Virus record (IMG/VR): IMGVR_UViG_3300037247_001314 | Coordinates: 1 to 64,000 of that record | Strand: one strand, 5' to 3' | Origin: a virus | DNA length: 64,000 nucleotides | Part shown: piece by piece, positions 1 through 64,000 of the stretch | How positions within the stretch are numbered: position 1 is the stretch's first letter | Layout of the letters: every line of letters starts with the position of its first letter | Position numbers and translations under genes: made by a program | The notes under the pieces: generated by a model | What the model was told of the DNA's origin: nothing | The model's database searches: none | What the model saw: the letters and a program-made list of their open reading frames with translations, nothing else

Positions 1-389
1 TCGAGCGTCCATTGGAGGTGGGCGAGCACAAGGATTATCTCACGGGTAAACGGGTCCATGACGTCAAACTCGACGCCGCGGGCAAGCTCAGCACGCGAAA
101 TGCCGATTTGTCGACGGAGGCGAATACTGGCGAAGGTGTTAGTGAACGTGCCTTTGTAGACGCGCTGGTTAGGCTTGGCATCTGCGGGCTTTGGCCATTC
201 AAAGTTGAACGTGAACTGCCGGGACATGCGCTTTTTGGTTTCAGCGTCGAGATCGTCCTTATCGGGCTTCTTCTCCGCCTCCTCGACGCGTTCCTTGCTG
301 TCTGCTGGGCCATCGAGGTTTGCGAGGGCTTCTTTGATGTGGGCGGGCTGCTCTGCGCCGCCCATGGTTTCGAACTCGGGGTTTGCCAT
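1..389 (-). CDS. Tail assembly chaperone-like protein (runs off the window edge)
   Basis: ATG at 389 with AAGGAG RBS; frame open to the window edge (MANPEFET...VYKGTFTNTFASIRLRRQIGISRAELARG); lies directly after the tail tube as in SPO1/Twort-like phages. Not in the ORF track because it is truncated. Confidence 0.65.
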   Translation of the reverse strand, partial: MANPEFETMGGAEQPAHIKEALANLDGPADSKERVEEAEKKPDKDDLDAETKKRMSRQFTFNFEWPKPADAKPNQRVYKGTFTNTFASIRLRRQIGISRAELARGVEFDVMDPFTREIILVLAHLQWTL

Positions 390-434
390 GAATAGATTCT
401 CCTTGTGTCTGGAGGGCTAGCCTAGCGCAGGCGC

Positions 435-467
435 AAAAACAAAGGGGCCACATTTGGGGCCCCTTTG
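435..467 (-). terminator. Intrinsic terminator after the tail tube gene
   Basis: Minus strand CAAAGGGGCC-loop-GGCCCCTTTG followed by TTTTT. Confidence 0.7.
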
Positions 468-493
468 CTCGCACAGTTGTCTGGACGTCTGAA

Positions 494-940
494 TCAGATC
501 TCAAACTCGTCTCTCATCCGAATGCCGACGAAGTCAACGTCGATGCCGACAATGCCCGTCGCATCAATGGAGAAGTTTCTCGACGTCACCGCCGCTTGTT
601 CCAGCGTCATGATGCCGGCGCCGGTCTGGTTGTCCTCAATCGCCACCGTCAGGAGACCCTGCGTGATGACGTTGCTGAGGTGCTCTTCGGGGTTGCTACC
701 CAGCTTGGGGAAGTAGCCGAGGCTCTTGAGCGTGGTTCTGACGACGCGCACAAAGCCCATCGAGAAGTTGACGCGATACCGAGTCGGCACGTTCTCCTCG
801 ACTTGGATGTTGTCGAGGGCCTCCACAGGCTCGTACTGAATCTGCTCGCCGCCAGAACAGTTACGCGCATAGCCGACTTTCTTGCCGGCAATAAGCAGCC
901 TGGCGCGTGCGCCAGTGAAGACCAGTCCTTTTTCTGCCAT
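494..940 (-). CDS. Tail tube protein
   Basis: 148 aa directly after the sheath; VFTGARA...GKKVGYA...YEPVEALDNIQVEENVP pattern typical of Twort/SPO1-type tubes; AGGAG RBS. Confidence 0.8.
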   Translation of the reverse strand: MAEKGLVFTGARARLLIAGKKVGYARNCSGGEQIQYEPVEALDNIQVEENVPTRYRVNFSMGFVRVVRTTLKSLGYFPKLGSNPEEHLSNVITQGLLTVAIEDNQTGAGIMTLEQAAVTSRNFSIDATGIVGIDVDFVGIRMRDEFEI

Positions 941-970
941 GACTCACTCCTAAAGGTGGCCTGTCTGGAC

Positions 971-3301
971 CTAGCTGGTTCGCAGCTGAGCCAGACTCAC
1001 AAGGTGTACGACGATGCGCACAAAGTTGATGGGGATCACAGGAGCCATTTCGACGCTCATATCCATGATGTCGAGGATAAGTTCCACGTCTAGGTTGCGG
1101 AAACCGACAAGAACGAACGCATCGACCAAAAGGCCCAAAGTTGAGACAGCGTTTGCACGCGCTGAAGTTTCTGTCCCCGAGAAACCATTTTTCCCGACGA
1201 TAAACTCCATGTTTGTGCGGAAGTTGAACACCGCGAAGTTAACAGCCTCGTTGACGCTAGCCTCAACGAACGCGAGATTGTTGTCCTTCAGGTGCGAAGT
1301 GACGTTGCGTACAACACGACGACCGACACCCTCGACGTCTTCGAGAAAGCAAGCGCCCCCGGTAATCATCTCCTCAGCGTCGTCAGTGGGATTCCAGGTG
1401 CTGTGCTGCCTGAATCCGGTGACGTTCATAAACTTGTGCGTGAGGCTGGTACCGACGGGCGAGCCCGCCTGCGCGCCAGCTACGATAGCCCCGAGAAAAG
1501 GCGTCTGGTACTCAGTGAGGTCCCCAGCTGGTGACGGGCGTTCGATAGCTTGGCCAAACACTCGCAAGTGTCGCGTGTTGAGGTTGACGATTGCCGCTTT
1601 GTATTCGGTCTTCGATGGCACGTCGGTGAGCCCGCTATTCAGCACACCGACAAAGCCATCACGCTCTGAGCGACCAATCCCGCCCATGAGTTCGATATGG
1701 GCATCAAGCGCAGCTGCGACAGCTGGGTCTCCAGACAGGTCAACGATGCTGTTGACGCGGACCCGCTTGAGCAGGTTGAGCGCGGTCTGGTAGTCGGCGA
1801 ACGTCGCGACGCCCTCAGAGCCTCCCGTGAGAGGAACCGGCGTGCTCGTGTTGTCTGGAACGCCAGTGGCCCCCGTCGACACGGCCGCAGTAATCAGCTG
1901 CGAGTTTTGGTTAATCCAAGTGACGATGGCGTAAAGGTCTGCGGTGTAATCAAAGTCCGCGGGGTCGAGGATTGACTGGCCCACAAGGTCGACATCAAAG
2001 TTGGCGGGGTCAAAGTTGCTCTGCCCAGTGAGCAACGTGTAGATGAAGCCCTCTGTCGTCGGTCCAGACACAATCTGCTGCTTGCTGTTGAAGTAGTCGT
2101 TGACCTTCAAGATGGTGTCCTGAACGGAGGTCAGGGCTTTCGCCGCTTCGACAGTGACGGTAACCGTCTGTGCTAGCTCGACGTCGCCGAGCACGAGCAC
2201 GTCGAAGAATGCGTAGGTGTCTGCCACAGACGGAACCGGAGTAGTGCCTATGAGTGCCACCACTTCCTTCAACGTTGCGCCAGCGACATCTCGACCAAAG
2301 ATGATGACGTCCTTGGTGGACGCGCCCGAAGACACCAGCGTCAGTGCCGCGTTGTTCACCCAGCAGTTGTCGCAGGTGATGAGGCCTTCTTCGGTGTTAA
2401 CTCCCGCAGGAAGCGTAAAGACGTCGACGCCAGCGCCACCGAGCTCGCGCACAGTAATGATGCCTACGCTCGTGCCCGTCACGCGTGCGCCCAAGAGGTC
2501 ACCCGCAGTCCAAACCACAGTGCCCGTTACCACCGTAGTGCCGTCAGACGCGTCGGTTGTCAGGAGTTCGATGGTGGGGACGCCAGCGACGAGGCCAAAG
2601 AGCTCCACAGATAGGCTTGTGTCACCTGCAGCAGCTGACAAGATTTCAGCAGCAACGGCGGTGATAGAGTTGTCGAGGTCGCCGTCTTTACCAACTGACG
2701 CGCGCGTGGCCACCACAGTCGTGTTGCCAGCAGCGTCGACAGTGGCGACAGCCGTGTCAAAGCCGTCTGGACCAGGAACGTAGCTGAGCTTGCCAAGTGT
2801 TTCGCCTCCGAGGTCGTCTTGGCTTTCGACGAGGTCCTCAAAGGTGATGGTGATGAGCTTGCCCTCAGTCGTCCCGTCCTGCAGATCCACGGTGATCTGC
2901 TCGGTGAACGCGCCGTAATCCTGCGACGTGAGGTCAATCGCGGGTCCATCGCTGTTGGGCAGCACGCCCGTTGATTGCACGGCCGGGTTGGCCTTCATCG
3001 CGACGTACTCGACGGCGCCCGCTGGGATGTCGGGGTCCTTTGCCGGCGAGAAGAGCATGTTGGCGACGTCTTTCAGCTGGCCGCTCCTGAACGCGCGGCT
3101 GGCCTTCTCGGCGCTGGTGTAGCGAGTAATGTCCTTCGCCTCGGTGATGTCCGAGACCGGTCGACCACCAACTGCTGTCCCGAGGACGGCAACGATTCCA
3201 GACGCCCCGATGGACGCAACATCCAATCCAGACGCGTCCACCTCGGAGTATGGGCCCGGAATACTGATCACGCGACCATTAAAAAAGATTGAAGTAGCGA
3301 T
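971..3301 (-). CDS. Contractile tail sheath protein (probable start at ATC 3301)
   Basis: PGPYSEVDAS N-terminus, LTGGSEG motif, GTSLTHK, PVIPINFV C-terminus; GAGGAG RBS 6 nt upstream of an in-frame ATC giving ATSIFFNGR. Confidence 0.9.
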   Translation of the reverse strand: MATSIFFNGRVISIPGPYSEVDASGLDVASIGASGIVAVLGTAVGGRPVSDITEAKDITRYTSAEKASRAFRSGQLKDVANMLFSPAKDPDIPAGAVEYVAMKANPAVQSTGVLPNSDGPAIDLTSQDYGAFTEQITVDLQDGTTEGKLITITFEDLVESQDDLGGETLGKLSYVPGPDGFDTAVATVDAAGNTTVVATRASVGKDGDLDNSITAVAAEILSAAAGDTSLSVELFGLVAGVPTIELLTTDASDGTTVVTGTVVWTAGDLLGARVTGTSVGIITVRELGGAGVDVFTLPAGVNTEEGLITCDNCWVNNAALTLVSSGASTKDVIIFGRDVAGATLKEVVALIGTTPVPSVADTYAFFDVLVLGDVELAQTVTVTVEAAKALTSVQDTILKVNDYFNSKQQIVSGPTTEGFIYTLLTGQSNFDPANFDVDLVGQSILDPADFDYTADLYAIVTWINQNSQLITAAVSTGATGVPDNTSTPVPLTGGSEGVATFADYQTALNLLKRVRVNSIVDLSGDPAVAAALDAHIELMGGIGRSERDGFVGVLNSGLTDVPSKTEYKAAIVNLNTRHLRVFGQAIERPSPAGDLTEYQTPFLGAIVAGAQAGSPVGTSLTHKFMNVTGFRQHSTWNPTDDAEEMITGGACFLEDVEGVGRRVVRNVTSHLKDNNLAFVEASVNEAVNFAVFNFRTNMEFIVGKNGFSGTETSARANAVSTLGLLVDAFVLVGFRNLDVELILDIMDMSVEMAPVIPINFVRIVVHLVSLAQLRTS

Positions 3302-3311
3302 GACTTACTCC

Positions 3312-3740
3312 TCAGCTCTGCATCCCTACGGGGCGGGCTTGGAACTGCTCAAAGAGTTCACGCCACCGCGCCATGGTGTGCTTGGTGTGGTCGTTTTGTT
3401 TTGCCCACGACGTGAAGCCGGCCAGCTGGTCGTCTTTCTCCGCCGTGGCACGGACGAAAACCTTGAGAGGCACTTCACCGGTCGCTTGCTCGCGTCGACG
3501 CAAGCGGGGTCCGGCGAGCACTCGCCCTTGGCCGTCTGGATTTGTTTTGGGGAGAGCTTCGAGCTTCGCGTCTCCGGGAGCTCCGAGGGAGGCAGGATCG
3601 ACCACCACGGTGGAAAGCTTCTTGCGGTCCTCGGCGGTCATGGGGCGAGACGCAGTTGCATTGCCCTCAGCGTCAGCGGGAGTGACGAGGACCCCCTTGG
3701 TGGAGGTCTTGGCGGGTGTGCTGCTGCGTGTTTTAGCCAT
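3312..3740 (-). CDS. Hypothetical virion-module protein
   Basis: Clean ORF with GAGGGAG RBS, in the position of the small gene preceding the sheath. Confidence 0.6.
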   Translation of the reverse strand: MAKTRSSTPAKTSTKGVLVTPADAEGNATASRPMTAEDRKKLSTVVVDPASLGAPGDAKLEALPKTNPDGQGRVLAGPRLRRREQATGEVPLKVFVRATAEKDDQLAGFTSWAKQNDHTKHTMARWRELFEQFQARPVGMQS

Positions 3741-3744
3741 CTGC

Positions 3745-4461
3745 TTATTCTCCCTCGGTGAGCGGGTTGACGATAGTAACGAGCGTCTTCACGCCGCCTA
3801 CAGCTTCTCCTGGCGTGCCCGGGTCATGCACGTGGATGCCCCCAACCTTCCATGCGCGGCCAAAACCGTCTGGTGTTACTTGGTTGTACTCCGTGGAGCA
3901 GTCGATAGTGAAGCGCCGCACAAAGAAGCCGGCAGGCATCCAAGCTTTGTCTGGAGCCAAATCGCTACCTGAATAGCTGAGGTGCAGCAGCCCACAGCCT
4001 TTGAGAAACTTATCCTTGGCGACAAGAAAGCTTTTGAGCAGCTGGTAATAGTAGAGCGTGATGTCAATGTGCTGCGTGATGACGAGGATGGTGTACTGGT
4101 GCTTCCAGATGGAACCTGAGATTGGCGCACCATAGTTGGCTACGCTCGGGTCGTCGAGCAGCTGCCCAGTCTCGTCGCCCATGAAGTGCGTCTCCTCATT
4201 TTCGCCCGTGAGCGTGAGGAAGAACCCCGGAAACTCCGACTCCCCGTGCGGGTAGCCGTGCTGGACGACGGGAGCACCTCGGTTGGTGAGGTCGTCGTCG
4301 TTTTCCCAGTAGGACCTCACGCGCGCGGCCTCGACCGCGCCAATGCCGAACGAAGGGTTGGGTACCTCCGCATCCGTAAACAGCCGCTCGATACTCGCTG
4401 GATCGGCGGTAACCTCGTCAATGCCGTCCTTGATGGCTTGGAAAAGAAAACGTTCAATCAC
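3745..4461 (-). CDS. Neck/tail terminator-like virion protein
   Basis: Probable GTG start at 4461 (VIERFLFQAIKDG); synteny upstream of the sheath; ITLYYYQLLKSFL and LSYSGSDLAP motifs. Confidence 0.6.
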   Translation of the reverse strand: MIERFLFQAIKDGIDEVTADPASIERLFTDAEVPNPSFGIGAVEAARVRSYWENDDDLTNRGAPVVQHGYPHGESEFPGFFLTLTGENEETHFMGDETGQLLDDPSVANYGAPISGSIWKHQYTILVITQHIDITLYYYQLLKSFLVAKDKFLKGCGLLHLSYSGSDLAPDKAWMPAGFFVRRFTIDCSTEYNQVTPDGFGRAWKVGGIHVHDPGTPGEAVGGVKTLVTIVNPLTEGE

Positions 4462-4508
4462 TGAAAGAGGGCCCCTTGCCCATACCCGGTATTGCGACAT
4501 ACTCGGGT

Positions 4509-4922
4509 ATGCCTAGAACTGAAGCACAAAAGCGTTGGCGACGTGAAAACCGAGAACGTGAGCGGGAGATGGATAGAGTCGCGACATCTCGACGACGACG
4601 AAACAACTATCCCGCTTTTAAGTGGAAAGAAATCAAAGCTGGGGCTGTTCGCCGCAACCTTCTCTTCGAGTTGTCCAAGGAAGACGTCCAGACGATCTTG
4701 GCGCGGCGCTTCTGCGAGATTTGCGGCGTAGAAACCAAACAAGGTGGCTGCGAAAGTGATCGTCGCACAACACCCTCGATAGACCGCGTCGACAACGCGA
4801 GCGGTTATACAGTTCAGAACACCGCACTTCTTTGTTATCGATGTAATACCCAAAAGGGGGACATGACTCTCGCCGAGGCTGAGCGGTTGGTTGCTTGGTT
4901 GCGTGTTCGCTCTCATCATTGA
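4509..4922 (+). CDS. HNH-family (EndoVII-like) endonuclease
   Basis: CEICG...SIDRVDNASGYTVQNTALLCYRCNTQKG; the only credible plus-strand gene, inserted within the structural operon. Confidence 0.8.
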   Translation: MPRTEAQKRWRRENREREREMDRVATSRRRRNNYPAFKWKEIKAGAVRRNLLFELSKEDVQTILARRFCEICGVETKQGGCESDRRTTPSIDRVDNASGYTVQNTALLCYRCNTQKGDMTLAEAERLVAWLRVRSHH

Positions 4923-5707
4923 CCAAATAACGCAGCGAACGCCTGCGGTGCGATTCTGTCCACGAACTTCTCAACGTCGCCCGTCAAGTTCGCAGCTTCA
5001 ATCCCGGGATGGTTCCATTTGTCTGGAACTGCCTCGGAAATCATGCGGAACGTCGTGAACGTGGATTGCGTGGCCGACTTATACGCTTTTTCTTGGCGCA
5101 CCATGCCCGCGTAGATGTCGGTGGAGTGAGCGGCTTTCAGCTTCGGTGCAATCCCCGCAGCTAGCCGGCCGCCGTAACTCACCTTCCCGCCCGGCTGTCC
5201 AGACGTTGGCGCGAGCTTCTTTGCTTGCTTGTAAACTGCGCGCCCAAGTTTACCCGCGTTCTCGACGAGGGAGTGCCCTTCGTACGCGCGTCCCATCGGG
5301 ACGCCACCACCTTGGCCAGCAGTGCCCGGGGTCTGGTGCCGGAAAGGAATCGCTCGGTAGAAATGCCCGTCGGCCGCTTTGCGCTTGCCCGCTTTGCCTG
5401 GGGACGCCAGAGGCACGTTGGGCCCGAGCAGCGTGGTGTGCATGTCGTAAGCGTCTGCCCCGAGCTCCACCATGTTGGGCAGCACGCCGACGAGTTCGAT
5501 GCTCGCAGTGAGGCCGTCGATCTCAATCTCTTGGATGCCGTTGATGTAGTCGCGACGTGTCGAGGTGAGCCGCTTGCCCGCTAACTGGATCCAGTACGCG
5601 CGAGCCCCCGCCATGATGTCGCGCAACACCATTTCCAGATGTGGCGTGTCCAGCGAGGCCAGTAAGGCGTCGTCGACGACATCAGAGATAATGACGGTGG
5701 TGATCAT
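4916..5707 (-). CDS. Neck/tail-completion-type virion protein
   Basis: FYRAIPFRH and FTTFRMISE...KWNHPG motifs; synteny with the neck genes. Confidence 0.6.
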   Translation of the reverse strand: MITTVIISDVVDDALLASLDTPHLEMVLRDIMAGARAYWIQLAGKRLTSTRRDYINGIQEIEIDGLTASIELVGVLPNMVELGADAYDMHTTLLGPNVPLASPGKAGKRKAADGHFYRAIPFRHQTPGTAGQGGGVPMGRAYEGHSLVENAGKLGRAVYKQAKKLAPTSGQPGGKVSYGGRLAAGIAPKLKAAHSTDIYAGMVRQEKAYKSATQSTFTTFRMISEAVPDKWNHPGIEAANLTGDVEKFVDRIAPQAFAALFGQ

Positions 5708-5709
5708 GG

Positions 5710-6552
5710 TTATTCGGGGTTAAGCGGCAGATGTTCCAGACGTACCATTACTTGCTGAGGCAAATGGACGATGTCCCCTTGTGGGGTTGTCGTCCTCGAC
5801 TTCTTTTGCTTCACCAGCGTCGTGCGGTTCAGTTTGGAGTGTTCCATCACAACCCAGGCGGGTCGGCAAATATAATGCAAGGCGATGCGGGTTCCTGCTG
5901 CCGGCTCCTTTCCTGTGTTCCAGACAATCTCACCTGCGACAACGGTCAAATCATGCTCAGTATATTCCGTGGCGACACTGCGCACCAGATTCAGAGCGCA
6001 GATGGGGTAGCGTGGCTCGATGAGGCTGGTGCCATCGGCTTCGATGACTTCGCTGTAAACCATCGTGTCGTCGAGGCTAATAATCCGGTCGTAGTAGCCA
6101 AGCTTGTTACCTGGTCGCACCGTGCACGATGCAGAGCCAAAAGCCCAGCGCCCAAGAACGGTGTAGATGTCGGGCTGACTCGTGGCGCTCACCATGAGCG
6201 CTTTGATGACGACAGCTTTAGCTTTGGCGACGATAGCGCATTGCGCGGGGTCAAGAGCGCCGATGGCTTTCTCATCCGCTACGTATTCATGCGGTGTGAA
6301 ATAAAGCCACCCAACGGCGTTGCAGAGCGTGCACTCGGGGTCTGGTTGCTGCGACTGTGGGTTTGGCCCCGTGCACGGGCAGAGCGCGCCGCGCGCCCAC
6401 GCGTAGCGAGGACACTTCGTCTCAATGAGTAAATCGAACGCGGTGTCGTTGACTTTGTTGAGCGTCTTAAAGTCGACGCGCTGGCCGCCCTCCTTGACGT
6501 CGACGGGCAACCCAATCACACCCGCGCCAACGAAACCTCCGCCGCTGCTCAT
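5710..6552 (-). CDS. Head closure/neck protein
   Basis: WARGALCPC...PDPECTLCNAVGW and LGYYDRI motifs characteristic of Twort-like neck proteins. Confidence 0.7.
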   Translation of the reverse strand: MSSGGGFVGAGVIGLPVDVKEGGQRVDFKTLNKVNDTAFDLLIETKCPRYAWARGALCPCTGPNPQSQQPDPECTLCNAVGWLYFTPHEYVADEKAIGALDPAQCAIVAKAKAVVIKALMVSATSQPDIYTVLGRWAFGSASCTVRPGNKLGYYDRIISLDDTMVYSEVIEADGTSLIEPRYPICALNLVRSVATEYTEHDLTVVAGEIVWNTGKEPAAGTRIALHYICRPAWVVMEHSKLNRTTLVKQKKSRTTTPQGDIVHLPQQVMVRLEHLPLNPE

Positions 6553-6566
6553 ATTAGCCCACCCCT

Positions 6567-7262
6567 CTATTTAGAGCGGTAAGCACCTTCAACTCGCTGT
6601 CGGTGACCGCGCTGGTACTCGTTCCAACCCACACCATGTCGGTACTTAGTTTGCCCCCCACAACCACATTTACAGAAGGGAGGCTCCTCGCGCTTGACGC
6701 TAACTGGCACCTTGACGTTGGCATGGCCGTGGGCAAACTTCGCCCAGCCGCGAACACGTTTCCACCTAACCGCAAGACCGCAACCACAACCACACTTAGG
6801 GGGCAGCACGCCCTCCGGAGGTAATCGCCCGCAGACATCTGGATGACTCTGATGTTCTTTCGCGTGGCATCGACGACAGAGAGGAATAAGACTCTCGTCG
6901 TCACCAGGACGTTGGTGGTGTGCATGAACATTCTCTTTTGTACCACAACGCAGACAAGGTCGGCCCACCACCAAACGTTGGCGCGCTTGTTTATACTCTG
7001 TTGTTGTGTAAACACCAGCTCCTGGTCGAGGTTCAACGTCTCGTAACCGTTTACCTGCATAACGTCGACGTGCCGCCTCACGTTGTTTTTTGCGCGTCGC
7101 TTCAGAAGTAGTCTGGCCCAGTCGAGCCCCTGGTTTATTACGAGACGCATGCCCCTTCCGGTAACGAGACCAGCCTTTACCTGGTCCCCAACGAACAGAG
7201 GCGCCGCACCCACATGCGCACGGGGGAGCGGGCTCAGCTGTGGGCGGGAGGTAGGTAGCCAT
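6567..7262 (-). CDS. HNH homing endonuclease with CxCGCG repeats and a NUMOD3-like segment
   Basis: Three CxCGCG...GH repeats, SEATRKKQREA, CLRCG...HAHH...LIPLCRRCHAKEH. Confidence 0.8.
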   Translation of the reverse strand: MATYLPPTAEPAPPCACGCGASVRWGPGKGWSRYRKGHASRNKPGARLGQTTSEATRKKQREAARRRYAGKRLRDVEPRPGAGVYTTTEYKQARQRLVVGRPCLRCGTKENVHAHHQRPGDDESLIPLCRRCHAKEHQSHPDVCGRLPPEGVLPPKCGCGCGLAVRWKRVRGWAKFAHGHANVKVPVSVKREEPPFCKCGCGGQTKYRHGVGWNEYQRGHRQRVEGAYRSK

Positions 7263-7291
7263 TCATCCAATGTTAGCTCGATATGGTATTG

Positions 7292-8353
7292 TCACGCAAC
7301 CCGCATGCGTAACCCCTTATAAGTACGAATGAGTTCGGGGTACTGATCTTTTAATTCCTTTGTATACTGTATAATTCTGGCCCCAAACCCAGCATTTGTC
7401 GCCGAGCTCGTCGTGTTGAACGACTGACTCAGACTGTCGAGGGAGATGCTCTGGCTCGCGATGCCAGCGCCCCCGAGGAGGTCACCGCCAATGTTGAGCG
7501 GGCCGAAGCTCGCTTCCTTGCCAATGACGTCTTTGATGTTCAGCGGCAGCGGATTGTCGGCGCCGAACCCCGCGAAGTAGGTGAGGCGAAACGCATTTGG
7601 GATGAACTTCGACGAGCGCAACCCTCGTAGCGCGTTGGCCGCCTGCGTTCCTGAGAAGCTGATTCCAGATGACGAGTCCGGCACAAGGTGCAGCTGGCCA
7701 AAGTCCTCCTGGAGCTGAAGCCAAGACGCGGGAAAGGCTTGCGCCACTTGCCCAGGCAGCATGAGTTCCACAACGGGCAATGTTGTGGCGTCGTCCTCAT
7801 CGTTAAGGATGGGAAACTCATCCGTGAGGAAAAACATGAAGGTCTCGGCGTCTTCACGAAACCAATCGTGTTTCTCGACGAAGCGCTTTGGGCACACCCG
7901 GACCTGCACCTTTTGCTCAAACTTCGCGATAGCGGCTTGGATGTAATGAACGTAGACCCTGTCTGGAAGCGGGATGCCTTGGTCGTTAGAGAGCGCGTCC
8001 TCAAGGCCGTACAGGTAGATGTCCTTGAGCTCCTGCACCGTTAGGGTTTTTTCGAACGTAGCGTCGACTGCCGGCGTGATGCCGAAGCGGACATCAACCG
8101 GAGTGCCCGGCACTGCGCTGTTCTGGAGGACGGGCTCATACTCCCAACCCTTCAGCGCAAGCTCGTCGAGGAAAAAGTAGTTGTAGACACCCGCCTGAAC
8201 AGTGACGGGGTCAATCTTGGTGACCAACGCAAAATCTTCGCTGGGTTTCTTTCGACGCTCCAGACGCACCGAATCGTAGCCCGCGGTCAGCAGCGACTGC
8301 GGGTCAGGGATGAAGATAAAAATCTTCGCTGGGTACGTCTGGATTTCAGCCAT
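7292..8353 (-). CDS. Head-tail adaptor/neck protein
   Basis: IPNAFRLTYFAGF and GAGIASQSISLDSLSQSFNTTSSATNAGFGARI, typical of the SPO1/Twort neck protein. Confidence 0.75.
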   Translation of the reverse strand: MAEIQTYPAKIFIFIPDPQSLLTAGYDSVRLERRKKPSEDFALVTKIDPVTVQAGVYNYFFLDELALKGWEYEPVLQNSAVPGTPVDVRFGITPAVDATFEKTLTVQELKDIYLYGLEDALSNDQGIPLPDRVYVHYIQAAIAKFEQKVQVRVCPKRFVEKHDWFREDAETFMFFLTDEFPILNDEDDATTLPVVELMLPGQVAQAFPASWLQLQEDFGQLHLVPDSSSGISFSGTQAANALRGLRSSKFIPNAFRLTYFAGFGADNPLPLNIKDVIGKEASFGPLNIGGDLLGGAGIASQSISLDSLSQSFNTTSSATNAGFGARIIQYTKELKDQYPELIRTYKGLRMRVA

Positions 8354-9068
8354 CGGTAACTCCCGTGATGAAGCGGAAGTCGCCCGAGGCTACCGTCTTG
8401 CGTCGGTTGCGTCGCACTTCGAAGGTGACATTGTTCGCGTCTATCCAGATGGTACGGCCAACCTCCATGTTGAGGTCGTCGATAATCTTCGTGATGAGCG
8501 CTGGCTTCAGCTCGTTGGCGCCAGTCCCATCAGTAAGGTTGAGGATGTCACCAACCTTCGAGAGCAAGAACTTTGTGGCCGCGCCGACGACGGTGTTCGT
8601 TCCGTTGACGACAGTAACGTCCCCTATTTGGCTTACGCCCGCCCGCTCTTCGTCCTGGATGTTGGCTTCCAGGTCCCACGCGTGCTCGGGGTCCTCGTCG
8701 CGCGCGACCGTGCTCTCGTCGGTGTCGAGGGTGTCCGCTGTGTCAATCAGAACTTCAGCTTGACCAAGCGTGTCCCCAGCTTGCGCAAGGTACCGAATAT
8801 CGGAAGAGCCTCTTTGCGCATCTTTAAACAACAGCGCGTCGACATTGTCGTCAACGCCGGGGGTTCGCTTCGAGGCGTAGCGGAGAATGATGTGTCGATC
8901 GGCTGTACCGTCCACGGATTCGTGAAGATTGATAGGGAGCCGCGGCAAGGGCACCACGTCAGGGTCGGTAAGGTCTGGCTCCGTGACCGTGACTAGAAAC
9001 TCGTCGCTGTCGCCCTTCACGAGCTCCAACAGTTGGTCGAATACGTCCACTGTGGGGTCAACGGCCAT
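8346..9068 (-). CDS. Acidic beta-rich virion protein
   Basis: Coupled ORF; GDVTVVNGTNTVVGAATKF fibre-like motif. Confidence 0.5.
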   Translation of the reverse strand: MAVDPTVDVFDQLLELVKGDSDEFLVTVTEPDLTDPDVVPLPRLPINLHESVDGTADRHIILRYASKRTPGVDDNVDALLFKDAQRGSSDIRYLAQAGDTLGQAEVLIDTADTLDTDESTVARDEDPEHAWDLEANIQDEERAGVSQIGDVTVVNGTNTVVGAATKFLLSKVGDILNLTDGTGANELKPALITKIIDDLNMEVGRTIWIDANNVTFEVRRNRRKTVASGDFRFITGVTDG

Positions 9069-9071
9069 CGG

Positions 9072-9365
9072 TCAGTCCTTGCACTCTACGTGAGCAGCGA
9101 GAGCCTTCTGGCTCTGCACTAAAGCTTGTAACGCAGATTGCGTCTGGACAACAGCTGTGATGGTGGACTGCGGAGCTACCTCTGCCATGAACTCGGTGGG
9201 TACGCCGATGAAACCTTGAAACTCTGCCGCCGAGGCTACGAGCGCTTGGGCTTGTTGCTGCTGCGCAATAGCCGCCTGCAGCTCGTGCCCCACAATCACC
9301 TCGACAGTGAGCGGATTGGGGCCGCACCACCACCCGTACGAAATCATGGGGAGAAACTTGCTCAC
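9072..9365 (-). CDS. Hypothetical protein
   Basis: Start overlaps the stop of the upstream gene. Confidence 0.5.
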   Translation of the reverse strand: MSKFLPMISYGWWCGPNPLTVEVIVGHELQAAIAQQQQAQALVASAAEFQGFIGVPTEFMAEVAPQSTITAVVQTQSALQALVQSQKALAAHVECKD

Positions 9366-9877
9366 GAGAGTTTTCGGCGAATGAGGATGTCTGGAAGAGA
9401 CGGATTAAATAGCGTCTGCACAGCGATCTCGCCGGTGCGGTTGATGTCATCTGCTGCGTCGGATTCAGTGTCGTAGATGTAGATCACCGCGCCTGATGGA
9501 TCGCCACTTGGCCCGTAGCCGCTGACAATGACGCGAGAGTTTTCTCCGAGAAGCGCCAGCACCCGCTTAGCGGTTTCGTCTTGGTCTCGAGCCCAGACAC
9601 GAAACTGTGCCGGCAGCGGCTCGAAGCGGGTGCTCCGTGTCGTGTGCAGCGCGTCTTCGTAAACGACGATGTAGCCTGCGATGGCGCCGGCCTCTGACGG
9701 CGTCCAGATGGCAGTGTACTGGCCGTCGGAGCCCACTGCGGTGAAGTCGATGGGGCTTTCAGGCAAGAGCGTGTCGTCGCTTCTGCGCAGCACCATGCGG
9801 GGAAAGGAGCCCGTTTCATACCCCTCCAAGCCGATGGAGAGGTAGAGCGGAAGCCCAACCTGCGCTTCGATGCTCAC
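9362..9877 (-). CDS. Virion protein, Ig-like N-terminus
   Basis: GQYTAIWTPSEAG and RVLALLGEN motifs; coupled ORF. Confidence 0.5.
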   Translation of the reverse strand: MSIEAQVGLPLYLSIGLEGYETGSFPRMVLRRSDDTLLPESPIDFTAVGSDGQYTAIWTPSEAGAIAGYIVVYEDALHTTRSTRFEPLPAQFRVWARDQDETAKRVLALLGENSRVIVSGYGPSGDPSGAVIYIYDTESDAADDINRTGEIAVQTLFNPSLPDILIRRKLS

Positions 9878-10215
9878 TCACTAGCCTCCGCCAGCTGCAG
9901 GTCTAGTGCGCGCAGGCGCCGCCGCGTCGTGGTCCGACGGGCAGCAATCTGGCAGCGGGTAATGTCCAGATGGGCCGAAACTTCGCGACCTGTGCGCAAC
10001 TTTGTCTGGACATCGAGGGCGTCCTGCAATGCTTCTTTCGTGAGCACACCATCAGCGACGAGAATGTCCCCGAGCTTGTCCTTCGTTTCATGCTGCCGAG
10101 CAAGAGCGTCGACCAGCTGACTCGCGTTGATGAGCCCCATCTCCCGAAGAACGACGCCGATGGTAGTTTTCTCCTCGTCATACTGTGGGGTTTTCTTGTC
10201 GCGTCGCCAAAACAT
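9874..10215 (-). CDS. Stand-alone MshEN (c-di-GMP-binding) domain protein
   Basis: Tandem TIGVVLREMGLINASQLVDALARQ and KLGDILVADGVLTKEALQDALDVQ match RLGxxLxxxGLIxxxxLxxxLxxQ. Confidence 0.75.
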   Translation of the reverse strand: MFWRRDKKTPQYDEEKTTIGVVLREMGLINASQLVDALARQHETKDKLGDILVADGVLTKEALQDALDVQTKLRTGREVSAHLDITRCQIAARRTTTRRRLRALDLQLAEASE

Positions 10216-10229
10216 GTCGCTCCCGTGCC

Positions 10230-10517
10230 TTAAGGTTGTGGTCGTTGTTGTTGCTGTAATCGGTCAATACCTTCGCGCACCTTAGTCAACTCAGCCACCT
10301 GTTGCGTCGTGAGCGCGTTCTGCTGCGTCGAAAGTAGGTTCTGCTCCACGGTGGCCTTAACAAGCTCTGTGGTGGTGTTGACGAGGGACTCGCGCAGCTC
10401 AGCCTGAAGGTCGCTCAGGGCTTCGTCCTTTTTCCAATACATATACGCAAAAACTGCAGCGAGGCCGAAGCCTCCAGCTTTCGCAAAAATATCTGCCAGT
10501 TGCGCGACGATATCCAT
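10230..10517 (-). CDS. Holin-like membrane protein
   Basis: Single N-terminal TM segment (GGFGLAAVFAYMYWKK) followed by a coiled coil. Confidence 0.45.
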   Translation of the reverse strand: MDIVAQLADIFAKAGGFGLAAVFAYMYWKKDEALSDLQAELRESLVNTTTELVKATVEQNLLSTQQNALTTQQVAELTKVREGIDRLQQQQRPQP

Positions 10518-10556
10518 AGTTTCCTAAAATAGCGCCCCCACGCGTCGTTGTCAGTT

Positions 10557-11138
10557 TCAGCGAGAATCGACTACCGCATTCACCCCGGTTACATCTGCGG
10601 CGTCATTCACGGATGTTTTGAGAGTTGTGCCAGCGTCGAGTGTCGCTCGCACGGCAGCAATGGCAGCAAGCGCAAAAGCGTGCACAGCAGCTGCGTCGGC
10701 GAGCGACACCGTGCCCGTGTCGTCGATGTTGTTCCAGACAACAGGATAAGCGAACGACGCATCATTCCGCATGTCGTCAGCTGCCATAATCTTCAACTGC
10801 GCGGGAAGGGACAGGCTGAAATAGTCACCGCTTGACGCTGGGTATTCAAAGCCAACAGCGATGAGTTCGTTGGTGCGCGCGTCGACTGCCTGGTTTTTAC
10901 TAGCCTTGCTCGTCGCCAGCACGCGAGCAGTGCTGGCTGCTTTGTATGTAGCAATCGTGGTGCCCAACAGCGCTTCGTCTGGGGCGGAAAGGTCTGTCGG
11001 CGTGGTGACGACGACAGCGGTGTCCGACATGCTCACCTTAAACAGAAGCGAAGGTAGGGCGCTTTGGATTGCAGCAGCTACGCCGACGTCTATGTCCCAG
11101 CGCGTGTCGAGGGCACGTGTGAAGTTGTAGTCGGTCAT
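10557..11138 (-). CDS. DUF4376-like tail-fibre-associated protein
   Basis: VDARTNELIAVGFEY...WNNIDDTGTVSL...TLKTSVNDA pattern. Confidence 0.6.
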   Translation of the reverse strand: MTDYNFTRALDTRWDIDVGVAAAIQSALPSLLFKVSMSDTAVVVTTPTDLSAPDEALLGTTIATYKAASTARVLATSKASKNQAVDARTNELIAVGFEYPASSGDYFSLSLPAQLKIMAADDMRNDASFAYPVVWNNIDDTGTVSLADAAAVHAFALAAIAAVRATLDAGTTLKTSVNDAADVTGVNAVVDSR

Positions 11139-12427
11139 AAAGTGTACTCGATCAGTAGTCCGTAATAGTGGATAACACCTCCCACGCTTACCTGACTCAC
11201 AAGGACACCACCTTGGTCGCCCGCAGCAAGTACACTTAGTACAGGCGTTATATCAATCTCAACAAATTTGTCGGTTAAGCCAGTGAAGTCAAACACTGTC
11301 GTCGTGTCGACCTCGCCGTGCTGATCTATCGACTCACCAGCAGCTACGTTGCCAAACTTTGAGGAAAGGTCGATGTTTTTACCAGAGCCGGCCGATGCAG
11401 AGGTTGGCTTGGCCACCAACACGGCTTTAGTTATCGCAGCTGCGAGTATTGGTACATAGAAGTTGAATCGAGCACTACCGGTAGATGGTATGCTAAGAGA
11501 ACGTCTATCCCCGTCATTGCCGTTGTAGTCGGCTTGAGCCCAAATGCAGCCACTATTCAACGCATCTAGAGCCGTTTTGTCTGCGGCAGACATGAAACCA
11601 TTAAGAGAGTCCGTAGCCACGGCGTGAAAGGTTACGCCAGTAAGGTCCCCGTGCCCGTGCACGTGGTCGCCGCGCGAGAGTAAAGCCGACGTGCCCGTAT
11701 CCGCTGTCCCGAGAGCTGCTGGCGTAGCGTCACTGCGCAAGAGCACCTCGACGGGATTGCCGCTCGCATTGCCGACCCAAAACTTATTCTCGGCGACGTT
11801 TGGTAATGCGTTCGAGCGCAACGCGCCACCGACGTAGACAATCCCGCTAGCGTCAACCTTCAGCACGGTTGCGATTTTTTGGATCTTTGTTGTGGCTCCT
11901 GTTGGCAGAGTGCTTATTAGCTCTCCGGGTGTTTTGGATACATAAAGATTGTCGCCAACAGCAAAACTGGAAGTGTCGATACCAGACAACTCGCCGCTAA
12001 CGCGCACGTCGCCACTGGCACTATTGGTAAAGGATTGCGCAGATATCCCGAGGGCAGGCAGCAAGGCCGGTTGGTCGGCGTCAGAAAGCTCGACGAGAAT
12101 CGTCGAATCACCGGCGTCGTACCCATCGATGAAGACGGTTTTACCTAGGGCAATAGTGCCCGCAGTTTTCTTCTTGCATTTGACCGTCGTGCTGTCGGTG
12201 GTGACCGACGACACTTGGCCCCACGTCGGTGCGGTGGTCAGAAGTATCCATATGCTGTTGTCGTCAGCCTGACGCGCAAACTTGTAGACGTCGTCAGCAG
12301 TAAGGGCGTCAGTGGGACCATCGCTGGGGGTATGGCTCCCGCGCGCGGAGGCGTCCGCGTACACCCAAGAGATGGGGCAGTGGATGCCGTCACTTGGTCG
12401 TTGGTCCTCGTGCCCCCCGCCACTCAT
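11135..12427 (-). CDS. Fibre/decoration-type virion protein
   Basis: GELSGIDTSSFAVGDNLYVS, SRGDHVH and GFMSAADKTALD fibre repeats. Confidence 0.6.
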   Translation of the reverse strand: MSGGGHEDQRPSDGIHCPISWVYADASARGSHTPSDGPTDALTADDVYKFARQADDNSIWILLTTAPTWGQVSSVTTDSTTVKCKKKTAGTIALGKTVFIDGYDAGDSTILVELSDADQPALLPALGISAQSFTNSASGDVRVSGELSGIDTSSFAVGDNLYVSKTPGELISTLPTGATTKIQKIATVLKVDASGIVYVGGALRSNALPNVAENKFWVGNASGNPVEVLLRSDATPAALGTADTGTSALLSRGDHVHGHGDLTGVTFHAVATDSLNGFMSAADKTALDALNSGCIWAQADYNGNDGDRRSLSIPSTGSARFNFYVPILAAAITKAVLVAKPTSASAGSGKNIDLSSKFGNVAAGESIDQHGEVDTTTVFDFTGLTDKFVEIDITPVLSVLAAGDQGGVLVSQVSVGGVIHYYGLLIEYTL

Positions 12428-12981
12428 GTTCGTGTCCCGTAAAGCAGTTCGCCTCGTCGATTAGTTAGCCACCCGCGACGTCCGACGATTGGTTGCGTCA
12501 GTTCAAATGATGAACCATCTCTGGAAAATAGAACCTGCCCGACCTCAGTCGGCACTGGTAGTGAAATAGTGATGGCCGCTCCGAGTTCTTCAAGTGCAGT
12601 CTGAAGGTTTGTTGCCGCGACGTTAGGAACAGACGAGGGATCGATGCCGACCTTGAGCGCGCCGCAGGGGTGTTTGAACTCGACGCTGCCGCCTGTGGAA
12701 TCGGGGAGCGCGGGCGTAGCCGTTAGCGTGTCGTTGCTTGGGACCGTGTCGACGACGTAGGTGCCGTCGCCCGCCGAGGCACCAGTGAGGACAAAAATAT
12801 CACCAGGCTCGACGGTCTCGTCGCCAATAGACAGGCCAAAATATGGCGCCGAGAGATTCATGGTCATCAGGCCAGACACAACATCTGTCACCGACGTGGT
12901 TTTGAACGAAACAGTGCCATCCGACGCCAGCTCAATGGCGTCGACGATTGCACCGTCCTCAATGTCCGTCTTATCAACCAC
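12424..12981 (-). CDS. Virion structural protein
   Basis: GDGTYVV beta motif and ATNLQTALEEL repeat. Confidence 0.5.
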   Translation of the reverse strand: MVDKTDIEDGAIVDAIELASDGTVSFKTTSVTDVVSGLMTMNLSAPYFGLSIGDETVEPGDIFVLTGASAGDGTYVVDTVPSNDTLTATPALPDSTGGSVEFKHPCGALKVGIDPSSVPNVAATNLQTALEELGAAITISLPVPTEVGQVLFSRDGSSFELTQPIVGRRGWLTNRRGELLYGTRT

Positions 12982-12984
12982 GAA

Positions 12985-13383
12985 CTACCTCTTAGTCTTG
13001 CTCGCCTTCTTCTTGGACGCCTTCTTCTTGGCGGCGGCTTCCTTTTTCTCTTCGGCTTTGTTCTCAGCCAGTTCTTTTTTCTTTTTGGCCTCTTTCTCGA
13101 TTTCTTGCTGCTCACGGATGAGCTGAGTGTTGATGGCGTTGAAGACTGTGGTGTGTAGGGACCTGAAGGCGCGAGCTTTGGCCTCGCTAGCGGCGGCTTG
13201 CTCCCGCATTGTGGCCGCAGCCGCTTCTTCTGCTTGTGCTTTAGATTCAAACTCGTTGAGCATCGTCATACCCAGCACATGAACCCTGCCACTGTTCTCG
13301 TCAAGCTTGAGGAGTTCGTTCGATACCCGTCGCACATTTACAACGGCTTCGGCGTGGTTCATTTCAGGTGTTGGATCGCTCAT
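12985..13383 (-). CDS. Hypothetical coiled-coil protein with a Lys-rich tail
   Basis: Start MSDPTP overlaps the upstream stop; KKKASKKKASKTKR tail. Confidence 0.55.
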   Translation of the reverse strand: MSDPTPEMNHAEAVVNVRRVSNELLKLDENSGRVHVLGMTMLNEFESKAQAEEAAAATMREQAAASEAKARAFRSLHTTVFNAINTQLIREQQEIEKEAKKKKELAENKAEEKKEAAAKKKASKKKASKTKR

Positions 13384-13631
13384 GGAGTAAGTCCGTTCGC
13401 AAGAGCAAAAGCCTGCCACTTTTCCGGCTGCTCTTTTTTTAGCTTCTTGGCGTGATTGGCAACGCGCATGCACGCTTCGCAGTAGACTTTGCCTTTACCC
13501 TCCTTTTCAGTAACGAGAAACCACCTCATGACCTTCTTGCCAATCATCAGCGGTGCGTGATGCCCGGAGGCGCAGAGGCGCCCTGGCGGCGCCTCTACGT
13601 TCTTCAGAGTCAGGTCAGCTGGAGCCTGCAT
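13380..13631 (-). CDS. Small Zn-finger-like protein
   Basis: CASGHH...YCEAC; abuts both neighbouring genes. Confidence 0.5.
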   Translation of the reverse strand: MQAPADLTLKNVEAPPGRLCASGHHAPLMIGKKVMRWFLVTEKEGKGKVYCEACMRVANHAKKLKKEQPEKWQAFALANGLTP

Positions 13632-15488
13632 TTACGCGTAGACAAGCCACTCAGCGATGTCGCCGACCTTGACTTTGTTGTAGACGGTGACTGTCGTTGA
13701 CGAGGTCTCGTCGTAATCATGGCCACCTTCGGTTCCATCACCCGGCGTGCGGAGTTCTTTGCGCCAAAAGAGGATGAGGTTCTGGCCGCTGTTGCTGTCA
13801 GGCGTGTACGTGCCGCTTGGGATCGTGAGAACGGCACCGACAGCCACCGCCACAGTCAGCACCTGGATGACGCGTGTGAAGTTCGAGCCGGCAACAGCGT
13901 CGGACAGCGCCTGTAGCGACGCCGTAATCGTCTCGCCATCGGTGAGGATGGCGCCAGTGTAATCCCGGTTTCCGATTTCGGTGTTGAGGACGTTGAGCGC
14001 TTCTACGACGTCGGGAGTAGCATCGGGGAGATCCGACCACGCAAAGAAGTTGGTCGTGGGTGTGAGGAGACCGCCAAGGTGTGTGACCCCGTCGGCAAGA
14101 AGGTCGCTGAGAACATCCTGTAGGTCGTTGATGCGCTGACTGAGACCAGCGTCGCCGACAAGGCCGTTAGCGAGACGGCGTCGAAGAGCAACATCACTCA
14201 TCGAGTCCATGCGCTCACGAAAACCGTAGACCATGTTCACCGACGTGGGCTGGTCACGTTCCCAAGTATACACGTTGGACACGGACAAAGCGGCGCCTGG
14301 CGCGACATGGAAGAACTGGACTTCGACCTCGTTGGGCTCGGTAGCGGACCCGGCAAAGGTGATGCCGTAGACGCGGTCGCCATAGTCAGCGTCGCCGCCA
14401 GCGAAATCGGAAACCAAGAAGCCGGCGTTGGCCACAGTTTCAGTGGCAACGGCTCCGGCTTGAACACCGGGGTTTGCGTGGGTGAAGTTGACCGTCGCAG
14501 CGCCGCCGCTAACGGCAGTCACCAGCAAGCTCGGAGCGGCAAGGATGGCTGCCACCAGAGCGTCGCGAATAAAGTCGGCGGTCTCCGTTCCCGTGTGGTC
14601 AACAGAACGAGAGAACTCTGTTTCCGCATGCGATCCGTCATCGTCAAAAACGAAGACGGTGGGCGTGTTGACCCCGTCGTCAATGGTAACGAAGTCGGTG
14701 TCGGCGCCGACTGCGAGTAGCGATGCAGCAACGGTGGTGAAGTCGCCGACTTCGCTGCCGAGCAACGTTAACGGCTGGCCAGTGGCGGGGTCGTAAATCT
14801 CGACGTAGCTGGCCTCAAAGACGCCAGCATCTGCGCCGTCCTGAATGGGGACACCCGTGCGATCGACAGCATCGGCGTGCGTTAAGTTGCCTGCATCGGA
14901 AAGCGTGACGAGGGTATCTCCCTCAGCCACGGCTTCACCTAGCGCCTCGCGGTCCGTGACCAGGGCTTTGGAGTCGAGGGAGATGAGGTTGGTCAGGCTC
15001 TTGTCGACGTTTGAACCGATAGCAGTCGGTCGCACGTACGTCGGGATGGCTGCATCAAACGCTACGCCCTTGATGTTGGCGCGGTCGCTGAGCGTGTAGT
15101 TAACGTTGTCTTCAAGCGAGTATCCCTGCCGCTCGGTCCAAGTGATGGAGCCGTTGTTGGCGTCGGGCGCCACAGCCGAGGCGTTAACCACGTCGACAGT
15201 GTTCGCGTCGATGTGGTTAACGATCAGGAACTCGCCGTTGTTGCCGCCGCTGGCTGCACCTGAAAGGCGCAAGAACTTATGGAGAGATTCGGCGGTCATA
15301 CCCGTGAGGCCGCTGATCCGTGCCTGGCCAGCAGGGGCGCCTGCGATGACGTTGGCAGCTACGCCTGTTTGACCAGTGATTGCAGCGCCGAGGAACAAGC
15401 TCTCTTCGCCATAAGGGAGGGCGCCACTCTGATTGAGGGACCCAGCGATATCGATCTGTTGGTCCAGAAGACCGGCAAGTGCACTCAT
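13632..15488 (-). CDS. Large virion structural protein
   Basis: 618 aa, acidic and Gly/Ala/Thr-rich; NNGEFLI and ITASLQALSDAV motifs; AGGAG RBS. Confidence 0.6.
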   Translation of the reverse strand: MSALAGLLDQQIDIAGSLNQSGALPYGEESLFLGAAITGQTGVAANVIAGAPAGQARISGLTGMTAESLHKFLRLSGAASGGNNGEFLIVNHIDANTVDVVNASAVAPDANNGSITWTERQGYSLEDNVNYTLSDRANIKGVAFDAAIPTYVRPTAIGSNVDKSLTNLISLDSKALVTDREALGEAVAEGDTLVTLSDAGNLTHADAVDRTGVPIQDGADAGVFEASYVEIYDPATGQPLTLLGSEVGDFTTVAASLLAVGADTDFVTIDDGVNTPTVFVFDDDGSHAETEFSRSVDHTGTETADFIRDALVAAILAAPSLLVTAVSGGAATVNFTHANPGVQAGAVATETVANAGFLVSDFAGGDADYGDRVYGITFAGSATEPNEVEVQFFHVAPGAALSVSNVYTWERDQPTSVNMVYGFRERMDSMSDVALRRRLANGLVGDAGLSQRINDLQDVLSDLLADGVTHLGGLLTPTTNFFAWSDLPDATPDVVEALNVLNTEIGNRDYTGAILTDGETITASLQALSDAVAGSNFTRVIQVLTVAVAVGAVLTIPSGTYTPDSNSGQNLILFWRKELRTPGDGTEGGHDYDETSSTTVTVYNKVKVGDIAEWLVYA

Positions 15489-15505
15489 TTTCTATCTCCT
15501 GGCCA

Positions 15506-15802
15506 TCAGGCCGCGTAATACGTGGCTCTCAAAACAGACCGCGCGTTCGGTGTGAACGAAAGTAGGGTCACCGTATCAAACCCACCCCCAGAATCCGAGA
15601 CGATGAAATCCCCAGGAGGCTGATTCGCCACAATGCCTTGGTCAAGGAGTCGACCGTTGTGGGACAAGGCGAGAGTGATTCCACCTGGAGTATGAAGAAA
15701 GGCCTCTGCTGTCTGGAAAATACGGGGGTCCCCCGTGGCTACCAGCGCTACACCAATGCGGAATGCGCTCGGGGGGATAGCACGACGCCGGACGAGCAGC
15801 AT
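15506..15802 (-). CDS. Small virion protein
   Basis: HNGRLLDQG...DFIVS...LRATY beta-domain. Confidence 0.5.
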   Translation of the reverse strand: MLLVRRRAIPPSAFRIGVALVATGDPRIFQTAEAFLHTPGGITLALSHNGRLLDQGIVANQPPGDFIVSDSGGGFDTVTLLSFTPNARSVLRATYYAA

Positions 15803-15805
15803 GGC

Positions 15806-16093
15806 TTACCCCTTGCGGTGCAACACCATGACGGTCACAGACGCAGTGCCTCCAACGCCCTTAAGCCAAACCTGGCTGTCCTCGATGGCCTCGGAGAAAT
15901 CTTCAGACGTCCCAATCTCCCAAAAGTTGGTGCCGGCGTCAAAATCGGCCTCGGTAAAGAAAAGGCGTACCGGGAAGGTAGCAGCGCGAATCTTTAGCCG
16001 CATCGAGAGCGCTTGAAACTTCCAGATGCGCCCCGTTGTGTCGATGTCGTCGGTAACTACGCGGGCAATGCCCCCACGAGACTGAAAACCCAT
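15806..16093 (-). CDS. Small virion protein
   Basis: GAGGAG RBS; beta-rich ORF. Confidence 0.5.
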   Translation of the reverse strand: MGFQSRGGIARVVTDDIDTTGRIWKFQALSMRLKIRAATFPVRLFFTEADFDAGTNFWEIGTSEDFSEAIEDSQVWLKGVGGTASVTVMVLHRKG

Positions 16094-16161
16094 GTGCGCT
16101 CTCCTCTAAGGCTTTGAACTCGGGGCTGCTAATCCCGAGCTCTGTGTCCAGACAGCGAAGC

Positions 16162-16509
16162 CTACTCCGCTGGCGCCTGGTCGATGAAGCGGCCAACAAC
16201 CAAAAGGTTGTGGACGTCGGTGTCCGCACCGACCAGCACATTGAAGCCGCTCTGGGTCTTGGTGCTCTCGTCGACGGTGCAGGCTTTGCCCTCCACCTGC
16301 GAAATGACGACGTAGTCGGTGTCCGCCATCTTTTTGAGGCCGAGAGCCTCAAGGTCGACGACGAGCGGAGCGGCACCGCTTTGAGTCACGAGCTTCGCCT
16401 GCATCCCCTGTCCGCCAACAGGGGAAGCCGTGACGTGGTCAATGCCCTGGTCAGCCATGACCGGGATGTGGGTGCTCATTTTCTTTGGTGATGCATCTGC
16501 TCCGGACAT
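16162..16509 (-). CDS. Head fibre/decoration-like protein
   Basis: MADTDYVV...KTQSGF...LLVVGR pattern; AGGAG RBS. Confidence 0.5.
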   Translation of the reverse strand: MSGADASPKKMSTHIPVMADQGIDHVTASPVGGQGMQAKLVTQSGAAPLVVDLEALGLKKMADTDYVVISQVEGKACTVDESTKTQSGFNVLVGADTDVHNLLVVGRFIDQAPAE

Positions 16510-16549
16510 ATCTTGCTCCTACGCCGTCTGGACGTTGTTGGTTGGTGGC

Positions 16550-17569
16550 CTAGTCCCCGTCGGGATACATCGCCTGCGCGATGCGTTCAACAAGGGTGGC
16601 CGCTCCGATGTTGGAAGCGTACTTCACCTCGTAGCCGTCGGCCATTTTCTTCAAAAACTCGATGGGCATGTCTGCATTGGGCTCGGGCCAGTTTCCAGAC
16701 GTCTCGAAGGTCTCCGTGGCAAATCCAGATTCGGCGAGCGTTGCCATGAGTTCCGTCTTGGCCGCCTCAGCTTCTTCCGCTTCCTTTGCAGCAGCAGCTT
16801 CTTCCGCTTCCTTGGCCGCCTGTGCCGCAACTTCAGCCACCGACTTCGGTGCGGGCTTGCCGTCACCAGTCGGGACGGGCGGAACGGCCCCGAGAGGGAG
16901 CAAGCCTGCGTCGGCGACACCCGCCATGAAGTCCGCAACGCCATGGTGCCCCTTGGGCTCCTCGCGCTCTTTGTCGAGGTTGTAGGCTGCCATGAGCAGG
17001 TCAGCTTCGGTAAGACCGAGTTCTTTCGCGAGGTCCTTGAGTACCTTCTTCGAGTAGCTGCCGAAGGGGCTGCTCATCTCGTCTTTGGTCTTGGGCTCTG
17101 GTTCCTTCTGCGGAACGGTGGCCTCGACGGCAGCCACCTCGCGGGCGAGCTGGGAGTGCTGGGGAGTTCCACCGCCAGGCTTGATGTCGGCGTTGCGGGC
17201 GATGTGCGCCGCACGCGCTTGGTTGAGGTGGTCTTGATTGAAGTTGTAGCCGTTCGCATGGCCCACCGACTTCAAAAGCTCAGAGAACGTTTGGCAGCCT
17301 TCGCACTGCTCCTGGATGGCGGGCTGAGCAGCCACGAGCGCTACGAACTCTTTGGCGCTGTTTAGCGAAGGTCTCGGGATGGTGGGGCGACCGCGCTTGT
17401 TTTGGTTTTTCGTCTGGAGGATCTGGTCAGTCCAGCCCGTGTTCAGGGCCTTGTTGAGGTTGGCCTCATCCTCGACCTCAATGCAGAGATTGTTGTCCAC
17501 GTCGTAATGCGTGTCGTTGATGAGGATGGACTTGCCCTTCATGTGAGCGGAGCGCGTCTGAAGCATCAT
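16550..17569 (-). CDS. Post-capsid protein with Nif11-like and C-terminal helix-extension-helix-like domains
   Basis: Start MMLQTRS; KEFVALVAAQPAIQEQ...GHANGYNFNQDHL; C-terminal LKKMADGYEVKY...TLVERI. Confidence 0.55.
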   Translation of the reverse strand: MMLQTRSAHMKGKSILINDTHYDVDNNLCIEVEDEANLNKALNTGWTDQILQTKNQNKRGRPTIPRPSLNSAKEFVALVAAQPAIQEQCEGCQTFSELLKSVGHANGYNFNQDHLNQARAAHIARNADIKPGGGTPQHSQLAREVAAVEATVPQKEPEPKTKDEMSSPFGSYSKKVLKDLAKELGLTEADLLMAAYNLDKEREEPKGHHGVADFMAGVADAGLLPLGAVPPVPTGDGKPAPKSVAEVAAQAAKEAEEAAAAKEAEEAEAAKTELMATLAESGFATETFETSGNWPEPNADMPIEFLKKMADGYEVKYASNIGAATLVERIAQAMYPDGD

Positions 17570-17602
17570 GATGTTTTCCCTTGTGAGTTTGAGGCTAGCC
17601 CC

Positions 17603-17646
17603 AAAGCAAAGGGGCGCGCGACCAAGCATAGGCCGTGCGCCCCTTC
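17603..17646 (-). terminator. Terminator after the major capsid gene
   Basis: AAGGGGCGCACGGCC-loop-GGTCGCGCGCCCCTT then TGCTTT. Confidence 0.6.
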
Positions 17647-17682
17647 TATTCCAGACGCCGCTTCCCTGCTAGGGGTTAGGCG

Positions 17683-19122
17683 TTAGGGCTGCCCCTTGAA
17701 GTTGGGGGCTCGACCGATGTTCCGGATGAGTACGGCCTTGCCCGGGGCATAGAGCACCGGAACTCCGTATACTAATTGCATCCAACGGATTGACGTCGAC
17801 ACGGTGGCCAGCGGCACCTTGAGGAATGGCGCCAACTGTTTCCAGCTGAGGCACTCAAGGTTCTGTTGCCAAAGGATGGCGATCGAGGTGAACGGCAAAC
17901 GATCGTTGACATCGTCGAAGGTGAACTCGCCCGCGCCAGCGGTGTTCGGGGTGCGAGCGATCTGCCGTTGTTTGCCAACAGCTCCGCCCTTTTTGGTGCG
18001 GTAGAGTTCGTACCACTTCACGCCGACGGCAGACCCGGGGGTCACACCGAACGTCATCTTGTCGCCTTCAGCAACGGCAATAGCACTGCCGTCGACAGCA
18101 ACGGCAACGCTACGGCCGAAGTCATTGTGCGCGGACACGCTGTAGAAGTAGGAACCTGCGTCTTCAGCGTCAAAGAGCGAGCCAGCGTCGGCCGGGGTTG
18201 TTGCGCCAGTCGAAATCGTTGGTGTCGCAGGACGCTGTGCGGCGTCGCCGGCCGCGGTAGCTTTCGGCGAACCGCCATCATTCACGAAAACATTCGGCTC
18301 AAAAAGCACATCGCCGGCCGGGCTGGTGAAGCCCTTGATATCGAGCCCAACCATCCCGTCCTTGCGCTTGTCCAGAAGGTCGTAGCGCCCCTTCGGGAAG
18401 AAGCTCTTGACGAGGTCAGCCTTAATCTTCGGATTGAGATGCAGGTGGGTCGGAATCCCGAAGTTCGGGTCGTCGCTGATGGTGAGCGCAGCGTCAATGA
18501 GGATGTCCTCGTCGAGCGGCTTACCACGCTGGTCGATGATGTTGTCAGCCGGCGCGTTGTCGGTGATGAGCTTCTCGTAGCCGTCAAACTGAATAGTCGA
18601 CAGCGAAGAGTCAGCGTAGAACAACGCACGCTCGACGATGCGCAAAAGCCACATCGTCCCCGCCACCGTTTCGTTTGCGATGACGTTGCCATGCGCCGGA
18701 CGAATCAAGCTCATCACGTGACTGACTGACCTGGTCGTGCCCAGGAACTTCACGGCCGCGTAGCGTCGAGCGAACGTAGAATCGTCCTCGGGAGGCAGCG
18801 CGCCCTCCGCGATGAAGCCCTCGATTCCTTCGCCGTAGCTCGAAATCTCGTTGTGCTCCTCGACGGTGTTGTACGCCGCGAGCTTGGGAATGGCCTTGAA
18901 CAGCCGGATGTGTTCCATCCGGTAGGTGACGTTCTTCAACGTCTGCTCGAGCGACTCAACGCGCAGAGGGAACCCCTGCCCCGGAGCAGCGCCCGGGTTG
19001 TTGATGTCGTTGCCCGCCGTGAGGGCCTTGTTCAGGTGGTCGAGGTCAGATTCCGAGAACGGATTTCCCGGCCCGAACCCGTCCACCCCGTCGTAGTCCT
19101 TCCAGGACACTTGGTCGATCAT
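17683..19122 (-). CDS. Major capsid protein (SPO1/Twort-like)
   Basis: LNKALTAG, LRVESLEQTLKNVT, KFLGTT, WKQLAPFLKVPLA, LVYGVPVLYAPGK...NIG; AAGGAG RBS. Confidence 0.93.
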   Translation of the reverse strand: MIDQVSWKDYDGVDGFGPGNPFSESDLDHLNKALTAGNDINNPGAAPGQGFPLRVESLEQTLKNVTYRMEHIRLFKAIPKLAAYNTVEEHNEISSYGEGIEGFIAEGALPPEDDSTFARRYAAVKFLGTTRSVSHVMSLIRPAHGNVIANETVAGTMWLLRIVERALFYADSSLSTIQFDGYEKLITDNAPADNIIDQRGKPLDEDILIDAALTISDDPNFGIPTHLHLNPKIKADLVKSFFPKGRYDLLDKRKDGMVGLDIKGFTSPAGDVLFEPNVFVNDGGSPKATAAGDAAQRPATPTISTGATTPADAGSLFDAEDAGSYFYSVSAHNDFGRSVAVAVDGSAIAVAEGDKMTFGVTPGSAVGVKWYELYRTKKGGAVGKQRQIARTPNTAGAGEFTFDDVNDRLPFTSIAILWQQNLECLSWKQLAPFLKVPLATVSTSIRWMQLVYGVPVLYAPGKAVLIRNIGRAPNFKGQP

Positions 19123-19209
19123 GATGGTCTCTCCTTAAAGAGGGTTGTCTGGACGATTGTCTGGACGATGCGAGCTCGCTGTCACCGAGCTCAAGGGTGA
19201 AGCAGTTGG

Positions 19210-19887
19210 CTAGGCCGCCTGCGGGGAACGTTGAGCTTTAGCGACCGCCATGACCTCTTGGGCAAGGCCCTTGGAGAGTTCAGTGGCAATCTCGTACTTC
19301 GCGATGGCGGTGGACATGTTTTCGCCACCCTTCGAGAACCCGCCGTTCTCCTGAGAAATCGTCTGCATGACGTCCAGGACTTCGCTCTTCGAGAGCTTGT
19401 TGGCCGCGGGAGGTTGGCCAGCGATTGGCCGCTCGACGGGAGCAGCAGGCCCGAGCCCTTTGCTGAGGACAGGACCCGCGGGTTGACCCGAGAGGGCCGC
19501 CACTTGGTCGGAAAGGCTCTTCACCATTTCGCCCATCTGGACGACGCTGGTGGCGAGAGCACAGCGGAACTGGTGCTCGCTGCCTTCGCCCTTTTCGATG
19601 CGATCGGCGAGAACAGTGAGGGCGTCGACGACACCAGCGTGCTGCTCCTTGATATAGGGGCTCACGTCGACGCTCTTCACCAAGGCCTCCGTCTGGAGCG
19701 GGGCGGTAGCTGCCGCTGCGAGTGTGCCCGAGCCGCCAAGGCTCTTGAGAAGCTCTTCGCGCTCCTCGGGAGTAGCAGTGCCGGCGTTGGCCTTTTCAAA
19801 AAGGGCCTTCGATCGAGCAGCCGGGTTGCTCGCCTCAGCCGCAGCGGTGAGGGCATCCAAGCCCGTCTGGAGTTGTGTTTGGTCCAT
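19210..19887 (-). CDS. Scaffold-like protein
   Basis: Between protease and capsid; start MDQTQ with GAGGAG RBS; many hxK[SG] sites. Confidence 0.6.
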   Translation of the reverse strand: MDQTQLQTGLDALTAAAEASNPAARSKALFEKANAGTATPEEREELLKSLGGSGTLAAAATAPLQTEALVKSVDVSPYIKEQHAGVVDALTVLADRIEKGEGSEHQFRCALATSVVQMGEMVKSLSDQVAALSGQPAGPVLSKGLGPAAPVERPIAGQPPAANKLSKSEVLDVMQTISQENGGFSKGGENMSTAIAKYEIATELSKGLAQEVMAVAKAQRSPQAA

Positions 19888-19901
19888 TTGTTGGGGTCTC
19901 C

Positions 19902-20744
19902 TCAGAGCCTTCCGTGCTCTGCCAGGGTTTCGAGCGTGCAATATGCGCGCTCTGCGAAAACGTGGTCGGCTCCGGGGAACCGAGTCAAAATGAGGGCGAG
20001 AGCCTCGCTCTTGCTGATGCGCTCGTCTTGCTGCGCCGCAAGGTCTTTCTCGTCGCTCTCCAAAGATTGGGGGGACAAGATGCGACCGGCACCTTCGCCA
20101 GTGGTCGAGCCTTGGGTACTTGGGTGCTCGCCAGCGGGGGCCGCGTTGCCAGTCGTCGCCGTCATAGCCTTGATGGCTTGCTGCGCAGCTTCTTCGTCGC
20201 CCTCTTCGATAGCCACCATGCTCTTCGCCAAACACTCCAGACGAGTACCAAAGCCTATGGGGCAGTTGGTAATAGCGGTGTGCTTTACGATCGCTTCAGC
20301 GACGGTCTTGCGGTTAGGGCCTGTGCGCCGGACGACATCACCCTCGATGGAAAAACCGAGGCGGCGTTCATTGCCCGCTTTTGCGAGAGCACGGCCAAGG
20401 TCCCAAATACGGTTAGCGCGCGGAGTGTCGACCATCCAGCCTTCAGCCCACGTGCCGTTCGCGTCGGCGGTTTGGCCGTCCGGCAGCAACTCGCCTTTTT
20501 GGAAACGACGCACACCCGTGGGATAGCCGAGGGGTGAGTCGGTGTCCTTGCTGTGGTTGTCGTTGAACCAACCACTCTCCAAAAACGGCTTAAAGTTGAG
20601 CCCCTTCTGGACGACGATTTCACCTTGCTTGTCGAGGATGTCTGTCGAAATAATACCAGCGATGCGCCTTCGCATTCCACGCGGACCGCTAGCCTTCTCA
20701 AAGAAGGACAGCGGAGCGAAGAACTTGAAAGGGTCAGCACCCAT
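19902..20744 (-). CDS. Prohead protease
   Basis: ISTDILDKQGE, GWFNDNH, LGFSIEG, AITNCP. Confidence 0.88.
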   Translation of the reverse strand: MGADPFKFFAPLSFFEKASGPRGMRRRIAGIISTDILDKQGEIVVQKGLNFKPFLESGWFNDNHSKDTDSPLGYPTGVRRFQKGELLPDGQTADANGTWAEGWMVDTPRANRIWDLGRALAKAGNERRLGFSIEGDVVRRTGPNRKTVAEAIVKHTAITNCPIGFGTRLECLAKSMVAIEEGDEEAAQQAIKAMTATTGNAAPAGEHPSTQGSTTGEGAGRILSPQSLESDEKDLAAQQDERISKSEALALILTRFPGADHVFAERAYCTLETLAEHGRL

Positions 20745-20763
20745 TGCTCATCTCCAAAAACAG

Positions 20764-20813
20764 AAAAAGGCGAAGTCCAGACAGAGCATCAAAGCTCCCT
20801 CTGCGACTTCGCC
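20764..20813 (-). terminator. Long terminator/attenuator-like hairpin in the protease leader
   Basis: GGCGAAGTC...GACTTCGCC with inner stems, then TTTTT, about 20 nt before the protease ATG. Confidence 0.55.
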
Positions 20814-20871
20814 CCTACTCGAACCCTCAATCGGTTCCTAATCGGGCCCACGCGCGTGCGTTAGGTTGTCC

Positions 20872-21108
20872 TTAAGATGTATCTGTACGTCCAGATGGAG
20901 TCAAGCTTCCGCTAGGGACGACATAGCGCTCTGGCGCCAAATCCAAACCATCGTCCAGACGAATAGGCAGCTCCACAGATTGCTTGCACCAATGACATTG
21001 TGCTCGCGCGACGCCCTTGTCGTCGAAGCGAACTATCCCCTGAATGCGCAGACGCGTCTCGTCGCCCGCCTTCTGGAGCAGTCTGTTTTTGCAATGCGGG
21101 CACCTCAC
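20872..21108 (-). CDS. Zn-ribbon protein (Mu Com-like)
   Basis: MRCPHCKNRLL...AQCHWCK. Confidence 0.55.
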   Translation of the reverse strand: MRCPHCKNRLLQKAGDETRLRIQGIVRFDDKGVARAQCHWCKQSVELPIRLDDGLDLAPERYVVPSGSLTPSGRTDTS

Positions 21109-21455
21109 TACAAAAACTCCTTGAACCGTTCCTCGAGCCTCGTTTGAGCCTCAGCCTCATTTGCCGCTGTTGGCCAATCCTCATCGGGGAACTGCGTGCC
21201 GAGTTCGGCGTAACGCTGCACCGTCGGCCAGAGCAGAAGGATAATGCCCTCAGCTGTTGGCACACGCAGGATACCGTCCTCGGGGTCATCAAGGAAGTCA
21301 GGGTGCTCGTCCAGAAAGGGGAGCCACAACTTCCCATTGCCCGGAGTGTTTGATAGCTGGAGTCGACCCGCAGACATGCTCACCTTCACGGCAGCTGTGA
21401 GCGGTTGGCGGGGGGAAACGCGCAAGTCGCGCACGATGTAAATGCCGGCTTTCAT
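21108..21455 (-). CDS. Hypothetical protein
   Basis: ATGA-coupled to the 2465-aa gene (MKAGIYIV). Confidence 0.55.
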   Translation of the reverse strand: MKAGIYIVRDLRVSPRQPLTAAVKVSMSAGRLQLSNTPGNGKLWLPFLDEHPDFLDDPEDGILRVPTAEGIILLLWPTVQRYAELGTQFPDEDWPTAANEAEAQTRLEERFKEFL

Positions 21456-24400
21456 GCGCCCACCTTCAGACCTTTGCACGCGTCCTTAAGTGCTGTGTCG
21501 GTCTGAGTACCCGTGAAGAAAAAGTCGTCGACGGGGACACCATTGATTTTGGTCTTGCCGGCAGTCTTCATCGTGTTGATGAGTTCGCTGCGGATGGACA
21601 ACGAGCGGCACCACACCCCGGCGATGTCCTCATGAGCGACGCCGTTTTCGAACATCACCTCGTGATTGCTACTCGTGAGCTTCAATACCTCTTCTTCAGG
21701 CTTGCCTGTGTTCTTCGTGTCGGACTGGATTTGCGAGCCGTAACGATCGTGATGATGCGCCCAATAGTCTGCGCGCTTGAGGACACGCGGATGGTAGATG
21801 TAGCGGACCTGCGTATCGCTGTCGTCGTAACCGTGCACTGAACTTGCACCAGGGCCGCCCTTGCGCGCGACGCGCACCATCGTGCCCGCAGCGCCGCCCG
21901 TGTTGATGTCGTCGCTAGCTTGCGAACTCTTTGGCGCGGTGCCGTTTGTGTAGCCTTGTTTCCTCGATGGGATGCCTGTCTCGCTGAGCAAGATTGACGC
22001 TGCAGCTCCCGGGGAAGCCCCGCCTGTGTGCGCGAAGTAGACGTCCTTGAGTTCCTCCTTGCTGAAGCGGTCAAACCAGACAGTGTGCGCTCCGCCAGCG
22101 CCAACACGAATCTCAGCGGTGTCGACGTACTTCGCGTAGTCCATTTTCTTCAGCTGGCCATCCAGCCAAGCCTCGTCAGCATACTTGCGCCTGTCGAGGT
22201 CGTTACCGTCGATGTCGTAGAGCCAGTGCCCGCGCGTGCCTAAGCCACACTTCACGATTTGACTCTTGATGAAGAGCCGCTCTGCATCAGCGTCGTGGGT
22301 GCTAGCCGCGAGCTCGGGGGAGACGCCTGCCATCTGGAGTACGTGTTGCAGCTCTGTCTGGACATCTTTCGAGACGGGAATGCGCGCGACGAGACGCCCA
22401 CGCATCGCTACCCCTGCGGCTTGCTTTGGATCGTCTGTCTGGACGTATTTACCAGCTTGGTACATCGTGCCGTTTTGGTGACAAACGCCGACGTAAGAAC
22501 CCCCATCGGTCTTGCCGTCGTAGCCACCCCAGCCGCCTTCGATAGGCGTGTTGCCTTTCTTGTGCAGCCCCGTGTCCTCGTCGTAGATGTCGAAGCTTGG
22601 TGCTCCCTTCTTGTCGACCGGATGGTAGTATTTGACAACGCCCTTCGAGAGCTTTGAAGCGTCAGGCTCAAAATGCAGAAGGTCGCCGGTGAGCTCGTAA
22701 TAATCTTCGCCGTCTGGGTTGTCGACGCGGCGCACACTCACTTGGTGGTTTTGCCAAAGCCCTGCAGCGCCGTGCCTGATGGAATGGCCCCAGTGCCCCA
22801 TCTTGAACGAGTCGAGCGCAGCGAGGTCCCCTTCGTTATTCACCGCGAGCCCGCCCTGCTTTTGTGGGCCGAGTGCGAATGGCACGGGTGCTTGCACAAA
22901 CGCTGGCGGAAGCTCGGGGAGTATCGGGGTGACTTCCTTTGACGTTTCAAAGGCAGCGTCGAGGTCGGCCTTCGACACCGTGAAGACGGTACTGACGGAT
23001 ACCTGCGGTTCCCCGTGAGCAGTGATACCCTTTGCCGCTAAATACGCTGCAGCGTCTTCCTTTACCTTCGCAGAGACGCCGTTGAACTTGATGACAAGTT
23101 TGTCGGGCTCGCTGTCGTGCGCCTTAATCTTTTTCGGTTTCCCGGGCTCGATAGCCGTGAGGTCCGCGAGTACAACATCCCGCACCGTTTTGGTGACAAT
23201 CTCGTTAACCTCAAAGGTGGTGCCTTTCGGGTAAGTCAGACCATCGTGCGCAGCCTTGAGATACTTAGCGTCTGGAAAACGTTTCGCGAGCGCGCTCTTC
23301 TTGACGACGAGCATCGTTCCAAGGGGCGAATCGGAATCCGTCGAGGGTGGCATTCCCTCCCAGTTCTCCACAGACGTGTGGAACGCATTCGCGTCTTTGC
23401 CGGCGAGCAAATAGTTACCCTTGCCGTCCTCATGAACGTGCAGGCCTGCAGTGTAGCCTCCGTCTGCTAGCTGCTTCTGGAAGTGTGCGAGTACAAGCAA
23501 GTCCTCCGCGTCGGTCGGCTTCAGATTGTCTTTCGCCCACGCAGTCCAAGCTTGCGCTTTCTTGATTTGCTCCGAGTTGACGGGAACCTTGGGCTTCACC
23601 ACCTGGAGCGTGACGGGAGTCTTTTTCTTTTTGACCTTGTCACCAGGCCACTGAACAGACGCCCCACCTGCGTCTTTCACTAGGCTCGCTATTTGGTGCG
23701 AGGCGTAGACGCCAATGCCTTCACCCATCTTGTCGACACCGGTGAACTTCGAGTACGGCTTCCCACCGTCGGCCGTGAAGATGTCGCCCCACTTCGTGTG
23801 GAGCTTCACGTTCGCAGGGAGTTCTTTGATTTTGTCGTTGATGGTCGTCGACTTGAGATGGCCGCCGAGTGCCTTGACTTTCTTCACGCCCGACGGGTGC
23901 GAGGGCGTCTTCACCGTCAACGGGTCGACGACGACAGAATGCGTAGCGACTGATGTGTTGCCGTAGAGGTTGCCGTCGTTACCCTTCCAATAGGTCACGT
24001 TCTCTTTGACGAGTTGAATGCCAAACTTGTGGTCGGAATGCAGGACCGTCCCCACAGGGAGAGCCTTGAGTTCTGCCGGCGTCATCGAAGAAAAGTTACC
24101 CAGCGCGGGATCGAAACCGGCGTAGCCTGAATCGCTCTCCAACGTGAAGTCGGCCACGAGACTCGACGGGATGCCTTCCGACATCGGCTCGCCATCGTCA
24201 CCGATACCGGCCCAGTTACCGTTGGCGAGCTTGACGAGCTTGTCTCCAGACTTCACATGCACGCTGGCCCCAACGGGAGCCGCCTCGAGCGTGTCGACTG
24301 AGTTCACCGGCGATGTGCCGGGCCAGTCGTAGTTTGGCGCCGGAGTAATTGTTGGCGGGGTGGACGCAGCCTCGATGGCAGTCGTCTCAACAGCAAACTC

Positions 24401-27400
24401 TTTTACTGTTGCGCCGTGGTCCCCGAGCAGGCACCACGCGTTTAGGGCTCCTATGTGGGCCTGTGCCGGCTTGAGCGGAGCGAGGTTGTGGTCGTCGATA
24501 AACGTTTGAAGTACACCAGCGGCTGAGAGGCTTGCTCCCGCATTTGGATAGAAACGGAGAACATGTTCGCCACCGTGTGGGCTCACGGTGAACTTGCCGC
24601 CGTACTTCTGCTGCACCGACTCTTGCTGGATGTAGTCGCCGAGCACCATCTTCGTGACGACGGCTTTCGTCTTTTGCTCGGGGGGAATGTCTTGTGGATG
24701 GGCGCCGATGGCGGAGTCAGCCGTTATTAGCGCAGCATGGGTCGCGAAAGTGTCGTCTTGAGCGAACGCAGCAGTGTCGAGGTGGAATGCTTCTTCCATC
24801 GCTTCGTAACTGCCAGTTTTGCCGAGCGCGCTCCCGAGCGCGTAGAGCGCCGTCTGATTAGCGTCCCCGTGCGTGACGGCGCCATCCTCATTAACCGCTA
24901 CAAACTTTACTTGCCAAGGCGCACTACCATCGGTGTTGTACCCACTTGCTGTCGTCGTAATCCAAGTTTTTTTGCCCTTCCATTCGCCTTGTAGCCAAAC
25001 GCCCGTAGGCGGAACCCATGGATCCCAATGCGGACTTTTCATGCCGTAGGTTTTGTCAGGCTTACCTGGAACCGGAGCACCGGCGAGCTTCTGCGCGTTT
25101 GTCCAGACGGCTTCCTTCTCAGCAAAATCGGGTAGCGATTCCTTCGTCGTCACGACTACCGGCCCTGGGTCGCCAGAGATAGACGGGGTGGCCGGGGACC
25201 AACCAGAGAGTAATAGCTCAAGCGGAGTAAGCTCTTTTGGTTCAGGCTGCACAGTGCTTACAGGGTCGTGGGGCATCTGGACGAGCCATTCGAACGACTC
25301 GGGCTGAAAGTCCTTTGGGCTGAATGCGAACTCATCGCCAAGTTTTTTGCTGTACCACTTGCTGTCGTTGTGCTTGGTGTAGGTGTCCTTATCGTGCGTC
25401 ACCGACGAGCCCGGAGCCATCGCGGTAAGTTCGGCTACCGTCAACGGCTTGGCCCCGGAGCCACCAGCTGCGCCTGGCTGATGGATGATTTTGAGGTCGC
25501 TAGCTGCCATCTCCGTTGCAGAGAAGTTTGACCCGATGGTGTTGACGTAGCCGTCAGCAACTTTTTTATACGTGTAGCCCGCTGAGTCCTTGAGCACAGA
25601 GTTGAGAGGAAGTTTTGAAAGCTCGACAAGAGACGGAAGTTTCGCGCCTTTCCAAAGAAGTTTGCTCTCAACGTCTGGAACTGGCCCCGGGAGCACCTTC
25701 CATGTTGTGGAACTCAACGGGAGAAAGTCCGGGTGCGTAACGATGTTGGTGCCAACTGCGACCCATTGCTCGTCAGACTCTTTGATGAACGCCTTCTCAC
25801 CGTTGTTGATCATTGAGCCGAGCGGCATGGCCGCGAGCTCGGCCAACGTGAGTTCTTTTGCGCCAAATAGCGCGGGCAGCACGCCTAGGGGCAGCGGCGA
25901 CTGCGCTGCAGGGGCGTCGGGGGCGAGGACCTTCATGCCGCCATACCCAGACGATGCGTCTCCGGCGATATCGGAACTCAGCTGCTCGTCGGATAACGCA
26001 GGAATATCGGTGATGCCTAATGGCTTCCATCCAGACGCAGTCTTAACCCAACCATCCTCGCCAGGAAGGGTCTCTGGGCCCGGCTTGGATCCCGGCTCGC
26101 CATAGACGAGCATGGTGCCTTCAGGAAGTGCAGCGAGTTCGTCGCCACTCGGAAGTTTCCAATCGTCCCAGCCCGGCTCTCCGGGCGCGCTCGGGGTGAG
26201 CGGCGTAGCGAACGTCATGAGTTCGCCGCTCTTTGGTTTCACGCCAAAAAACTCCCAACCACCTCCAGACGCAACCTTCGTCTTGCCGGTTTGCTTCTTA
26301 TAATCCGCTTTGTCCTCGTAACCCTTCTGGCGGAGCCAGACCCAATCACTTGCTGCCGACAGGCTTTTGAAGGTTTGCTCTGCATCCGCTGCAGCACCGG
26401 GGACACCAGCGATAGAAACCTTGAAGCCTTCTTCCAACACTTCAAGGTCGACCGCTACCTCGTACTCTTTTGTTCCAACGCCAGTGGGCGTCGGTAACAC
26501 AAATGGCTTGAGCATCGTGTGCTTGTGCCCAACAGGAAGCGGACCGCCCTTCTTTGGGTAGACGGGGTTCGCGAGGATGGTGTCCTGGACAACAAAGTCA
26601 GAAATCACCTCAGCCTTAGGCGCGAGCCCGACGACGGGCTTGGGGGGAGGGGGCGGCTTGGGCTTTTTGAGCTGCTGGGTCGCCTTCGCTGCTGCGGAAA
26701 CAGACGGGAGCAATAGCACGGGTTTGAGCCCCGGGCTGGAGGCAGAGAACGCGCCGTACTCTGTCGCTGCACCATTCGACGCTACAGAATAGTATTTGAA
26801 AAGAGGGGCGCCGTCTGGAGATTGGTGAGCGACATAAATGTCAAACGATCCACCTCCGTCGAGAGCTTTGATGACGCTGCCGGGGAGCGGAAGGTTGGCG
26901 GGCCAATCATGTGGCACCGTCGCCTTCGCGTGCTTGGCTGCAAACAACTTCGCAGCATTTGGGATGAGTGCGGAGTCAGCGATGATGCCGTCCTCGACGG
27001 TGGCCAGCATCTCGTGCAGCGTGAGCGCCTTCTGCTCAGGCGTGACCTTCTTTTCAGCGACGAGTTCTTCGTACGTCTTGCTCGCAATGGTAGCTGCGCC
27101 TTGCAGCCCCGCAGCCTTGAGGTCCTCTGCAAACTGTTCCAACTCAAAGAGCTTCGTCGCGCTGAGCGCGATGCCGTTCTTCTTCTTATCCGACGAGTTC
27201 ATGTCTAGCGGAAGATTCTTGTTGAACAGCTGAGTGCCGTCAGCTGCTGCCGCTGGCGACGGGTAGAGTATGAACTTGCCGTCTGGAAACTGCGCCTGCA
27301 CCTCCATCTTGCCCGAAAACGGATTCAGCTCAAAGGCAAACGCAAACGTGTTGCCCGCGACCTTCACAGACGCGTAGTAGCCCGGGCCCGGATAGTTGCT

Positions 27401-28849
27401 TGGCCATCCAGAGGGGTGCGGACCACCTGGATGCATAACGGTCACCTTGCCCTTTGTCATGGGCCAGCCAGGCACTTGGGCGACGTCGACGGGCTTGGCT
27501 GCTTTATCCTCGACAGGAGCCGCCGCGGGCGGACCTTCGTCTGCGCCGGGAATCGTGACGCTCTCACCCGTCATCTCCGATAGAAACGTTTCCCAGTTAC
27601 TGCGCAAGTCTTTGAACCGCTGCTCGATGAGTGCCCATTTTTTCTTAGGCGTGAACCCGTCAAGACCAGCGCCAGCTTCTTCGAGATAGGGCGCGACGAT
27701 GCTGTGGTACTGCTCCAGCGACAGGTTCTTCTCGATGCTGTTGAGCACCTCAGCTGCAGCCTTCACCGGATCGCCTTTGATGTCGCCCTGCTGAAAGAGC
27801 TTCCACATCGCGTTGTAGGCCGGCGAGCTCGGGTTGAGCTTGTAGCTGTCGCTAAGCTTGTCAGCGCCGATGGCCTTGAACGCTTGTCCCTTGTCGAGAG
27901 CAGCGATGTCGCCGTCCATCGTGTGGACGAAGTTGGCGCCGTGGCTGTCGTGGTTGCTCATCATCCAGTCGAGCACTTGGTGCTGAACAAGACGTTCAAA
28001 GTGCTTCTGAAGGACAGACGTCTGGACGCCGTGGTCGCCGCTCACCTCATTGCCGATGTTACCCTTGCTATCGATCCACGACAGGAGCACGCCTTTGTCG
28101 CCCTCGTGCGTGACCATCTCTGCGTCTGGATAGAGCTCGGGCTCGGGGAAGACGAGCTTGGCCACGCGGTTGAACACTTCTTCAGCGCGGGACACCCAAG
28201 TCTGGCCGTTGTTAGTTTTCCAAGCGTATTGATTCCCTTTGTCGTCAACGACAATCTTGCCACCGTGGGTTCCGCCTAGCGCGCCTTTGAGCTTAAGTGT
28301 CGCGAGCATCGTGTCGGAGAACGGAGGGTCCTCGTCAGCGCCGGAAGCGCCCTTCGCTGCCCACGCGACCAACTCGTCTGCATGCGGAATGAGAGGCTCG
28401 CCGACGTGGTCCCACAGCGACGAGGTCTTCACTTTCACCATGCCGCCAGTAGGCACGGTCTTAAGGTCGGGGAAAGAATCCGTGAGTTTCTTAGCGTCGG
28501 CAGCAGACACCACGAACACGCCCGCGTAGCCGTGCCCTTTTGCTGTGACGCCTAGCTCGTCGAGCCAGGCTTCTATTTGCTTGGCGTGGTCGCTATCTGC
28601 GGGGTGCTGCGCCGGGGGCGCCTTTAGAGTCTTTGCCGCGGTCTTCTGCGCTTTGAGTTTCTTCGCAGCCGCTGACCCGCCGTAGACAGGCTTGCCGTTC
28701 TTCCAGCCAACAATCTTTCCACCTTTGGGGCCGATGGCGATTACGGCCATGCCATCCGCGTAGCCAAGCTTCGGCTTCGGGGCCTTGCTTAAGCCGCCAT
28801 GGGCCTTGGCAAAGACAGTGGGCTCAATCGCTAGTGCTGTCTGGAACAT
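21452..28849 (-). CDS. Giant multidomain (polyvalent-type) protein: PI3K/HipA-like kinase, RAMA-like domain, 7 short repeats, C-terminal ART-like domain
   Basis: LGGTHGG..YAWK..AEEV..DWMMSNHDSHGANF..LDKGQAF; FKSLSAAS..GGGWEFF; ELxxLPxG repeats; FAH..SILLSETGIPS..HEVMFENGV..DI. Confidence 0.7.
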   Translation of the reverse strand: MFQTALAIEPTVFAKAHGGLSKAPKPKLGYADGMAVIAIGPKGGKIVGWKNGKPVYGGSAAAKKLKAQKTAAKTLKAPPAQHPADSDHAKQIEAWLDELGVTAKGHGYAGVFVVSAADAKKLTDSFPDLKTVPTGGMVKVKTSSLWDHVGEPLIPHADELVAWAAKGASGADEDPPFSDTMLATLKLKGALGGTHGGKIVVDDKGNQYAWKTNNGQTWVSRAEEVFNRVAKLVFPEPELYPDAEMVTHEGDKGVLLSWIDSKGNIGNEVSGDHGVQTSVLQKHFERLVQHQVLDWMMSNHDSHGANFVHTMDGDIAALDKGQAFKAIGADKLSDSYKLNPSSPAYNAMWKLFQQGDIKGDPVKAAAEVLNSIEKNLSLEQYHSIVAPYLEEAGAGLDGFTPKKKWALIEQRFKDLRSNWETFLSEMTGESVTIPGADEGPPAAAPVEDKAAKPVDVAQVPGWPMTKGKVTVMHPGGPHPSGWPSNYPGPGYYASVKVAGNTFAFAFELNPFSGKMEVQAQFPDGKFILYPSPAAAADGTQLFNKNLPLDMNSSDKKKNGIALSATKLFELEQFAEDLKAAGLQGAATIASKTYEELVAEKKVTPEQKALTLHEMLATVEDGIIADSALIPNAAKLFAAKHAKATVPHDWPANLPLPGSVIKALDGGGSFDIYVAHQSPDGAPLFKYYSVASNGAATEYGAFSASSPGLKPVLLLPSVSAAAKATQQLKKPKPPPPPKPVVGLAPKAEVISDFVVQDTILANPVYPKKGGPLPVGHKHTMLKPFVLPTPTGVGTKEYEVAVDLEVLEEGFKVSIAGVPGAAADAEQTFKSLSAASDWVWLRQKGYEDKADYKKQTGKTKVASGGGWEFFGVKPKSGELMTFATPLTPSAPGEPGWDDWKLPSGDELAALPEGTMLVYGEPGSKPGPETLPGEDGWVKTASGWKPLGITDIPALSDEQLSSDIAGDASSGYGGMKVLAPDAPAAQSPLPLGVLPALFGAKELTLAELAAMPLGSMINNGEKAFIKESDEQWVAVGTNIVTHPDFLPLSSTTWKVLPGPVPDVESKLLWKGAKLPSLVELSKLPLNSVLKDSAGYTYKKVADGYVNTIGSNFSATEMAASDLKIIHQPGAAGGSGAKPLTVAELTAMAPGSSVTHDKDTYTKHNDSKWYSKKLGDEFAFSPKDFQPESFEWLVQMPHDPVSTVQPEPKELTPLELLLSGWSPATPSISGDPGPVVVTTKESLPDFAEKEAVWTNAQKLAGAPVPGKPDKTYGMKSPHWDPWVPPTGVWLQGEWKGKKTWITTTASGYNTDGSAPWQVKFVAVNEDGAVTHGDANQTALYALGSALGKTGSYEAMEEAFHLDTAAFAQDDTFATHAALITADSAIGAHPQDIPPEQKTKAVVTKMVLGDYIQQESVQQKYGGKFTVSPHGGEHVLRFYPNAGASLSAAGVLQTFIDDHNLAPLKPAQAHIGALNAWCLLGDHGATVKEFAVETTAIEAASTPPTITPAPNYDWPGTSPVNSVDTLEAAPVGASVHVKSGDKLVKLANGNWAGIGDDGEPMSEGIPSSLVADFTLESDSGYAGFDPALGNFSSMTPAELKALPVGTVLHSDHKFGIQLVKENVTYWKGNDGNLYGNTSVATHSVVVDPLTVKTPSHPSGVKKVKALGGHLKSTTINDKIKELPANVKLHTKWGDIFTADGGKPYSKFTGVDKMGEGIGVYASHQIASLVKDAGGASVQWPGDKVKKKKTPVTLQVVKPKVPVNSEQIKKAQAWTAWAKDNLKPTDAEDLLVLAHFQKQLADGGYTAGLHVHEDGKGNYLLAGKDANAFHTSVENWEGMPPSTDSDSPLGTMLVVKKSALAKRFPDAKYLKAAHDGLTYPKGTTFEVNEIVTKTVRDVVLADLTAIEPGKPKKIKAHDSEPDKLVIKFNGVSAKVKEDAAAYLAAKGITAHGEPQVSVSTVFTVSKADLDAAFETSKEVTPILPELPPAFVQAPVPFALGPQKQGGLAVNNEGDLAALDSFKMGHWGHSIRHGAAGLWQNHQVSVRRVDNPDGEDYYELTGDLLHFEPDASKLSKGVVKYYHPVDKKGAPSFDIYDEDTGLHKKGNTPIEGGWGGYDGKTDGGSYVGVCHQNGTMYQAGKYVQTDDPKQAAGVAMRGRLVARIPVSKDVQTELQHVLQMAGVSPELAASTHDADAERLFIKSQIVKCGLGTRGHWLYDIDGNDLDRRKYADEAWLDGQLKKMDYAKYVDTAEIRVGAGGAHTVWFDRFSKEELKDVYFAHTGGASPGAAASILLSETGIPSRKQGYTNGTAPKSSQASDDINTGGAAGTMVRVARKGGPGASSVHGYDDSDTQVRYIYHPRVLKRADYWAHHHDRYGSQIQSDTKNTGKPEEEVLKLTSSNHEVMFENGVAHEDIAGVWCRSLSIRSELINTMKTAGKTKINGVPVDDFFFTGTQTDTALKDACKGLKVGA

Positions 28850-28881
28850 GGCACCACCCTACTCGGGATGCGGAGAGGGGG

Positions 28882-29193
28882 CTACTGAGGAACGACGAAG
28901 GTGACTGCCTTCTTCTTTTTCTTTTTGGGAAAGCTTTTGCTGAGTGCAACCTCCAAGTCGACGTCGTCTGGCAGCGCGTGCTGTTGTGCGAGTTCGCCAT
29001 CAATGCGGATGTCGTAAAAGGTGCCGGCGAGTTCAGGATTCGCCCCTTCAATGAGCAAATCGCGCTTGCCCGCTACCCACGCACGCGCGTAGTCGCCAAG
29101 CACCTTCATGCCCTGCGGCGTGAAAGAGCCGTCGTCGTTCTCCGTCGCTAGCGCTTTCGAAAGCTCGACCGTTATCTGGATGTGCTCAACCAT
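28882..29193 (-). CDS. Hypothetical protein (LSKA/LSKS sites)
   Basis: Coupled to the MuF gene; poly-Lys then AVTFVV tail. Confidence 0.55.
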   Translation of the reverse strand: MVEHIQITVELSKALATENDDGSFTPQGMKVLGDYARAWVAGKRDLLIEGANPELAGTFYDIRIDGELAQQHALPDDVDLEVALSKSFPKKKKKKAVTFVVPQ

Positions 29194-31687
29194 TGCTCGC
29201 CTTCTTTCTAGCGCGGGCTCGTTGCTGGATGAGTTCGTACGCTTTCTCCTGCGTCTTCTGCGCGTTCTTGGTGCGTGTTTCAGCGACGGGGATGTGTGGA
29301 TTGTCCTCGCGGAAGTTCGCTACCAACGTCGTGCCGATGTCTTGGCGCCGATGTTTCTTTGCGACAACGAGGTTGGTACCGTCGTACTTCGCGATGGGCT
29401 TGCCCTCATGTGTCACCACGTAGTTGGCGCGGGTCGCATCGTCGTTGTGCCCACGATGCACTTCGAACTTGCTGCTGTGCCCTTCAACCTTAAACTCCTC
29501 GGGCTTCACGTGCTCAGTAAGCTTGCTGTGCTTGGGCACGAGGTCGCTCGCGTGGCCGGCTTTAGTCCGTTTGGGTTTACCGAGAAACTCTTCGCGGGAC
29601 ATCTCGTGCGCGTGTTTGTCGGCGTAGATGGGCTTTCCAGCCGCAGTGTGCCCCACCACCTTGCCCCCGCGCGAACCTTCTCCAGCCTTGTTCACGAGGT
29701 CAATAGGTTTGCGCTCCCCGTCGCCCTCGATGATGCGCGCGTCGTCGGTCTGCTCGGGGTAGCGCGGTCGGCCTTCCAGTTGCACAGGATGCCACTGACC
29801 CTCTGGCTGCCGTGTTGCTCCGCGGTTGGTCGGCACATCGCGCATCTGGAAGCTCAGGCGCTCCACCTCGCGTTTGTGCTCTTCGGCGCGGTTCTCCGTC
29901 TCATCCGGCGTGATGATGTTCTTCGTGTTCCCGTGTGCGTCGGCGATCGGGTAGATCTGATTGTCGACTCCGCCCCCGAACACATAAATCTCGGGGTCTC
30001 GACGCACGATGACGTCAGCGCGGTGCTGTGCGTCTTGAAGGTACGCAACTACGCCAGCTACGTCGTGTGGGTTGTGGGGTTTGTCTGGAAGGTCGGCTTG
30101 GATGTTCACCCCGCCGCCGCTGCCCTCCTTGAGGATGAACTGTCCGCCGCCAACAGCAAACGCAGCACCGCTCACCCCCTCGACGTGGGGCAACGCTTTG
30201 AAGAGGGTAACTGCTCTCCGGCGAAGTTTTCGGCGCACCGTGAACCGCGCTTCAGGCTCCAGCGGCGCAGGCGGTGGTGCTACAGGCGCAACGTAGTTTG
30301 GGTTGGGGATAATAAACTCAGGTTCCGCTTTCACAAGCTTGCGCGGTTTGTCGCGCGTGGTCGCGAGTTCCGTTTTGAGCTTGTTCATCGACATCGTCGT
30401 CATGCTGCCGAAGAACCCTTTGTCATCGTAGTTGCCAATGTACGCAGCCTTTGCTTCTGCCGCCGACGAGAAGCCCAGCATAATCTTGTCCTCGTCGTAG
30501 CCCTCAAACTTGCCCTCCAACGTCCGCTTGCGCTGATGCACAATGTACGCGCTTGGCGCGAGCGGGTTTGGGCCGACGAAGCAGTCGACGTGGTCTCCGT
30601 CGACGCCAAGCGTGCGCCGGATGTAGCCGTACGGCCAAAGCATGACGGTTGCGCCATCGGTCTTGTTCTTGTGGTCTTTCCAAAACCGGAGGCCTCCCGC
30701 CCCATTCTCAATAGCCACATCAAGCCCCTGGAACTGCAGCTCTCCGTCCAGACGGTACGCCTTCACCAACGCATCCATATGGAGCGCTTCCAGACGCATA
30801 GCCTTCTCAACGTCCTCAGAGTCCCCTTCGTACTCAACGCCAAACTCGCCGGCAGGAATCATCGTGCCGTCCTCGTCGTAACCCCAGCCCGCAGGAACGC
30901 GCACGATTTGGCATTGGCAGTTTGGGTGAATGGCGCCGATGCAGGCCACCCAGTCAGCAGCTTTCTTGCCTACGTTCGCGCCCGGTGGGGCCAACTGCGA
31001 GAGCTTGAAAATGATGGGAGCGCCATCTGGACCGAGGTGGAGGCGCTTGCAATGTTTGCACGCATCCGGCATCGGAATGAGCGAGACGCGCGCTTCGGGG
31101 CCGTACTGTTTACGGAAGCCATCGCCGACACCCTCCTGCATGACGTTGTGGTTTTCGGTGATGGCAATGCGGTCGAGATCCCGCGTCCAATCCTGCATCG
31201 AATGCCCGAGCCTACTTTTGAGAGTCCCTACTGTTTTCCGGGAGGCAATCTTCTCAGCCGTCTCTGTCCGGATTTTACCCTGCAGCTCTCTGCGCTGTGC
31301 GCGGTCTGCCTCGACAAGGACCTGCCCTGTCTGGAGATCGATGGTATTGCCAAGTCCCACGACGTACTGCGCAGCATTTAGCTTTGCTGTCTGGACAGCC
31401 TGCACTTCCACCGCCGACAGTGGGATGGGGTTCTTTGTGAGTTCAGCTTTCACCTTGGCAAGGTCCCACGTCGGCATGTTGGGGTCCTGGAGCTTGGCCA
31501 CCAGCTGGCCGTAGTTGTACGCCGTCTCGAACAGGTCCTCGTGGCCTTCCAAAAGGCCAGCGTCCTGCAGCTCTTTCACCATCTCCGGTGGTATAGCGGC
31601 AGGGCCGAACACGTCGACGACAAAAGCCGCGTTGTGCTTCTGGATGATGTCCTTCACCACGCGCAGGAGCTCGGGAGTGAGTTTCAC
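29186..31687 (-). CDS. MuF (SPP1 gp7-like) head morphogenesis protein fused to inorganic pyrophosphatase-like and GNAT-like domains
   Basis: RIAITE..DACKHC..IHPNCQC (MuF); IENG..YGYIRRTLGVDGDHVDCFVG..DEDKIMLGF (InPase); VVAKKHRRQDIGTTLV (GNAT motif A-like). Confidence 0.85.
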   Translation of the reverse strand: MKLTPELLRVVKDIIQKHNAAFVVDVFGPAAIPPEMVKELQDAGLLEGHEDLFETAYNYGQLVAKLQDPNMPTWDLAKVKAELTKNPIPLSAVEVQAVQTAKLNAAQYVVGLGNTIDLQTGQVLVEADRAQRRELQGKIRTETAEKIASRKTVGTLKSRLGHSMQDWTRDLDRIAITENHNVMQEGVGDGFRKQYGPEARVSLIPMPDACKHCKRLHLGPDGAPIIFKLSQLAPPGANVGKKAADWVACIGAIHPNCQCQIVRVPAGWGYDEDGTMIPAGEFGVEYEGDSEDVEKAMRLEALHMDALVKAYRLDGELQFQGLDVAIENGAGGLRFWKDHKNKTDGATVMLWPYGYIRRTLGVDGDHVDCFVGPNPLAPSAYIVHQRKRTLEGKFEGYDEDKIMLGFSSAAEAKAAYIGNYDDKGFFGSMTTMSMNKLKTELATTRDKPRKLVKAEPEFIIPNPNYVAPVAPPPAPLEPEARFTVRRKLRRRAVTLFKALPHVEGVSGAAFAVGGGQFILKEGSGGGVNIQADLPDKPHNPHDVAGVVAYLQDAQHRADVIVRRDPEIYVFGGGVDNQIYPIADAHGNTKNIITPDETENRAEEHKREVERLSFQMRDVPTNRGATRQPEGQWHPVQLEGRPRYPEQTDDARIIEGDGERKPIDLVNKAGEGSRGGKVVGHTAAGKPIYADKHAHEMSREEFLGKPKRTKAGHASDLVPKHSKLTEHVKPEEFKVEGHSSKFEVHRGHNDDATRANYVVTHEGKPIAKYDGTNLVVAKKHRRQDIGTTLVANFREDNPHIPVAETRTKNAQKTQEKAYELIQQRARARKKASNG

Positions 31688-32070
31688 CCGAGACGCTCGT
31701 AGCGCGGGTTACCGGGGCCCCATCCCGGTACGACACGAACGGCACGCGCCCTACGCGCCTTTGGCTTGAAAATACGGCGCCACCACGGCACGCGACCAAC
31801 GCGCACGATCTTGTCTACGACGTTGTACGCGGCTGTCTTCGGGATGTCCTTCCAGTACGCAATGTGTTCCACACTAAAAGTGACGTTCTTCGGTGCCGAA
31901 AATCTCAGGCGGGGATCGGGTGTAAAAAACGCGATGGTGCGGCCGTCGTTTACGAACGGCTCAGGAAGCTTAGGCGCGGGCTTCTGTCCAAGCTCAAGGT
32001 TCGCTGTGAGCATTGCTGCGGCGAGGCCAACACCGAGCTTTGCCAAAAATCCTCGTCGTGTGTCGCTCAT
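31684..32070 (-). CDS. Tat-signal protein containing a major-capsid-like peptide
   Basis: MSDTRRGFLAKLGVGLAAAML; KNVTFSVEHIAYWKDIPKTAAYNVV. Confidence 0.6.
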   Translation of the reverse strand: MSDTRRGFLAKLGVGLAAAMLTANLELGQKPAPKLPEPFVNDGRTIAFFTPDPRLRFSAPKNVTFSVEHIAYWKDIPKTAAYNVVDKIVRVGRVPWWRRIFKPKARRARAVRVVPGWGPGNPRYERLG

Positions 32071-32522
32071 GTTGCGTTCCCATCTTTCACGAGCGCAGAT
32101 TTCAACAAGCCGCAAAGCTCGTTGACGCTCATACCGTAAAGCGGGCCGTCTTCCTCGAAGTCTTCGTCGGTGTGCCCTTGCGCAATGAGCGCCGCCTTCA
32201 TCTTAGCAAATGCAGCTTCCTCAATGGCCACTACTTTTGCGGTGTAGTCGGGGCTCTCGCTTTTGATGGTGTGGTCGTCGACCGCTTGGAGAATCTCCGC
32301 CACCATGCGGTCGTACCCTCTGGTCGCGCGTGAGCGCATGCTCCCGTGAAGTTCACGGAGCGCTTGGTGCTTGAGCACGGGTTCGTGCGCGTGCAGGGAA
32401 GCCTTCTGGAGCGCGTTGGCGAGCTCGGGCGCATCGACTGCAAGCGCCTTCGCGAGTTCGTCGAGAAGGTCAGAGCCGCGCTCTGCGAGTTCCCCTTTGG
32501 TGGCGTCCAGACGTAGCCTCAT
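32067..32522 (-). CDS. Hypothetical head-module protein
   Basis: Coupled ORF (MRLRLDATKGE) with LAKA, LQKA and LLKS sites. Confidence 0.55.
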   Translation of the reverse strand: MRLRLDATKGELAERGSDLLDELAKALAVDAPELANALQKASLHAHEPVLKHQALRELHGSMRSRATRGYDRMVAEILQAVDDHTIKSESPDYTAKVVAIEEAAFAKMKAALIAQGHTDEDFEEDGPLYGMSVNELCGLLKSALVKDGNAT

Positions 32523-32926
32523 GGCGTTATGGGATCTCCCCACACCGCCCAAAGGAGTCGCAGGTCTGCAAGCGGAGTGACCTTCAGCGACGTGACGATA
32601 GCCTCCATGAACACTTTCGCGTCTGGAGCTTTAGGCGCGGTGGCTACGTCGGTCTGTCCTCGACGCACCTGGATGACTTGCCCGCTGTTGTTGATTTCTA
32701 GGTCGAAGTCGTTATCGGCTCGCAAGAAAAAACCGTAGATGGTGGTGGGGCCACCGAGGGGGACATCAAACTCGCCGGCAGCAAGAGTGATGTCCCTGGT
32801 GTCGTTGCCCTGGCTAGCGAAGCCGTCGAGGATGGTCTCCGCTAGGACGTCGCTCAGTCCGAGCAAGATGGAGGTGCCATCTTTGTCCTCAGTGAAACGT
32901 GGGTTGACGGTGTGTCGAATGCGCAT
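32519..32926 (-). CDS. Hypothetical virion protein
   Basis: GGAGG RBS; beta-rich; directly after the portal. Confidence 0.55.
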   Translation of the reverse strand: MRIRHTVNPRFTEDKDGTSILLGLSDVLAETILDGFASQGNDTRDITLAAGEFDVPLGGPTTIYGFFLRADNDFDLEINNSGQVIQVRRGQTDVATAPKAPDAKVFMEAIVTSLKVTPLADLRLLWAVWGDPITP

Positions 32927-32935
32927 AGCGCCTCC

Positions 32936-34852
32936 CTACAGGTCGAGGTCAATGTGCAAAACTGCGGCTCGGCGCTCGGCCTTCTTCAGTTTCGTAGCAA
33001 GGTGTGCGCGCTGGCCATCATACTGATCGGCGAGGGCGGACTCTCGCGCTGCGTGCGCCTTGTACTGCACAGCTAGGGCGCGAGCTTGGTCCCGCTCCAC
33101 TTTCAAATCGTGAATGGGCTGCCCCTTGCGTAGCGCCGCATCCGCGCGCATGGCCTCGGTAGGTGAGTGCGTCCAGAGACCGTCGGCGCTCTGAAGCCAA
33201 CCATCCATCCATCCCATCGACTTCGCAGCCGCATCAGGCTTAGCAGGCTTGCCGGGAGGACCACCCTCAACGTTGTTGCTTGCGCCTTCGTCGTCAGCCG
33301 CGTTCTCATTCTGGATGCCATCGAGTTCGCCGCCGAAGCCGTCGTCTTCCTCGCCAGGCTCGGGGGGAGGGGCGAAGTCGCCGACCTCCATGTCCTGCTG
33401 AGCGGCCATCGTCTTGTTCTGCATCCAGACAGGGTTGAGGATGACCTCGCCTTCGCCGTCTGGAAGCGGTGGCAAGTCTTCTTCGGCACGCACTTCGTCC
33501 ACGGTCTTGTACGACGACACGAGCTTGGTGTTGAGGTCTGCGAGCTCCTCGGGCGACGCAGCGTCGAGCCCCACGAAAGCAAACTCGAAGTCCTCGTCGA
33601 TGCGGTGGACGAGGTACGACGACAACCGGTGCGCGATGAACCGAAGCAGCGGTTGCAGCCCTTTGTCTTTCGAGTTCGCGAGCTTCTGTTTGTTGTTGCT
33701 CTCAAACATCGACGATGCGCCGCCGCTGTCGCCGTACTTGAAGTTGATTTCAAGCGGGTCCATCCCATAAATGGCGCACGCAACCTTGATGAGGAAATCG
33801 AACCACGCGCTAAACTCCATGTCTTTGTTGGACTCTTGGAGCTTGATGTATTCCAGACCTTCGGCGTTGGTGATGGGAGTTTTGAACGCGTTCTCGATGC
33901 CGGCGACCATCGAGTACCAGTGTCGACGGAAAGCGCGCAGCTGGCGCTCAGGCACCGCACCCTTGAAGTTGATGATGCCCTTGGAGCTTGTGCCTTGACT
34001 GAAAAACTTTTGGTTGTAGTCCCATGACCAAAGCAGCGACGTCACCGTCGTGATGAGCATCTCCGTCTCAGCAACGCCGTAGCCTTGGTTGCGAATGTCG
34101 GTGACGGGGTTGCGGATGCCGAAGCACAGTTGGTCCGCGCCATACTCCGCGGTGACGAGGCCATCATAAATCTGGACGTAGCGCGTCTCGTCTGGGTTCC
34201 CTTGGTAGTGGAGCTTGGTGGTGTCTGCGATGCGCAACGTAGCGCCGTCGACGGCGTAGAAGTCGAAGGGTTTGTGCCCGCGGTCTTCGCGCACCTCAAA
34301 ACCCATCTGGTCGTAGGTGAGCGCGTCGCGAGTGATTTTGCGAAGGAACGTCTCAAAGTTGTCACGGGCGTTCGGGGTAGCCTCGTCAGCCACCTTGCCC
34401 GTCGTCATCATCCAGTTGGTGATTTCTTTGCTCATCTTCTCGCTGGCACGAGAGGGGGCTGCCTTGCGGTCGCGCAGCTGAATGCGGAAACCTGTCTGGA
34501 ACTTATCCTCTTGCGGCATCGAGAACGACGCCAGCTGGTCGGTGCGAGTTTTGATTATCGCCTGGAGGATGGGCATGCGAAAGACCATCGCCTGCAGCGT
34601 CGAATAGCTGATGGAGCTCGGGCGCTCTTTATACCCGAGCGCGTCGATGACGCTGAACGGGTCCCAAAAAAGTGCCTTAGGCTCCGCCGTGGGGTCGCCA
34701 ATCTCCGACGGGTGCATTGCAGCGGTCGCAGGTGTGTTCTCCGACGGCTGTGCACCATCGTCGTCCTCGTCACCCTGAGCTTTGGCGAGGACGTCGAGGG
34801 CAGCTACCGAAGCAGCGCCCGCGGCGTCTCGCATGGTATCGAACAACCCCAA
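32936..34852 (-). CDS. Portal protein
   Basis: IIKTRTDQ, RDALTYDQ, FYAVDGATLR, YNQKFFSQG, NKDMEFSAW, SKDKGLQPLL, TVDEVRAEEDLPPL. Confidence 0.92.
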   Translation of the reverse strand: MGLFDTMRDAAGAASVAALDVLAKAQGDEDDDGAQPSENTPATAAMHPSEIGDPTAEPKALFWDPFSVIDALGYKERPSSISYSTLQAMVFRMPILQAIIKTRTDQLASFSMPQEDKFQTGFRIQLRDRKAAPSRASEKMSKEITNWMMTTGKVADEATPNARDNFETFLRKITRDALTYDQMGFEVREDRGHKPFDFYAVDGATLRIADTTKLHYQGNPDETRYVQIYDGLVTAEYGADQLCFGIRNPVTDIRNQGYGVAETEMLITTVTSLLWSWDYNQKFFSQGTSSKGIINFKGAVPERQLRAFRRHWYSMVAGIENAFKTPITNAEGLEYIKLQESNKDMEFSAWFDFLIKVACAIYGMDPLEINFKYGDSGGASSMFESNNKQKLANSKDKGLQPLLRFIAHRLSSYLVHRIDEDFEFAFVGLDAASPEELADLNTKLVSSYKTVDEVRAEEDLPPLPDGEGEVILNPVWMQNKTMAAQQDMEVGDFAPPPEPGEEDDGFGGELDGIQNENAADDEGASNNVEGGPPGKPAKPDAAAKSMGWMDGWLQSADGLWTHSPTEAMRADAALRKGQPIHDLKVERDQARALAVQYKAHAARESALADQYDGQRAHLATKLKKAERRAAVLHIDLDL

Positions 34853-34860
34853 GGGAACCT

Positions 34861-37371
34861 CTAGTCGTCGAAGGAAAGCCCATCTGGAGCGTAGACGTCA
34901 CGGCCGGGAACCGGCCGGCGAAGGCCAGGACCCTTGCTGTGGGTCTGCGGCACTCCAGACGCGGGTGCTGGCGACATGCTCTTTTGCATCGTTCCAGACA
35001 GTCGGTCAACCCCACACTCGGGGCACTTGGTCAGCGCCTTCATCACCTGCGTGTTGCAAGCGGGGCACGCTTGGCTCTTGGTAAGGTCGTTGCCCAAGTC
35101 AAAGCCGGGCTGCCGACCGTGGTAGCCGAACGAATCTTTGTCGCTGTTGAGCAGCTCCATACAATCTTGGTCGCTGATATCCGTCATGATGATGCCGCCC
35201 TTCATCATGACCTTTATCTGACGACCATTTTGCAGCGGGGCCTCTTGGCTGGGGCCCACCCCGAGACCCAACTGAACGTCGGCTTCGCCCTTGCGCATCG
35301 CTTGGACAGCAGCGGCACGACGCTGTTGCTCGGCGATGACCTCAACGTCGGCGTGCAGAGGCATGCCGGTCTGCGCGTCGAGGCCGCTCTTGGAGAAAAG
35401 CTTTGAGGAGCTTTCGTTCTGGTGCAGGCCTGGCGAGCCAACTTGGGGGTTGCTTCCAGACGGAGCGCCGGGGCTCATTCCAGACGCACCGCCATGGACG
35501 TCGTGCGTCTTAGCTCGCAACGAGCTTTGGTTGCCGGTATGATTCGGGCCGTAAGCGGGCCCCCCTTGGCTGCGCTTTTCCCCAAGACCAGCGGCGCCGG
35601 TCTGTGGGCTCGACGCTGAGGCTGCGGCCGAGCTTGGGTGGCCTGGCATCGGAGCAGTCGCATCACCGTAGGCGTTGCCTCCCTGGCTGGCTGCTGAGCG
35701 CTGCGCGCCCTGTGCGCCGTACGCGCTCGCGGGAGCTCCAGGGATGATAATCATCCCGTGCTCGTCCTTCATCTTGTCGGTGTCGTTGGGGTCGTCGGGT
35801 GTGAACTGATCGGTCGTTCCCGTCTTTCCAGACACAAGGCTGTTTTGTGGCACGTCAGGCCCTCCTTGATTAGCGCCGTAAGCGTCGCCGGCAGCGCTGT
35901 TCACTTCATTGATTCCAGACGCGCCAGTGCGAACTGCCGGTCCTCCGCCGATGCCCCCATGAGCTCCGACGCCATCGAGCCTACCACCTTCCTCGGTGCG
36001 GCTCACTTCGACGTTACCGGCGTAGCCATTGCGCTCGTCGAGGCCTTGCCGCACACCCTTTGGTAGGGGCTTACCGGTCTTGCCCATTCCGTAGTCCCCG
36101 GTGCCCGGCCCGAGATTACCTTTTCGAAGCCAATCGACAAGGCCGCCGTTGTCGCTCGCAAAACTCTTCTTGGTGTCGTCGGGCACAAGAATGCCCCCCA
36201 CTTTCTTCATCCCATACTTAGCAGCGGAGAGGCCTTGTCGCACAACTGCGCCATCCCCTGAGACGGCATCCTTGCCCGTGTGCTTCTTATGCAAATGATG
36301 GTCGTGGTCACCAGCTTTGGCTTCGTCGTGAAAATCGTCCGCCATGCGCTTAGCTGCGGCAGCACGGGTAGCGGGGTCAAACGCATGGGAGCCACCACCT
36401 CCTGCGCCGCCCATGTCCTTCTTGTATTTCTGTGAAGCGCTCGCAAGTAGGTGCCCGTAGAGCTTCGTTGCTTGAGCGTGATCGTATTTTCCAGACGCCA
36501 TTTTATTGACGAGGTTTTTTCGAATCGGCTCGTGCTGTTGGCGGTGCAGATCGCCGTCGTTCTCCGTGAACATCTGGAGTTCGCGGCTTCCTTCCGCGTC
36601 GTGGTGCTTTGCTGTTGGCGCTGACTTGCCCGAGTGTTTCTTGTCACTCCAAGGGATCTTGTGTGCGGGGTCCGCCCACTTGCCGCCGCGGGCTCCTATG
36701 TACGGGCCCGCTTTGCTGAGGCTATCGCCCTCCTCGACGAGGCCAGCGTAGCTCTTGGAGAACGTGTCTTCAGCAGCGACATCAAGCGCATCGGCTTCAC
36801 CGGCATCGCTGAGCCAAGCGTTGAGCCCCTTATTCATCTCAGAGTAGTCGCCGCCCTTGGCCGCCATTGGTGGGGGGCCTTCGTTGCTCTCGGCGCCTTC
36901 TTCTTTCGCAGCTTCGGCTTCCGCTTCGTCTGGAGCGTTCGCATCCACACCGTCGTCGTCACCATCGGCTTCCGTGCCACCTTCAACGTTTTTCTGCTCA
37001 GCCGGTTTGTCGCTACCGGTCCCACCTTTGAGAAGGTAGTCGAAGCCACTGGAGTCCATTGCGCGTGCTGCGGGCGCGGGAGCGACTGGGGCGGGTGCTC
37101 GAGCGGGCGCTGCAGTTTCCCCACCCTTTTCCAGACGCTCGCTTTTGGCAATGTGCCACTCGTAGCGCTGTTGATGGGCGGTGGTTTGCTCATCGTCGAC
37201 AAGACCGAGCACGACTTCGTCAGGTGCGTCTTGGCTCTTATGCAGGGCACGGGAGGCGTCGCGTGCGAGCGCATGCGCATCGGCGGCACTCTTATGGAGA
37301 GCAAGCGTGTCGTGCTGGACCGCTTGAGCGGTGGCTTCTTGGGCCTTATCGGCGAGGTCGGCGTATTTCAT
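34861..37371 (-). CDS. Low-complexity polyprotein with many hxK[AGS] sites (probable internal head protein)
   Basis: More than 15 such sites; KAGPYIGARGGKW tag; ELQMFTENDGDL..KNLVNK..GKYD module; C-terminal CPAC..CPECG. Confidence 0.65.
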   Translation of the reverse strand: MKYADLADKAQEATAQAVQHDTLALHKSAADAHALARDASRALHKSQDAPDEVVLGLVDDEQTTAHQQRYEWHIAKSERLEKGGETAAPARAPAPVAPAPAARAMDSSGFDYLLKGGTGSDKPAEQKNVEGGTEADGDDDGVDANAPDEAEAEAAKEEGAESNEGPPPMAAKGGDYSEMNKGLNAWLSDAGEADALDVAAEDTFSKSYAGLVEEGDSLSKAGPYIGARGGKWADPAHKIPWSDKKHSGKSAPTAKHHDAEGSRELQMFTENDGDLHRQQHEPIRKNLVNKMASGKYDHAQATKLYGHLLASASQKYKKDMGGAGGGGSHAFDPATRAAAAKRMADDFHDEAKAGDHDHHLHKKHTGKDAVSGDGAVVRQGLSAAKYGMKKVGGILVPDDTKKSFASDNGGLVDWLRKGNLGPGTGDYGMGKTGKPLPKGVRQGLDERNGYAGNVEVSRTEEGGRLDGVGAHGGIGGGPAVRTGASGINEVNSAAGDAYGANQGGPDVPQNSLVSGKTGTTDQFTPDDPNDTDKMKDEHGMIIIPGAPASAYGAQGAQRSAASQGGNAYGDATAPMPGHPSSAAASASSPQTGAAGLGEKRSQGGPAYGPNHTGNQSSLRAKTHDVHGGASGMSPGAPSGSNPQVGSPGLHQNESSSKLFSKSGLDAQTGMPLHADVEVIAEQQRRAAAVQAMRKGEADVQLGLGVGPSQEAPLQNGRQIKVMMKGGIIMTDISDQDCMELLNSDKDSFGYHGRQPGFDLGNDLTKSQACPACNTQVMKALTKCPECGVDRLSGTMQKSMSPAPASGVPQTHSKGPGLRRPVPGRDVYAPDGLSFDD

Positions 37372-37406
37372 GTCAGAACCTTAGCTGAAAGAGACGTTGA
37401 GGTCTT

Positions 37407-38513
37407 TTACCCCTTGGAGCCCGCTGCGCCCAGCTTCTTCACGGCAGCAGGTTTGAGATTTCCGCCCGCGTGCGAAAGTTCGCCAGCGCGGACAGAATCC
37501 CGGATAGCATCTTTGATGAGCTCGTCGTCGTAACCGCCGTAGCCCTTGAGGTCGTCAAGGGAGCAGCCCTTGCCTATGCGCTTGACAAGACCAGCCCGGC
37601 ATTTCTTCTTGAGCACGTCGCGTCCAGACACATGTGCGCCGTCTTGTTTCGCGTAGTCGTCCTCGTTGTAGAAGTAACGGTGCTTGCCCGTTTCCTTATT
37701 CGTCACACGACGGTGGTAGCTACCCCCTCGGGGGTCAGCCTTCCGCATCGACTCATCAAAGTCAGGATGCGAATCGTCGCCGGTGTCGTCATAAATCTGC
37801 TTTGCGAGTTCACGACCAGCTGCGTCCATCGCGAGGCAGTAGCGTTCGCCCGCGCTGAGTTCGCTTTTTCGCAAACCTTGCAACCGCCGCTGTAGACGCT
37901 GCGTCTCGTTGTGGTTGTCGCCATGGTCTCGGTAGTAGCGCGAAGCCCTGACAGTGACAGCTTTGCGCTGCACGGGATCTAGCTGCATGTACTGCAGCTG
38001 GTGGTTGAGCGACGTGCGAAAGTTGACCTCGGGATGTCCTATGTTGTCCCGCACCTGCGTCTGGATTTGCTGCTCTTGCGCAAGAGAGAGCGCAAGCCCG
38101 CGCGTTACGCCGGCTGGGCTGTGCACGGGCTCGTTGAAGCTCAAGAGCTTTGCAGCCGTCCGACCCCCACGAGGCATCGCCGTCAACGCGCTCGGGATGG
38201 TCATGCGAGGGATTTGTCCAGACACGATGCCTGTTGCCTTACTCAGCCCGCCGTTTGCTTCAGTCATCGTGTCGAGGTCGTACTGAACGCCAGTGCCGTA
38301 GAGCCCACTATCATCGACGCTACCAAGCATCGGCTGGTTGTCGGTGACGAGGACATGGAAGCATTCGCCGCTCTTCTCCGTCTTGCTTGTGAACGTGCCG
38401 CCCATCGCTTGATAAACGCCTGAGACGTAGGCGTAGTTTTCGCCTTGGCCTTGCTCTGCTGCCTTTTTTTCCGCGCGCTTCCACTTGTCGTGGTCGGTGA
38501 CATTTGCCGGCAT
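37407..38513 (-). CDS. Probable internal head protein with a ChaB-like N-terminus
   Basis: DKWKRAEKKAAEQGQGENYAYVSGVYQAMGG; MRKADPRGGSY..GKHRYFY. Confidence 0.55.
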   Translation of the reverse strand: MPANVTDHDKWKRAEKKAAEQGQGENYAYVSGVYQAMGGTFTSKTEKSGECFHVLVTDNQPMLGSVDDSGLYGTGVQYDLDTMTEANGGLSKATGIVSGQIPRMTIPSALTAMPRGGRTAAKLLSFNEPVHSPAGVTRGLALSLAQEQQIQTQVRDNIGHPEVNFRTSLNHQLQYMQLDPVQRKAVTVRASRYYRDHGDNHNETQRLQRRLQGLRKSELSAGERYCLAMDAAGRELAKQIYDDTGDDSHPDFDESMRKADPRGGSYHRRVTNKETGKHRYFYNEDDYAKQDGAHVSGRDVLKKKCRAGLVKRIGKGCSLDDLKGYGGYDDELIKDAIRDSVRAGELSHAGGNLKPAAVKKLGAAGSKG

Positions 38514-38566
38514 TCAGACTCCGAGCTGTAGTGTGGCCTGTTAGGCCCGGTGCTGTCGATTTCTGT

Positions 38567-40501
38567 CTACCATTCAAAATCCTTATTGCCGAGTCCTGGC
38601 AAATGGCGCCAGGCGAGTTCATCTGGATGCAGCTGGTCGTCTGGCACGAGGGAGGCCTCCTGCGCTGACCGTGTTGCTCGCGGGCCCACAAGATTCTCGA
38701 CGGTGAGGTGCTGAGCGATAAAGTCTTTGATGGCGTCCTTAGGCGCGTCCTCGATTTCGACGTCGCCGCCCCACTCCTGCAGCAAGTCGCCCACAGGGTC
38801 GTCCCCCCACTGTGCTGCGTCCGGCTCGACCATCTGTTGGTCCAGGAGTTGGTCAAGGCTGAGGTCGTCGTCGCCCTCCTCACCAAAGGAGAAGCCAAAG
38901 GCCCCTGCCCTGACCGCGCAGTTAGCGATCCAGAAAGCCATCACCGTGTCGTCGTGAGAGCCGACGCCTTGGAGCTTGCCCTCCAGCCACGTGAAGTGCC
39001 GCATTTCCTTTATCCAGATGTCGCTCTTCTCGACGCTCTCTTGGTCGCCGCGGGGAATGCGCACCTTCGCGTTTTCCAGCAACACGCGCAGCTGGGGCAC
39101 GCCGCCTTCGAGGGTGTTTTTGTTCATCGTGTGCGTGTTGCCTGAAGGTTGCGCCGAGTTTGACTTCTTGGTTCCAGACGTCACGAACTTGTAGATGGGC
39201 AGGTCAGTCTCGCGGATGAGGTCATCAGCAAAGATGCGTTGCATTTGATTCGATTCCAGATAGATGAGGTCAGCGTCGTACTTTCGCCCGAGTGCGTTGA
39301 TGAGTCCCAGTTGTTGTTTGTATTCCAGACCGTGGTGGCGTTGGATGTCGATGATCCATCTGTTGCGTGCTTGGTCCAGACCGAGGACGAAGCCGACGGT
39401 GTAGTCCGCCCCCGTCGACGTCGAGATGGCGAAGTCGAAACCAATGTAGAAGCTCGTGATGCCGAGCTCCTCGTAGTACGCACGCGTCTGCCCCATCTTC
39501 ACGCCCAGCTGCTCGGTAGGCGACCCTCGGAAGAGTCGGCCGGGGAACAAGCTCATCTCGTCGCTGATGGGCTCGCACATGAACTCGCGCGTGAAGCGCA
39601 CGCTCTTGATTTCGAGTTCGCGCTCTTCGAGAGACTCGACGACAATGCCTTGTTCCAAGTAGCGAAGCCGTTCGGCCTTCGTCGCGCAGAATCGCTCGGG
39701 CCACAGCGCCTCACCTGCCAGATTGCGTGCTGCGTATTTGCGGTAGCAGTAGCGTTTGTTCTCAGCGAGGTCAGCGTAGAGGTCGGCCGCGTGGAACGGT
39801 GTGCCCACGACGATGACCTGGCCGCCAGGGTTCACCATGTTTGTGATGGCCGTGTAGAAGTAGTCTATGTGCTTGTTGCGAACGAGTTCGCTATACGCGT
39901 CCTCGTCGTTGAGCCCGTCGTCGACGACGATCCAGTCAGGGTGGGCTCCGCGGATCTTGGTGCCGAAACCGCGCGCGTAGATTTTATGGCCGTTGGCCAA
40001 AGTGATCTGAGTCTTGCTCCAGTTGCGCGCTTTGTTCTTCGGGTTGAGGAACGCAAGCTTGGGGTTGCTCTCAATCTCCTCTTTGATGTCTTCGAGGATT
40101 CGAACAGCCTGCTCTTGCGTCGCCGAGAAGATGTAACCTCGACCACCAGGCATGAACGCCGCTTTCCAAATAGGAAAAGCGAAGTCGAAGAAAAATGTTT
40201 TTCCGTGATTTCTCGGGGCCAACACGCAGATGCGGTCTTCTTTGGCGACGAGTTCGTCCCACTCCATGTGGTGTTCGGCGACGATGAAATGGCTGTTGTA
40301 GGGAGCCTGCACTGGCCCAGACAGACACTCGCTCGCGAAGAAAGCGCATGACTCCCGCATCATCTCGATGGTGAGCGCGTCCCAGTCGTCGTCGCCACCT
40401 TCGACCGCAGCGTGGGCACGACGTTCTACAGCGTCGTCGTCCCACTCGGGAACGCCGCTACTAAAGAGCTCACCAAATCCGTTAGCCGGCATTGCCATCA
40501 T
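38567..40501 (-). CDS. terL: Terminase large subunit
   Basis: Walker A APRNHGKT, Walker B WIVVDD, VGTPF, FTREFMC, nuclease IGFDFA..DYT and HDDTVMA. Confidence 0.95.
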   Translation of the reverse strand: MMAMPANGFGELFSSGVPEWDDDAVERRAHAAVEGGDDDWDALTIEMMRESCAFFASECLSGPVQAPYNSHFIVAEHHMEWDELVAKEDRICVLAPRNHGKTFFFDFAFPIWKAAFMPGGRGYIFSATQEQAVRILEDIKEEIESNPKLAFLNPKNKARNWSKTQITLANGHKIYARGFGTKIRGAHPDWIVVDDGLNDEDAYSELVRNKHIDYFYTAITNMVNPGGQVIVVGTPFHAADLYADLAENKRYCYRKYAARNLAGEALWPERFCATKAERLRYLEQGIVVESLEERELEIKSVRFTREFMCEPISDEMSLFPGRLFRGSPTEQLGVKMGQTRAYYEELGITSFYIGFDFAISTSTGADYTVGFVLGLDQARNRWIIDIQRHHGLEYKQQLGLINALGRKYDADLIYLESNQMQRIFADDLIRETDLPIYKFVTSGTKKSNSAQPSGNTHTMNKNTLEGGVPQLRVLLENAKVRIPRGDQESVEKSDIWIKEMRHFTWLEGKLQGVGSHDDTVMAFWIANCAVRAGAFGFSFGEEGDDDLSLDQLLDQQMVEPDAAQWGDDPVGDLLQEWGGDVEIEDAPKDAIKDFIAQHLTVENLVGPRATRSAQEASLVPDDQLHPDELAWRHLPGLGNKDFEW

Positions 40502-40541
40502 CGACTAGGTTGCCGTGGTCCAGACAAAATGTCCAGACGAG

Positions 40542-40820
40542 TCAATGCACAGGGTTGAGCAGTCCCACTTTTTGCATTGACGAATAGATACGATCGGCGA
40601 GCGTTAGCGCCTGCCCCTGGATGAGGAGCAAGTTGTCTTCGTCGAGGCCACCTTGCTGCGCGGCAAGACGCCAAAAAGCAGCGTTAGCTTCAGCCGCGAG
40701 CAGTTGCGCCTGGACATTGGGCTGCACGCCTTGTTCGTTCTCGTATTCAGAGGTCAGCTTGACGAGTTCGAGGCCGAGTCCTGCACCTACGCCTTGTTGA
40801 ATGAAGCCACTGCGGGGCAA
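40542..40820 (-). CDS. Hypothetical protein
   Basis: Helical ORF upstream of terL; start uncertain. Confidence 0.45.
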   Translation of the reverse strand: MPRSGFIQQGVGAGLGLELVKLTSEYENEQGVQPNVQAQLLAAEANAAFWRLAAQQGGLDEDNLLLIQGQALTLADRIYSSMQKVGLLNPVH

Positions 40821-40823
40821 TGC

Positions 40824-41036
40824 CTAATCGACCAAAGCAAACAGATGCTGGGACAAATGTGGAGCTGTAACGATCGCCAGAGTTTCCCAACCACCTTCAC
40901 CGTCCGCGATAAGAGGTGGATCGATGACGTCAGCCGCTATCACGTTTCCCCGTCTTGGTGGGCCCTTTCGCGGTCGATGCCACGCGTAACGTTTCTTGGC
41001 TTTGCCGCGAATGATGGTGCCCGCTTCAATCTGCAT
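40824..41036 (-). CDS. Hypothetical protein
   Basis: Probable start MQIEAG after GGGGAG. Confidence 0.4.
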   Translation of the reverse strand: MQIEAGTIIRGKAKKRYAWHRPRKGPPRRGNVIAADVIDPPLIADGEGGWETLAIVTAPHLSQHLFALVD

Positions 41037-41057
41037 GCTGCAGCATACTCCCCAACG

Positions 41058-41088
41058 AAAAAAGGCCGCAACCGTTGCCGGTGCGACC
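41058..41088 (-). terminator. Intrinsic terminator
   Basis: GGTCGCACCG-GCAA-CGGTTGCGGCC-TTTTTT. Confidence 0.75.
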
Positions 41089-41450
41089 CCTTCCTCATAA
41101 CCGGGTTTATCGTGCAAGCACGAGGCACCCCGGTGGCCCCCAGTTACGGGAGTGCGCGGTTTCGGCTTTTAAGGGCCGTTCCATACACCCTCGGGGCATG
41201 CCCCCGAGCGCTCTGCGATGTATCCGCTCCCGTAACTTGCGCCACGCTCACGTCACACCATCGGCCGTGTTTCAAGCAGAGCTCATCGTTACCGACTCAC
41301 CCCTCAACACGACTGACCCTTCGCTGGTGGATAACGACGTCACCGCCAAAACCCGCGTCTGCTGTCTCCAGGTAGAAGAAACACCTCCAAGGAGGATGCC
41401 CCGCTTTGCCCGCTTGTTCCCCCGAAAGGAAACGCGCTTCGCTGCGCCAA
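41058..41450 (-). ncRNA. Candidate structured non-coding RNA
   Basis: No credible ORF; nested inverted repeats (AGTTACGGGAG/CTCCCGTAACT, CTCGGGG/CCCCGAG, CGGGTTT/AAACCCG); ends in a terminator. Confidence 0.45.
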
Positions 41451-41513
41451 CGGGACGTGTTGTCTCAAACGTCTGGGCGACCGTCAAGAACTTTTTTCAC
41501 ATCCGTCGCTTTT

Positions 41514-41954
41514 TTAGATGTGGATGTCAGCCGCTACGGCCACATCGATATCCGCGCCGGCAGTCGGCGCCGTATCAATGTCGAAGCTCAGCACATCGCC
41601 GGGCGCGAGTACCTGGTTGGCCGGGTCCAGATCGGTGGTGCTCACCGCAGTACCGTCCGAGTCGGTGTTGGCCACCGTAAGATCGGTGACTCCGCCCGCG
41701 GCAAGCGCCGTGACGCCGTTGATGTTCACGTCTGGAACCGTGCTGCCACCCGAACCAGTCGTGCCCACCTTCATGCGCACTCGACGAAGGGTCATGTGGC
41801 GCTCGGCGATGAAGCTGAGCTTTTTGCCCGTTGTAACGGTCCCAGCAACGAAGCCGCTGAGCGGCACCTGTCGCGCAAGTTGCGCGAGGATGCCGGGGGA
41901 TTGATGGGCGAGGTCAGCAGGGTTTAAGTCGAGAGGGTTGCGGTAGGTTTCCAT
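41514..41954 (-). CDS. Beta-sandwich virion-like protein
   Basis: AAGGAG RBS; DVNINGVT..LAPGDVLSFDID. Confidence 0.55.
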   Translation of the reverse strand: METYRNPLDLNPADLAHQSPGILAQLARQVPLSGFVAGTVTTGKKLSFIAERHMTLRRVRMKVGTTGSGGSTVPDVNINGVTALAAGGVTDLTVANTDSDGTAVSTTDLDPANQVLAPGDVLSFDIDTAPTAGADIDVAVAADIHI

Positions 41955-41999
41955 GGTCGGCTCCTTATGGGGGCGTCCACTGTACTTGCCGCAAACTCG

Positions 42000-42464
42000 T
42001 TACGCTACAGGCGGTGGCTCCTGGCTTTCGCCCGCATGCGTGAACACGACGTGCCAAGGTTTCTTAGCTTTACCGAACTGGCCGAATGCGGCCGGATTGA
42101 GCACGTCCATCTCGACGTGACCCCGACGTGGTCCTCGCTTGTCGTAGTTGTCGACGTCTGGACCAAAGCCAAACGTCGCACACTGCTGTGTTTCGCCGTA
42201 GTCGATAACCTTGTCCAAACGCCAGTCCGTTTCCTCGTCGGCCGGTGTCATGTCGATGTAATAATAATCGCCGACGGTAAACTGCTGCTCGTCGTCAACG
42301 TGAGCCTTGAAATGCATCTCCGCCTTTCCAGACGGCGTTGCCTCCCAGAACTGTTTATTCTCGGGCGCGCCCTCGTCGGCGCTGACGGGAAGGAACTCGT
42401 AGCTCCGATAATGGTCCCAAGTGTTGGTGCTGCTCATGCAGCGAAACTTTGCGCGAATAGACAT
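42000..42464 (-). CDS. Hypothetical protein with an internally duplicated small beta domain
   Basis: MSIRAKFRC..ENKQFWEATPSGKAEM..FTVGDYYYIDM; second copy RGHVEMDVLNPAAFGQF. Confidence 0.6.
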   Translation of the reverse strand: MSIRAKFRCMSSTNTWDHYRSYEFLPVSADEGAPENKQFWEATPSGKAEMHFKAHVDDEQQFTVGDYYYIDMTPADEETDWRLDKVIDYGETQQCATFGFGPDVDNYDKRGPRRGHVEMDVLNPAAFGQFGKAKKPWHVVFTHAGESQEPPPVA

Positions 42465-42540
42465 TGGCGTCTCCGGTGTTGGTTCAGTTGTGAGACGCCG
42501 CGCGGTTGGCCCAGGTCGTGGCACCCTGGTTGAGTTCAGT

Positions 42541-44496
42541 CTACCAAGTGTCCTCGGGCAATGCACCTTCAGCTGGCGAACCGTCTGCGTACGTATGGAA
42601 CACGCGGAGACCCGTGACGGGGTCGCGAGTAGTGCGCGCTTCACGCTCCTCTAAATAGCGCCGCTCGGATTCTAGGCGCAGGTGCTTTTCGGCACCGTGC
42701 ATGAAACTGACGATCCCGATAACCCCACCAAACAACACCGAGCCCACAATAATAGCAACAGTAAACATCAGCGCACCTCCTTAGTTGTGTTCGTTCTCTC
42801 TTCCAAATAGTAACGCTCTTCGCGCTCCCATTTGCGTTGCAGGATGCGGTCGACAAGCCGCGGATTTCTCTGCACCCCTAGCGTGTACCCCGCGAAGAAC
42901 CCGAACATTGCGCCGACAGTCACGAATAACCAGTCAAGCATTGGCGTCCAGACGCGCAGCTTTCCATCGAGACTGATTCCAACAGCGCTTGCAAGTGACC
43001 TCGTCCCAATCGTCGGTAAGCCGGCATCCGTACTGCGCCGCACACGACGCGAGCTTCTTGTTATACGGATCGCGCATATGAATCTTCCACCTCGGAGGGT
43101 TCGCGCTATCGACGAAAGACTTTTCTTCCAGACGGGCGGGCTGCGTATGACAAAGCGCCTTAAGTCGCCCCAACTCTTCCAAGAGTTCGGGGTCACTACC
43201 CGCTGGCCACCACATCGTGCCGTGCTCATCAGTCCAGCCGCCCTCAACATTGAGCGACTCGCCGGCAGCCTTCTCTTCTTTCGGGGCGGGTTGGTCTTCG
43301 ATGACTCCCTGCTTCCGCAGCCGAGCGTTTGTTTCCTCGATACGCGTATCGGTCGCCGTAATGGCAGCGCCCCACTTCTCCACCGCCGCAGAGGTAACAC
43401 CGTACTGCTCAGCGACGTCGTCAACTCGGGCACCGTTCCGCACAGCGCGGGCAGCCATCGACCTATCCCTGTTTGTGAGCATTGCCATCTGAAAGTCCAG
43501 ACGCGCACCAGGCACGAGCAGCGTGCTCATGCAGTTCCGGTGAGCTTGCATCAGTGTACGCCCGGATCTTGTCGTTCAGATCGTAAAGTGTCCAGACACT
43601 TTTCCCATTCCGAAACGCCCAGCCTGCTGGCCCACCCAGCTGCCTGCCTCCTGGGAGCGTTTCCTGTTCAACGACGAGGTCAATACCAGCTGGATGATTC
43701 ACGAGCTTTCTCCCCTTCTGCATGTTCAATGAGATCGGTGGACTGCGCGAGCAGTTCTGCCTTCGCCGCAGCGTCGAAGGTGTCCGGTTCTTCTGCAAGC
43801 TTCTTGAGTCGCCGAGTGACGCGCAGCATCTCCCATCGCCAATCGGTTTGCACCTTGGTGTCGTCGTCTTCTCCCATGTAGTCCTCCTTAGACTTCCTCG
43901 GGCTCTCCCGTCCAACTGCCGCTGAGTGCTCTTGTGGTCATTGAACCGAACGCGCGGCCCAAAGCTTGGCGGGTCGCAACAGGTGCGCTCACGGGCGAGG
44001 TGGGGGCTTCTGTCGACGCGTCTAGACTATTGGTATTATCCCTGTGGGCCAGAGCCGCGCTTGGAATATCTCCGCTGTGGTTCAGCATGTACCTCGCAAT
44101 ACCTTTGGAGCATTCGGTGGCCTCTACTTGAATCGCTACTGCTTCCTCGCGCGGGAGTTTGCTGGCCGCGGCAAATCGTCTCCAGACAGAAGCCAACTGC
44201 TCAACCCCAGCAAGCACCGTAGTCATTGGGACCTTCGCGTCGCCGCCGTTGGCGCCAACGAACTTGTCTACACATTTGAGCAGCTCAGTGCTGAGCGCGT
44301 GCGCGCATTCGTGGGCTCGGTCCTGTCGTTGTGCAAAATGGCGAAAACACTTCTCGTGCGACGTGAAGACCGTTTCCTGCACCGCAATGGAATGCCCCGG
44401 CACTATCGGCTTGCGACAAAAAGGACAGATGCCCAACGGCTGCGTGGCCAGCCCCAGCATTACCTTCTCGAAGTCGAGCCCTTTGATGAACATCAA
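42541..44496 (-). other. Run of small hypothetical early genes (42541-42768 membrane protein, 42934-43551 HTH-like, 43680-43877, 43888-44496)
   Basis: Closely spaced minus-strand ORFs with RBSs or overlaps. Confidence 0.5.
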
Positions 44497-45089
44497 AAAT
44501 CTCCCGCGATGGTGAACACACCTTTGGGGCCGATCGCTTCCTCACCGGGAAAGCAGGCCTCTAACGCTTTCAGGATCCGCCGCTTGAGCTCCGGAGAACA
44601 CTTCACGGCCCAACCCTTCCAGACAGGCTTCTTAGCCTTCTTAGGCGCAGGCGCCCAGAGGGCTTTGCGGTTTGTCCAATCAATATTTTGCTTGATCAAC
44701 CCATTAAACTTCTTCGACACATACGGCGTCTGGACAATCAACACAGGGCAGAGCTCGGCCTGGAACATGGACTCGCCACGGGTGAGGGTAATGACTTTCT
44801 TGATGAATCGCTTGCGCACGATTTCACCAAAGTGAGGGAAACCCAACGCAGCTACTTGGTCGGCCAGATGCATCTTCTGCGCATTTGACGTTGTTGCCAG
44901 CGCTGCGAGAAACACCAGCTTGTTAGCCTCTTGCCGCTGCTCGTCGGTGGCGCAGTCGCTCACCATGTACTTGCTGCGGCAGATGGGGCCGATGCCCGTC
45001 TCTACCGACACCGCGTCTAGCAGCGGCTTGCCACAACAGACGCAGTTGATAGCGGTGAGCAGCGTAGCTTTTGCGTTCAAGTAACCCAT
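44493..45089 (-). CDS. DUF6011-like Zn-finger protein
   Basis: CVCCGKPLLDAVSVETGIGPIC. Confidence 0.7.
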   Translation of the reverse strand: MGYLNAKATLLTAINCVCCGKPLLDAVSVETGIGPICRSKYMVSDCATDEQRQEANKLVFLAALATTSNAQKMHLADQVAALGFPHFGEIVRKRFIKKVITLTRGESMFQAELCPVLIVQTPYVSKKFNGLIKQNIDWTNRKALWAPAPKKAKKPVWKGWAVKCSPELKRRILKALEACFPGEEAIGPKGVFTIAGDF

Positions 45090-45095
45090 AAACCC

Positions 45096-45133
45096 ATCAT
45101 AGCAGCGGGCATACTGCTGTCAAGACATTTGTC
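45096..45133 (-). promoter_or_regulatory. Repeated early sigma70 promoter, copy 1
   Basis: GACAAATGTC-TTGACA-16 nt-TATGAT. Confidence 0.75.
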
Positions 45134-47634
45134 GATAAAGTGCGACCGCGCGTCGCTTTTTCTTTGGCCCCAGTACGGCTCTCGCACGCCAATCAAACTC
45201 CTCTGCTGTCCCGCGGAGAACAGTAGCCAGTCGGCCAGCCCGATCCCGAGCCTTACCTAGGGAGCGGTAAGGCGCATCGTGGTCGCAACGGGCGGTGGTC
45301 TCCTGGTGCTGGGCATGAACGGTGTACGTTTTGAACTGCGGCTGGTGTTCGATCCATACGTCCCAAGTTCCATGATCGAACTTCGGTTCCCAGCGTAGTC
45401 CGGGCCCAAAGTTGGTCCCGCTGCCCTCCTCAGGAACGGCGCAGCTCTCTAAAATCTGAGCAGTGAGTCCAAACATGCAAATCACCAAATCCAAGAGAGC
45501 GTGACCGGCCGCCGTTTCTTCTTTGGCGCCGAAGTAGGGAGAAACTCCCAATCGTAAAGCGTCGCGTCCTCGTTAGTTTTAGCAGGATCTAGCACCGCCG
45601 AACCGAACTGGCTGTTACTGCCGAAGAACTGCTGTTGCGCTGATGGCCGATACTTCCGACGAGCAATGAGTCCTAAGCGCTCCGCCGCCATCAGCGTCTG
45701 GCGCATGCGGTCGACGTTGTCCGAAACACCGAGTTCACCCGCCATCATCACGAGCTTCTCGCCGTGGATTATGAATCCGGTCCAGCTCGACGCCACCAGA
45801 GCCTCCCAAGCCTTGCCCCCGTGGAGTTCCAAAATCTGTGCGTCAGTGAGTCCAGACATCAGCAGTACCCCGGCGTGCGCTTGAGCCTGCGAAACTGTGC
45901 AGCCGGATCCAGCACCACGTACTCCTTGCGCTCAGTGCGCCTACCGTCGACGAGGTATCTGGACACCCTCCACGCCACCACAGGCGCCTCAAGGCGGGCG
46001 AGGTCCATGAGCAACGACATATCCCGGCCGTGAAGGCTAGCCCCCTTCCTGTCCAGACGCTTGCGTAGGACGTCAGCCGTCACCGTCTTGGGCCTGACGT
46101 AGAAGCAGTCCGGGGTTTTGGCGTAGCGGTAGGGCGTGTCTGGAACCATCTGGTCTGCCCGCACCAGCGGGGTGGGTTTGTCCTGTGGTGGGTTGATACG
46201 GCCCACTCTGCCAGCAGCGAGCGCCTTCACGTTGGCGATAACGATGTCCCCCGCGGATATCAAGATGGTTTCCCGCGGGGTTTGTTGGGCGAAAGGCAAA
46301 TCTTGCTGTGCGGTCGGCACCTGCAACGTCACGCCGCGCTTCTTTTTCTTGCGAATCTTTTTCTTCTTGGGGAACATACTCAGTCCCCCACGAGGGTAAA
46401 GGTCTGCGCGTCGGTAGTCTTGGTGACGAGAAAGGTGAACCCGTTTATGCGCACCCAACCGGCCAAGTCCTCCAGTTGTCCAGCAAGCACTTCGCGTTCC
46501 TCGTCGTCAAGGTCGGCGCGATTGAAGGCAAGTAAAATATCTTCCAGGCAGCGATGCGGATCCATTAGTCTTTCCCCTCTTTTTCCAGACGCCGACACTG
46601 TTCATTGTAGAGCGCGGGCGCCATCTGCCCCTTCTCTGTGATTTGGTAATGGCCTTGCTTGATACGCACGACCAAGCCGAGTTGCTTGGCGCGTACGAGT
46701 CGCGTGTGAGTCGCGTTGCTCGCTAGGTCTAACCGCTTCTGCACTTCTGCAGCGCGCAGCGTCGCATTGGGAGGGAACACCATCAGCAACTCCAAAATGT
46801 TTCGAGCGATGCGCCTACCAGCCACCGGTGTTTTAGGCGCACCAGACGAAGGCTTTAGGGCTGGGGCGGATGTGAGCACTGCGTAGGCGTCAAGGAGACT
46901 GAATAACGGCGACACGTACCGCGCGTCTACGGGGAGGCCGAGGCGCCGCACATGGTCTTCGGCGAGACGCTTTACTCGCACCTCATTACGAAGATACTCA
47001 AGCTCTACTTCTGCAGCCTGAAGTTTTCGCTCACTGTGCACCACCACGAGAGCATGGGTTTTTCCGAGGCCCTTGCTCACCCAATAATCCCGGCGCTTTT
47101 CCGCATGCTCGTCGGAGAACGTCACGAAGACCTCGCAGTCTCGCCAGCGCGAGCCTCGCAGACTTCCTCAATATCCTCAAACTCGTCCCAGTCAAAGTTG
47201 GCCTCCACGAGCTCGTCATAGAGCTCGACGCTGAGCGTCTTCTCCAAGTCGTGGCGAATCTTCACACAGGCTTGGTACATAGCCTCTATTTTGCGGCTGT
47301 CGTAGTCGAGGTCACTGGCCCAATCCTCAAAGCTTTGGTCGGTTCCAGACGCGTCCGTGACGAAGTGCCCCCTGCCCTGCGAAAAGACCACCGTGGCGCT
47401 GCGACGCCCTTGGTGTTGCAGGCACACCACCCAATGCGAGCAGCCTGTCTTGTAGTTCGTGCGGCGCTCTTCAGGCACCTCCGCGTCGGTCGCGGGTCGC
47501 ACAATGGCAACCACCTTCTCGCTGTCGTCGACAGCGTCAGCTTTCGGCAGCCTGCGATAGACCTGCTGCCGGTTCTGTTCGTTCTGCTCGAAGTCGTGGA
47601 TGGTGCGTGGGTTGCTTGTTGTCTGGAATGGCAT
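45120..47634 (-). other. Small hypothetical early genes (including wHTH protein 46565-47125 and 47122-47634)
   Basis: Coupled ORFs; wHTH-like LVRAKQLGLVVRIKQGHYQIT; SFEDWASDLDYDSRK motif. Confidence 0.5.
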
Positions 47635-47652
47635 GTGGTGCTCCTTGCATCT

Positions 47653-47698
47653 AGATTACCAGCGGGCATATTGCCTGTCAAGACATTTGTCTAAGTTT
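47653..47698 (-). promoter_or_regulatory. Repeated early promoter, copy 2
   Basis: AGACAAATGTC-TTGACA-17 nt-TAATCT, then AAGGAG RBS. Confidence 0.8.
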
Positions 47699-47700
47699 AG

Positions 47701-48909
47701 TTAGATCTGAATAGTGACAGCGCGCTTCACTGGGCGGCGTTCCAGATAAGCGCTTATGAACGCCTGCGCTTGCGGAGCGACGATAGCGTTTCCGTAGGCG
47801 CACAATCGCCCCACGCGGTTGGCAACCCCATGAGCCAACGGGAATGTGCCGGGTTCAACTGGCCGGGCTTTTCCGTCGGTGCAGGGGATCCAGTCAGCGT
47901 CTCCCCAATAGCTCTCTCCGCGTCCAAGGCTAGACAAGCGCAACCGTGCTTCGTCCCGTGCTTGGCCTTCTGCGTTCGGCTGCGTCCTCTGGCGTCGTGC
48001 GCTTGCGGTGTCGTCCAGTGCGCGGCGTGCAACGCTGCCGCCTTCAGAGCCACCCCTCCTTGCCGTCCCGGGGGTATCTGTGGCCCCGTGCCGTCGTTCG
48101 CTCGGGGTGTGGGCCAATGGGCCCGCGTCGCTCTCGTCGGCAGATCGTCGTGTGTCGCTGACCGCTCTTTCCCAACTGACCTCGTCGATGCTCCCTTGTG
48201 GTCGGTGGCGTTCGGCGTCGGCCAAGTTGCCAGCTGCGCTTGTAGGTTGAGGCTGGTCAGCGACACACCCAGCTTGAATCCCTTCGCTATCGCCGCTCTT
48301 TTTCTCGCCAGGAACTGCTCCGGCGTGCCTCCCGCTTCGCGCGCTGCAGGCGTTGCCCATGGAGCCGCTTCTTCGACCGATAGGTTGATGTTGCCGTTTG
48401 CCACGCTCGTCGTGGGCAGACCAATAGAGTCGTTTCCTTTGGTGCGGGGCACCGAAACCACAAGCCGCGGTAACTGCCGCCCCGACGGTGTATCCGCCAC
48501 TTTCCAGGTCTGTCGATACAAGGTCGAGCCAAGTTTCGCCTGGCTTACCCGCAACCTGTTCGCCAAAGATGTTGTGAGGAGCGCACTGCTCAATGAGCCA
48601 GAACCAGGAGGGCCAGAGGTGCCGCTCGTCAGCAAACCCCGCTCCTTTGCCTGCCGCGCTGAAAGGTTGGCAAGGACAACTTCCAGTCCAGACGGGACGG
48701 TCATCGGGCCAACCCGCGTTTCTGAGCGCCAAGCTCCAGACACCTATTCCCGCGAAGAAGTGACATTGTGTGTATCCTTTCAGCTCCGATGGAGTGACAT
48801 CCTCAATGCTCCGCTCATCGACGTCACCAGGTGCGATATGTCCTGCAGCAATAAGATTGCGGAGCCATTGCGCAGCGTAAAGGTCAATCTCGTTGTAGTA
48901 CGCGACCAC
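47701..48909 (-). CDS. C5-cytosine DNA methyltransferase, alpha polypeptide (motifs I-VIII and X)
   Basis: [36 protein letters not shown]. Confidence 0.9.
47754..48743 (-). CDS. Methyltransferase beta polypeptide in an overlapping frame (TRD-like repeats plus motif IX); true start uncertain
   Basis: [32 protein letters not shown]; [13 protein letters not shown] (motif IX-like); architecture as in M.EcoHK31I. Confidence 0.7.
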
Positions 48910-48926
48910 AGGGTCACCTCAACCGT

Positions 48927-48972
48927 AAACTAGCAGCGGGCAATATGCCTGTCAAGACATTTGTCTAAGTTT
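48927..48972 (-). promoter_or_regulatory. Repeated early promoter, copy 3 (upstream of the MTase)
   Basis: AGACAAATGTC-TTGACA-17 nt-TAGTTT. Confidence 0.75.
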
Positions 48973-49145
48973 CTTCAGTCGCGGTCTCGAGGCTCTTTGC
49001 GATCATCTCCTCAATGGCAGCCGAGGGGATCGGCCATTTCTTCGCGCGCTCACGAAAAGCATCAGGGTCTTTAGCTATCGTCACTCTATCTGCGTCAGGA
49101 ATGCCCGTCGTAGCGTGCTCCCATGAGTCAAAAGCTGCGGCCCCA

Positions 49146-50360
49146 TCAGTCATCGCCATCTCCCAGTTTATGCGCCGTCACTTCCGCCTTAGGCGCCTCA
49201 CTGGAGCCACGCCAGAACGGAGCGCGAAACTTCCAGACGCGTTCTGTGCGCCCCTTGCCCGAGGCGAAGCGTTGCCAATGTCCAGACACCAACGTGCGCA
49301 CCTTGAGTTCTGACCGACTAGCTGCAGACACCTCGTCGACAGCTGTGGGCATGGTGCGGTTGAGCTTGACGCTGCGACCGAGGACAATGCGAGGTTGCTT
49401 GGGGAGCTTCTTGTGCTCGACGACAAGCTTTGCGCGCTTCTTATTTCGTGCGCTGGGCATCTTCTGGATGCGCTGCCACAACTTTCGCGCTGCCGGATTA
49501 GCTTCGATGTGCTCGCGCTCCGCGACGGGCGACGTCGTGTAGAACAGCAGGTTCATCACCCACCGAAAGCAGTCGACCCACATATGGGCTTCGCGTTCCA
49601 TCCCCTCGTCGTCTTGAGGGAGGTTGCGCTCTGCGCGTTGGTCTTTGGGTATCTGGACGCTGGTGAACACATCGGCCAACGTCTTGGCTATTGGCTCGTC
49701 ATCGAAGAGCGGCATGAAGAAATGCGAAAGCGCGTCGTCGTGCACATCGTCAGTTATCCCGCGAGCAGTGAGTAGCAAGCGCAGACCTCGCATACCCTCG
49801 TGCTCATCAGCAGCGACATAGGCGCCGGTGACAGGGTGCCAACCTGTCTGGATGCTAATGGTCTTGAAACCAAGCTGCTCAGGCACTTCCAGATAGACTG
49901 TTGGGAACGGTAGCTGCAGGTCCCGCCCCTTGATGCCGCGGAGCTCTGTCAAAAGCAGCTGCTGCGCTAACCCTGGCGATGGTGAGAACGTGTGCCGGCC
50001 GCTCAGCCGAAAGCGCGCTGTCTGCCACGCCATCATCGCTTGCGTGAGCGCTTCGCCCGTCGCTGCTGCTGCGCTGTAGCCAGCCTCTGCCCCAAGCATT
50101 CTACTCGTGCGATAGATTTCTAGGCCGTGGACGGTGGTGGTGTACCAGTCGTCGAAGGAAACGTCTGGACGCTCAGTCAGCGAGCGCTCAGCCCAGACAC
50201 TTTGCAGCGCTAGCATGCCCATACCTTTATCCCGCTCAACGAGGTCCAGGAGCACACGCGTGAGCGGTGCGTCCCCCCACTTGCCCGCCTGAGCGCGGGC
50301 GCTAGCGAGGTGTGGGTCGATAATGCGCTCGTAGTGGTGTTGGTTTTGCTGCTCAGTCAC
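49146..50360 (-). CDS. Hypothetical phage protein
   Basis: 404 aa; LQLPFPTVYLE; C-terminal VSGHWQRFASGKGR..APFWRG motif. Confidence 0.65.
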   Translation of the reverse strand: MTEQQNQHHYERIIDPHLASARAQAGKWGDAPLTRVLLDLVERDKGMGMLALQSVWAERSLTERPDVSFDDWYTTTVHGLEIYRTSRMLGAEAGYSAAAATGEALTQAMMAWQTARFRLSGRHTFSPSPGLAQQLLLTELRGIKGRDLQLPFPTVYLEVPEQLGFKTISIQTGWHPVTGAYVAADEHEGMRGLRLLLTARGITDDVHDDALSHFFMPLFDDEPIAKTLADVFTSVQIPKDQRAERNLPQDDEGMEREAHMWVDCFRWVMNLLFYTTSPVAEREHIEANPAARKLWQRIQKMPSARNKKRAKLVVEHKKLPKQPRIVLGRSVKLNRTMPTAVDEVSAASRSELKVRTLVSGHWQRFASGKGRTERVWKFRAPFWRGSSEAPKAEVTAHKLGDGDD

Positions 50361-51148
50361 TTGGCTGCTCCTCGAAGCAACATGCGAATCGTAAAAAGAG
50401 CCTCGTCGGCGGCCAGCGTCGTGTCCTCCGCTATACGGGACAGCGTCTGAAGCAGTACCGGGGTCGGCTCTGGCGTGGGCATCGGAGGTAGGATCTCGAC
50501 CTCAGGCCCAATAGCAGTCTGCTCAAAAACGTGGGCCGGAGCATCAGCTGCGTCGAAAACATAAAGGACGCCGTCAGCAGACTTGCGCAGTGTTCCGTTG
50601 CGGAGCAACTCGCCTACACAACCGTAGCTGCTACTGCGCTTAGCGTAGAGCACCCTCGCGAGTTCGGCTTTAGTCTTAGGCCGCGCTGCGAGGGACCCCA
50701 AGATTTCAGCGCGAAGTTCCACGTAGGTATCGTTCTGATTGTTGTTCCAAGGGTAACCCTGTCCTCGCTGTGGCCCAAGCGCAATAGGTGCAGACACTGT
50801 GCGCTCCAAAGGCTCAACCGAAATAAGAGGAGCAAACAGCGGTGGTGTTCTCCGGGAAGCGTCCCGAGGGCGAATGTGTTGTACGCCGACGGGAGCGGCA
50901 AACTGTTTAGGTCCGTAATATTTGCGGCTACGAACCCCACCCAGGCGCTTTCCCTCCACAACATCGACCCAACACGCAGAAATACGATCAGCTGCGTTCA
51001 GCAGACAAAGCGCCGCGCGAACTGTCGAGTCACTGTAGCGTTTGGACACGTCTTGGGCGGCGCGGATGTCGTCAGCCGGCGAGAACTCAGTTAAGGACTC
51101 GACGATACTAAGAACGTGCTGCTGCGCTTCTTTTGACGCTGACTTCAT
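50357..51148 (-). CDS. Winged-helix DNA-binding protein
   Basis: ILGSLAARPKTKAELARVL..VGELLRNGTLRK. Confidence 0.55.
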   Translation of the reverse strand: MKSASKEAQQHVLSIVESLTEFSPADDIRAAQDVSKRYSDSTVRAALCLLNAADRISACWVDVVEGKRLGGVRSRKYYGPKQFAAPVGVQHIRPRDASRRTPPLFAPLISVEPLERTVSAPIALGPQRGQGYPWNNNQNDTYVELRAEILGSLAARPKTKAELARVLYAKRSSSYGCVGELLRNGTLRKSADGVLYVFDAADAPAHVFEQTAIGPEVEILPPMPTPEPTPVLLQTLSRIAEDTTLAADEALFTIRMLLRGAAK

Positions 51149-51177
51149 CTTATTTTCCAGACGTTGGGGGTTGCCCC

Positions 51178-51217
51178 ACGATACACAGCGGGCAATGTGC
51201 CGTCAAGACATTTGTCT
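51178..51217 (-). promoter_or_regulatory. Repeated early promoter, copy 4
   Basis: AGACAAATGTC-TTGACG-17 nt-TATCGT. Confidence 0.75.
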
Positions 51218-51218
51218 G

Positions 51219-51255
51219 AAAAAGAAACGGCGAGACACATGGCCCCGCCGCTCCA
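51219..51255 (-). terminator. Terminator downstream of HU
   Basis: GAGCGGCGGGGC-CATGT-GTCTCGCCGTTTC-TTTTT. Confidence 0.55.
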
Positions 51256-51375
51256 ATCCGCTGTTCTTATGGCCCTTGGTGAAAGTCCCTCCCCAAAGCG
51301 GGGTAACCGCCCGCGGCCTCGCTACTCCCCCTCGACGGTGGGCGACCTTTCGGCCTTTCCCACCCACAGTGATTT

Positions 51376-51669
51376 CTATTTGCGTTTGCCCAAAAGGTCC
51401 TTGAAGACCTCCGTCGGCTTGAAACCGACCGTGTTGTGCGCGGCCTTCTTCCACGTCTCGCCCGTGGTTGTGCCCGGCACCTTGCCCGAGCTCGCTTTCT
51501 TGTGGCGCTTCTTAAAGGCGCCAAAGCCGCTCAACGAAAAGCGGCCTTCCGTCTTGACGCTGTCCATCGCCTGCTGCTGGAAACTCTCCAGCGCCTTGGT
51601 AGCTTCGCTCTTGGAAATGCCGGCGTCGGTCGCGATGCCCTCGATGAGGGCGGCCTTGGTGATGCTCAT
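51376..51669 (-). CDS. hup: HU family DNA-binding protein
   Basis: ITKAALIEGIA..SKSEA..LSGFGAF..VGFKP. Confidence 0.9.
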   Translation of the reverse strand: MSITKAALIEGIATDAGISKSEATKALESFQQQAMDSVKTEGRFSLSGFGAFKKRHKKASSGKVPGTTTGETWKKAAHNTVGFKPTEVFKDLLGKRK

Positions 51670-51753
51670 ATGCTCTGCTCCTGGGTGCCCAGTGTGGGCG
51701 AGGTTTGCGCCTTGTGTACCTGTCTGGACGCGGTGTCAAGGGCTCTGTCGCAT

Positions 51754-52323
51754 TTAGTCCGGCTCGATAAGCTTCTGACCATCCGGCACGGTCGCCTGTG
51801 CCCACCACGCGGGAAGCCGCATGCGCAGCGGGCTCACGGTGCGCGGCTGCCAAGGTCTGGACCACGAGCGTGGATCCACCTCGGTGTTGGTCCACCAAAT
51901 AGGTTGTCCTGGCGCGCAGCCGACGAGATAGCTGTGCCCCATGGGCCCGATGATGTTGAGGTGGCCTACGACGGCAGTGCCATGCTTCCGCAGAGCTTTG
52001 ACCATTGCTATCCCGCCCGACCCATGCATCGTCGAGCAGCAGCGCAACCAGAGCAGCCTGACGTGCTTCCAGCGCTTGTCACTGCGAGGCAAGACCTGTT
52101 TGCCGATGAACGCTTGGCCCGGCGAGCCATGCCCCCAGAAATGGAGCTCAACGTCGCTGCCGATCTCGCGACATTTGTTGAGGACGTCGTACCAGGACGT
52201 CGCTGCTACGACGTGGTCAAAGCGCCAACCAAAGAGAGCTGCGCCAATAATCCAAGTGCGCGCAACGCTGAAGAATGGTGCGGGGGTTGCGTCGTAGGCG
52301 AGGATGCGAACGGGTTTGGACAT
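51754..52323 (-). CDS. DUF4347/caspase-fold-like protein
   Basis: LHFWGHGSPG and LWLRCCST (possible His-Cys dyad). Confidence 0.5.
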   Translation of the reverse strand: MSKPVRILAYDATPAPFFSVARTWIIGAALFGWRFDHVVAATSWYDVLNKCREIGSDVELHFWGHGSPGQAFIGKQVLPRSDKRWKHVRLLWLRCCSTMHGSGGIAMVKALRKHGTAVVGHLNIIGPMGHSYLVGCAPGQPIWWTNTEVDPRSWSRPWQPRTVSPLRMRLPAWWAQATVPDGQKLIEPD

Positions 52324-52372
52324 GTGGAGGCCTCCGCGAAGTGCTTACCCCGAGGAGGCCTTCACGTCATCG

Positions 52373-54058
52373 TCAGGCTGCCAGCTTTTGCATAGCGCAT
52401 CGAATGTGATGGGGTAGGTGCGCGAGGGGTCGGCGGACGTCAAAGCCCGAGGCCACAGCGATATCGCGCAGGAGCGCCCCCATCGAGACTGCGTCCCGCT
52501 CAGCGTGATTCTTGTCCGCTTTGCTGTTGCTGGCCTCTGCCTGCGCTGAAGTGCAATGTGACCGCGCGCTTGCGAGGTCGGTCTTTAGCTTTTCGATTTG
52601 AGTCATGGCTTGCCCCCTTCTCTGCGGTTAGATGTCCAGACGAGTATATCGGTTCGGTCAACATCGTGCGGGCAACGCGAGACATGTCTCCCATTTCAAA
52701 CGCCGCAACGCGCACGCTGTTAGACACCGGCGCACCTTCCAGACAGTTTTCGATTCGTTTCGCTTGGTCGCAAAGTGCATCGAGCACGACGCCAAGACGC
52801 TTTAGTCGCACCGCTGGGTCTTCGGGGAAATGCTGCGGGCCGTCCTCGAGCTTGGTCTCGTAGCCCATGCACGTGCCGCAACCTGGCTCAAAACAATACA
52901 GAGTATGGTGGACGATACGGTAGAGTTCTTTCTCCCGCTTCGACAGCTGCGTTGGTGTCCGGCCCTGCTTCTTCTTTGCCATCCCAACAACCGTAGGCAT
53001 ATCTCCAGACAGACGTCCAGACCGGCCAGGCTATTCGGTAGGGATTTCGCCGTCTTCGTCCGGTCGATCGAGGCAGTTGAACGTCTTGTCGGAGAGCACA
53101 CCGTTCTCGCTGGCAATGGGATTGTGGGCTTGCGCCGTCGCCGCTTTGCGCTTCTTTGGGCGCGGCTTGGGGGATGGGGCTTCGGGCGCATCGAGTTCTT
53201 CCAGACGTTTTTCCAGATGGTCGCCCACCTCGCTGATGAGCCCGATAGTTCGTTCTAGCGCGTGCTTGGTGCCCTTCCCGCCACGGATGAAAAGCTCAAC
53301 ACCAACCTTGCCCCCAACGATGAGCCCGTCGAAAAGCTTGTCCACTAGCGGATGTTCTTCGGTCTTTTTGTCGTCGTCAATCATCACTATCAAGTGTCCC
53401 TTCAATGTTTTGGGCCTCCTCCCAAGTGTCGGCGAGCCCCCTGAGAGTTTTAGGGAGGGAGGCCATGTCACACTCAACGGCGGGCAGAAGCCCGCTAGAC
53501 GTGGTCAACTGAATCGTCACCGGTCGTGGGTCTCTTGCGAGTTTGACTTCCTCGTCACTCGGCATCGTCACCGCCGCTCAGTTCAGCGCTCACCATGCCG
53601 CCAAAGGTTATTTTCTTTCCGCTCGCGTCATACGCATGCTCAATGATGCGCTTACCGGGGATGGCCACAAGACCGCCGCGCTTCGCTGCACCTTCGTACT
53701 GGGGAGCGGCCTCGTGTCCCGTGACGAGAGGGCCACCGTTGGCTAGCTGCGTAAGCTTATCATCCGTCACCGCCACCCCAGTGACGGGCGTAGCCTCGTC
53801 GCACTCCTCTTTGGTGAGCACGCGGTTGAGGTATTCCTCTGCGATGCCGATGTGGCTCACCTCCATACCGAAAGATTCACCGTCTGGACGAATGCCGAGC
53901 TCCTCAACGCGCTCCTCAGCTTGGCGCACGTTGCCGGCCTGCACGATGACCACGCCGCGGAATACGTCGTTGTCCATGTAGCTCAGCCACCACAGCTGTG
54001 CGCCGGTGACGTAGCCCGCTGCCGGTTTGTCGCTACCAACGTCGATCGTTTTAGCCAT
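52373..54058 (-). other. Small hypothetical early genes
   Basis: Coupled minus-strand ORFs (52373-52606, 52500-53000, 53031-53384, 53377-53571, 53555-54058). Confidence 0.45.
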
Positions 54059-54611
54059 CGCTGATAACCTTATTGGCGTCTGGAAGTTGTTCGCCTGCGA
54101 TGCCCACCACTGACTCCAACTCGTCAACAGGGATCTCAGCCCCCTGGCGGTGGTGGTCCGCATCGAACCACTGGACGGCGACAATGGGCGAGTCATACTT
54201 CAACCAGACAATCGTCATCAGCTGTGCGCTGGTTTTGCGTTTCACGGTCGTGCCGATACGAAATCGATTACCAAAGGTTGTAAAGCTGTCAGCGTGCATG
54301 TCCCGGCGTTCGCGCGCGCGGTTGAGTTCGATGCTCGCCTCCGTGACCACTTTGTCGCTGAGGAACTTGAATCGAGGAACTTCAGTGCCGTCATCCAACA
54401 CAACCAGCTCGTTAAACTCTTCCTCGCTGCGCACCCACCACCGACCTTGCTCGTACAAACGCCCCTCTGCGGTTTGCTGACTTTCTTCCACAGCCAAATA
54501 AATAATGACGGGGGTTCCCTCCCGCCCATTGGTAGCGTCGTCGGCACCCGCCAGCACTCGATACTGTCCGCCTTTGTAGTGTTCGTATAGACCGGCTTTC
54601 GTTTTAACCAT
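54051..54611 (-). CDS. DUF1653 fused to a YodC/DUF2158-like domain
   Basis: GLYEHYKGGQYRV..WVRSEEEF..VPRF; FRIGTTVKRKTSAQLMTI..VQWFD. Confidence 0.65.
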   Translation of the reverse strand: MVKTKAGLYEHYKGGQYRVLAGADDATNGREGTPVIIYLAVEESQQTAEGRLYEQGRWWVRSEEEFNELVVLDDGTEVPRFKFLSDKVVTEASIELNRARERRDMHADSFTTFGNRFRIGTTVKRKTSAQLMTIVWLKYDSPIVAVQWFDADHHRQGAEIPVDELESVVGIAGEQLPDANKVISDG

Positions 54612-57600
54612 CGCTGCCAACTCCGCTGCGATGTGGGCCCGGGAGGCGGCTGTAATAGCAACCCCCGTCGTGGTCCTTCGCAAGTCGACAACGAAGCTCA
54701 GGCGCGTCTGGATAATGTTTTGAGCAGAGGACCTTTGTTGGAGCGGGCGGCTCAATCTTAGACTTAGCGTCGATGAGGCTGGGGGTCGTAAGGTCGATGG
54801 TCCCGTCTGTGTGTCTCACGCCTTTAAGCGCAAGGGCTAGGCCCGCGAGTGTGTTGGCTGCTGCATTTGCTCTCGGCGTATCGAAAAATGAAAACTCGAC
54901 TACAGCCGCATCGCCCTCCATCTCGACAGCGTGAACGTAGCCGACGATGTCTTCGACTTTCTGGCTGAAGTCCAACGTCACGTAGAGCCTATCCACGTTG
55001 GCGCGCTCCACCATCGAAGCAATAGCCTCACGAGTGAAAACGTCCTGCCCGTCGTCACCGGCACGAATGAGTTCCATGCGATGTTTCACTCTCTCAGCCA
55101 TCACTTTTCTCCTCGTCGGTGTCTGGAAGTTTTCGGAGGGCAATAGCTGCGTTGCGGCTATGCGAAGCGGACACCGGTAGCCCGCCAGCTGTAACAGCAT
55201 CTGCGTGGTTGTCTAACCACCTCGCGCAGCGCTCCCGTTCGCCCGCCCTAATCGCTGCGCCGTCGTCAAACGCTCGCTGCACCTTTGCAGCGTTGAGCGT
55301 CTTCGTCTTTTCGCCCAGTCGCCTGAGTGTATCGTCTCGACTGGTGTTCGCATCAGCAAGGTCAGCGCGCGCTTTCGCGAGTCGCGTGAGAAGTTCTCGA
55401 GCGAAATCAGTTGAGGCGCCAGGCAAAAGGCTTTGTAGCCGCATGCGCGCTGCCTTTATCACCGCGTCCTCGTAGTCAGCTGGCATCAGACTTCTCTTCG
55501 TGCTTCGCGATAGCCCATATCTCGTCGATGAGCGCATGCAGTTTAGCGGTTGCTGGGTGCCCCTCGGGGAACACCGCTTGGCGCAATAGCTGGATGCCGT
55601 CAACGATAGCACCGTGCGGCTTGCCGTTGCGCCCCTTGTCCCTCGTGTCTTCCAGGCTACTCAACGGGGTGCCGTGCTCGTCGACGTCGCTGTAGCAACC
55701 GACGCGGATGCCCTTGACCAGCTCGGCAAAGCACTTTGGGCAGAAGTCCCACTCCCACTCGCCGAAGGCTTGAAAGAGCAGCGGGTTCTCGGGGTCATCG
55801 CGGTTGATGGCCGAAAGCCCGCTGCGTTGCCGCACTGTTGTTGTCTGGAAGCCGACACCAGGGCGGACCTTGCCTTCCTCGTCATCGTCGGGGACGGACC
55901 AGCTCTGCCCGTGCCTTGGGACGTCACGCCCGCCTCGGTCCTCCGTCCTACACTTGTCGCAGACAAGCCCGATGGTGGGGCATTGCGGGTGTTCGCGATT
56001 GAGGAGTTTCACGCGGAAGCTTTCTCAAGCTGTCTTACGAAGGCACGGAAGGGGGCCGGGTCATGCCCCTTGAAGTTTGGCGACGTCTCCATCGTGTGCA
56101 GCAGCTCCTTAGCTGCCTTGAGGAAGGCACCCTTGTACGGATGACGTCGGAGCAAGTTGCGGACGGTCATCGGATAGGTCGAGGGTGCGGGGACACCGAA
56201 GGCTTCGGTGGGTAGTTCGGACGCGTGAACCATGTCTCAGCCCCCAAACACACGACGGCTAAGAAGATTGCGAACGGTGGAGAGCGCGTGTGCACCTTCC
56301 GACCCCTCAGGAAAACGGCCGCCGTTCGCCACAGCATCGAGTTCAGCAAACACGTCTTTCTCGACGGTAGCGAGCTTCTCCTTAAGCTCTTTTATCCGGG
56401 CAACAGCGGCGAGCGCTGGGTCTTCGAGGTTCTCTCCCCGACAACCCACTAAAAACAGGTCAGCGTTGGCGAGCTTGACTGCTGTGACCTGGCGATCGAG
56501 AGCATCCCGCTCTTCGCTGGCCTCGTCTGGACGCTTCAAAACCACAGTATTGTCTGGAAACGATTTTTCGCAAAGAGCGTCTTGCTCAGCCCGGTGCGCG
56601 TTAGTCGCCGTCTGCACTTCGCCGGGGAGATCGTCAGTGCCCCAACAGTTGGGCAGCACTTTCGTCCAACAAATGCCCTTTTTCGAGACGAGCGTGGCGC
56701 CGACAGGGGCAGCTTCGAGTTCTTCGACGGAGTAGCTCATGACGGCTTTCCCTTGCGTTCCAGACGGAGCTTATCATTGGAATCCCGCAGCAGGGCGTTG
56801 GACTCCTGTATGTCGTCAATCTTGGCCTGCAGGTTTCCGTTGGCCTCGCGAAGTTTATCCTTGTCGGCGCATACGCTCCGCAGGCTCTCCTCAGTACGAT
56901 CGTGATTCGCTTGGAGCGCGGCTTGTGCCTCGAAAAGCTCGTTGTACGCTTTTTGCAAATGAGAGGCTTCAGCCTCGGCGGCCCTGTCCTCGGGAGGCAA
57001 CACACCGGCTTGCTCCAGCAATGCCCCAATGTCCAGACGCTGCACCTCGTCGGCCATGCGGTCTTTGCCTAGCCGTCGGAGCTCGTCAGCTATGACGTCA
57101 CGGTACCGGTCCGCCAGCTGCTTCAGTTCGGACACCATCACGCGGGCGAGTCGTTCATTCATCTTTTCGGTCATCGGATTCTCCTTGGTTGGGTGTCGCT
57201 GCTTCTACATCTTCCAGAGCTGCTTCGGCAGCTTCCAGATAGGCAGAACCCTCGTGAACCACGCCGGATACGCTCGGGGCAGCAGGTTCGGCCTCAGCCT
57301 TAGCACTCACCCGACTCGCGGCTTTCTCCCACAACAAACGGCTGACATTGTGCCGTCGCTGACGAGAAGCCCCCGAATCTTTCTCGATAGCGTGCAAAGC
57401 CTGCTCCACCATTGCAGACTGTTCCAGACAAATCGCGAGATCGGTAGCTGCACGCTCAGGATTACGTTCAGCGTCATCGGACCGCAACACTGCGTCGACG
57501 CGGGTCACAGCTTCCGCGACTGCACCAACGAGGCCACGCTGGTTGTAGGTCATGCCCTTCAGCATATCTTCGACGTCAGCATGGGGGTGCCCAGGGCGAA

Positions 57601-59567
57601 CGGGCACTTGCTCCGTGATGTTGCCACCAAACGTAGTCACTTGCGCGCCGTCCTCGACGAGCGAAGTCATCTGCATGCGGATAGTGCTGGCCGCGTCCGC
57701 AAAATCGTCGGCGTGCTCTCTCTCGTACGCTGATGGGTCTGGATTCATAACTAAGCATCGCGCAAGTGAGTTAGCTAGGTATTCCAGATACTCAGCGACT
57801 TCGGCCAAAGTTTCGCGGCTTGGTTTTTTCATTCGGGCTGTCCTTTGAGGTCTGCGAGATAGCCGGCCAAGCGGCGCCTCTCAACGTTTCCTAGTTCCAG
57901 ACGTTGCACATCCGGCTTCGGTGGGGAAGGGGGCAATGTGCCTCCTGCCATAATAGGAACGAAGGCCCGGCCATGGCGCTTACTCAGCTCTCGAATAGCA
58001 GCCTCAACTGTCTGGAAAGCTATCTGCCCGCAAAGCATCGTCTGCCACAGCTGCCATTGCTCCTCGATGCCTTTGTTATTGCGTAGCACCACGGGCAGGC
58101 AGTCGCCCAACATCTTGAGCTCGCCCTTGTTCGGGTTGCGGCTCCATATCTCGAAGCGGCCGGGGATGCGCTCCGAGGTCTTCATGAGCGCGGTGCTGCC
58201 CTTGAACTCACGGCGCATCGCTGCGTCTGGAAAACGAAAGCCGAGCTCCAGCTTGCCATGCCTCCAGAGGACGTAGCGAAGCCGGCTCTGGCGCTGCATG
58301 TCTGGAGGTCGTGGGCGGAGGTAGATGTCCTCGTCGCCTACCGCATCGTCATACACTTGCTCTGCGACTGTCTCGCCTGCAGGGCCGTAGATTTCGTCAG
58401 CCTCGACCACGTTGCGTCTGGAATGCCACTGGCCGTGGCTCATGACGAGAATGAGTTCTTTGCCGTCGTCAGCCATCAAAGCCCCTTCGTCTACCCCACT
58501 CGTCGCGTGGGTCGCGCATCTCTTCCAGTTGTCGGGCAAAATCATCTGCGCGAGCTCGCTGCTCGTCGTGCTTTCTAACCAAGCTAATGACGGCAGCGCG
58601 CCTGCGCTCGCTGATAGGCCATTCGCCCACATCGCGAACGGTAGAGGCCACGACAGCCTCCGACACAGGACTGAGCCGTGCGATGCAGGTTTCCAGTCGC
58701 CGACGTTCACGCGTAGCCCAGTTCAGCTGCGCTTTAACAGCTTTGCGCTCCTCATCGGCTTGAGTGTAGAGCGCGCGGTGAACGAGCGCAGTTTTCTCGC
58801 TCAGGTGACTGTCCTTCAACTCGTCGCGCTCTTTGCATACATTCTTGTAGAGCTGCTCCATCTCCGCTGCGTCTTCGCGTATCTGAGCGGCCTCCTCTTT
58901 CGATATTGAAGAATCGCATGTCGGGCAACAGCCTTGGTCGTCGTCAGTCATCCGTAAAGTTCTTCTCGCTGAGCTTTTTCCAATCGTCCTCGTTGCCGTG
59001 AGCGAGGAGAAAGTTGTGCTTCATGGTTTCCAGTTGCTGGCGATAATCAGGCAAACCAACAGGCGGGTCGGCCACGGACAAACGAAAGCCCCCAGTGGTC
59101 ACAGCGGACGCACCGATTTCAGCCATGTGTTCACCAGCGGCGACGATCTTTGCCTCTAGTTCTGGATGTTGTTTCGTATAGTCAACCATTGCTCTCCCTA
59201 GCGGTCACCTGTCGGTTCCCATCACGTCTGCGGTTGTATCGACGTCGTCGCAGCGAGGTGGCTACGAGGTCAGCGTTAAATCGCCCGCTGTGGATGCCTA
59301 GCAGCAACACACAGGCAGCATCCCATTGCGTGTCGTCGAGGTCGACGAGCTTGGTATCGGTGGTGGTTCGTATCTGCGCCTTCATGTCGTCTCGTCGTCA
59401 TCCTCTGTAAAGGCAAACTCAATGCGGCGCAGACTCGATTGGTTCTCCTTGTTGACCAACCCAAGTAACCGGTCGACGAGTTCTGGCGGAACATCTCCGT
59501 GGGCGAGAGGAGCTAGCGGAAGATATTTATTTGCTTGTTGGCGGTACAGAGTCGCTCGACATTTCAC
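54604..59567 (-). other. Array of small hypothetical early genes
   Basis: Tightly coupled ORFs with ATGA-type overlaps. Confidence 0.5.
56237..56740 (-). CDS. Hypothetical protein with an ELxxxPVG repeat domain
   Basis: MSYSVEELEAAPVGATLVSKKGICWTK resembles the repeats of the 2465-aa protein. Confidence 0.55.
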   Translation of the reverse strand: MSYSVEELEAAPVGATLVSKKGICWTKVLPNCWGTDDLPGEVQTATNAHRAEQDALCEKSFPDNTVVLKRPDEASEERDALDRQVTAVKLANADLFLVGCRGENLEDPALAAVARIKELKEKLATVEKDVFAELDAVANGGRFPEGSEGAHALSTVRNLLSRRVFGG

Positions 59568-59944
59568 AGCGCACCTCGCTCGACCAGGAGCTCGCGCACC
59601 TTCACCCAGTCGACGTAGGGCCGCGGAGCATCGTGCTTCAACGGACAGCCAAGTGCTGCATCGTCGATGTAAATCTGCGCATAGGCTTTAGGTGACGTCG
59701 TCCAATCCTGCGCAGGGTTCCGCTGAACGCCGTAGAGCGGGATGTCGTTTGCTGCGTACCAGTTGACTGCGTCTTGTAGCTTCTCATCGCAGCGCATTGT
59801 CCACAGAATGAGCCCGTGCCCAGCGGCGACGAGTTCTTTCTGCACCTCAACAGCACCGGGGAGTGTGCCACCGACGTTGGGATACTCGTGATAAACGCAG
59901 GTGCCGTCAAAGTCGACGCAGATGTTGAGGGACATTGCTTTCAT
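59564..59944 (-). CDS. HAD-type phosphatase (BT0820-like)
   Basis: ICVDFDGT, LILWTMR, SPKAYAQIYIDD. Confidence 0.8.
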   Translation of the reverse strand: MKAMSLNICVDFDGTCVYHEYPNVGGTLPGAVEVQKELVAAGHGLILWTMRCDEKLQDAVNWYAANDIPLYGVQRNPAQDWTTSPKAYAQIYIDDAALGCPLKHDAPRPYVDWVKVRELLVERGAL

Positions 59945-60143
59945 TTAGTTTTTCTCGACGCGAAGGTTAAAAGGTTCGCCGCAATCAATCTCACCGGAAT
60001 GACACCACTCCTCGTCTGGCTTCCCATCGTTGCCCTCAAGCCCCTGTAGGGGCCGGTCCTCTGCGAGCTCGATCGCTTTCGCTTTTGTGGGCGCCTCGAC
60101 GTGGGTGTGCAGCGAGATTGTACCGAGTGCGGCCACTACAAAC

Positions 60144-60776
60144 TTAGGCATTCGTCAGCTCGCCGACGTCGTCAAACACAACGGGGATACGACTCCGAAA
60201 CTCGGCCAGCATAGGGCGCGTTATTTCGCGAAGCTGTGGGTGAGCTGTGTCGGGTGTGCGCATCTTGAAAAAGTGCCGCCACTCGCGCAAGTTCGCGGTC
60301 ATCACGATTTCGGTCTTGAGGCTGTTGGGCAAGACCGAACGAGCCATCTGTGGGCTGGCACCTGCATCGAGCATCTGGAAGTAAATCGACTCCGCAAACA
60401 ACACCCCCGCCCGCCAGGCCTCAAATGTCACCTCGTCCACATGTGGTCGCGGATCGATGACGGTGATTTCCCGACCGAACTTGTTCTTGGTGTAGTTGCA
60501 GTAGCGCGTCGACTCCTGCGAGTAGGACGCAAGACGATGACGCACAATCTCGTGAGAGATGCCGCGGTCGCAGATGATCCGCACGCTCGCGGACTCATGT
60601 TCGATGACCGTCTCGTGGCCGCGCTTGAGCACCATGGCCACAAACTTCTGCGAACTGTCATCCGTGATTTTGTCCTCGGACTTGTAACAAGTTCGCCCAG
60701 CCAGCTCGATGCGACGCAGCATCTCGTAGCCGTTGATAAGTGACACAATCTCGTAGGATGACTTAACGATTTTCAT
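60144..60776 (-). CDS. thyX: Flavin-dependent thymidylate synthase
   Basis: GHETVIEH, RHRLASYSQESTRY, NLREWRHFF, AHPQLRE. Confidence 0.95.
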   Translation of the reverse strand: MKIVKSSYEIVSLINGYEMLRRIELAGRTCYKSEDKITDDSSQKFVAMVLKRGHETVIEHESASVRIICDRGISHEIVRHRLASYSQESTRYCNYTKNKFGREITVIDPRPHVDEVTFEAWRAGVLFAESIYFQMLDAGASPQMARSVLPNSLKTEIVMTANLREWRHFFKMRTPDTAHPQLREITRPMLAEFRSRIPVVFDDVGELTNA

Positions 60777-62071
60777 GATTCTGGTTCCTTGTCGTCGAGG
60801 ACGTACGCAACAGCTGCAAGACGCGTAGCAGTGGTTGTGCCCTCGGGGTTGCAATGAGCGAGCGTGCTCAAGACGATAGCCTCGTCATGTTTGCGCGCAA
60901 GGCCATCGGTGCTCGCTTCCTCTATTTTCGCCACGATCGCGTCAATCTTTTCGCGACACTCATCTGCGTCCCTCCAACAGGCTCGTACACGAGAGTGGTG
61001 GCTGTAGCCTTCGCGGGCCAGCGATCTCAGTTTTGGAAGCAGCTCTCGAACGCGAGCCAGTTGAGCAGCGAGCTCAGCGTGCGCGTCACCAAGAGCAGAG
61101 ACAAGGTTCGCAGGATCGCGAGCCTGGTCGTCGAAAGGAACGCCGAGGTGTTCCTCCACGCTCTGCCGAAGTGCCAGCACCACCTCGTCCTCTTGGGGCA
61201 CATCACCCCACTCTGTGCGACGCGTGAAGCTCGGCTGTGAATGGATTTCGTCGTCTAGAGCATATTGCGCCATTGTCACCAAAGCGCACGCTGCACAGAA
61301 CTCAGTAGCGTCTCCACACCAAACGACTGTAACTTTCGCTTCGTCTGGACAATCTTCACATTTAGCCATCGTTATTTCCTTTCAGGCCCAACGTGGAAGT
61401 CGCAATCGCCAGCTTCGTCTGGACAGTCTTCCCCCGAAGTGCATTTGGATTTGTAGCCGGACGTGCAGCCCGGATCGATTTCGTCGCAAGGCGCGAGGTC
61501 GGAAAGCAGACAAGCGCACTCCCCGTCCCTGTAGAGGCCGTCGAAGCCGTTAGCCTTGAGGTACGCGCCAGCCATCCCAACGACAGTTAGCGCTTTCGGT
61601 TTCTTGTCACCGTTGGCTGGCGCGTACTTGGCCAACTTCTTCGCCAGGTTCACGGATATCTTCCGCTGAGCGTCGAGGTCAGCGAGAGCCTGCGTCAGTC
61701 GCTCTAGGGTGGTGCTCACGTCTCCCCCTTGGGCTTGTCGACGTCAGCTCTGAGGTCGACATTGACCGACGCCGTGGGGGTGGGCACCCTGAGCGTGACC
61801 TTGCCTCGCAGCTCCTTGCCCGGCATCCAAAAAACGCCTTGAAAACCGTCAATCTCACCTTGCGAAACCAAAAGGGCGAGACTTTTGAGCCACTCGGCGA
61901 CTTGACCGCGCTCGAGGTGAGCGCGGTCAAAGGTGGTGCCGGGGGGTACGTCAATATTAGGCACCCACGTCTGGGGCTTGCCCTGTACTTCTCGCGAAAC
62001 ACGGCAAGCCTCAGTCATCGCCATGCGCAGCGAGCTATCGATGTGGGAAATGGATTCTTCGTTGTCGTCGG

Positions 62072-62572
62072 TCATACTTTTTCTTTCTTAGCCTTCTTGG
62101 TCTCAGCGCCAAATGGCCTACGCACGATGCGCTCTTTAGCGTTGAAATGTTTGCAGCCCTCGTAGGGGCAGGTGGACTGACTGTTAGGAAACGACGAGCA
62201 CATCCGCGGTCGGTCCTCGTAGTCCAGACAGTTGCGTGTCTCGCCATCGAAATACTTGCAGGTGAAGAAGTTCACGCGAATGTCGTCGCGGTCATCCTGG
62301 CGCTGCGGGTGTATTGGGTTCCGCTTGTGCTTACCAAGGGGGATGAGCATGTCGGCAGCCTTCTGGACGTCGCGCCAACGCTCGTGCGCTCTCTCCCACG
62401 TTCCATCGCAGGGGTAGTCGTTCCACGTCGGCTCTACTTCCTCGCGCGCCATTTTCTTGAGGGTAGTCAGCGAGAACGCCGCGCAACAATAGCCTTTGCA
62501 GCTGTTGGTCTTCGCCACCGTTTTGGGTGCAGACAGCTTTGGCAGCGAGTTCAGATTTGAAACTTTAACCAT
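62072..62572 (-). CDS. YkgJ-like Cys-cluster protein
   Basis: CKGYCC..CKYFD..CLDYEDRPRMCSSFP. Confidence 0.75.
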   Translation of the reverse strand: MVKVSNLNSLPKLSAPKTVAKTNSCKGYCCAAFSLTTLKKMAREEVEPTWNDYPCDGTWERAHERWRDVQKAADMLIPLGKHKRNPIHPQRQDDRDDIRVNFFTCKYFDGETRNCLDYEDRPRMCSSFPNSQSTCPYEGCKHFNAKERIVRRPFGAETKKAKKEKV

Positions 62573-63377
62573 TGAGGTGCTCCCGTGCGCGAGCTAGCCA
62601 CTCAGTGGTGTTGACCGACCGCTGTGTGAATGCGCTGGTTACGCGGTCACCTGCTTTGTGTTCCAGGAGGAACACAGCGTCGTCGACGATAGATCGACTG
62701 GTCGTGTCTTTTGCGCGCAAGCTCTTGACGTACTCGCGCACCGCGTTCTCCTTGCAGCCGTCGACCTTTTCGAGCGCAGCGAGCCACTCGTCGAATCTGT
62801 CGTCAGTCATCGGGGGCATAGTCCGCGAGCCTCCGCGAGTAGCTGTTCAAGCACGCACTCGCGTTGTAGTGATTCCAGAATCGCTTTGGCGTCTTTGCGC
62901 CGCAGTGGGAAGCCGTCGCCGTTGTCCCAACCGGCTTTCGCGACGCCGCCAATGAACTCGACGAGAGTGTTGACGGCGACGTGGGTAGACTCATACCCCT
63001 GCAGCGCGAAAGCTCGTCGATTGAAATCGCATTTCTTCCACGTCGACGGGGTAGCCCATTCTTCAATGCGGAGGGTCTTGATGGTGTCCGCCTGTCTATC
63101 GATGCCGACGACGCGGCATTGCTGAGCCCAACGGTCAATGAGCAGCTGCCCAATGCGAGCAACTTTGAAGGTGAGGATGTCGCCGATGTGTAAGCTCACA
63201 CACGTCTCCGCTCGTCGTAGTCGTTGCGTTTGCGGAACTCGCGCACGGCCGTGTCAGCTTCGCACGCCGCCTGCGCGCACCCGGAACAGGTAACCACCTC
63301 AGCATAGACGCGCGTCCACAGCTGGCGCTCGTGGTCGTTCTTAAACTCTTCCAGTTGGTGCATCTGGACCTCCTACC

Positions 63378-63854
63378 CTAGACAACACTGGAGGTGTCTG
63401 GAGTGCAACCTCTTTTCTTTCGTCGGCGTGACATTTCTCGATGACCCCGCGGAGACAGGCTCACCCACGTGTGCCCTTCCTTGCGCACCACCGTTAGCCG
63501 CCCCGCTTCCTCAGCGCTCTTCACGTGGGCTGAAGCTGTCGACTGGGGCATGTCTAGGCCGTCGCGAATGTCCTGCAGCCTGAGCGTGCTCGCGCCCACG
63601 TAGAGCATGAGAACGAAGTGCCTGATGGGGATGAGGTCAGAGCGCGATGTGGGCATCGTCTGGAAGATGCTGCGGGCGAGCTCGCGGTCAGCGCGTCGCG
63701 GGCGGCACGCTGGGATGTGTCGGCGTTTGCGGGCCGCGTAGATCGCCTGCACCGAGACGTCCAGACGGGTGGCCAGCACCTGGTCCGGCACTTCCCCTAG
63801 AGGTTGCTCGTCCCACGCGACGCCACGAGGGGCAGATGTGCCACTTTTAGCCAT
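63378..63854 (-). CDS. HTH plus MarR-like wHTH transcription regulator
   Basis: Start MAKSGT with GGAGG RBS; LGEVPDQVLATRLDVS; IRDGLDMPQSTASAHV..VSLSPRG. Confidence 0.65.
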   Translation of the reverse strand: MAKSGTSAPRGVAWDEQPLGEVPDQVLATRLDVSVQAIYAARKRRHIPACRPRRADRELARSIFQTMPTSRSDLIPIRHFVLMLYVGASTLRLQDIRDGLDMPQSTASAHVKSAEEAGRLTVVRKEGHTWVSLSPRGHREMSRRRKKRGCTPDTSSVV

Positions 63855-64000
63855 GCTGCCTCCGCACTCCCCCACCCCCGAAAGGCCCCATAAATGCCAG
63901 CAGATCACCCTAAGTCGGATACTCCTCTAGCTTTTTTCGCTTTTTGAGGGGATTAGCCGATCACCTTGAGCCGTGCCCGCCGCTCATTGCGAATGCGCAC

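Follow-up and report, generated by a model that had tools for sequence, protein, structure and literature searches.

TCCAGAC is a hyper-abundant, conserved word in the DNA of an uncultured phage and one dialect of a clade-wide word family

RESULTS

A dense array of TCCAGAC sites spans the phage genome

The stretch of DNA analysed here (the window) comprises 64,000 nucleotides, positions 1 to 64,000 of the IMG/VR virus record IMGVR_UViG_3300037247_001314. It belongs to an uncultured phage whose whole genome (G000) is a single contig of 106,804 bp with no N. Our own ORF caller placed 120 of its 124 genes on one strand, and both within and between these genes lie copies of the word TCCAGAC (reverse complement GTCTGGA). 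The word and its arrangement define the following features of the window:

407..63766, both strands: array of 129 exact TCCAGAC/GTCTGGA sites, a subset of 204 genome-wide
10740..15710, no strand: word-free island of 4,978 bp, the largest gap (simulated 95th percentile 4,278 bp)
19147..19165, minus strand: intergenic tandem direct pair with 12-bp spacing, 25-43 nt upstream of the start codon of a 479-aa structural gene (17683-19122)
40519..40538, plus strand: tandem direct pair with 13-bp spacing, in the short spacer directly upstream of the large terminase gene (38567-40501)
53004..53022, plus strand: tandem direct pair with 12-bp spacing, between genes and upstream of that at 52500-53000

An exact search of the window returned 129 copies (67 on the plus strand and 62 on the minus strand), where dinucleotide-preserving shuffles gave 8.7 +/- 3.3 with a maximum of 19. 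These figures bear out a preliminary description of this DNA, which had estimated about 130 copies, about 8 expected and a roughly 15-fold enrichment; the sites that it had listed (407, 479, 963, 1730, 3197, 3227, 19147, 35455, 53004 and 63760) were all recovered. Over the whole genome the count was 204 (103 plus, 101 minus) against about 14-16 expected, and TCCAGAC ranked first among the 7-mers of G000 by frequency, with a density of 1.9 per kb, or one site per ~520 bp (524 bp). The extended form of the word is K-TCCAGAC-R: the base on its 3' side is A or G in 122 of the 129 window copies, as had been noticed earlier, and in 191 of the 204 genome copies, and the base on its 5' side is G or T in 154/204. 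Single-base variants of TCCAGAC occur just 3-45 times each in G000, the commonest being TCCAGAT (45) and TCCAGAA (37) and those at inner positions numbering 3-22. One-base deviations favour the first and last positions, both in these counts and between orthologous sites of G000 and its relative G001, where 8 of 10 one-off sites differ at position 1 or 7. An assembly artefact was ruled out because independent metagenome contigs carry the same word, with 197 copies in G001 and 47 in the 14.4 kb of G003.

The word is a signal in the DNA and not a by-product of coding

Most copies (169/204, or 83%) lie inside coding sequence, and all gene classes hold them, core genes at 1.7/kb and unique genes at 1.5/kb. 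Under synonymous-codon shuffles, which preserve both the proteins and codon usage, the coding sequences of G000 held 33.0 +/- 5.0 copies (maximum 48) versus the 169 observed, and a codon permutation control held 15.1 +/- 4.0. We therefore ruled out a coding or codon artefact. Within genes the word falls into five frame/orientation classes (xPD, [VFIL]QT, [RCG]L[DE], xSG and VW), and it is spelt with codons that are the least used of their families (CCA 0.18, TCT 0.11, GGA 0.10), both in agreement with what had been claimed from the letters alone. Among the peptide contexts able to hold TCCAGAC, 168 of 439 do so, reaching up to 77-79% in two frames. Occurrence between genes, also claimed before, was confirmed: non-coding DNA makes up 9.6% of G000 yet contains 35 of the 204 sites (p=5e-4), about twice the density of genes, a pile-up in DNA free of coding constraints.

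Although the genes face one way, both orientations of the word are common, with sense:antisense counts of 101:103 in G000, 94:103 in G001, 98:100 in G006 and 101:106 in G013, so that the earlier view of the word as not Chi-like polarised stands. Transcription runs one way while the word occurs in both orientations, and its intergenic copies (16 sense, 19 antisense) follow no orientation rule, which led us to reject a role as promoter, terminator or signal in RNA. In the same four genomes we found no polarity of the word towards ends or origin and no consistent strand switch at the origin, the latter leading us to reject a primase or lagging-strand initiation word. Regional strand skew was weak (cumulative-skew permutation p of 0.04 for G000, 0.02 for G001, 0.94 for G006 and 0.15 for G013). 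Spacing in G000 is Poisson-like (CV 1.08), with no regular spacing or phasing and a short-pair count that matches expectation. At 12-13 bp spacing there are three same-orientation pairs, listed above, versus 0.4 expected by arithmetic from site density. The word-free island spans four genes, of which three have no homologue in any relative and two have lower GC (0.53-0.57), and for its 618-aa protein we found no relatives in viral contigs. The island is likely recently acquired DNA in which TCCAGAC has not yet been taken up.

TCCAGAC sites are conserved in a relative

For site conservation we compared G000 with G001, a relative of 73% DNA identity. Among aligned G000 sites, 48 of 90 (53%) were kept in G001, versus 13% for other 7-mers. 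Identity over the seven word bases was 0.76-0.91 versus ~0.71 in the flanks, giving a footprint limited to those 7 bases, and many of the sites not shared between the two genomes differ by 2-5 bases. TCCAGAC sites are under present constraint and are probably kept by selection.

TCCAGAC is one dialect of a clade-wide word family

We found no cultured relatives of this phage: megablast was empty, and the best TerL match was to Bacteroides phages at 30% identity. Related lineages in a deep clade of ~100-110-kb uncultured phages carry TCCAGAC, TTCCAGAA(A), TTTCCAGA, TCCAGC or the palindromes TCCGGA/TTCCGGAA, the palindromes being carried by G009 and G010. Repeating the shuffle test on relatives showed that the related words of G001-G003, G006, G007, G009-G011 and G013 all withstand synonymous shuffles, and the word-bearing genomes span the deep TerL clade in a tree built with FastTree. 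TCCGGA is hyper-abundant in relatives (364 and 319 sites), and other restriction-type palindromes (CTCGAG, GAGCTC and CGATCG) are dense in further relatives. There are also AT-rich members of the clade without any such word, G008 being flat. The word differs between close relatives, which would also fit differing hosts. A shared core, TCC[A/G]G, holds across phages of 50-67% GC and 45-60% TerL identity. TCCAGAC is thus one dialect of a clade-wide, evolving word family with this core, a finding that goes beyond the preliminary description. The shuffles, the 7-base conservation footprint, the orientation balance and the palindrome-bearing relatives bear out that description's central proposal, that TCCAGAC is a signal at the level of DNA, overlaid on coding sequence and analogous to HIP1 or uptake sequences.

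Methylases, candidate hosts and a candidate reader

One candidate put forward earlier was that the word is a site of the phage's own methylase. One such enzyme is encoded in the window:

47701..48909, minus strand: C5-cytosine DNA methyltransferase (PF00145; motifs I, IV PCQ, VI and VIII)

G000 encodes two DNA methylases, neither of a family common to the other word-bearing relatives: the C5-methylase is confined to G000 and G001, a search of 15 relatives having found no copy, and the D12 methylase (PF02086) is confined to G000-G002. The lineage-specific (non-core) proteins of the word-rich genomes G010 and G006 yielded no Pfam methylase, and a Protein Atlas lookup of the C5-methylase returned generic methylase clusters only. 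Present in just two genomes, the C5-methylase is unlikely to write or read TCCAGAC, and enzyme presence does not co-vary with the word across relatives, as it would for a phage methylase target. Judged from gene content, a phage methylase does not underlie the word family as a whole, which weakens the earlier candidate. G000 and G001, the sole C5-methylase carriers, retain GAGCTC, and most relatives purge it.

Four MAGs holding related phage contigs carried TCCAGAM at 0.15-0.45 per kb, and 401 genomes from the family of one such MAG carried TCCAGAC at ~0.1 per kb, versus 1.9 per kb in the phage; these 405 genomes without TCCAGAC enrichment are candidate hosts. No tRNAs that might hint at the host were found in G000.

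A presence/absence screen of 14 genomes, run with BLASTP and followed by HMM clustering, returned no gene family present in all word-bearing but no wordless AT-rich genomes. We consider one protein, encoded outside the window, a weak candidate for a reader of the word:

89472-90770 of the genome, between primase and DNA polymerase: DUF2924 protein

This protein has a 4-Cys and winged-helix domain, followed by a Lys/Ala stretch that resembles histone H1 and, at the C-terminus, a DUF2924 domain; its two folded domains were modelled with pLDDT >90. It was the single hit of the screen for families separating word-bearing from wordless genomes, yet it is found in all complete relatives and also in the wordless G008 and G012, which counts against a reader role, and we rejected it as a separating family. 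The model gave weak fold matches to DNA-binding domains, namely MPND (Z 5.1), the CcrM C-terminal domain (Z 4.9), SAND (Z 3.6), and sigma region 4 and wHTH (Z 3-4.4), and these matches fall below the level that shows kinship. Foldseek of the model against the PDB yielded no match at E <= 0.001, and a profile search of PDB sequences yielded low-complexity hits only. Upstream of the gene there are two words in 300 bp in G000 and three in 79 bp in G006.

DISCUSSION

HIP1 (GCGATCGC) and the alternate highly iterated palindromes of cyanobacteria (Elhai 2015, PMC4390886) resemble TCCAGAC in being short words at ~1 per 0.3-1 kb, within genes and in all frames, in being replaced by other words in some lineages, and in the outer-position bias of one-base deviations; relatives of our phage also bear true iterated palindromes (TCCGGA, TTCCGGAA). 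TCCAGAC, however, is non-palindromic, differing from its reverse complement, and lies in a phage, whereas HIP1 lies in cellular chromosomes. Elhai (2015, PMC4390886) links words of the HIP1 type with a methyltransferase that targets the word or its core and is encoded alongside it. Either of the two methylases of G000 might have such a target, but neither family recurs in the other word-bearing relatives, so that no cognate methylase is seen to accompany the word across the phage clade, and there is no GATC-type inner site. DNA uptake sequences (DUS of Neisseriaceae, USS of Pasteurellaceae), whose coexistence with proteomes has been described (PMC2817400), are likewise non-palindromic, about equal in both orientations (103:101 in the phage) and present at ~1 per kb (1 per 524 bp in the phage), are fitted into coding DNA by tolerant peptides and codon choice, and form lineage dialects with a common core. 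They differ in belonging to the chromosomes of competent bacteria, where a pilin or uptake receptor recognises them and recombination biased by uptake spreads them, whereas TCCAGAC is found in a lytic-type phage, is absent as an enriched word from the candidate host genomes and forms no inverted-pair terminators.

Like Chi, by which a processive enzyme (RecBCD/AddAB) recognises DNA as 'own', TCCAGAC is a short asymmetric over-represented word, but Chi is a host-chromosome feature strongly polarised with replication, and TCCAGAC is balanced (101:103) and not enriched in candidate hosts. The stoperators of Cluster A mycobacteriophages are asymmetric sites that recur many times across a phage genome and are bound by a single DNA-binding protein of the phage, and some TCCAGAC copies similarly lie directly upstream of genes, three times as tandem pairs. 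Stoperators are 13-14 bp long, number 24-36 per genome, and are mostly intergenic and oriented with transcription, unlike the 204 copies of a 7-9-mer found here. With 169/204 copies in coding sequence and the intergenic ones in either orientation, we rejected stoperator-type repressor sites. Literature searches on the TCCAGAC word, on TTCCGGAA or TTCCAGAA with phage, and on DUF2924 found nothing relevant, in agreement with the earlier statement that the motif is undescribed in phages.

We tentatively read the array, as a possibility somewhat short of probable, as sites that a reader carried by the phage recognises on double-stranded DNA and that selection keeps. K-TCCAGAC-R would then act as a 'genome word', a dense and orientation-free site array on double-stranded phage DNA in which about one site per 520 bp would be maintained by selection on the DNA itself, paid for in rare codons and in the choice of some amino acids. 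As the local dialect of the family with the core TCC[A/G]G, it would have been inherited along the deep clade, changing by single-base steps between TCCAGAC, TTCCAGAA, TTTCCAGA, TCCAGC and palindromic TCCGGA/TTCCGGAA. Its reader may be a sequence-specific DNA-binding or DNA-modifying protein encoded by the phage, with each site adding a small benefit, and the array may serve to mark, coat or organise phage DNA, for example in protection, compaction, or replication/recombination.

We regard as unlikely, though worth weighing, that a host factor reads the word as a Chi-like, uptake-like, nucleoid-protein or defence signal, which the phage would accumulate for protection or favour and whose dialects would track hosts; one example would be a RecBCD/AddAB-type nuclease switched from degradation to recombination on circularly permuted ends. 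Such tracking would fit words that differ among fairly close relatives and are missing from AT-rich members, which presumably have other hosts, but the TCC[A/G]G core stays constant over the GC and TerL range given above. No phage gene co-varies with the word, as would suit a host reader, yet neither the four MAGs nor the 401 genomes of one family, our candidate hosts, show enrichment. A polar signal in a headful-packaged, permuted genome would need both orientations everywhere, and the phage has its own RecA and SbcCD; against this stand the lack of polarity to ends or origin and the 5-kb island of apparently recent DNA that is free of the word.

More doubtful is a methylation-linked repair drive, Elhai's model for HIP1, in which a methyltransferase of phage or host marks the core and methyl-dependent mismatch correction turns near-matching sequences into the word, so that abundance would be a by-product of biased repair and not of per-site benefit. 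The dense restriction-type palindromes of relatives recall alternate HIPs, and the outer-position deviations (TCCAGAT, TCCAGAA and the G000/G001 orthologues) recall those that Elhai described for HIP1 (PMC4390886), but many non-shared sites differ at 2-5 bases, and a single-position T-to-C drive is insufficient for 15-fold enrichment. A Vsr-type drive of this kind was rejected, as T variants show no specific depletion beyond a general scarcity of CTAG. G000 does encode two DNA methylases, though their restricted distribution among relatives speaks against this model, and Vsr, MutS, MutL and MutH families were not seen in G000.

A long shot, in our estimate, is that TCCAGA/TCTGGA is a hard-wired stand-in for methylated TC(5mC)GGA, the methyl of thymine taking the place of that of 5-methylcytosine and one widespread reader of a methyl-marked TCCGGA, the word that is hyper-abundant in relatives, serving both. 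If true, this would account for the single transition between the two words, for their equal orientations, for TCCGGA being purged from genomes of the TCCAGA type and for most of these lacking a methylase, and lineages losing the methylase or meeting a TCCGGA-cutting restriction enzyme would have rewritten an epigenetic mark into sequence.

Least credible is a passive relic, in which an ancestral hyper-abundant TCCGGA was purged under a TCCGGA-specific restriction enzyme via CpG-to-CpA/TpG changes and left TCCAGA/TCTGGA as a functionless, decaying fossil: TCCAGA is one transition from TCCGGA, both orientations would arise equally, TCCGGA is absent in G001, G002 and G007 and depleted in G000 (7 vs 19 expected), and the TCCGGA sites of G010 and G009 coincide with the TCCAGA sites of other lineages at 10-30x background, including 9 Arg/Gln replacements, but most coincident sites lie in peptide contexts where both words are synonymous, the asymmetric flanks (C at +7, R at +8, G/T equally at -1) are unexpected from a palindrome fossil, the TerL tree has TCCAGA-type words as the more widespread state with L043 TCCGGA looking derived, and the present constraint seen in the conservation footprint largely refutes it.

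To our knowledge, very few systems (HIP1, uptake sequences and Chi) are known in which selection keeps a DNA word across the genome, and the function of HIP1 is still unknown after decades. A whole phage clade now adds to these systems. If a phage-borne reader exists, the clade is well suited to finding it: its genomes are small (~120 genes), its dialects lie one base apart and its wordless relatives are natural controls, and the search is thereby narrowed to about a hundred proteins. Finally, a restriction-type hexamer that one phage has purged completely can be hyper-abundant in a cousin, so that phage word statistics inform on more than restriction avoidance.

Abundance and distribution of the word

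An exact search of the window, the first 64 kb of one IMG/VR virus record (106,804 bp, estimated 99% complete), found 129 copies of TCCAGAC/GTCTGGA, 67 on the + strand and 62 on the − strand, close to the 130 or so given in the preliminary description; dinucleotide-preserving shuffles predict 8.7 ± 3.3 (maximum 19). Across the whole genome (G000) TCCAGAC is the most frequent 7-mer, with 204 copies (103 + and 101 −). This over-abundance is real and strong. The base that follows the word (position +8), described previously as nearly always A or G, is so in 191 of 204 copies, and 154 copies have G or T before the word (position −1); the full form of the word, with one base added per side, is K-TCCAGAC-R (K, G/T; R, A/G). 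Single-base variants occur at about chance level in G000 (3–22 copies each) except at the last position, where TCCAGAT (45) and TCCAGAA (37) are commoner.

Gaps between sites in G000 are Poisson-like (CV 1.08), and spacing analysis found no phasing. Three same-orientation pairs lie 12–13 bp apart, versus about 0.4 expected, all in spacers directly upstream of genes:

19147/19159, same-orientation pair, gene-upstream spacer
40519/40532, same-orientation pair, gene-upstream spacer
53004/53016, same-orientation pair, gene-upstream spacer

Several intergenic copies sit inside sigma-70-like promoter hexamers (TTGACA-N17-TAnnnT) or shortly downstream of them, and others directly after terminator hairpins, 10–25 nt before ribosome-binding sites (examples at 51156–51217 and 51722–51783 of the window), with no orientation rule evident among them. 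A stretch of 4,978 bp at 10,740–15,710 is free of the word; most of its genes lack homologues in all the relatives and its GC is slightly lower, and this island was probably gained recently as a tail or host-range module. Comparable islands occur in the related genome G001 (14793–19348 and 36035–40292). Outside the island, word density is alike in core, lineage-specific and unique genes (1.5–2.5 per kb).

The word is written on DNA, not by proteins

Gene calling in G000 gave 124 genes covering 91% of the genome, 120 of them on the minus strand, close to the earlier statement that all genes face one way. Copies lying wholly within genes (169 of 204) occupy two sense frames (1 and 2) and all three antisense ones (0, 1, 2), so the word is indeed read in different frames. 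When codons were shuffled synonymously within each gene, preserving the proteins and codon usage of every gene, the in-gene count dropped to 33.0 ± 5.0 (maximum 48), and permuting codon order reduced it to 15.1 ± 4.0. Because both shuffles lower the counts, codon choice and peptide choice, the latter about two-fold, are both bent towards the word. TCCAGAC is actually carried by 168 of the 439 peptide contexts that could hold it synonymously, with occupancy as high as 77–79% in two frames. Its codons, suspected of being disfavoured, have the lowest usage within their families (CCA 0.18, TCT 0.11, GGA 0.10). The word also occurs between genes, as had been noted, with 35 sites in the 9.6% of G000 that is non-coding (p = 5e-4). 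The word is written on DNA, not by proteins, and the initial proposal of a DNA-level signal imposed on coding sequence withstood the codon-preserving shuffle.

Conservation of sites in the closest relative

The closest relative found, G001 (110,147 bp, with terminal repeats and a large terminase, TerL, 83% identical), is syntenic with G000, shares 73% DNA identity with it across 51 kb of alignment, and carries 197 copies. G001 has the exact word at 48 of 90 (53%) G000 sites aligned without gaps, whereas control 7-mers are retained at 13%, both overall and for the same composition. Identity per base is 0.76–0.91 over the seven bases of the word versus about 0.71 in the 20-base flanks. The remaining half of the sites has turned over, often via 2–5 changes, and the total has held steady at about 200. 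This alignment indicates that selection maintains the sites.

A family of words across the clade

A TerL profile search recovered 36 viral loci, from phages mostly of 100–110 kb, and ten further genomes were compared, whole or partial.

Most over-represented words in related phages
G003: TCCAGAC-T, 47 copies in 14.4 kb
G002: TTTCCAGA, 54 copies in 45.8 kb
G006 and G013: TTCCAGAA(A), 135–148 copies
G011: ATCCAGAAA, weaker
G007: TCCAGC[T/A]
G009: palindrome TCCGGA, 319 sites
G010: TCCGGA, 364 sites in 110 kb, 155 of them TTCCGGAA
Some other loci: GAGCTC, CTCGAG or CGATCG
G008 and G012: GC 32–33%, no word

The relatives' words all persist after the synonymous-shuffle test (e.g. TCCGGA in G010, 333 versus 58 ± 7), in which G008 was flat. 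In the TerL tree G000 groups with L002 (the locus of G001), next with L003 (TTTCCAGA) and then L043 (TTCCGGAA); TCC[A/G]G words spread over a deep inner clade, inside which the AT-rich wordless members are nested. A single transition turns TCCAGA into TCCGGA, and sites of the two share positions in orthologous genes 10–30 times above background. Most coincidences fall in contexts that make both words synonymous (xPD/E, SG), and nine are Arg/Gln exchanges in which the word is retained at the residue's expense. TCCAGAC belongs to a family of dialects differing by single-base changes.

G010 has a second over-represented word, GCCCAGG(T), with 268 copies versus 56 expected, alongside TTCCGGAA (loci L067–L072). 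It also encodes a dCTP deaminase, a dUTPase and a dATP/dGTP diphosphohydrolase N-domain protein, an enzyme set that hints at unusual nucleotide metabolism.

TCCGGA, CTCGAG, GAGCTC and CGATCG are purged to 0 where 20–150 are expected, a pattern spanning whole genomes G001, G002, G005–G007, G009, G010 and G013 (loci L008–L022 and L061–L095). TCCGGA is absent from G001, G002, G005 and G007, and CTCGAG and GAGCTC from most genomes of the clade compared. Since the same hexamers are hyper-abundant in cousins, a hexamer within this one clade is either absent or iterated.

Candidate readers of the word

By Pfam, G000 encodes PolA, primase, DnaB, an intein-bearing helicase, RecA, SbcCD, ThyX, HU, an ADP-ribosylglycohydrolase, a C5-methylase and a D12 adenine methylase.

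47701–48909 (window), − strand, C5-methylase, catalytic motifs present
72786–73634 (genome), D12 adenine methylase
89472–90770 (genome), DUF2924 core protein, replication module, between primase and PolA
95602–98202 (genome; L024:13602–16202), − strand, superfamily-2 helicase (ResIII/DEAD/Helicase_C) split by an intein (Intein_splicing, Hint_2)

The C5-methylase is present only in G000 and G001 and was not found in any of 15 relatives. These two carriers alone keep GAGCTC at normal or raised frequency, which suggests that the enzyme's role is protective methylation of GAGCTC (SacI-type) and that it covers that site rather than the word. The D12 enzyme is confined to G000–G002, and no Pfam methylase was found outside the core proteins in G010 or G006. 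On this patchy occurrence a phage methylase is not the common factor behind the words, and the earlier suggestion of a modification site is weakened as far as a phage methylase would be the writer. G000 has 186 GATC sites versus about 430 expected, a depletion seen despite the D12 enzyme. A 14-genome screen (BLASTP, then HMM clustering) found no gene family separating word-bearing from wordless genomes.

Both orientations had been called common, and sense and antisense copies are almost exactly balanced in four genomes, with regional skew weak or absent. This balance favours reading on double-stranded DNA and disfavours signals tied to transcription, a replication origin or fixed DNA ends.

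The DUF2924 protein is a candidate reader, as a lead rather than a finding. Its N-terminal region has four invariant cysteines and a winged-helix domain, its middle is disordered, acidic and Lys/Ala-rich, and the DUF2924 domain is C-terminal. Fold matches were to sigma region 4 and wHTH regulators for the N-terminal domain (Z 3–4.4) and, weakly, to the DNA-binding domains of MPND (Z 5.1), CcrM (its C-terminal domain, Z 4.9) and SAND (Z 3.6) for the C-terminal domain, scores that fall short of showing kinship; a Foldseek search of the PDB gave no match at E ≤ 0.001. The word lies upstream of the gene twice within 300 bp in G000 and three times within 79 bp in G006; the domain also occurs in wordless G008 and G012. 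In these AT-rich relatives the DUF2924-like domain and the gene's N-terminal part are read in two different frames, both of them open; an overlapping gene could account for this, as could a frameshift, whether programmed or not:

G008 98852–99763 and G012 65796–66731 (loci L100, L105), DUF2924 gene with two open frames

Gene calling likewise split the G001 gene, for which the protein database has a 343-aa product.

Origin of the word

Contigs with TerL relatives were binned in four MAGs, two from Gemmatimonadaceae and one each from Lentisphaeria and Deltaproteobacteria. TCCAGAM (A or C last) has a density of 0.15–0.45 per kb in these MAGs and reaches no more than about 1.5 times that of the reversed-word control. 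A single MAG among the four holds a TTCCAGAA-type phage contig, and 401 genomes of that MAG's family carry TCCAGAC at about 0.1 per kb, versus 1.9 per kb in the phage, with no TCCAGAC-rich outlier; leaving out eight unpublished genomes (G406, G211, G261, G158, G038, G309, G222, G092) did not change this result. These counts, from candidate hosts of related phages, make a host-wide word less likely. A host factor behind the word is unlikely in our estimation. More doubtful still is a repair drive linked to methylation, as proposed for HIP1, the highly iterated palindrome of cyanobacteria (PMC4390886). That the word is a functionless relic left by the TCCGGA purge is very improbable, and our remaining expectation falls on causes beyond the readings considered here.

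The best reading, which we favour tentatively, is that selection maintains the sites as an array to be recognised by a putative phage-borne reader acting on double-stranded DNA. Such an array would be alike in kind to HIP1 and uptake sequences, the analogy drawn in the preliminary description, but the word here is phage-borne, asymmetric and set within a dialect family that shifts by single bases.

Follow-up and report, generated by a model that had tools for sequence, protein, structure and literature searches.

The head genes of an uncultured phage of 107 kb whose capsid is of the SPO1 type (IMG/VR record IMGVR_UViG_3300037247_001314) raise the question of what is meant by a short pattern, a hydrophobic residue, any residue and Lys followed by Ala, Gly or Ser, which recurs in the proteins encoded between terminase and capsid. 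The window analysed here comprises the first 64,000 nucleotides of that record; coordinates refer to it, and all features described lie on its minus strand. No near-identical DNA was found among cultured phages. [quoted passage not shown]

The motif scored was [LIVMF]-x-K-[AGS], with the cut presumed to fall after the Lys (P1). It is loose, with about one chance occurrence per 230 residues; the expectation for each protein was therefore taken from 500 composition-preserving shuffles, with a Poisson p for excess. Positions 19210 to 38513 hold 60 sites versus 28.3 expected, while the remainder of the 106.8-kb genome holds 56 versus 68.2, which bears out the enrichment over the rest of the genome that the sequence-only reading implied. 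The scaffold (10 sites versus 1.17 expected, p 5e-7), an 836-aa protein (16 versus 3.21, p 3e-7) and the protease (6 versus 0.92, p 4e-4) account for all of the numerical excess in the region; without these three, 28 sites stand against 23 expected (p 0.17). The excess is marginal in a 368-aa protein (4 versus 1.38) and a 161-aa protein (3 versus 0.76), and counts are at chance level in a 2465-aa protein (11 versus 13.9), the MuF protein (5 versus 3.15) and the portal (3 versus 2.16). The motifs listed in that reading were all recovered in the genes named, our recounts being slightly higher, and the density claimed between terminase and capsid is real for the scaffold, protease and 836-aa protein but does not extend to the 2465-aa protein, MuF and portal. 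Since the counts in the latter three match composition, single sites in them could be due to chance unless conserved. When all 20 residues were scanned at P1 in the dense proteins, Lys alone was enriched (41 versus 8.2, z 12), whereas no P1 residue was enriched in the rest of the genome. Furthermore, 8 of 13 head-module proteins have a site among their first 50 residues, compared with 9 of 98 others (Fisher p 5e-5).

An anchor for the motif is provided by the major capsid protein (479 aa, 17683-19122), which is of the SPO1 gp6.1 type (phrog_752, E 2e-83; 37% identity to SPO1 gp6.1) and contains four sites. One of these, DHLNK32/ALTAG (the slash marks the presumed cut; Lys codon at about 19027-19029), is the predicted maturation site. 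It is kept in 24 of 25 relatives, aligns with DALNK23/ALEAG of SPO1 and lies 18-20 residues ahead of the same conserved block as VVK24/S of Staphylococcus phage 812. In the PDB entries 9row, 9rox and 9roz the capsid protein chain of phage 812 begins at S25, directly after EDVVK24, and the motif is thereby supported by the mature N-terminus of a homologous capsid protein.

The genes for the protease (280 aa, 19902-20744), the scaffolding protein (225 aa, 19210-19887) and the capsid protein follow one another in the same order as in SPO1. The protease is a member of the phrog_1028/SPO1 gp3.2 family (E 2.8e-30); a tblastn search returned 753 phage records, almost all of them Herelleviridae proteases with approximately 31-35% identity. 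No Pfam family was matched at E <= 0.01, nor did the sequence match any solved structure. An AF2 model (pLDDT 81.5) points to a gp21/assemblin-like fold (MEROPS clan SH), with T4 gp21 (5jbl_A, Z 8.1, rmsd 6.0 over 137 residues) well ahead of the next unrelated chain (Z 4.4) and matches to the varicella-zoster virus (VZV, Z 4.2) and human cytomegalovirus (HCMV, Z 3.4) proteases as well; Foldseek gave a probability of 0.97 (E 3e-3). H64 and S132, invariant in 30 sequences and in the chain order His then Ser, are candidate catalytic residues. Four candidate self-cleavage sites, K17, K83, K174 and K245, are kept in 23, 20, 24 and 12 of 25 relatives, respectively. The scaffold has its sites at K32, K48, K71, K99, K123, K143, K167, K186, K206 and K217, such that 10 of its 14 lysines lie within a motif. 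Just upstream of the protease, a 78-aa ORF with a zinc ribbon (CxxC...CxxC; 20872-21108) carries LQK13/A, and relatives have ORFs of 72-88 aa with 2-3 sites at the same place.

The same signal recurs in about 50 uncultured relatives and in three cultured phages. In divergent IMG/VR relatives, with proteases 35-67% identical, scaffolds have 11-18 sites versus about 1.5 expected and proteases 3-7 versus about 1.2. Scaffold gp3.3 of SPO1 has 11 versus 1.3 and its protease gp3.2 has 8 versus 1.6, Lys again being the sole enriched P1 residue; the corresponding values are 7 versus 1.3 and 6 versus 1.7 in phage 812, and 8 versus 1.5 and 6 versus 1.2 in Bordetella phage PHB04, which also encodes a phrog_1028 protease. 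Among 33 ORFs in the scaffold position, 49% of all lysines lie within the motif, with a median spacing of 17 aa, and Leu at P3 and Ser at P1' stand at 3.8 and 4.3 times background. In the literature searched, which covered few subscription journals, we found neither a paper stating a Lys-type specificity for SPO1-type proteases nor a description of the multi-site scaffold pattern in Herelleviridae.

Conservation also singles out sites in proteins whose counts are unremarkable. The 833-aa MuF protein (29186-31687) begins with a MuF-like part (residues 1-309, 30761-31687; phrog_115 minor head protein, E 1e-5 over residues 133-274) that ends at ALVK309/A. This is followed by an InPase module (residues 310-453, 30329-30760; PF18823, E 2.5e-29 over residues 314-440), which is closed by KLVK453/A. 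K309 is kept in 16 of 23 by strict alignment, and in 22 of 22 when its place is judged from the InPase. All 22 homologous domains are preceded by a site at a distance of 1-17 aa and followed by another at 10-32 aa, whatever their place in the host protein, where chance would give 8% and 14% per flank, and no site occurs inside any of 25 such domains. In PHB04 the InPase is a separate 169-aa gene with sites K8 and K157; in the PB1-like phage JG024, which has an InPase but no phrog_1028 protease, the flanking sites are absent. The pre-InPase site, at a constant 5 residues ahead of the domain, could be retained as part of the domain and not as a cut site. The C-terminal module (residues 668-833, 29189-29686) follows LVNK667/A and opens with the peptide AGEGSRGGKVVGHTAAGKPIYA, a variant of a tag described below. 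It was labelled GNAT in the sequence-only reading and is possibly an acetyltransferase, judging from sub-threshold matches of one and the same stretch to GNAT families (Acetyltransf_7, E 0.0022, 18.8 bits against a cut-off of 27; Acetyltransf_10, E 0.0055; Acetyltransf_1, E 0.2).

The 836-aa protein (34861-37371) shows how sites and tag are arranged. A predicted pro-region (residues 1-220, 36712-37371) contains 8 sites, compared with 2-9 ahead of the tag in homologues. Right after SLSK220, a protected module (residues 221-417, 36121-36711) starts with the tag AGPYIGARGGKWADPAHKIPW and continues into a predicted four-helix bundle, the AF2 pLDDT being about 40 for the tag and 86-95 for the helices at residues 259-353. 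In 16 homologues the 130 aa that follow the tag contain a single site in total (0.05 versus 1.72 per 100 aa elsewhere). A fold search with the four-helix module matched nothing but uncharacterised viral proteins, standalone and about 100 aa long, and the model of the 836-aa protein stored in the ESM Atlas (pLDDT 0.40) gave no usable neighbours. The C-terminal region (residues 662-836, 34864-35388) combines 6 sites with a conserved CPAC...CPEC zinc ribbon. The 368-aa protein (37407-38513) has sites at K92, K216, K258 and K315, with SMRK258/A leading into the tag variant ADPRGGSYHRRVTNKETGKHRYFY; its homologue at one related locus (L053) has 5 sites versus 1.25 expected. Neither Pfam nor PHROG gave anything above threshold for the 836-aa, 368-aa and 2465-aa proteins.

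The tag itself, GPYIGPRGGKWADPxHTIPW and variants (an RGGK-hairpin), is basic and conserved. The motif stands directly before 50 of 61 copies (31 of 38 in another count), a tally that, like the 22 of 22 for the InPase, does not count independent events because the relatives share ancestry. Upstream of the tag the motif is the sole conserved element, the sequence further upstream being variable, and tags at the extreme N-terminus still keep a minimal leader such as MNK/A. PHB04 encodes these modules as separate genes, each opening with a leader of 3-8 aa that ends in hydrophobic-x-K/A. Homologues of tag-bearing proteins contain Zeta_toxin/AAA_33, DUF3560, DUF6582 and DUF5661 domains. A look for the tag alongside other protease types, meant to show whether the upstream motif varies with the protease, led to 60 tag-bearing IMG/VR loci, apparently all from one broad clade. 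A presumed resemblance to the PBCV-specific basic adaptor domain (PF08789) was discarded: four tag peptides gave no match to it at E <= 10, and the six-frame translated genome gave none.

In the N-terminal segment (28661-28849) of the 2465-aa protein (gene 21452-28849), a predicted propeptide ends at FAK15/A or LSK22/A and is followed by the tag variant IAIGPKGGKIVGWKNGKPVYGG. All 11 orthologues compared have a site at residues 13-50 and then the same tag, behind leaders that differ in sequence. Among 12 orthologues no candidate cut site beyond the N-terminal one is conserved. K320 is present in 12 of 12 orthologues and lies within a kinase-like D-K-G loop; the motif can therefore be conserved for reasons besides cleavage. 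We thus reject a polyprotein here, as the conserved candidate site is N-terminal only and would remove a propeptide. The neighbouring 103-aa protein (28882-29193) carries ELSK13/A and ALSK86/S, and in relatives the giant gene has a homologue of it just upstream. The 161-aa protein (32067-32552; sites K35, K50 and K151) has pieces that occur fused into large proteins of relatives. In the portal (638 aa, 32936-34852; PF04860, E 2e-25), VLAK24/A, shared by 7 of 15 relatives, may be an N-terminal site, and the other sites are not conserved.

Taken together, the cutting signature of the prohead protease is probably hydrophobic-x-Lys ahead of Ser, Ala or Gly, used to remove the capsid propeptide, to degrade the scaffold, the protease itself and the pro-regions, and to cut cargo at fixed places. 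The protease would act after procapsid assembly. It would remove the 32-residue propeptide of the capsid protein and chop the scaffold into roughly 20-residue peptides able to leave the shell; the protease would likewise be chopped, as would the extended and mostly disordered pro-regions of the 836-aa protein and perhaps those of the 368-aa protein, after the scheme of T4 gp22 and gp21. Cargo would be cut once near the N-terminus of the 2465-aa protein, on both sides of the InPase in MuF, and directly before each copy of the tag, so that every released module would begin with it. From gene context and by analogy with T4, phiKZ-like phages and P1, we infer that the cargo is packaged, is cut at these sites within the capsid and is ejected into the host.

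For the sequence-only reading, the idea of a SPO1-type prohead protease signature gains support from conservation between Herelleviridae and this clade and from the mature N-terminus in phage 812. Its placing of the MuF sites at domain boundaries is also sustained, by the strongly conserved bracketing of the InPase and by the site and tag ahead of the C-terminal module. Effector release from polyproteins fares unevenly: junctions made of site plus tag and the bracketed InPase are as module release predicts, whereas the 2465-aa protein, said to be punctuated by sites, is not, and the densest sites, in the scaffold, the protease and the 836-aa pro-regions, point to degradation rather than to release.

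This last observation invites the alternative that the motif is a true protease signature, yet used for the capsid propeptide, scaffold, protease and pro-regions alone, with cargo junctions uncut and full-length proteins in the virion. The confinement of the numerical excess to the scaffold, protease and 836-aa protein is what such a restricted use would give, and unprocessed carriage is indeed known for the N4 virion RNA polymerase and for some polyvalent proteins of plasmids (Iyer et al. 2017, PMC5512222). Nevertheless, we consider this unlikely, given an InPase flanked in every homologue at very different positions of the host protein and free of internal sites, a motif that alone is conserved ahead of the tag and persists in leaders as short as MNK/A, and the separate PHB04 genes that each retain such a leader. 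Still less probable is that the motif serves in binding or targeting and is not cut, for instance as a scaffold-core docking peptide or as part of Leu/Lys/Ser-rich coiled-coil heptads. In favour are the helical nature of scaffolds and their wealth of Leu, Lys and Ser, the loss of periodicity in shuffles that keep composition, and the T4 capsid-targeting sequence, a short leader that works as a targeting signal; against this, Lys alone is enriched at P1, with no enrichment of Arg, Glu or Gln, the capsid propeptide ends in this motif at a place where a homologue is known to be cut, and the protease's own sites at about 17, 85 and 170 are conserved from Herelleviridae to this clade, which fits autoprocessing. 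That the pattern is due to chance, is a by-product of composition or reflects a motif chosen after seeing the data is suggested by the looseness of the motif and by the several listed proteins at chance level, but is rejected as highly improbable by the shuffles (p 5e-5 for the scaffold and 3e-5 for the 836-aa protein after Bonferroni correction over 111 proteins), the scan of 20 P1 residues and the replication in 50-odd relatives, SPO1, 812 and PHB04.

The prohead protease signature also finds parallels in known systems. T4 gp21 (MEROPS S77) cuts at (L/I)-x-E, and T4 internal proteins carry a capsid-targeting sequence. Shared with T4 are the modelled fold of the protease (5jbl) and a short motif with a hydrophobic P3 repeated through the scaffold (gp22 in T4) and, on the prediction made here, the cutting of the scaffold into small peptides, the removal of short N-terminal leaders from head-internal proteins and a protease that inactivates itself. 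Like T4-type targeting leaders, a short N-terminal leader ends at the predicted site in 8 of 13 head-module proteins and in 11 of 11 giant orthologues. In contrast to T4, P1 is Lys instead of Glu, similarity to gp21, gp22 or the internal proteins of T4 is not detectable from sequence, and cuts are also predicted inside multi-domain cargo, with the tag staying on the product instead of being removed. As in motif-directed head maturation elsewhere, the same motif is found at the predicted capsid maturation site and repeatedly in scaffold/core proteins. In phiKZ (gp175) and Salmonella phage SPN3US (gp245) a motif-directed protease cuts many head proteins, and mass spectrometry in SPN3US supports cleavage after a Glu at P1 in a three-residue P3-X-P1 motif (PMC10052503). 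On the prediction made here, long propeptides cut at several sites, cargo thought to be ejected into the host and a protease that removes its own C-terminal part would be common to both; the P1 residue differs, and nearly all SPN3US cuts remove N-terminal propeptides and not internal modules.

The Herelleviridae (SPO1 gp6.1/gp3.2/gp3.3, 812 and Listeria A511-like phages) share a homologous capsid protein (37%) and protease (about 33% identity), the protease-scaffold-capsid order, an equivalent capsid site and the same motif excess in scaffold and protease. In their head modules, as examined, no genes for giant or MuF/InPase cargo stand between those for portal and protease. Such cargo recalls the polyvalent proteins (Iyer, Burroughs, Anand, de Souza and Aravind 2017) and DarB/DdrB of P1, which are large, multi-domain and head-associated, with InPase and probably kinase-like and acetyltransferase-like domains. 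Here, too, a MuF-like part (phrog_115), an InPase (PF18823) and a C-terminal module stand in one polypeptide in a virion gene context. Host entry together with the DNA is predicted for polyvalent proteins, and their processing into units has been proposed and assigned mainly to embedded metallopeptidase (MPTase) domains (PMC5512222). The junctions described here differ in carrying the prohead protease's own motif. Pfam searches of the 833-aa, 836-aa and 2465-aa proteins, whole or in 300-aa pieces, identified no peptidase family, a search that a divergent domain could escape.

In this context, we tentatively put forward that the tag may be a retained cargo signal for an HK97-fold capsid. The cut before it would leave it on the module, which it would dock at the capsid interior, portal or DNA for co-ejection with the genome, and site plus tag would form a portable cassette by which this clade adds, swaps and individually releases head-delivered enzymes. 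Encapsulin cargo-loading peptides are usually C-terminal and involve no protease. Were the proposal true, the tag would be their phage counterpart. The likeness, an analogy for the tag only, is that of a short, conserved, unstructured peptide on unrelated cargo of an HK97-fold shell; in contrast, the tag precedes its modules behind a predicted cut, and its binding partner is hypothetical. A tag that directs proteins into phage heads may be useful for engineered protein delivery by phages.

At its broadest, the analysis offers, for a large protease family, a usable rule, to cut after hydrophobic-x-Lys and before Ser, Ala or Gly; the family covers the therapeutic Staphylococcus and Listeria phages of Herelleviridae and many uncultured phages of about 100 kb. 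Its predictions are testable in the cultured phages SPO1, 812 and PHB04. Prohead proteases trigger CBASS immunity via motif-specific loop cleavage (PMC12991175), and the Lys-type code therefore predicts sensor loops able to detect this phage family. For polyvalent proteins, the prohead protease would constitute a second processing route beside the embedded metallopeptidase of the published proposal. The rule would let sequence alone predict mature virion proteins, the removal of the scaffold and the units into which giant multi-enzyme head proteins really fall.

The window forms the first 64 kb of a single virus contig of 106,804 bp, on which all genes lie on the minus strand. In transcription order, the head module opens with the large terminase (38567-40501), followed by a 368-aa protein (37407-38513), an 836-aa protein (34861-37371), the portal (32936-34852; PF04860), three small ORFs and an 833-aa MuF-like protein (MuF; 29186-31687) carrying an InPase domain (PF18823, E 2.5e-29). 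A 103-aa protein, a giant protein of 2465 aa (21452-28849) and two small ORFs come next, and then the prohead protease (19902-20744; phrog_1028, the SPO1-type family), the 225-aa scaffold (19210-19887) and the major capsid protein (17683-19122; phrog_752). The latter shares 37% identity with SPO1 gp6.1, and nearly all of the 783 matches that it gave in the phage collection belong to Herelleviridae; a search of cultured phages for near-identical DNA found none. Given these Pfam and PHROG matches and the Herelleviridae-type capsid, the gene assignments of the sequence-only reading are essentially right. Between MuF and the gene of a 161-aa protein, a 128-aa ORF (31684-32070, minus strand) has a stretch of about 43 residues (49-91) resembling the N-terminal region of relatives' capsid proteins (44% identity, E 2e-6, to that of the relative L039). 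In the closest relative, IMGVR_UViG_3300005096_000058, the terminase and portal ORFs (the pair 5646-8849 / 12544-15585) reach 1067 and 1013 aa, against 644 and 638 aa in the window, and the match to the window portal covers residues 1-297 only, at 83% identity; these long ORFs may harbour inteins or other insertions, or additional domains fused to them.

The sequence-only reading had described the proteins encoded between 19210 and 38513 as dense in sites of the form [LIVMF]-x-K-[AGS], with Lys at P1, before the predicted cut (marked here by a slash). Every motif that it named appears in our per-protein listing, together with a few extra ones. We called 111 genes on the whole contig by codon-usage score and counted the motif in each protein against 500 shuffles of the same protein. 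The region holds 60 sites (28.3 expected) versus 56 in the remaining genome (68.2 expected), so the anticipated enrichment of the head region is real, but it is very uneven and concentrated in three proteins. These are the scaffold (10 sites, 1.17 expected; 5e-5 after correction for 111 proteins), the 836-aa protein (16, 3.21 expected; 3e-5) and the protease (6, 0.92 expected; 0.04), whose excess survived that correction or nearly so. The excess is marginal in the 368-aa and 161-aa proteins, and counts are at chance level in the giant protein (11 versus 13.9 expected), MuF (5 versus 3.15), the portal (3 versus 2.16) and the terminase; without the three dense proteins the region has 28 sites versus 23 expected (p 0.17). 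When all twenty residues were scanned at P1, Lys alone was enriched in the dense proteins (41 versus 8.2, z 12), and no residue was enriched in the set of giant protein, MuF and portal or in the remaining genome. Additionally, a site falls within the first 50 residues of 8 of 13 head-module proteins versus 9 of 98 others (p 5e-5).

The pattern is repeated in relatives. A search of IMG/VR with the window protease retrieved 52 loci, most of them on 100-113-kb contigs; their proteases are 35-67% identical. In every long IMG/VR locus the ORF following the protease has 11-18 sites versus about 1.5 expected (p 1e-7 to 1e-12), and the proteases themselves have 3-7 versus about 1.2; motif enrichment was never found in the giant protein upstream of the protease in these loci. 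In SPO1, the scaffold gp3.3 carries 11 sites versus 1.3 expected and the protease gp3.2 carries 8 versus 1.6; here too, Lys is the one residue in excess at P1 (z 9.8). The corresponding counts are 7 versus 1.3 for the scaffold-position protein and 6 versus 1.7 for the protease of Staphylococcus phage 812, and 8 versus 1.5 and 6 versus 1.2 in Bordetella phage PHB04 (MF663786.1), whose protease belongs to phrog_1028 (E 3.5e-72) and whose capsid site is K36. In 33 scaffold ORFs taken together, the motif accounts for 49% of the lysines, at a median spacing of 17 residues, with Leu at P3 3.8 times and Ser at P1' 4.3 times above background. We take this recurrence in independent sequences as a sign of a functional signal. 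The capsid site, DHLNK32/ALTAG in the window, is kept in 24 of 25 relatives, and SPO1 has DALNK23/ALEAG at the same place. In PDB entries 9row, 9rox and 9roz, the 812 capsid protein is a 439-residue chain of a 463-residue precursor, starting at S25, immediately after EDVVK24; experimental support for cutting after Lys comes from this homologous protein only.

The protease was modelled with AlphaFold2 from 30 homologues (mean pLDDT 81.5). Of 48,161 solved chains, T4 gp21 (5jbl) fits the model best, at Z 8.1 over 137 residues (model residues 1-161); the next unrelated chain scores Z 4.4, and the VZV and HCMV proteases 4.2 and 3.4. Foldseek likewise relates the model to gp21 (probability 0.97), and H64 and S132 are invariant in the homologue alignment. 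Candidate self-cleavage sites are kept in 25 relatives to varying extents (K17 in 23, K83 in 20, K174 in 24 and K245 in 12), and the proteases of SPO1, 812, LP-125 and PHB04 have sites at about the same positions. K174 directly follows the catalytic domain, so that this candidate matches the self-trimming known for T4 gp21 (PMC12991175) and SPN3US gp245 (PMC10052503).

The position of sites in MuF at domain boundaries, also part of the sequence-only reading, is borne out by its homologues. InPase domains with both flanks present are bracketed by sites in 22 of 22 cases, one preceding the domain by 1-17 residues (mostly 5) and another following it by 10-32, where chance would place one at about 8% and 14% of flanks; no site lies inside any of 25 InPase domains. 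This holds although the position of the domain varies between residues 51 and 1549 among proteins of 575-3021 residues, and some of these proteins have two sites in total, both bracketing InPase. In the PB1-like phage JG024, InPase is fused to a minor head protein, without a phrog_1028 protease and without flanking sites. The C-terminal part of MuF (residues 668-833), previously labelled GNAT, gave sub-threshold matches only. In PHB04, InPase has a gene of its own (169 aa, sites at K8 and K157), and its RelA/SpoT-like, DarB-like methylase and SF2 helicase neighbours each open with a 6-8-residue leader ending in hydrophobic-x-K/A (VIVFLK/A, MIILLTK/A, MKPILFLK/A). Its locus (5848-23926) presents the head cargo as separate genes, namely RelA/SpoT-like, Ser/Thr phosphatase, InPase, a 2097-aa DarB-like methylase and a 1518-aa helicase, four of which start with such a hydrophobic leader. 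Being cultured, with the same protease family and separate leader-bearing cargo genes, PHB04 is a good experimental model.

Four head-module proteins share a short basic tag beginning 0-20 residues past a site: SLSK220/AGPYIGARGGKWADPAHKIPW in the 836-aa protein, LVNK667/AGEGSRGGKVVGHTAAGKPIYA in MuF, SMRK258/ADPRGGSYHRRVTNKETGKHRYFY in the 368-aa protein, and after K22 in the giant protein. A profile of the four found no further protein in the phage's own proteome, and 38 distinct copies in relatives' large head-module proteins. These often occur in pairs within one protein and away from its ends, and 31 of them have the motif at most 22 residues upstream. Similarly, a pattern scan of IMG/VR for RGGKWADP gave 61 distinct tags, 50 of them with hydrophobic-x-K-[AGS] at most 16 residues upstream; beyond the motif, upstream sequences are unrelated between copies, and tags at the extreme protein start retain a minimal leader, such as MNK/A. 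Modules behind the tags in database homologues include Zeta-toxin/AAA_33 kinase-like domains and DUF3560, among others. Two metagenomic homologues, P0019 and P0018, carry a tag before DUF3560 and, after it, a second tag before a Zeta-toxin/AAA_33 kinase-like domain; in this phage group, site-plus-tag junctions therefore lead toxin-type kinase modules as well. A comparison of the tag with the PBCV basic adaptor domain (PF08789) gave no match. The tag may serve as a protease exosite; the most attractive reading, though one of fairly low probability, is that it stays on the module as a signal for docking or ejection.

AlphaFold2 modelling of the 836-aa protein over residues 215-420 leaves the tag unstructured (pLDDT about 40) and places behind it a confident four-helix bundle (residues 259-353), which resembles uncharacterised viral proteins that consist of about 100 aa and stand alone. 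Among 16 homologues, the stretch of 130 residues following the tag holds one site in all (0.05 per 100 aa), versus 1.72 per 100 aa elsewhere in them. Thus, the 836-aa protein looks like a precursor that would lose its heavily cut pro-regions and end up as one protected, tag-led module. At its C-terminus, a CPAC...CPEC zinc ribbon (34864-35100, minus strand), conserved across homologues, sits among the dense predicted cut sites K765, K778 and K797; a second zinc ribbon occurs in a free-standing 78-aa ORF (20872-21108).

The giant protein, previously counted among the polyproteins, behaves differently. In each of the 11 orthologues, one site lies at residues 13-50 and IIAIGP[RK]GGKIVGY..GKPIYAGS comes about 20 residues behind it, although the leader sequences differ. 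No other conserved candidate cut site was found in these orthologues; the one invariant internal motif, K320, lies in a D-K-G loop weakly matching kinase families. Most probably, then, this protein sheds a propeptide rather than being a polyprotein. Residues ~280-330 (window ~27860-28010, minus strand) contain the stretch NHDSHGANFV...DGDIAALDKGQAF, with sub-threshold matches at the same place to HipA_C (E 0.05), ABC1 (E 0.09) and Fam20C (E 0.28); all of 12 orthologues keep its D-K-G, and the stretch may form a protein-kinase-like catalytic core.

The logic of motif-directed head cleavage is that of T4 gp21, whose sites are (L/I)-x-E (PMC12991175), and of SPN3US gp245, where cleavage comes after Glu (PMC10052503); the window departs from these systems in its Lys at P1 and in having predicted cuts that fall within multi-domain cargo. 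Iyer et al. 2017 (PMC5512222) described polyvalent proteins with InPase domains and proposed that they are processed mainly by embedded metallopeptidases. The joints in this phage bear the prohead protease's own motif, and Pfam detected no embedded metallopeptidase in its cargo proteins. Searches of the literature did not turn up this cleavage code for SPO1-type proteases. Of the earlier interpretation, the cleavage code and module release at the MuF/InPase and tag junctions fit the evidence; the dense sites indicate degradation. The motif excess, its Lys specificity and its conservation, the placing of the sites and the fold of the protease are direct results of this analysis. From gene context and by analogy with T4, phiKZ-like phages and phage P1, we infer cutting at sites other than that of the homologous capsid, as well as packaging and ejection. 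The protease would assemble with scaffold and cargo in the procapsid and then cut after hydrophobic-x-Lys wherever exposed. The capsid protein would be trimmed; scaffold, protease tail and disordered pro-regions would be reduced to peptides small enough to exit the shell; the giant protein would have its leader removed and nothing else; and the cargo would be split at programmed joints into the MuF domain, InPase, linker pieces and a tag-led C-terminal module.

Follow-up and report, generated by a model that had tools for sequence, protein, structure and literature searches.

What is the function of a single protein of 2465 residues whose gene lies in the head-assembly region of an uncultured phage with a ~107-kb (106.8-kb) genome? 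The window is the whole stretch of DNA that was analysed, positions 1 to 64,000 (64,000 nucleotides) of IMG/VR record IMGVR_UViG_3300037247_001314. The initial annotation, made from the letters alone, had described the protein as a combination of a kinase-like domain and a DarT/ART-like (ADP-ribosyltransferase) domain, and had inferred an injected enzyme for host takeover or anti-defence that could both phosphorylate and ADP-ribosylate. The head-gene setting and the pairing of a kinase with an ART in many phage proteins indicate that it is probably enzyme cargo, which the capsid would hold and deliver together with the DNA. The gene itself is as follows.

21452..28849, minus strand: giant gene P0001, 2465 aa (open frame, Shine-Dalgarno-like site before the ATG and full-length relatives)

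The frame is open throughout and real, as had been claimed; the Shine-Dalgarno-like site, GGGTGGTG, lies 5 nt upstream of the ATG, and full-length relatives range from 2158 to 3102 aa. Matches to relatives reach E values of 1e-164 across the kinase region and 6e-186 across the C-terminal 476 residues. The whole protein has no sequence match in Pfam, NCBIfam or the PDB, and its sole match against Pfam, PHROGs and NCBIfam is one 38-residue PHROG of unknown function. Neither domain is recognised above threshold by curated models (Pfam, NCBIfam, PADLOC, PDB sequence profile), and PDB sequence searches with each end of P0001, the ART family profile and the whole-family profile gave chance matches or none. 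Against cultured phages, megablast with the giant gene found no match, and tblastn matched the kinase core alone, in 12 mycobacteriophage records. In the ESM Atlas, the C-terminal 476 residues and the 115-aa partner described below matched only clusters of hypothetical proteins or weak META-like entries (TM<0.5); a search of the IMG/VR loci with the C-terminal protein alone gave no close relative. Structure prediction on each domain, proposed in advance as a check, returned both a kinase fold and an ART fold.

27593..28309, minus strand: protein-kinase-like domain of the PI4K/CtkA/HipA branch, residues ~181-419 (AF2 model and VIA)
27929..27955, minus strand: catalytic loop NHDSHGANF, residues 299-307 (conservation among relatives)
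27878-27895, minus strand: DFG-equivalent DKGQAF
28217-28219, minus strand: ATP-binding lysine K211

The AF2 model of residues 165-445 (pLDDT 93.3) has a protein-kinase-like fold, with VIA Z scores of 15.4 to PI4KIIalpha, 14.5 to CtkA, 12.6 to MavQ, 12.1 to CotH, 11.8 to VPS34 and 11.2 to HipA. The motifs first quoted for this domain were all located (LGGTHGG at 190-196, YAWK at 208-211, AEEV at 222-225, NHDSHGANF at 299-307 and DKGQAF at 319-324); K211, E224, D301, H303 and D319 are invariant among 34-53 relatives and N306 is at least 90% conserved. Pfam models PF00454 and PF07804 are matched by 5/18 (best 1.3e-5) and 4/18 (best 2.7e-7) kinase relatives, respectively. P0001 falls below the curated threshold of both, with HipA_C at E 0.097 and 12.7 bits versus a cut-off of 30.5, and has weak HipA_C/ABC1 matches at residues 281-311. 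As modelled, the N-terminal domain is a kinase fold of PI4K/CtkA/HipA type with a complete predicted active site, so that the assignment to the PI3K/PI4K/HipA branch was borne out with all catalytic residues present. PI4KIIalpha, CtkA and HipA have in common with P0001 the fold, the D-x-H-x-x-N catalytic loop and the D-[KF]-G metal-binding motif, but the N-terminal subdomains of HipA and the helical domain of the lipid kinases are missing from it. The modelled fold alone is compatible with a protein, lipid or small-molecule substrate, and the class cannot be told from it.

21500..22072, minus strand: DarT-like ADP-ribosyltransferase-fold domain, residues ~2260-2450 (AF2, Foldseek and VIA)
21659..21661, minus strand: E2397, predicted catalytic glutamate, N/H-E-x-x-F at the start of a strand (conservation and model)
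22178..22882, minus strand: conserved domain preceding the ART, residues ~1990-2224 (co-aligned with the ART)

The AF2 model of the last 241 residues (pLDDT 84.5, pTM 0.85) has an ADP-ribosyltransferase fold. Its top Foldseek matches are all DarT, followed by other ARTs. VIA aligned DarT1 (8baq) over 167 residues with Z 11.5 and rmsd 3.6, and gave Z 10.9, 10.5 and 9.8 for the DarT-domain structures 7omu, 7omv and 7yk3. In this exhaustive comparison with 48,161 PDB chains, the four DarT structures hold ranks 1-4, Tpt1 comes next with Z 7.3, and only 48 chains, nearly all of them ARTs, reach Z>=2. DarT1 and DarT2 of the DarTG systems (PF14487; 8BAQ, 7OMV, 7OMU, 7YK3; PMC11543638) are the nearest solved folds, with Z 9.8-11.5 over 160-167 residues, in agreement with the fold first proposed for the C-terminus.

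The C-terminal motifs were likewise located (YFAH at 2271-2274, SILLSETGIPS at 2285-2295 and HEVMFENGV at 2396-2404), although the H...SIL..G..S...E layout drawn from them held only in part. Among 194 non-identical domains, its glutamate, E2397, is 99% conserved, but the histidine of YFAH (H2274) is not conserved (Y 33%, W 9%, H 8% at that position) and is no family signature. The signature is instead S-x3-D-x3-GG, F-x-R, R-x-D, D-x-[YF]-G and N-E, with D2314 and D2368 100%, R2326 94% and R2359 93% conserved. Since the kinase residues and E2397 are conserved and strong relatives of the giant exist, the motifs originally quoted are more than chance. Three well conserved ART positions are changed in P0001 and its closest relatives (Q replaces S at 2310, M replaces F at 2324 and H replaces N at 2396), so the ART may have lost or changed some of its activity.

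As in DarT, the conserved glutamate is predicted to lie on the strand that bears the ART catalytic glutamate, and the beta-1 position occupied by F18 in DarT1 is likewise mostly aromatic (Y/W/H) in the giant family. The positions of E2397, D2314 and R2326 fit the aligned ranges of DarT1 (residues E152, R52, D54 and N48/D49), at the level of ranges only; from these ranges rather than a residue-level superposition, E2397 is the putative equivalent of DarT1 E152. No Pfam match, including the DarT model, was found in the C-terminal 476 residues at E<=10; the DarT model was matched by 1/31 relatives (E 0.005) and by nothing in a six-frame search of the phage genome, and PADLOC called no DarT in the ART family. 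Because no Pfam, PADLOC or NCBIfam model matches, the C-terminal domain is DarT-like in fold and not a member of the DarT family. PF03496, the Alt/VIP2-type exoenzyme ART, has no match in P0001, and the VIP2 structure gives Z 2.1. The 106.8-kb genome encodes no Macro (DarG) or NADAR domain. It does contain, ~45 kb from the giant, a gene for an ADP-ribosylglycohydrolase (ARH, PF03747), which is also present in 4/5 related 100-kb phages. ARH as a general partner of the giant family was not supported, the gene being found in 0/5 MuF-class proviruses, whose records are incomplete, and its link to the giant may be simply shared ancestry.

The genes around the giant define its setting.

32936..34852, minus strand: portal protein (phrog_12 1e-55, PF04860 1.7e-25)
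29186..31687, minus strand: MuF-like minor head protein with an InPase domain (phrog_115/phrog_4660; PF18823 InPase 2.5e-29)
28882..29193, minus strand: 103-aa partner gene between MuF and the giant (synteny)
21108..21455, minus strand: 115-aa acidic partner gene, whose start ATG overlaps the stop of the giant (ATGA)
19902..20744, minus strand: head maturation protease (phrog_1028 2.8e-30)
17683..19122, minus strand: major capsid protein, MCP (phrog_752 2.4e-83)

The MCP is 37% identical to capsid proteins of SPO1-like Herelleviridae. The order portal, MuF, 103-aa gene, giant, 115-aa gene, protease, scaffold and capsid is conserved in all 15 related giant-class loci (L001-L014, L018). A homologue of the 103-aa gene stands directly upstream of the giant in each of these 15 loci, in three of them (L005, L011, L018) within a longer frame. 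A homologous acidic gene of 96-161 aa abuts or overlaps the stop of the giant in 11/11 complete related giant loci, or 12/12 with this phage counted. Searches matched the 103-aa gene to no family and the 115-aa protein to no known family or fold; both products are candidate chaperone or inhibitor partners, the 115-aa gene being coupled to the giant in translation.

A constant property of the family is the pairing of the two enzymes. When 80 IMG/VR loci were recruited by the kinase domain alone, 64 carried the ART in the same open frame, and these are all the complete genes; of the other 16, 15 have frames that run off the contig or the fetched stretch, and L079 is a short frame ending just past the kinase. 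Both domains are present in 73/92 proteins of at least 1000 aa, the kinase is always N-terminal to the ART, and the ART without the kinase never occurs in complete genes. The two domains form an obligate pair and are found together in hundreds of phage proteins. Relatives of 1100-1620 aa are MuF-kinase-ART fusions, and those of 1100 aa keep kinase and ART and lose the middle. A MuF domain (PF04233) is found in the relatives P0090, P0106, P0141, L024, L040 and L075. In mycobacteriophage Onyinye gp16 and in P0019, the same kinase family is followed by a C-terminal PF03496 ART, so the kinase-plus-ART logic outlasts a change of ART. The C-terminal 476 residues are matched by at least 360 clusters at 50% identity, in most cases over the ART core, and the kinase is encoded in at least 174 IMG/VR loci; members include prophages and cultured mycobacteriophages. 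P0001 itself has no PF04233 match, its MuF being the separate gene at 29186-31687, and this lack of a MuF domain of its own counts against a packaged effector.

Outside the two enzymes, the N-terminus holds two conserved motifs.

28802..28813, minus strand: F-A-K/A, residues 13-16, candidate prohead-protease site (conserved motif)
28682..28726, minus strand: KGGKIVGW-x3-GKPVY, residues 42-56 (most conserved N-terminal block)

The first, as [FL]-x-K-[AS], is kept in 10/10 aligned relatives; the scaffold holds 10 sites of the same protease motif type and the MCP has one, at residue 30. Judged from the motif, the prohead protease would cleave the giant at F-A-K/A. A polyprotein studded with such sites was considered and not supported: 19 phi-x-K-[AGS] motifs were counted where 20.6 are expected, the residue-13 site alone is conserved outside the active site, and without enrichment of internal sites cutting into separate enzymes is unsupported. 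The second motif recurs near residue 40 in ~20 giant relatives, and a like motif, RGGKVVGHTAAGKPIY, is found at residue 673 of the MuF of this phage and in head-module frames of L013 and L018, with 0 matches in 5 shuffles. It is a possible head-targeting or docking peptide. The domain preceding the ART is aligned along with it in most giant-class matches (query 1-475 of the C-terminal 476 aa) and is missing in MuF-class relatives, whose matches begin near query residue 270-320. The middle of the giant, ~1500 residues with no recognisable domain, is the least conserved part and the most variable in length; no internal repeat reached E<=1 in self-BLAST, three ELxxLPxG sites came out of a motif scan, and the middle may be structural.

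We consider it reasonably probable that the giant is a predicted multi-enzyme effector of the polyvalent or MuF type, packaged in the capsid and injected; its head-module position and MuF-fused relatives fit this, and the N-terminal protease-type site and the motif in common with MuF lend packaging indirect support. The packaging, cleavage, injection, catalysis and targets that we infer run as follows. The giant would be made alongside the head proteins and enter the procapsid; the prohead protease would probably trim it at its conserved N-terminal site, and it would be released with the DNA into the next host cell. As the pair is obligate and of fixed order, both enzymes are expected to act together, and they would use ATP and NAD+ to modify macromolecules of the host at an early stage of infection. 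The aim would be host takeover or counter-defence, with the T7 Gp0.7 kinase and the T4 Alt ART as separate analogues.

Polyvalent proteins have been described in phages and conjugative elements (Iyer, Burroughs, Anand, de Souza, Aravind 2017, PMC5512222; NAD+/ADPr survey PMC9503650) and, like P0001, are large multidomain proteins with several effector enzymes, encoded among virion and packaging genes. P0001 combines kinase and ART in one frame, with portal, MuF, protease and MCP as neighbours. ARTs are the commonest macromolecule-modifying domain of the class and kinases are present too (PMC5512222, PMC9503650), and the InPase domain defined there (PMC5512222) is the one found in the neighbouring MuF gene. 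The differences lie in the enzymes: the polyvalent kinase, as described there, is a truncated Ser/Thr/Tyr-kinase clade without the C-lobe whereas that of P0001 is of the PI4K/CtkA/HipA branch, and the ART of P0001 has a DarT-like fold with no Pfam model. Term searches of PMC5512222 and PMC9503650 found no passage on an obligate kinase-then-ART pair.

MuF fusion is the accepted mark of head-packaged cargo (PMC5512222, PMC5576092), and the relatives of the giant, as MuF-kinase-ART fusions, resemble the MuF polymorphic toxins of temperate phages (Jamet et al. 2017, PMC5576092). The giant could then be a phage-borne polymorphic toxin, with a growth-inhibiting ART (DarT-like, on ssDNA or RNA) and the 115-aa protein as its immunity protein, serving competition between lysogens or the lysis-lysogeny decision and not host takeover. 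The C-terminal ART followed by a small acidic gene at the stop in 12/12 loci matches the classic toxin-immunity layout, in fold the ART comes closest to the DNA toxin DarT, and MuF-fused relatives occur in proviruses, as in the MuF toxin model (PMC5576092). However, the 115-aa partner is missing from MuF-class loci with the same ART, a simple toxin-immunity cassette does not account for the lack of complete genes with the ART but no kinase, and neither lysogeny evidence, for this phage and its 100-110-kb relatives, nor a Macro or NADAR antidote in the genome was seen. A toxin with its immunity gene is unlikely. Compared with the known systems, MuF toxins carry MuF in the same protein while P0001 has it two genes upstream, a kinase is absent from the list of Jamet et al. 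(PMC5576092), and DarT is a stand-alone defence-system toxin whereas the ART of P0001 is fused to a kinase in a virion-module giant, has its own signature and matches no sequence model.

A chiefly structural or ejection role, in which the long middle does the main work and the enzyme-like ends are accessory or degenerate, appears rather improbable; the giant would then be an internal head or 'ejectosome' body, or an element that sets length or pressure. Its size and slot beside the portal recall ejection proteins, its middle offers ~1500 domainless residues with short repeated ELxxLPxG-type modules, and its ART deviates at three conserved positions; but it is the two enzyme domains, with strongly conserved catalytic residues, that are the constant parts of the family, and the variable middle that the 1100-aa relatives drop.

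Tpt1, the second-nearest fold, ADP-ribosylates phosphates. It is most doubtful that the two enzymes work in succession or upon one another and not in parallel, the phosphate being an acceptor for the ART or a switch keeping it silent in the producing cell: the obligate, ordered pairing, its persistence with a swapped ART family, the Tpt1 likeness and the ARH gene in this phage and 4/5 relatives speak for it, but the acceptor is purely hypothetical, the mycobacteriophage replacement is a protein-targeting R-S-E exoenzyme ART, which argues against DarT/Tpt1-specific chemistry, and ARH was not found in the five incomplete MuF-class provirus records. An equally speculative elaboration is a two-step machine in which a kinase-placed phosphate, on a nucleic-acid end or host protein, would be capped with ADP-ribose, or the kinase would gate the ART until injection, with ARH as eraser and the 115-aa protein as safety catch.

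For the packaged, injected effector that we favour, functional precedents exist as separate proteins of separate phages and different families. T4 Alt is an ART that is carried in the head, undergoes processing by the head protease and is injected, and T7 Gp0.7 is a phage kinase that reprograms host transcription and translation. No Alt-type or Gp0.7-type sequence similarity was found in P0001, which is predicted to hold both activities. The mycobacteriophage 'minor capsid/ADP-ribosyltransferase' fusions (Onyinye gp16) share its kinase family, with a PF03496 ART instead of the DarT-like one. What happens in the first minutes of infection is decided by head-packaged effectors, of which, to our knowledge, few have been studied beyond T4 Alt. 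The giant belongs to a large unnamed family, in which the constant coupling of kinase and ART, whichever the ART clade, is an unexplained rule that is directly testable, and cultured relatives such as Onyinye gp16 give experiments a starting point. With this family the DarT defence toxins gain a relative on the virus side, and the question arises of whether phages turn DarT-like chemistry on their hosts. If the two-step machine is true, virions would deliver a coupled phospho/ADP-ribosyl modification of a new kind.

P0001, the 2465-residue giant protein, is almost certainly the product of a real gene with a kinase fold at one end and an ADP-ribosyltransferase (ART) fold at the other. The IMG/VR record of the phage is 106.8 kb long, has a G+C content of about 59% and is judged 99% complete, the window being its first 64 kb. 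The giant gene is preceded by a ribosome-binding-like site, GGGTGGTG, and lies inside a head-morphogenesis block, every gene of which is on the minus strand:

32936-34852, minus strand, portal (PF04860, phrog_12)
29186-31687, minus strand, MuF-like minor head protein with InPase domain
28882-29193, minus strand, 103-aa gene between MuF and the giant gene
21452-28849, minus strand, giant gene, an open frame of 2465 codons
21108-21455, minus strand, 115-aa gene downstream of the giant gene
19902-20744, minus strand, head maturation protease
19210-20235, minus strand, scaffold-like gene between the protease and major capsid protein genes, listed as a 341-aa GTG frame
17683-19122, minus strand, major capsid protein (phrog_752)

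The gene order portal, two small genes, MuF, 103-aa gene, giant, small acidic gene, protease, scaffold and capsid is kept in all 15 related giant-class loci, which encode relatives of about 2000-3100 aa. The major capsid protein has 37% identity to SPO1-like Herelleviridae capsid proteins, and no close relative of the giant gene was found among cultured phages. The relatives include P0005/L001, which is 78-80% identical. Since the 341-aa frame of the scaffold-like ORF overlaps the protease gene and has an Arg-rich, low-complexity start, the real scaffold start is probably near the internal MDQTQLQ (residue ~116); over its ~225 residues the real part carries the phi-x-K-[AGS] motif 10 times, in keeping with a scaffold that the protease degrades.

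The giant is likely to be a capsid-packaged, injected effector, for which the signs are indirect, the conserved gene order being one of them. Fusion to MuF is an accepted sign of capsid-delivered cargo (PMC5512222, PMC5576092), and shorter relatives of P0001 carry such a fusion. All 10 relatives aligned keep the sequence [FL]-x-K-[AS] found at residues 13-16 of the giant. The same motif type is dense in the scaffold, with 10 sites, and is seen in the capsid protein at residue 30; this sequence pattern is as expected for a candidate prohead-protease site. Inside the giant phi-x-K-[AGS] is not enriched (19 seen, 20.6 expected), which leaves the cutting of the protein into separate enzymes unsupported. 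KGGKIVG-x4-GKPxY is conserved near residue 40 of the giant and had 0 matches in shuffled controls. The wider form of this motif is common to the giant and MuF and could serve as a peptide for capsid targeting or for docking:

28682-28726, minus strand, [KR]GGK[IV][IV]G-x4-GKP[IV]Y in the giant, preceded by phi-x-K-A
about 29624-29671, minus strand, the same motif in the C-terminal part of MuF (residues 673-688), preceded by phi-x-K-A

Weaker forms are seen in the 836-aa and 368-aa head-module proteins. A similar KGGKIVG-type motif is present in head-module ORFs of two other phages (loci L013 and L018).

The ATG of the 115-aa gene overlaps the TGA of the giant gene (ATGA). In each of the 11 related giant loci that are complete, the giant's stop is abutted or overlapped by a homologous acidic gene 96-161 aa long, which makes 12/12 giant loci with that of this phage; the gene was not found in MuF-class loci, which encode the shorter MuF-kinase-ART fusions. 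A MuF-type toxin for which the 115-aa protein would provide immunity is an unlikely reading of the giant. No known family and no confident fold were found for the 115-aa protein. The 103-aa gene upstream of the giant is as conserved as the acidic gene downstream, and the products of both are candidate chaperones or inhibitors. Mechanical ORF calling downstream of the giant would yield either a GTG-started form of 123 aa or, at 20912-21337, a spurious ORF of 141 aa rich in Cys and Arg; the real gene is the 115-aa one. For the ART, the phage has a possible eraser in an ADP-ribosylglycohydrolase (ARH):

G000:C1:73875-74732 (locus L081, outside the window), minus strand, ARH (PF03747, E 1.4e-60)

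ARH is present in four of five related 100-110-kb phages and in none of five MuF-class proviruses, the records of which are only ~50% complete, and no Macro or NADAR gene was found in this phage genome.

The initial annotation had predicted kinase-like and DarT/ART-like domains in P0001, and all the motifs that it quoted are in their places. They are not there by chance. Among the kinase residues, K211, E224, D301, H303 and D319 do not vary in alignments of 34-53 relatives, in which N306 reaches at least 90% conservation. No curated sequence model recognises the kinase region of P0001, where HipA_C and ABC1 match the catalytic loop below threshold; among relatives, PF00454 matches 5/18 and PF07804 4/18. 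The AlphaFold2 model of residues 165-445 (34 sequences) has a pLDDT of 93.3 and its Foldseek search returned only protein-kinase-like structures, bearing out the predicted fold. PI4KIIalpha was the top VIA-align match (Z 15.4, rmsd 3.9, 231 aligned), followed by CtkA (14.5), MavQ (12.6), CotH (12.1), VPS34 (11.8) and HipA (11.2). These Foldseek and VIA-align rankings of the model assign the domain to the PI3/4K-HipA-CtkA branch, with a complete predicted active site, and it is quite probably an active kinase. The branch comprises protein, lipid and other kinases. Tandem kinase-like copies are seen in L030:7451-14278 (+) (residues 848-1070 and 1131-1366, plus ART) and in the database relative P0014 (residues 1244-1469 and 1530-1764, without a DarT-like ART).

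The last 476 residues of P0001 matched at least 360 proteins at E<=1e-3 among 1.84 billion representatives, the majority of the matches being confined to about the last 200 residues. The model of the last 241 residues (31 sequences; pLDDT 84.5, pTM 0.85) agrees with the predicted ART fold, its top Foldseek matches being DarT structures, then other ARTs only. VIA-align put DarT1 8baq first, at Z 11.5 over 167 aligned residues (rmsd 3.6); the DarT-domain structures 7omu, 7omv and 7yk3 came at 10.9, 10.5 and 9.8, Tpt1 at 7.3, and SopF, OspC3 and CteC at about 6. When the search was run exhaustively over 48,161 chains, just 48 scored Z>=2, nearly all of them ARTs. The nearest viral predicted structures are uncharacterised giant-virus proteins, betabaculovirus ORF32 and an iridovirus protein, and such arthropod-virus proteins (ORF28 family) are linked to DarT in PMC9503650. 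The Pfam DarT model did not match the C-terminal domain of P0001 and matched one of 31 relatives (E 0.005), PADLOC had no match in the ART family, and the family profile matched no PDB chain in the ART region. The DarT-like C-terminus of the initial annotation thus stands as to nearest solved fold, but not by sequence, and the domain is best regarded as a so far unnamed ART family with DarT as its closest solved fold.

Across 194 non-identical C-terminal domains, D2314 and D2368 are conserved in 100%, E2397, G2318 and G2371 in 99%, R2326 in 94% and R2359 in 93%. The YFAH histidine (H2274), earlier taken as an ART signature, is not one, the position being Y in 33%, W in 9% and H in 8%. The mostly aromatic nature of this position across the family recalls F18 of DarT1, which stacks on nicotinamide from strand 1 (PMC11543638). 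At three positions that the family otherwise conserves well, P0001 and its two nearest relatives have another residue: Q replaces S at 2310, M replaces F at 2324 and H replaces N at 2396. Because of these deviations the prediction only leans towards an active ART. A mainly structural role for the giant is quite unlikely.

Pairing of the two domains was counted in 80 IMG/VR loci recruited by kinase alignment alone. The DarT-like domain is in the same open frame as the kinase in 64 of them, a count of 64 of 64 among complete genes. Of the 16 loci without it, 15 have a frame cut off by the end of the contig or of the fetched stretch, and the remaining locus, L079, has a short frame ending just past the kinase domain. 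Of 92 database proteins no shorter than 1000 aa, 73 have both domains, and in each of them the kinase precedes the ART. In the giant architecture (2000-3100 aa) the kinase lies around residues 180-420 and the ART forms the C-terminus; the short one (1100-1620 aa) is a MuF-kinase-ART fusion, often with a Rho_N-like helix-hairpin between. In mycobacteriophage Onyinye gp16 (1340 aa), which adjoins terminase and portal, and in the MuF-kinase-ART protein P0019, the ART that comes after a kinase of the same family is of the PF03496 exoenzyme type and replaces the DarT-like one. The pairing thus outlasts a change of ART clade, which argues for a functional link of kinase and ART. Protein and nucleic acid are both candidate targets, and the swap slightly favours protein targets over DarT-specific chemistry. 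A sequential or self-regulating kinase-ART machine, another form that a fixed kinase-first pairing could take, is very unlikely. In P0092, a MuF-kinase-ART protein of 1447 aa, an intein-splicing-domain match (PF14890, E 7e-7, below cut-off) is seen between MuF and kinase.

Residues ~900-1700, the least conserved stretch of the giant, include a 38-residue match to phrog_4024 (function unassigned) at 1515-1552. Short recurring modules with an (E/D)LxxLPxG(T/S) start and a Trp end are seen in this stretch (window 23760-26140, minus strand); the regular expression matches at 904, 1004 and 1593, with looser copies by eye, and self-BLAST of the giant found no repeats at E<=1.

Head-packaged polyvalent or MuF-linked effectors, including ARTs and kinases, are a concept already known from sections of PMC5512222, PMC9503650 and PMC5576092, in which no description was found of the kinase clade of P0001, its DarT-like ART clade or their obligate pairing. 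As parts of an injected effector, the kinase and the ART would, on balance, both target host macromolecules at an early stage of infection, in the service of takeover or counter-defence.

Follow-up and report, generated by a model that had tools for sequence, protein, structure and literature searches.

For phage cargo choice and injection, experimental knowledge is limited to a few model phages, such as T4 and P1. The T4 prohead protease cuts at the motif L/I-x-E↓ (the arrow marks the cut), and the cut motif of the phiKZ-like/SPN3US phages likewise ends in Glu (A/S/G-x-E). In encapsulins, diverse enzymes are sent inside an HK97-fold shell by cargo-loading peptides, which are short and conserved and sit on a flexible linker. 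In T4, a short capsid targeting sequence is shared by unrelated anti-defence cargo, the internal proteins IPI-III and Alt; it lies next to a prohead-protease site and permits cargo diversification (PMC3012670). The N-terminal 30 residues of P1 DarB, a giant polyvalent antirestriction protein, suffice to load a reporter into capsids, and the P1 Dar proteins have no common consensus (PMC9024508). In the abstracts of two reports on phiKZ-like/SPN3US phages, many head-internal proteins that pass into the cell on ejection undergo cleavage by the prohead protease at a short motif that the capsid protein also has, and no conserved peptide on the retained side is described there (PMC10052503, PMC7411985). 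For polyvalent proteins, so far explained by domain content alone, packaging in the head and entry along with the DNA have been proposed (Iyer, Burroughs, Anand, de Souza, Aravind 2017; PMC5512222). The same paper suggests that they are processed by built-in zincin peptidases, and a search of its text found no mention of a conserved inter-module peptide or of prohead-protease sites.

Here we describe a 107-kb uncultured phage in which four proteins encoded near the portal gene bear a short conserved peptide (tag) downstream of a likely head-protease site. The window analysed is a 64,000-nucleotide stretch of this phage (IMG/VR record IMGVR_UViG_3300037247_001314). As with polyvalent proteins, large multi-domain proteins, with unrelated effector domains joined in one polypeptide, lie next to MuF/portal genes and the cargo is the same (InPase, ART-PolyVal, ddrB-ParB, LPD1, DarA_C, SNF2, RelA/SpoT, GNAT); the MuF protein itself holds the polyvalent-type InPase PF18823. 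The difference is that the modules here are punctuated by a capsid-protease-type site and a conserved tag. The original prediction had likened the tag to the T4 targeting sequence, and the likeness holds in that both are common to unrelated cargo and adjoin a protease site. The analogy fails, however, on the side of the cut: the T4 signal is N-terminal to the cut and removed, whereas the tags lie C-terminal to a predicted Lys↓ cut, would stay on the cargo and recur internally up to seven times per polyprotein in several families. Unlike the DarB signal, for which no protease-site coupling is described, the tags are near-invariant across hundreds of proteins, and a conserved peptide on the retained side sets them apart from the phiKZ-like/SPN3US proteins as described in those reports. 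Encapsulin peptides are usually C-terminal, unrelated in sequence to the tags and uncoupled from proteolysis.

Four tags in the head module

The head genes lie in the order TerL, p368, p836, portal, MuF, p2465, protease and MCP (Table 1), and the portal is ~42% identical to SPO1-like portals. The C-terminal cargo of MuF has a weak GNAT match, no significant Pfam family was found in the 2465-aa protein, and p368 matched no Pfam or PHROG family. Near aa 281-311 of the 2465-aa protein there is a weak HipA_C-like catalytic loop.

Table 1 Features of the head module and its tags (window coordinates; h, hydrophobic residue; sites and tags are predictions).
Feature	Position	Strand	Details
Large terminase subunit (TerL), marks head-module start	38567..40501	minus	PF03237, PF17289, phrog_38
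p368 (368-aa protein), between terminase and p836 genes	37407..38513	minus	ORF
p368 MRK↓A site (K258) and type C module: PRGGSYHRRVTNKETGKHRYFY, then winged-helix-like domain to C-terminus	37410..37748	minus	type C profile E 7e-23
p368 [RK]GG[KS] motif	37719-37730	minus	aa 262
p836 (836-aa head-module protein)	34861..37371	minus	16 h-x-K-[AGS] motifs, one type A tag
p836 LSK↓A site (K220) and type A tag AGPYIGARGGKWADPAHKIPW	36649..36720	minus	type A profile E 8e-17
p836 [RK]GG[KS] motif	36679-36690	minus	aa 228
Portal protein	32936..34852	minus	PF04860, phrog_12
MuF-like minor head protein (833 aa), InPase domain and tagged C-terminal cargo	29186..31687	minus	PF18823 E 2.5e-29; phrog_115, phrog_4660
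MuF LVNK↓A site (K667) and type B tag AGEGSRGGKVVGHTAAGKPIY	29624..29698	minus	type B profile E 7e-17
MuF [RK]GG[KS] motif	29660-29671	minus	aa 673
Giant 2465-aa head-module protein (cargo; p2465)	21452..28849	minus	ORF
2465-aa protein LSK↓A site (K22), 15-aa spacer, B-like tag IAIGPKGGKIVGWKNGKPVY	28682..28786	minus	weak type B match
2465-aa protein [RK]GG[KS] motif	28715-28726	minus	aa 42
Prohead (head maturation) protease, presumed cutting enzyme	19902..20744	minus	phrog_1028 E 2.8e-30
Major capsid protein (MCP)	17683..19122	minus	phrog_752
MCP presumed maturation site LNK↓A (K32)	19027-19029	minus	

All four [RK]GG[KS] motifs were found where the original prediction had placed them, with its peptide strings and spans right to within two residues. 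It had also placed three of the tags immediately past a predicted cut site, and this is the case in MuF, p836 and p368, where the tag directly follows h-x-K↓A; the closest site in the 2465-aa protein, LSK↓A (K22), lies 20 aa upstream. When the four proteins were shuffled, a mean of 0.76 motifs was obtained, 0.07 of them behind a site (observed: 4 and 4), and 0 of 5000 shuffles attained four motifs. A profile without the window's own rows, which still contained the orthologous tags of the close relative G001, recovered the four tags at E values of 1e-13 to 9e-6, with the next six-frame match in the whole 107-kb genome at E 2.3. By six-frame scans of two whole genomes, this phage and a 110-kb relative, tags were confined to these four head-module proteins; the bare four-residue motif is also found by chance elsewhere in the translations.

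Tag sites and capsid-protein maturation

In an alignment with the capsid proteins of SPO1, Listeria P200 and Kayvirus, K32 of the MCP is invariant; at tag-bearing loci most capsid proteins retain it as well, one exception having Glu. The mature N-terminus was read from the Kayvirus capsid sequence deposited in the PDB: the solved protein (9row) begins at Ser25, directly past VVK24, which aligns with the K32 site of the MCP. A literature search yielded no published N-terminal processing site for the capsid protein of A511 or of SPO1. Tag sites match this capsid-protein maturation motif of the head family, with Lys at P1, a small residue at P1' and a hydrophobic residue at P3, which bears out the cut-site context of the original prediction. 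By motif, the tagged proteins are thus predicted substrates of a Herelleviridae-type prohead protease. Tags are absent from the capsid protein and the scaffold, and likewise from many further h-x-K-[AGS] sites.

Tag families

The four peptides had been taken as one shared tag; judged by their sequences, they fall into three or four families. Type A has the pattern GP[FY]IGPRGGKWAD..HTIPW (p836), type B the pattern GEGSRGGK[IV][IV]GHT.SGKPIY (MuF), and type C the pattern PRGG.YHRRV…GKHRYFY, which opens a conserved winged-helix module (p368). The tag of the 2465-aa protein is a B-like variant (weak type B match, domain E 0.0075) that recurs in G001 and in three further loci (L080, L096, L112) behind h-x-K↓[SG]. 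When a type A profile was built independently, with 99 IMG/VR tags, it detected neither type B nor type C, and a single homologous tag family was rejected on this ground. Common to the families are just [PS][RK]GG[KSN] and a terminal aromatic residue; homology of types A, B and C is not demonstrable from these sequences, and one common function may not hold.

Type C is the start of a fixed ~110-aa module, with a downstream domain homologous in other type C proteins, and so is not the free tag that had been proposed. For this module of p368, AlphaFold2 predicts a hairpin, three helices and a wing, and Foldseek gives winged-helix matches; on this modelled fold, the module could bind DNA. The beta-hairpin of the original prediction is accordingly modelled, at modest confidence, for type C only and not for type A, for which an isolated cassette (AlphaFold2, 105 sequences) gave a pLDDT of 64, no strands and no confident fold. 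The linker that follows the tags is poor in hydrophobic residues (0.18 versus 0.26), and after type A it is mildly basic (+1.0 versus a background of +0.5). A hydrophobic-poor linker and a tag with no confident fold of its own fit the picture of a leashed docking motif.

Distribution in sequence databases

A mixed tag profile matched 979 metagenomic protein clusters (E ≤ 0.001), in which single proteins have as many as seven tags. Among 508 tags in 205 retrieved proteins, 472 (93%) have h-x-K-[AGS] within 16 aa upstream, compared to 11% of random windows; the profile contained K[AG] columns, giving a slight bias toward tags with a site. At these sites P1 is Lys in 96%, P1' is Ala, Gly or Ser, and P3 is Leu in ~62% and Leu, Phe, Ile, Met or Val in about 91-93%, and the distance from Lys to Arg is mostly 7-9 aa. 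Approximately 7-10% of tags have no upstream Lys, with Arg or His instead in some. In 54 proteins, a short leader of 3-10 aa (e.g. MNK↓A) places the tag at the very N-terminus; since these proteins have nothing upstream to separate, the tag matters without an upstream module.

Cargo behind the tags includes InPase, ART-PolyVal, ddrB-ParB, LPD1, DarA_C, SAM lyase, zeta toxin (zeta kinase), GGDEF, RelA/SpoT, topoisomerase IB and SNF2. In IMG/VR loci found via a DNA pattern, a homologue of the window's head genes lies within ~14 kb in 70 of 80 tag-bearing loci. The type A DNA pattern occurs in 6 of 185,579 prokaryote genomes, all of them MAGs (Myxococcales, Lentisphaeria, Sedimentisphaerales and Bacillota, with weak bin assignments). 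In 50,697 cultured phage genomes, tblastn with type A, B and C tag queries returned nothing beyond noise at E 7-10, even though InPase homologues are present in 479 of these genomes; the tag therefore follows the head system and not the cargo.

No Pfam or PHROGs family covers the tags, and many multi-tag proteins are without any Pfam entry. A PDB sequence search with the tag profile had an unrelated best match at E 0.031. Full-text literature searches found no specific tag string in any paper and the generic 'GPRGG' only in unrelated ones, and text searches of the polyvalent-protein and MuF-toxin papers found no mention of such a tag. The tags also do not conform to RGG boxes or AT-hooks, having a single RGG each, no GRP core and no Pfam match.

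Cassette exchange and selection

The MuF proteins of G000 and G001 share 79% identity as far as the cut site; exactly there homology stops, and what follows is unrelated, with a different tag type and different cargo. Moreover, p836 of G001 has one additional cassette of site, tag and module. Both cases agree with the portable tag and swappable cargo of the original prediction, and homologues conserve the tags. With this conservation and the restriction to head-module proteins, neither finding named beforehand as a refutation of the prediction is seen. Core tag positions are 80-100% conserved, while identity to the portal of this window has a median of 49%; by these values, conservation of the tags far exceeds that of any head protein. 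Where residues are identical, third-codon identity is low (0.47 within and 0.37 between loci), and tag conservation therefore acts at the protein level. Because synonymous sites are randomised, neither gene conversion nor a recombination hotspot was accepted as the source of conservation.

Discussion

We give a probability of roughly one half to the reading that the four peptides are the heads of capsid cargo cassettes, with the tag as a loading or retention handle. The unit would consist of a hydrophobic-x-Lys↓Ala/Gly/Ser cut site, a tag of ~20 aa, a polar linker and an enzyme or binding domain, and in a clade of uncultured phages with SPO1-like heads such units would make up the proteins bound for the capsid interior. 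What the tags mark is probably a set of enzyme modules that enter the capsid, are separated by cutting and are exchanged among phages. We infer that proteins encoded in the head module enter the procapsid, MuF probably through the portal and the others by their tags, and that the prohead protease, as it cuts the capsid protein after Lys, would free each cassette and leave the tag as its new N-terminus. The tag, as a short linear motif, would most likely be an address or handle for a conserved head component that loads or retains each module; candidate receptors are the protease, the scaffold, the portal and the inner capsid wall, with binding to the capsid wall, suggested by analogy, being one candidate mechanism only. 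Delivery of the enzymes together with the DNA would follow, as has been suggested for polyvalent proteins. Every module carries its own tag, though one per polyprotein would suffice for loading; cassette evolution can account for this, but a tag that acts after cleavage would fit as well. As a T4-like targeting sequence, the leader ahead of the cut was rejected, since some leaders are no longer than MNK↓ or MKK↓.

Near-obligatory coupling of tag and site (93%), a Lys-to-RGG-core spacing fixed at 7-9 aa and restriction to phages of this head family could also result from the tag being a recognition element only, an exosite or P'-side feature that aids efficient cutting between modules by the prohead protease and has no later role. 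We regard this as unlikely, as the capsid protein, the scaffold and many h-x-K-[AGS] sites are tagless, the 54 short-leader proteins need no separation, and three or four tag families would need to fit one protease. Similarly improbable is the idea of the original prediction, a DNA-binding handle, exposed by cleavage, that tethers the freed modules to the packaged genome so that they leave with the DNA. In its favour, each cleavage product would retain its own tag, Arg, Lys, Trp, Tyr and His occur in the tags, type C runs into a predicted basic hairpin and winged-helix domain, and type A is followed by a slightly basic linker. However, this charge is only +1.0 versus +0.5, no hairpin is predicted for type A and no known nucleic-acid-binding family was matched; moreover, while DNA is universal, only one head lineage has the tags, and the search of cultured phages with the same cargo domains yielded none.

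Less probable again is a tag that acts after injection in the infected cell, perhaps by steering effectors to a conserved host structure or stabilising them there. That the tag would remain on the mature cargo, with a core far better kept than the portal (80-100% against a median of 49%), is in line with such a role, but the limitation to one head lineage and the tight coupling to its cut site are not, and the tag-carrying MAGs span very different phyla, which speaks against one target to the extent that their weak bin assignments hold. Chance, low-complexity composition or a DNA-level recombination scar, to which the recurrence of the bare motif in six-frame translations might have pointed, is already refuted by the shuffles (0 of 5000), by independent profile matches at E 1e-16 to 1e-22 and by largely randomised synonymous sites.

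Beyond the loading or retention handle, a broader and more tentative proposal, which we hold as somewhat less probable, is that the tags form a general plug-and-play addressing code for the tailed-phage capsid interior, with a dedicated receptor in the procapsid, be it protease, scaffold, portal or shell, that reads a peptide of ~20 residues. A tag that heads hundreds of unrelated enzyme modules makes cargo selection testable in a large uncultured clade, and it raises the questions of its receptor, its sufficiency and its role in loading versus exit. It also provides a simple marker for injected anti-defence effectors in metagenomes, and were it to suffice for loading, it would serve as a compact label to put chosen proteins into phage capsids in laboratory systems. 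If the addressing code is real, any domain behind 'h-x-K↓A + tag' would be loaded, cut free and injected; the tags would then be to tailed phages what cargo-loading peptides are to encapsulins, and would let this clade shuffle anti-defence enzymes as cassettes.

Tags behind predicted cut sites in the head module

The four [RK]GG[KS] motifs reported in the original prediction all lie at the positions it gave, in the 2465-aa, MuF-like, 836-aa (p836) and 368-aa (p368) proteins. Three of them stand directly behind an h-x-K|A site (h, hydrophobic P3; bar, predicted cut), as had been proposed, whereas the motif of the 2465-aa protein lies 20 aa past LSK|A. After shuffling the four proteins, four motifs behind sites were obtained in 0 of 5000 trials (0.07 expected), and we regard a chance resemblance of the tags as scarcely credible.

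The tagged proteins are encoded within a minus-strand head module (see table) of a virus record of 106.8 kb that is judged 99% complete, the window being its first 64 kb. The portal and capsid proteins of SPO1-like Herelleviridae share ~40% identity with those found here. When six-frame translations of the genome were scanned with profiles, together with those of a complete relative of 110 kb (G001; 83% identity in the portal) and of an 11-kb fragment (G002; 62%), tags were seen in homologues of head-module proteins alone. Additional copies were found in p836 of G001, in the p836-like protein of G002 and in one further G002 protein encoded between the portal and MuF genes, in which a zincin-like HELAH (HExxH) motif lies ~100 aa past the first tag.

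Other features of the module were also observed. Past the SPO1-like homology the portal extends by ~150 aa at its C-terminus; this extension, with its LRK|G site and a strongly acidic part, might offer basic tags a place to dock. A small ORF 3' of the portal contains a stretch like capsid-protein residues ~66–95, and a second ORF in related contigs combines a cut site with a capsid N-arm look-alike; these products may be N-arm mimics riding into the capsid.

Head-module genes and tag-associated features (positions refer to the window unless a locus is named)
Feature	Position	Strand	Remark
Large terminase	38567-40501	-	First in transcription order
p368		-	Second in transcription order, after large terminase
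p368 C-terminal module	37410-37748	-	Predicted basic hairpin and winged helix
p836		-	Between p368 and portal
p836 aa 766-787	35011-35076	-	CPAC…CPEC element
Portal	32936-34852	-	After p836
Portal aa 489-638	32939-33388	-	C-terminal extension
Three small ORFs		-	Between portal and MuF-like gene
Small ORF 3' of portal	31684-32115	-	Capsid-like stretch
MuF-like protein, 833 aa		-	InPase domain; after three small ORFs
MuF C-terminal 165 aa	29189-29683	-	Behind type B tag
2465-aa protein		-	Between MuF-like gene and prohead protease
2465-aa protein aa 281-311	27917-28009	-	HipA_C-like match
Prohead protease	19902-20744	-	After 2465-aa gene
Scaffold-like ORF		-	Between prohead protease and major capsid protein
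Major capsid protein	17683-19122	-	Last listed of head module
Further G002 protein	L003:4163-7030	+	Two type A tags
Type B tag with His-rich segment	P0030, P0073, P0097, P0100, P0107, P0111, P0133, P0147; L004:7947-8280		
Second ORF in related contigs	L038, L040, L051, L055, L067, L083, L086		…LAK|SLSAGS…GFPLRTESLE

The predicted cut site matches a capsid maturation site

The major capsid protein itself carries LNK|A at K32, a residue that is invariant in the alignment with SPO1, Listeria P200 and Kayvirus capsid proteins and is matched by Lys in the majority of capsid proteins from tag-bearing contigs (one has Glu). In the Kayvirus structures (PDB 9row/9rox/9roz) the capsid protein has 439 residues and starts at Ser25, directly after VVK24, while its precursor has 463 residues (PDB 5lii). 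In a studied relative, the bond aligned with K32 is thus the one cut at maturation. For Herelleviridae-type heads, the deposit implies that maturation cleaves a Lys|Ser bond. The density of the h-x-K-[AGS] motif in head-module proteins is 3.4 times that in the remaining proteome, and we infer that these sites are cleaved in this phage.

Three tag families and one variant

Although the four tags had been taken for one shared element, separate profiles resolve three families and a variant. Type A (h-x-K|[AGS]-G-P-[FY]-I-G-P-[RK]-G-G-K-W-A-D-[PA]-x-H-T-I-P-W) includes the p836 tag, the sole match in the genome (E 8e-17) to a profile built only from 99 unrelated IMG/VR copies. Type B (K|[AGS]-G-x-G-S-R-G-G-x-[IV]-[IV]-G-H-T-x-S-G-K-P-I-Y) includes the MuF tag (E 7e-17) and weakly matches that of the 2465-aa protein, and type C (K|A-x-P-R-G-G-x-Y-H-R-R-V…G-K-H-R-Y-F-Y) matches p368 at 7e-23. 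The variant of the 2465-aa protein ([VI]-I-A-x-G-P-[RK]-G-G-K-I-[VI]-G-[WY]…P-[IV]-Y) is found again in G001 and three other contigs, there too behind h-x-K|[SG]. What unites all families is limited to the [PS][RK]GG[KSN] core, an aromatic residue at the end and the location after the site. They are linked by context, as indicated by mixing of types in 23 of 205 database proteins and by an A/B exchange at one orthologous MuF site.

The proposed beta-hairpin is predicted for type C and is missing from the type A model. AlphaFold2 models of type A cassettes (105 aligned sequences) have a pLDDT of 64 and are without strand, and the 30 residues past the tag contain few hydrophobics and an excess of Lys, His, Pro and Glu, which gives type A, as modelled, the appearance of a linear docking motif attached by a flexible leash. 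Type C always precedes the same ~85-aa domain, which often closes a polyprotein at its C-terminus; many polyproteins are capped in this way by a p368-type module. Its model consists of a hairpin (RRVT/HRYF, pLDDT ~60–65) that leads into three helices plus a wing. Foldseek matched this model to winged-helix domains exclusively, with weak E-values. Within 10–20 aa past type B there usually lies a helical His-rich segment (F-[ST]-x-x-D-H-x-D-A-A-x-x-H), which in p836-like proteins forms tandem arrays of up to seven units that may represent a metal-binding or structural internal head protein.

Tags are widespread in polyvalent proteins of one head lineage

Searching 1.84 billion representative proteins with a mixed profile returned 979 matches at E<=0.001, of which 238 reach E<=1e-10; the proteins are up to 3135 aa long and carry as many as seven tags. 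Of the 508 tags from 205 retrieved sequences, 93% are preceded by h-x-K-[AGS] at a distance of no more than 16 aa, versus 11% for random windows; P3 is Leu in ~62% and Leu/Phe/Ile/Met/Val in ~93%, the Lys-to-Arg distance is mostly 7–9 aa, and the median tag-to-tag spacing is 252 aa. In 54 cases a tag follows an N-terminal leader, the shortest being MNK| or MKK|. The domains between tags (InPase, ART-PolyVal, ddrB-ParB, LPD1, DarA_C, SAM lyase, zeta-toxin kinase, GGDEF, RelA/SpoT, type IB topoisomerase, SNF2 helicase, PAPS reductase, GNAT and NUDIX) are those of polyvalent proteins, and by the criteria tested the tagged proteins are polyvalent proteins of the phage type.

At the DNA level, the GPRGGKWAD pattern occurs in at least 100 IMG/VR stretches, and 70 of 80 examined have a homologue of the window's head genes within ~14 kb. 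Only 6 of 185,579 prokaryotic genomes contain it, all six being MAGs. With tblastn, the type A, B and C peptides gave no meaningful match in 50,697 cultured phage genomes, 479 of which have the InPase cargo domain.

Cassettes are exchanged at the predicted cut site

Modular swapping of cargo, as originally envisaged, is evident between relatives. The MuF proteins of this phage and G001 are 79% identical across residues 1–668, and the alignment ends at the predicted cut site. Beyond that point a type B tag and a GNAT-like domain follow in this phage, a type A tag and unrelated sequence in G001. The p836 of G001 carries one additional cassette of site, type B tag and His-rich segment. Third-codon identity at identical residues among tags is low (0.47 within and 0.37 between loci), which rules out gene conversion as the source of tag conservation and points to peptides kept by protein-level selection.

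The cargo itself gave weaker signals. Sub-threshold GNAT acetyltransferase matches in the MuF C-terminus (E 0.002–0.2) centre on an RRQDIGTTL motif. A weak HipA_C-like match (E 0.18) covers a D-x-H-x-x-N-type catalytic-loop string in the 2465-aa protein, whose first domain behind the tag may, from its sequence, be a HipA/PI3K-like kinase. Near the C-terminus of p836, a zinc-ribbon-like element with weak Pfam zinc-ribbon matches is the sole part conserved with the p836-like protein of G002.

Potential function of the tags

The most economical reading would be a system of cut-site-plus-tag cassettes serving capsid cargo, in which we give roughly even odds (~50%) to the tag being a loading or retention handle. 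A putative receptor among the head components is favoured over a DNA or host target since the tags are limited to one head lineage while their cargo domains are shared widely, since the protease site of that lineage nearly always accompanies them, and since some stand near a protein's start after leaders that leave no room for other information. Such leaders also argue against a tag that purely enhances cleavage as a protease-recognition element, which we consider unlikely. Against the handle reading, every module would still carry a tag once cleaved, as would also fit a role in exit or in the host, and the type C module, as modelled, may well bind DNA. The originally proposed DNA tether seems to us as doubtful as the protease-recognition element, and action after injection appears somewhat less probable still.

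Two known signals work similarly, yet the T4 capsid targeting sequence sits before the cut and is removed (PMC3012670), whereas the tags here lie past it, and the signal of P1 DarB lacks a shared consensus (PMC9024508). The 2017 description of polyvalent proteins assigned processing to built-in zincins, and a text search of it found no tag (Iyer et al., PMC5512222); nor were tags found in domain libraries (Pfam, PHROGs), solved structures or searchable papers. The tag feature is real and widespread, and apparently undescribed. Judged from sequence, these tags would represent a new form of capsid-cargo addressing and processing.
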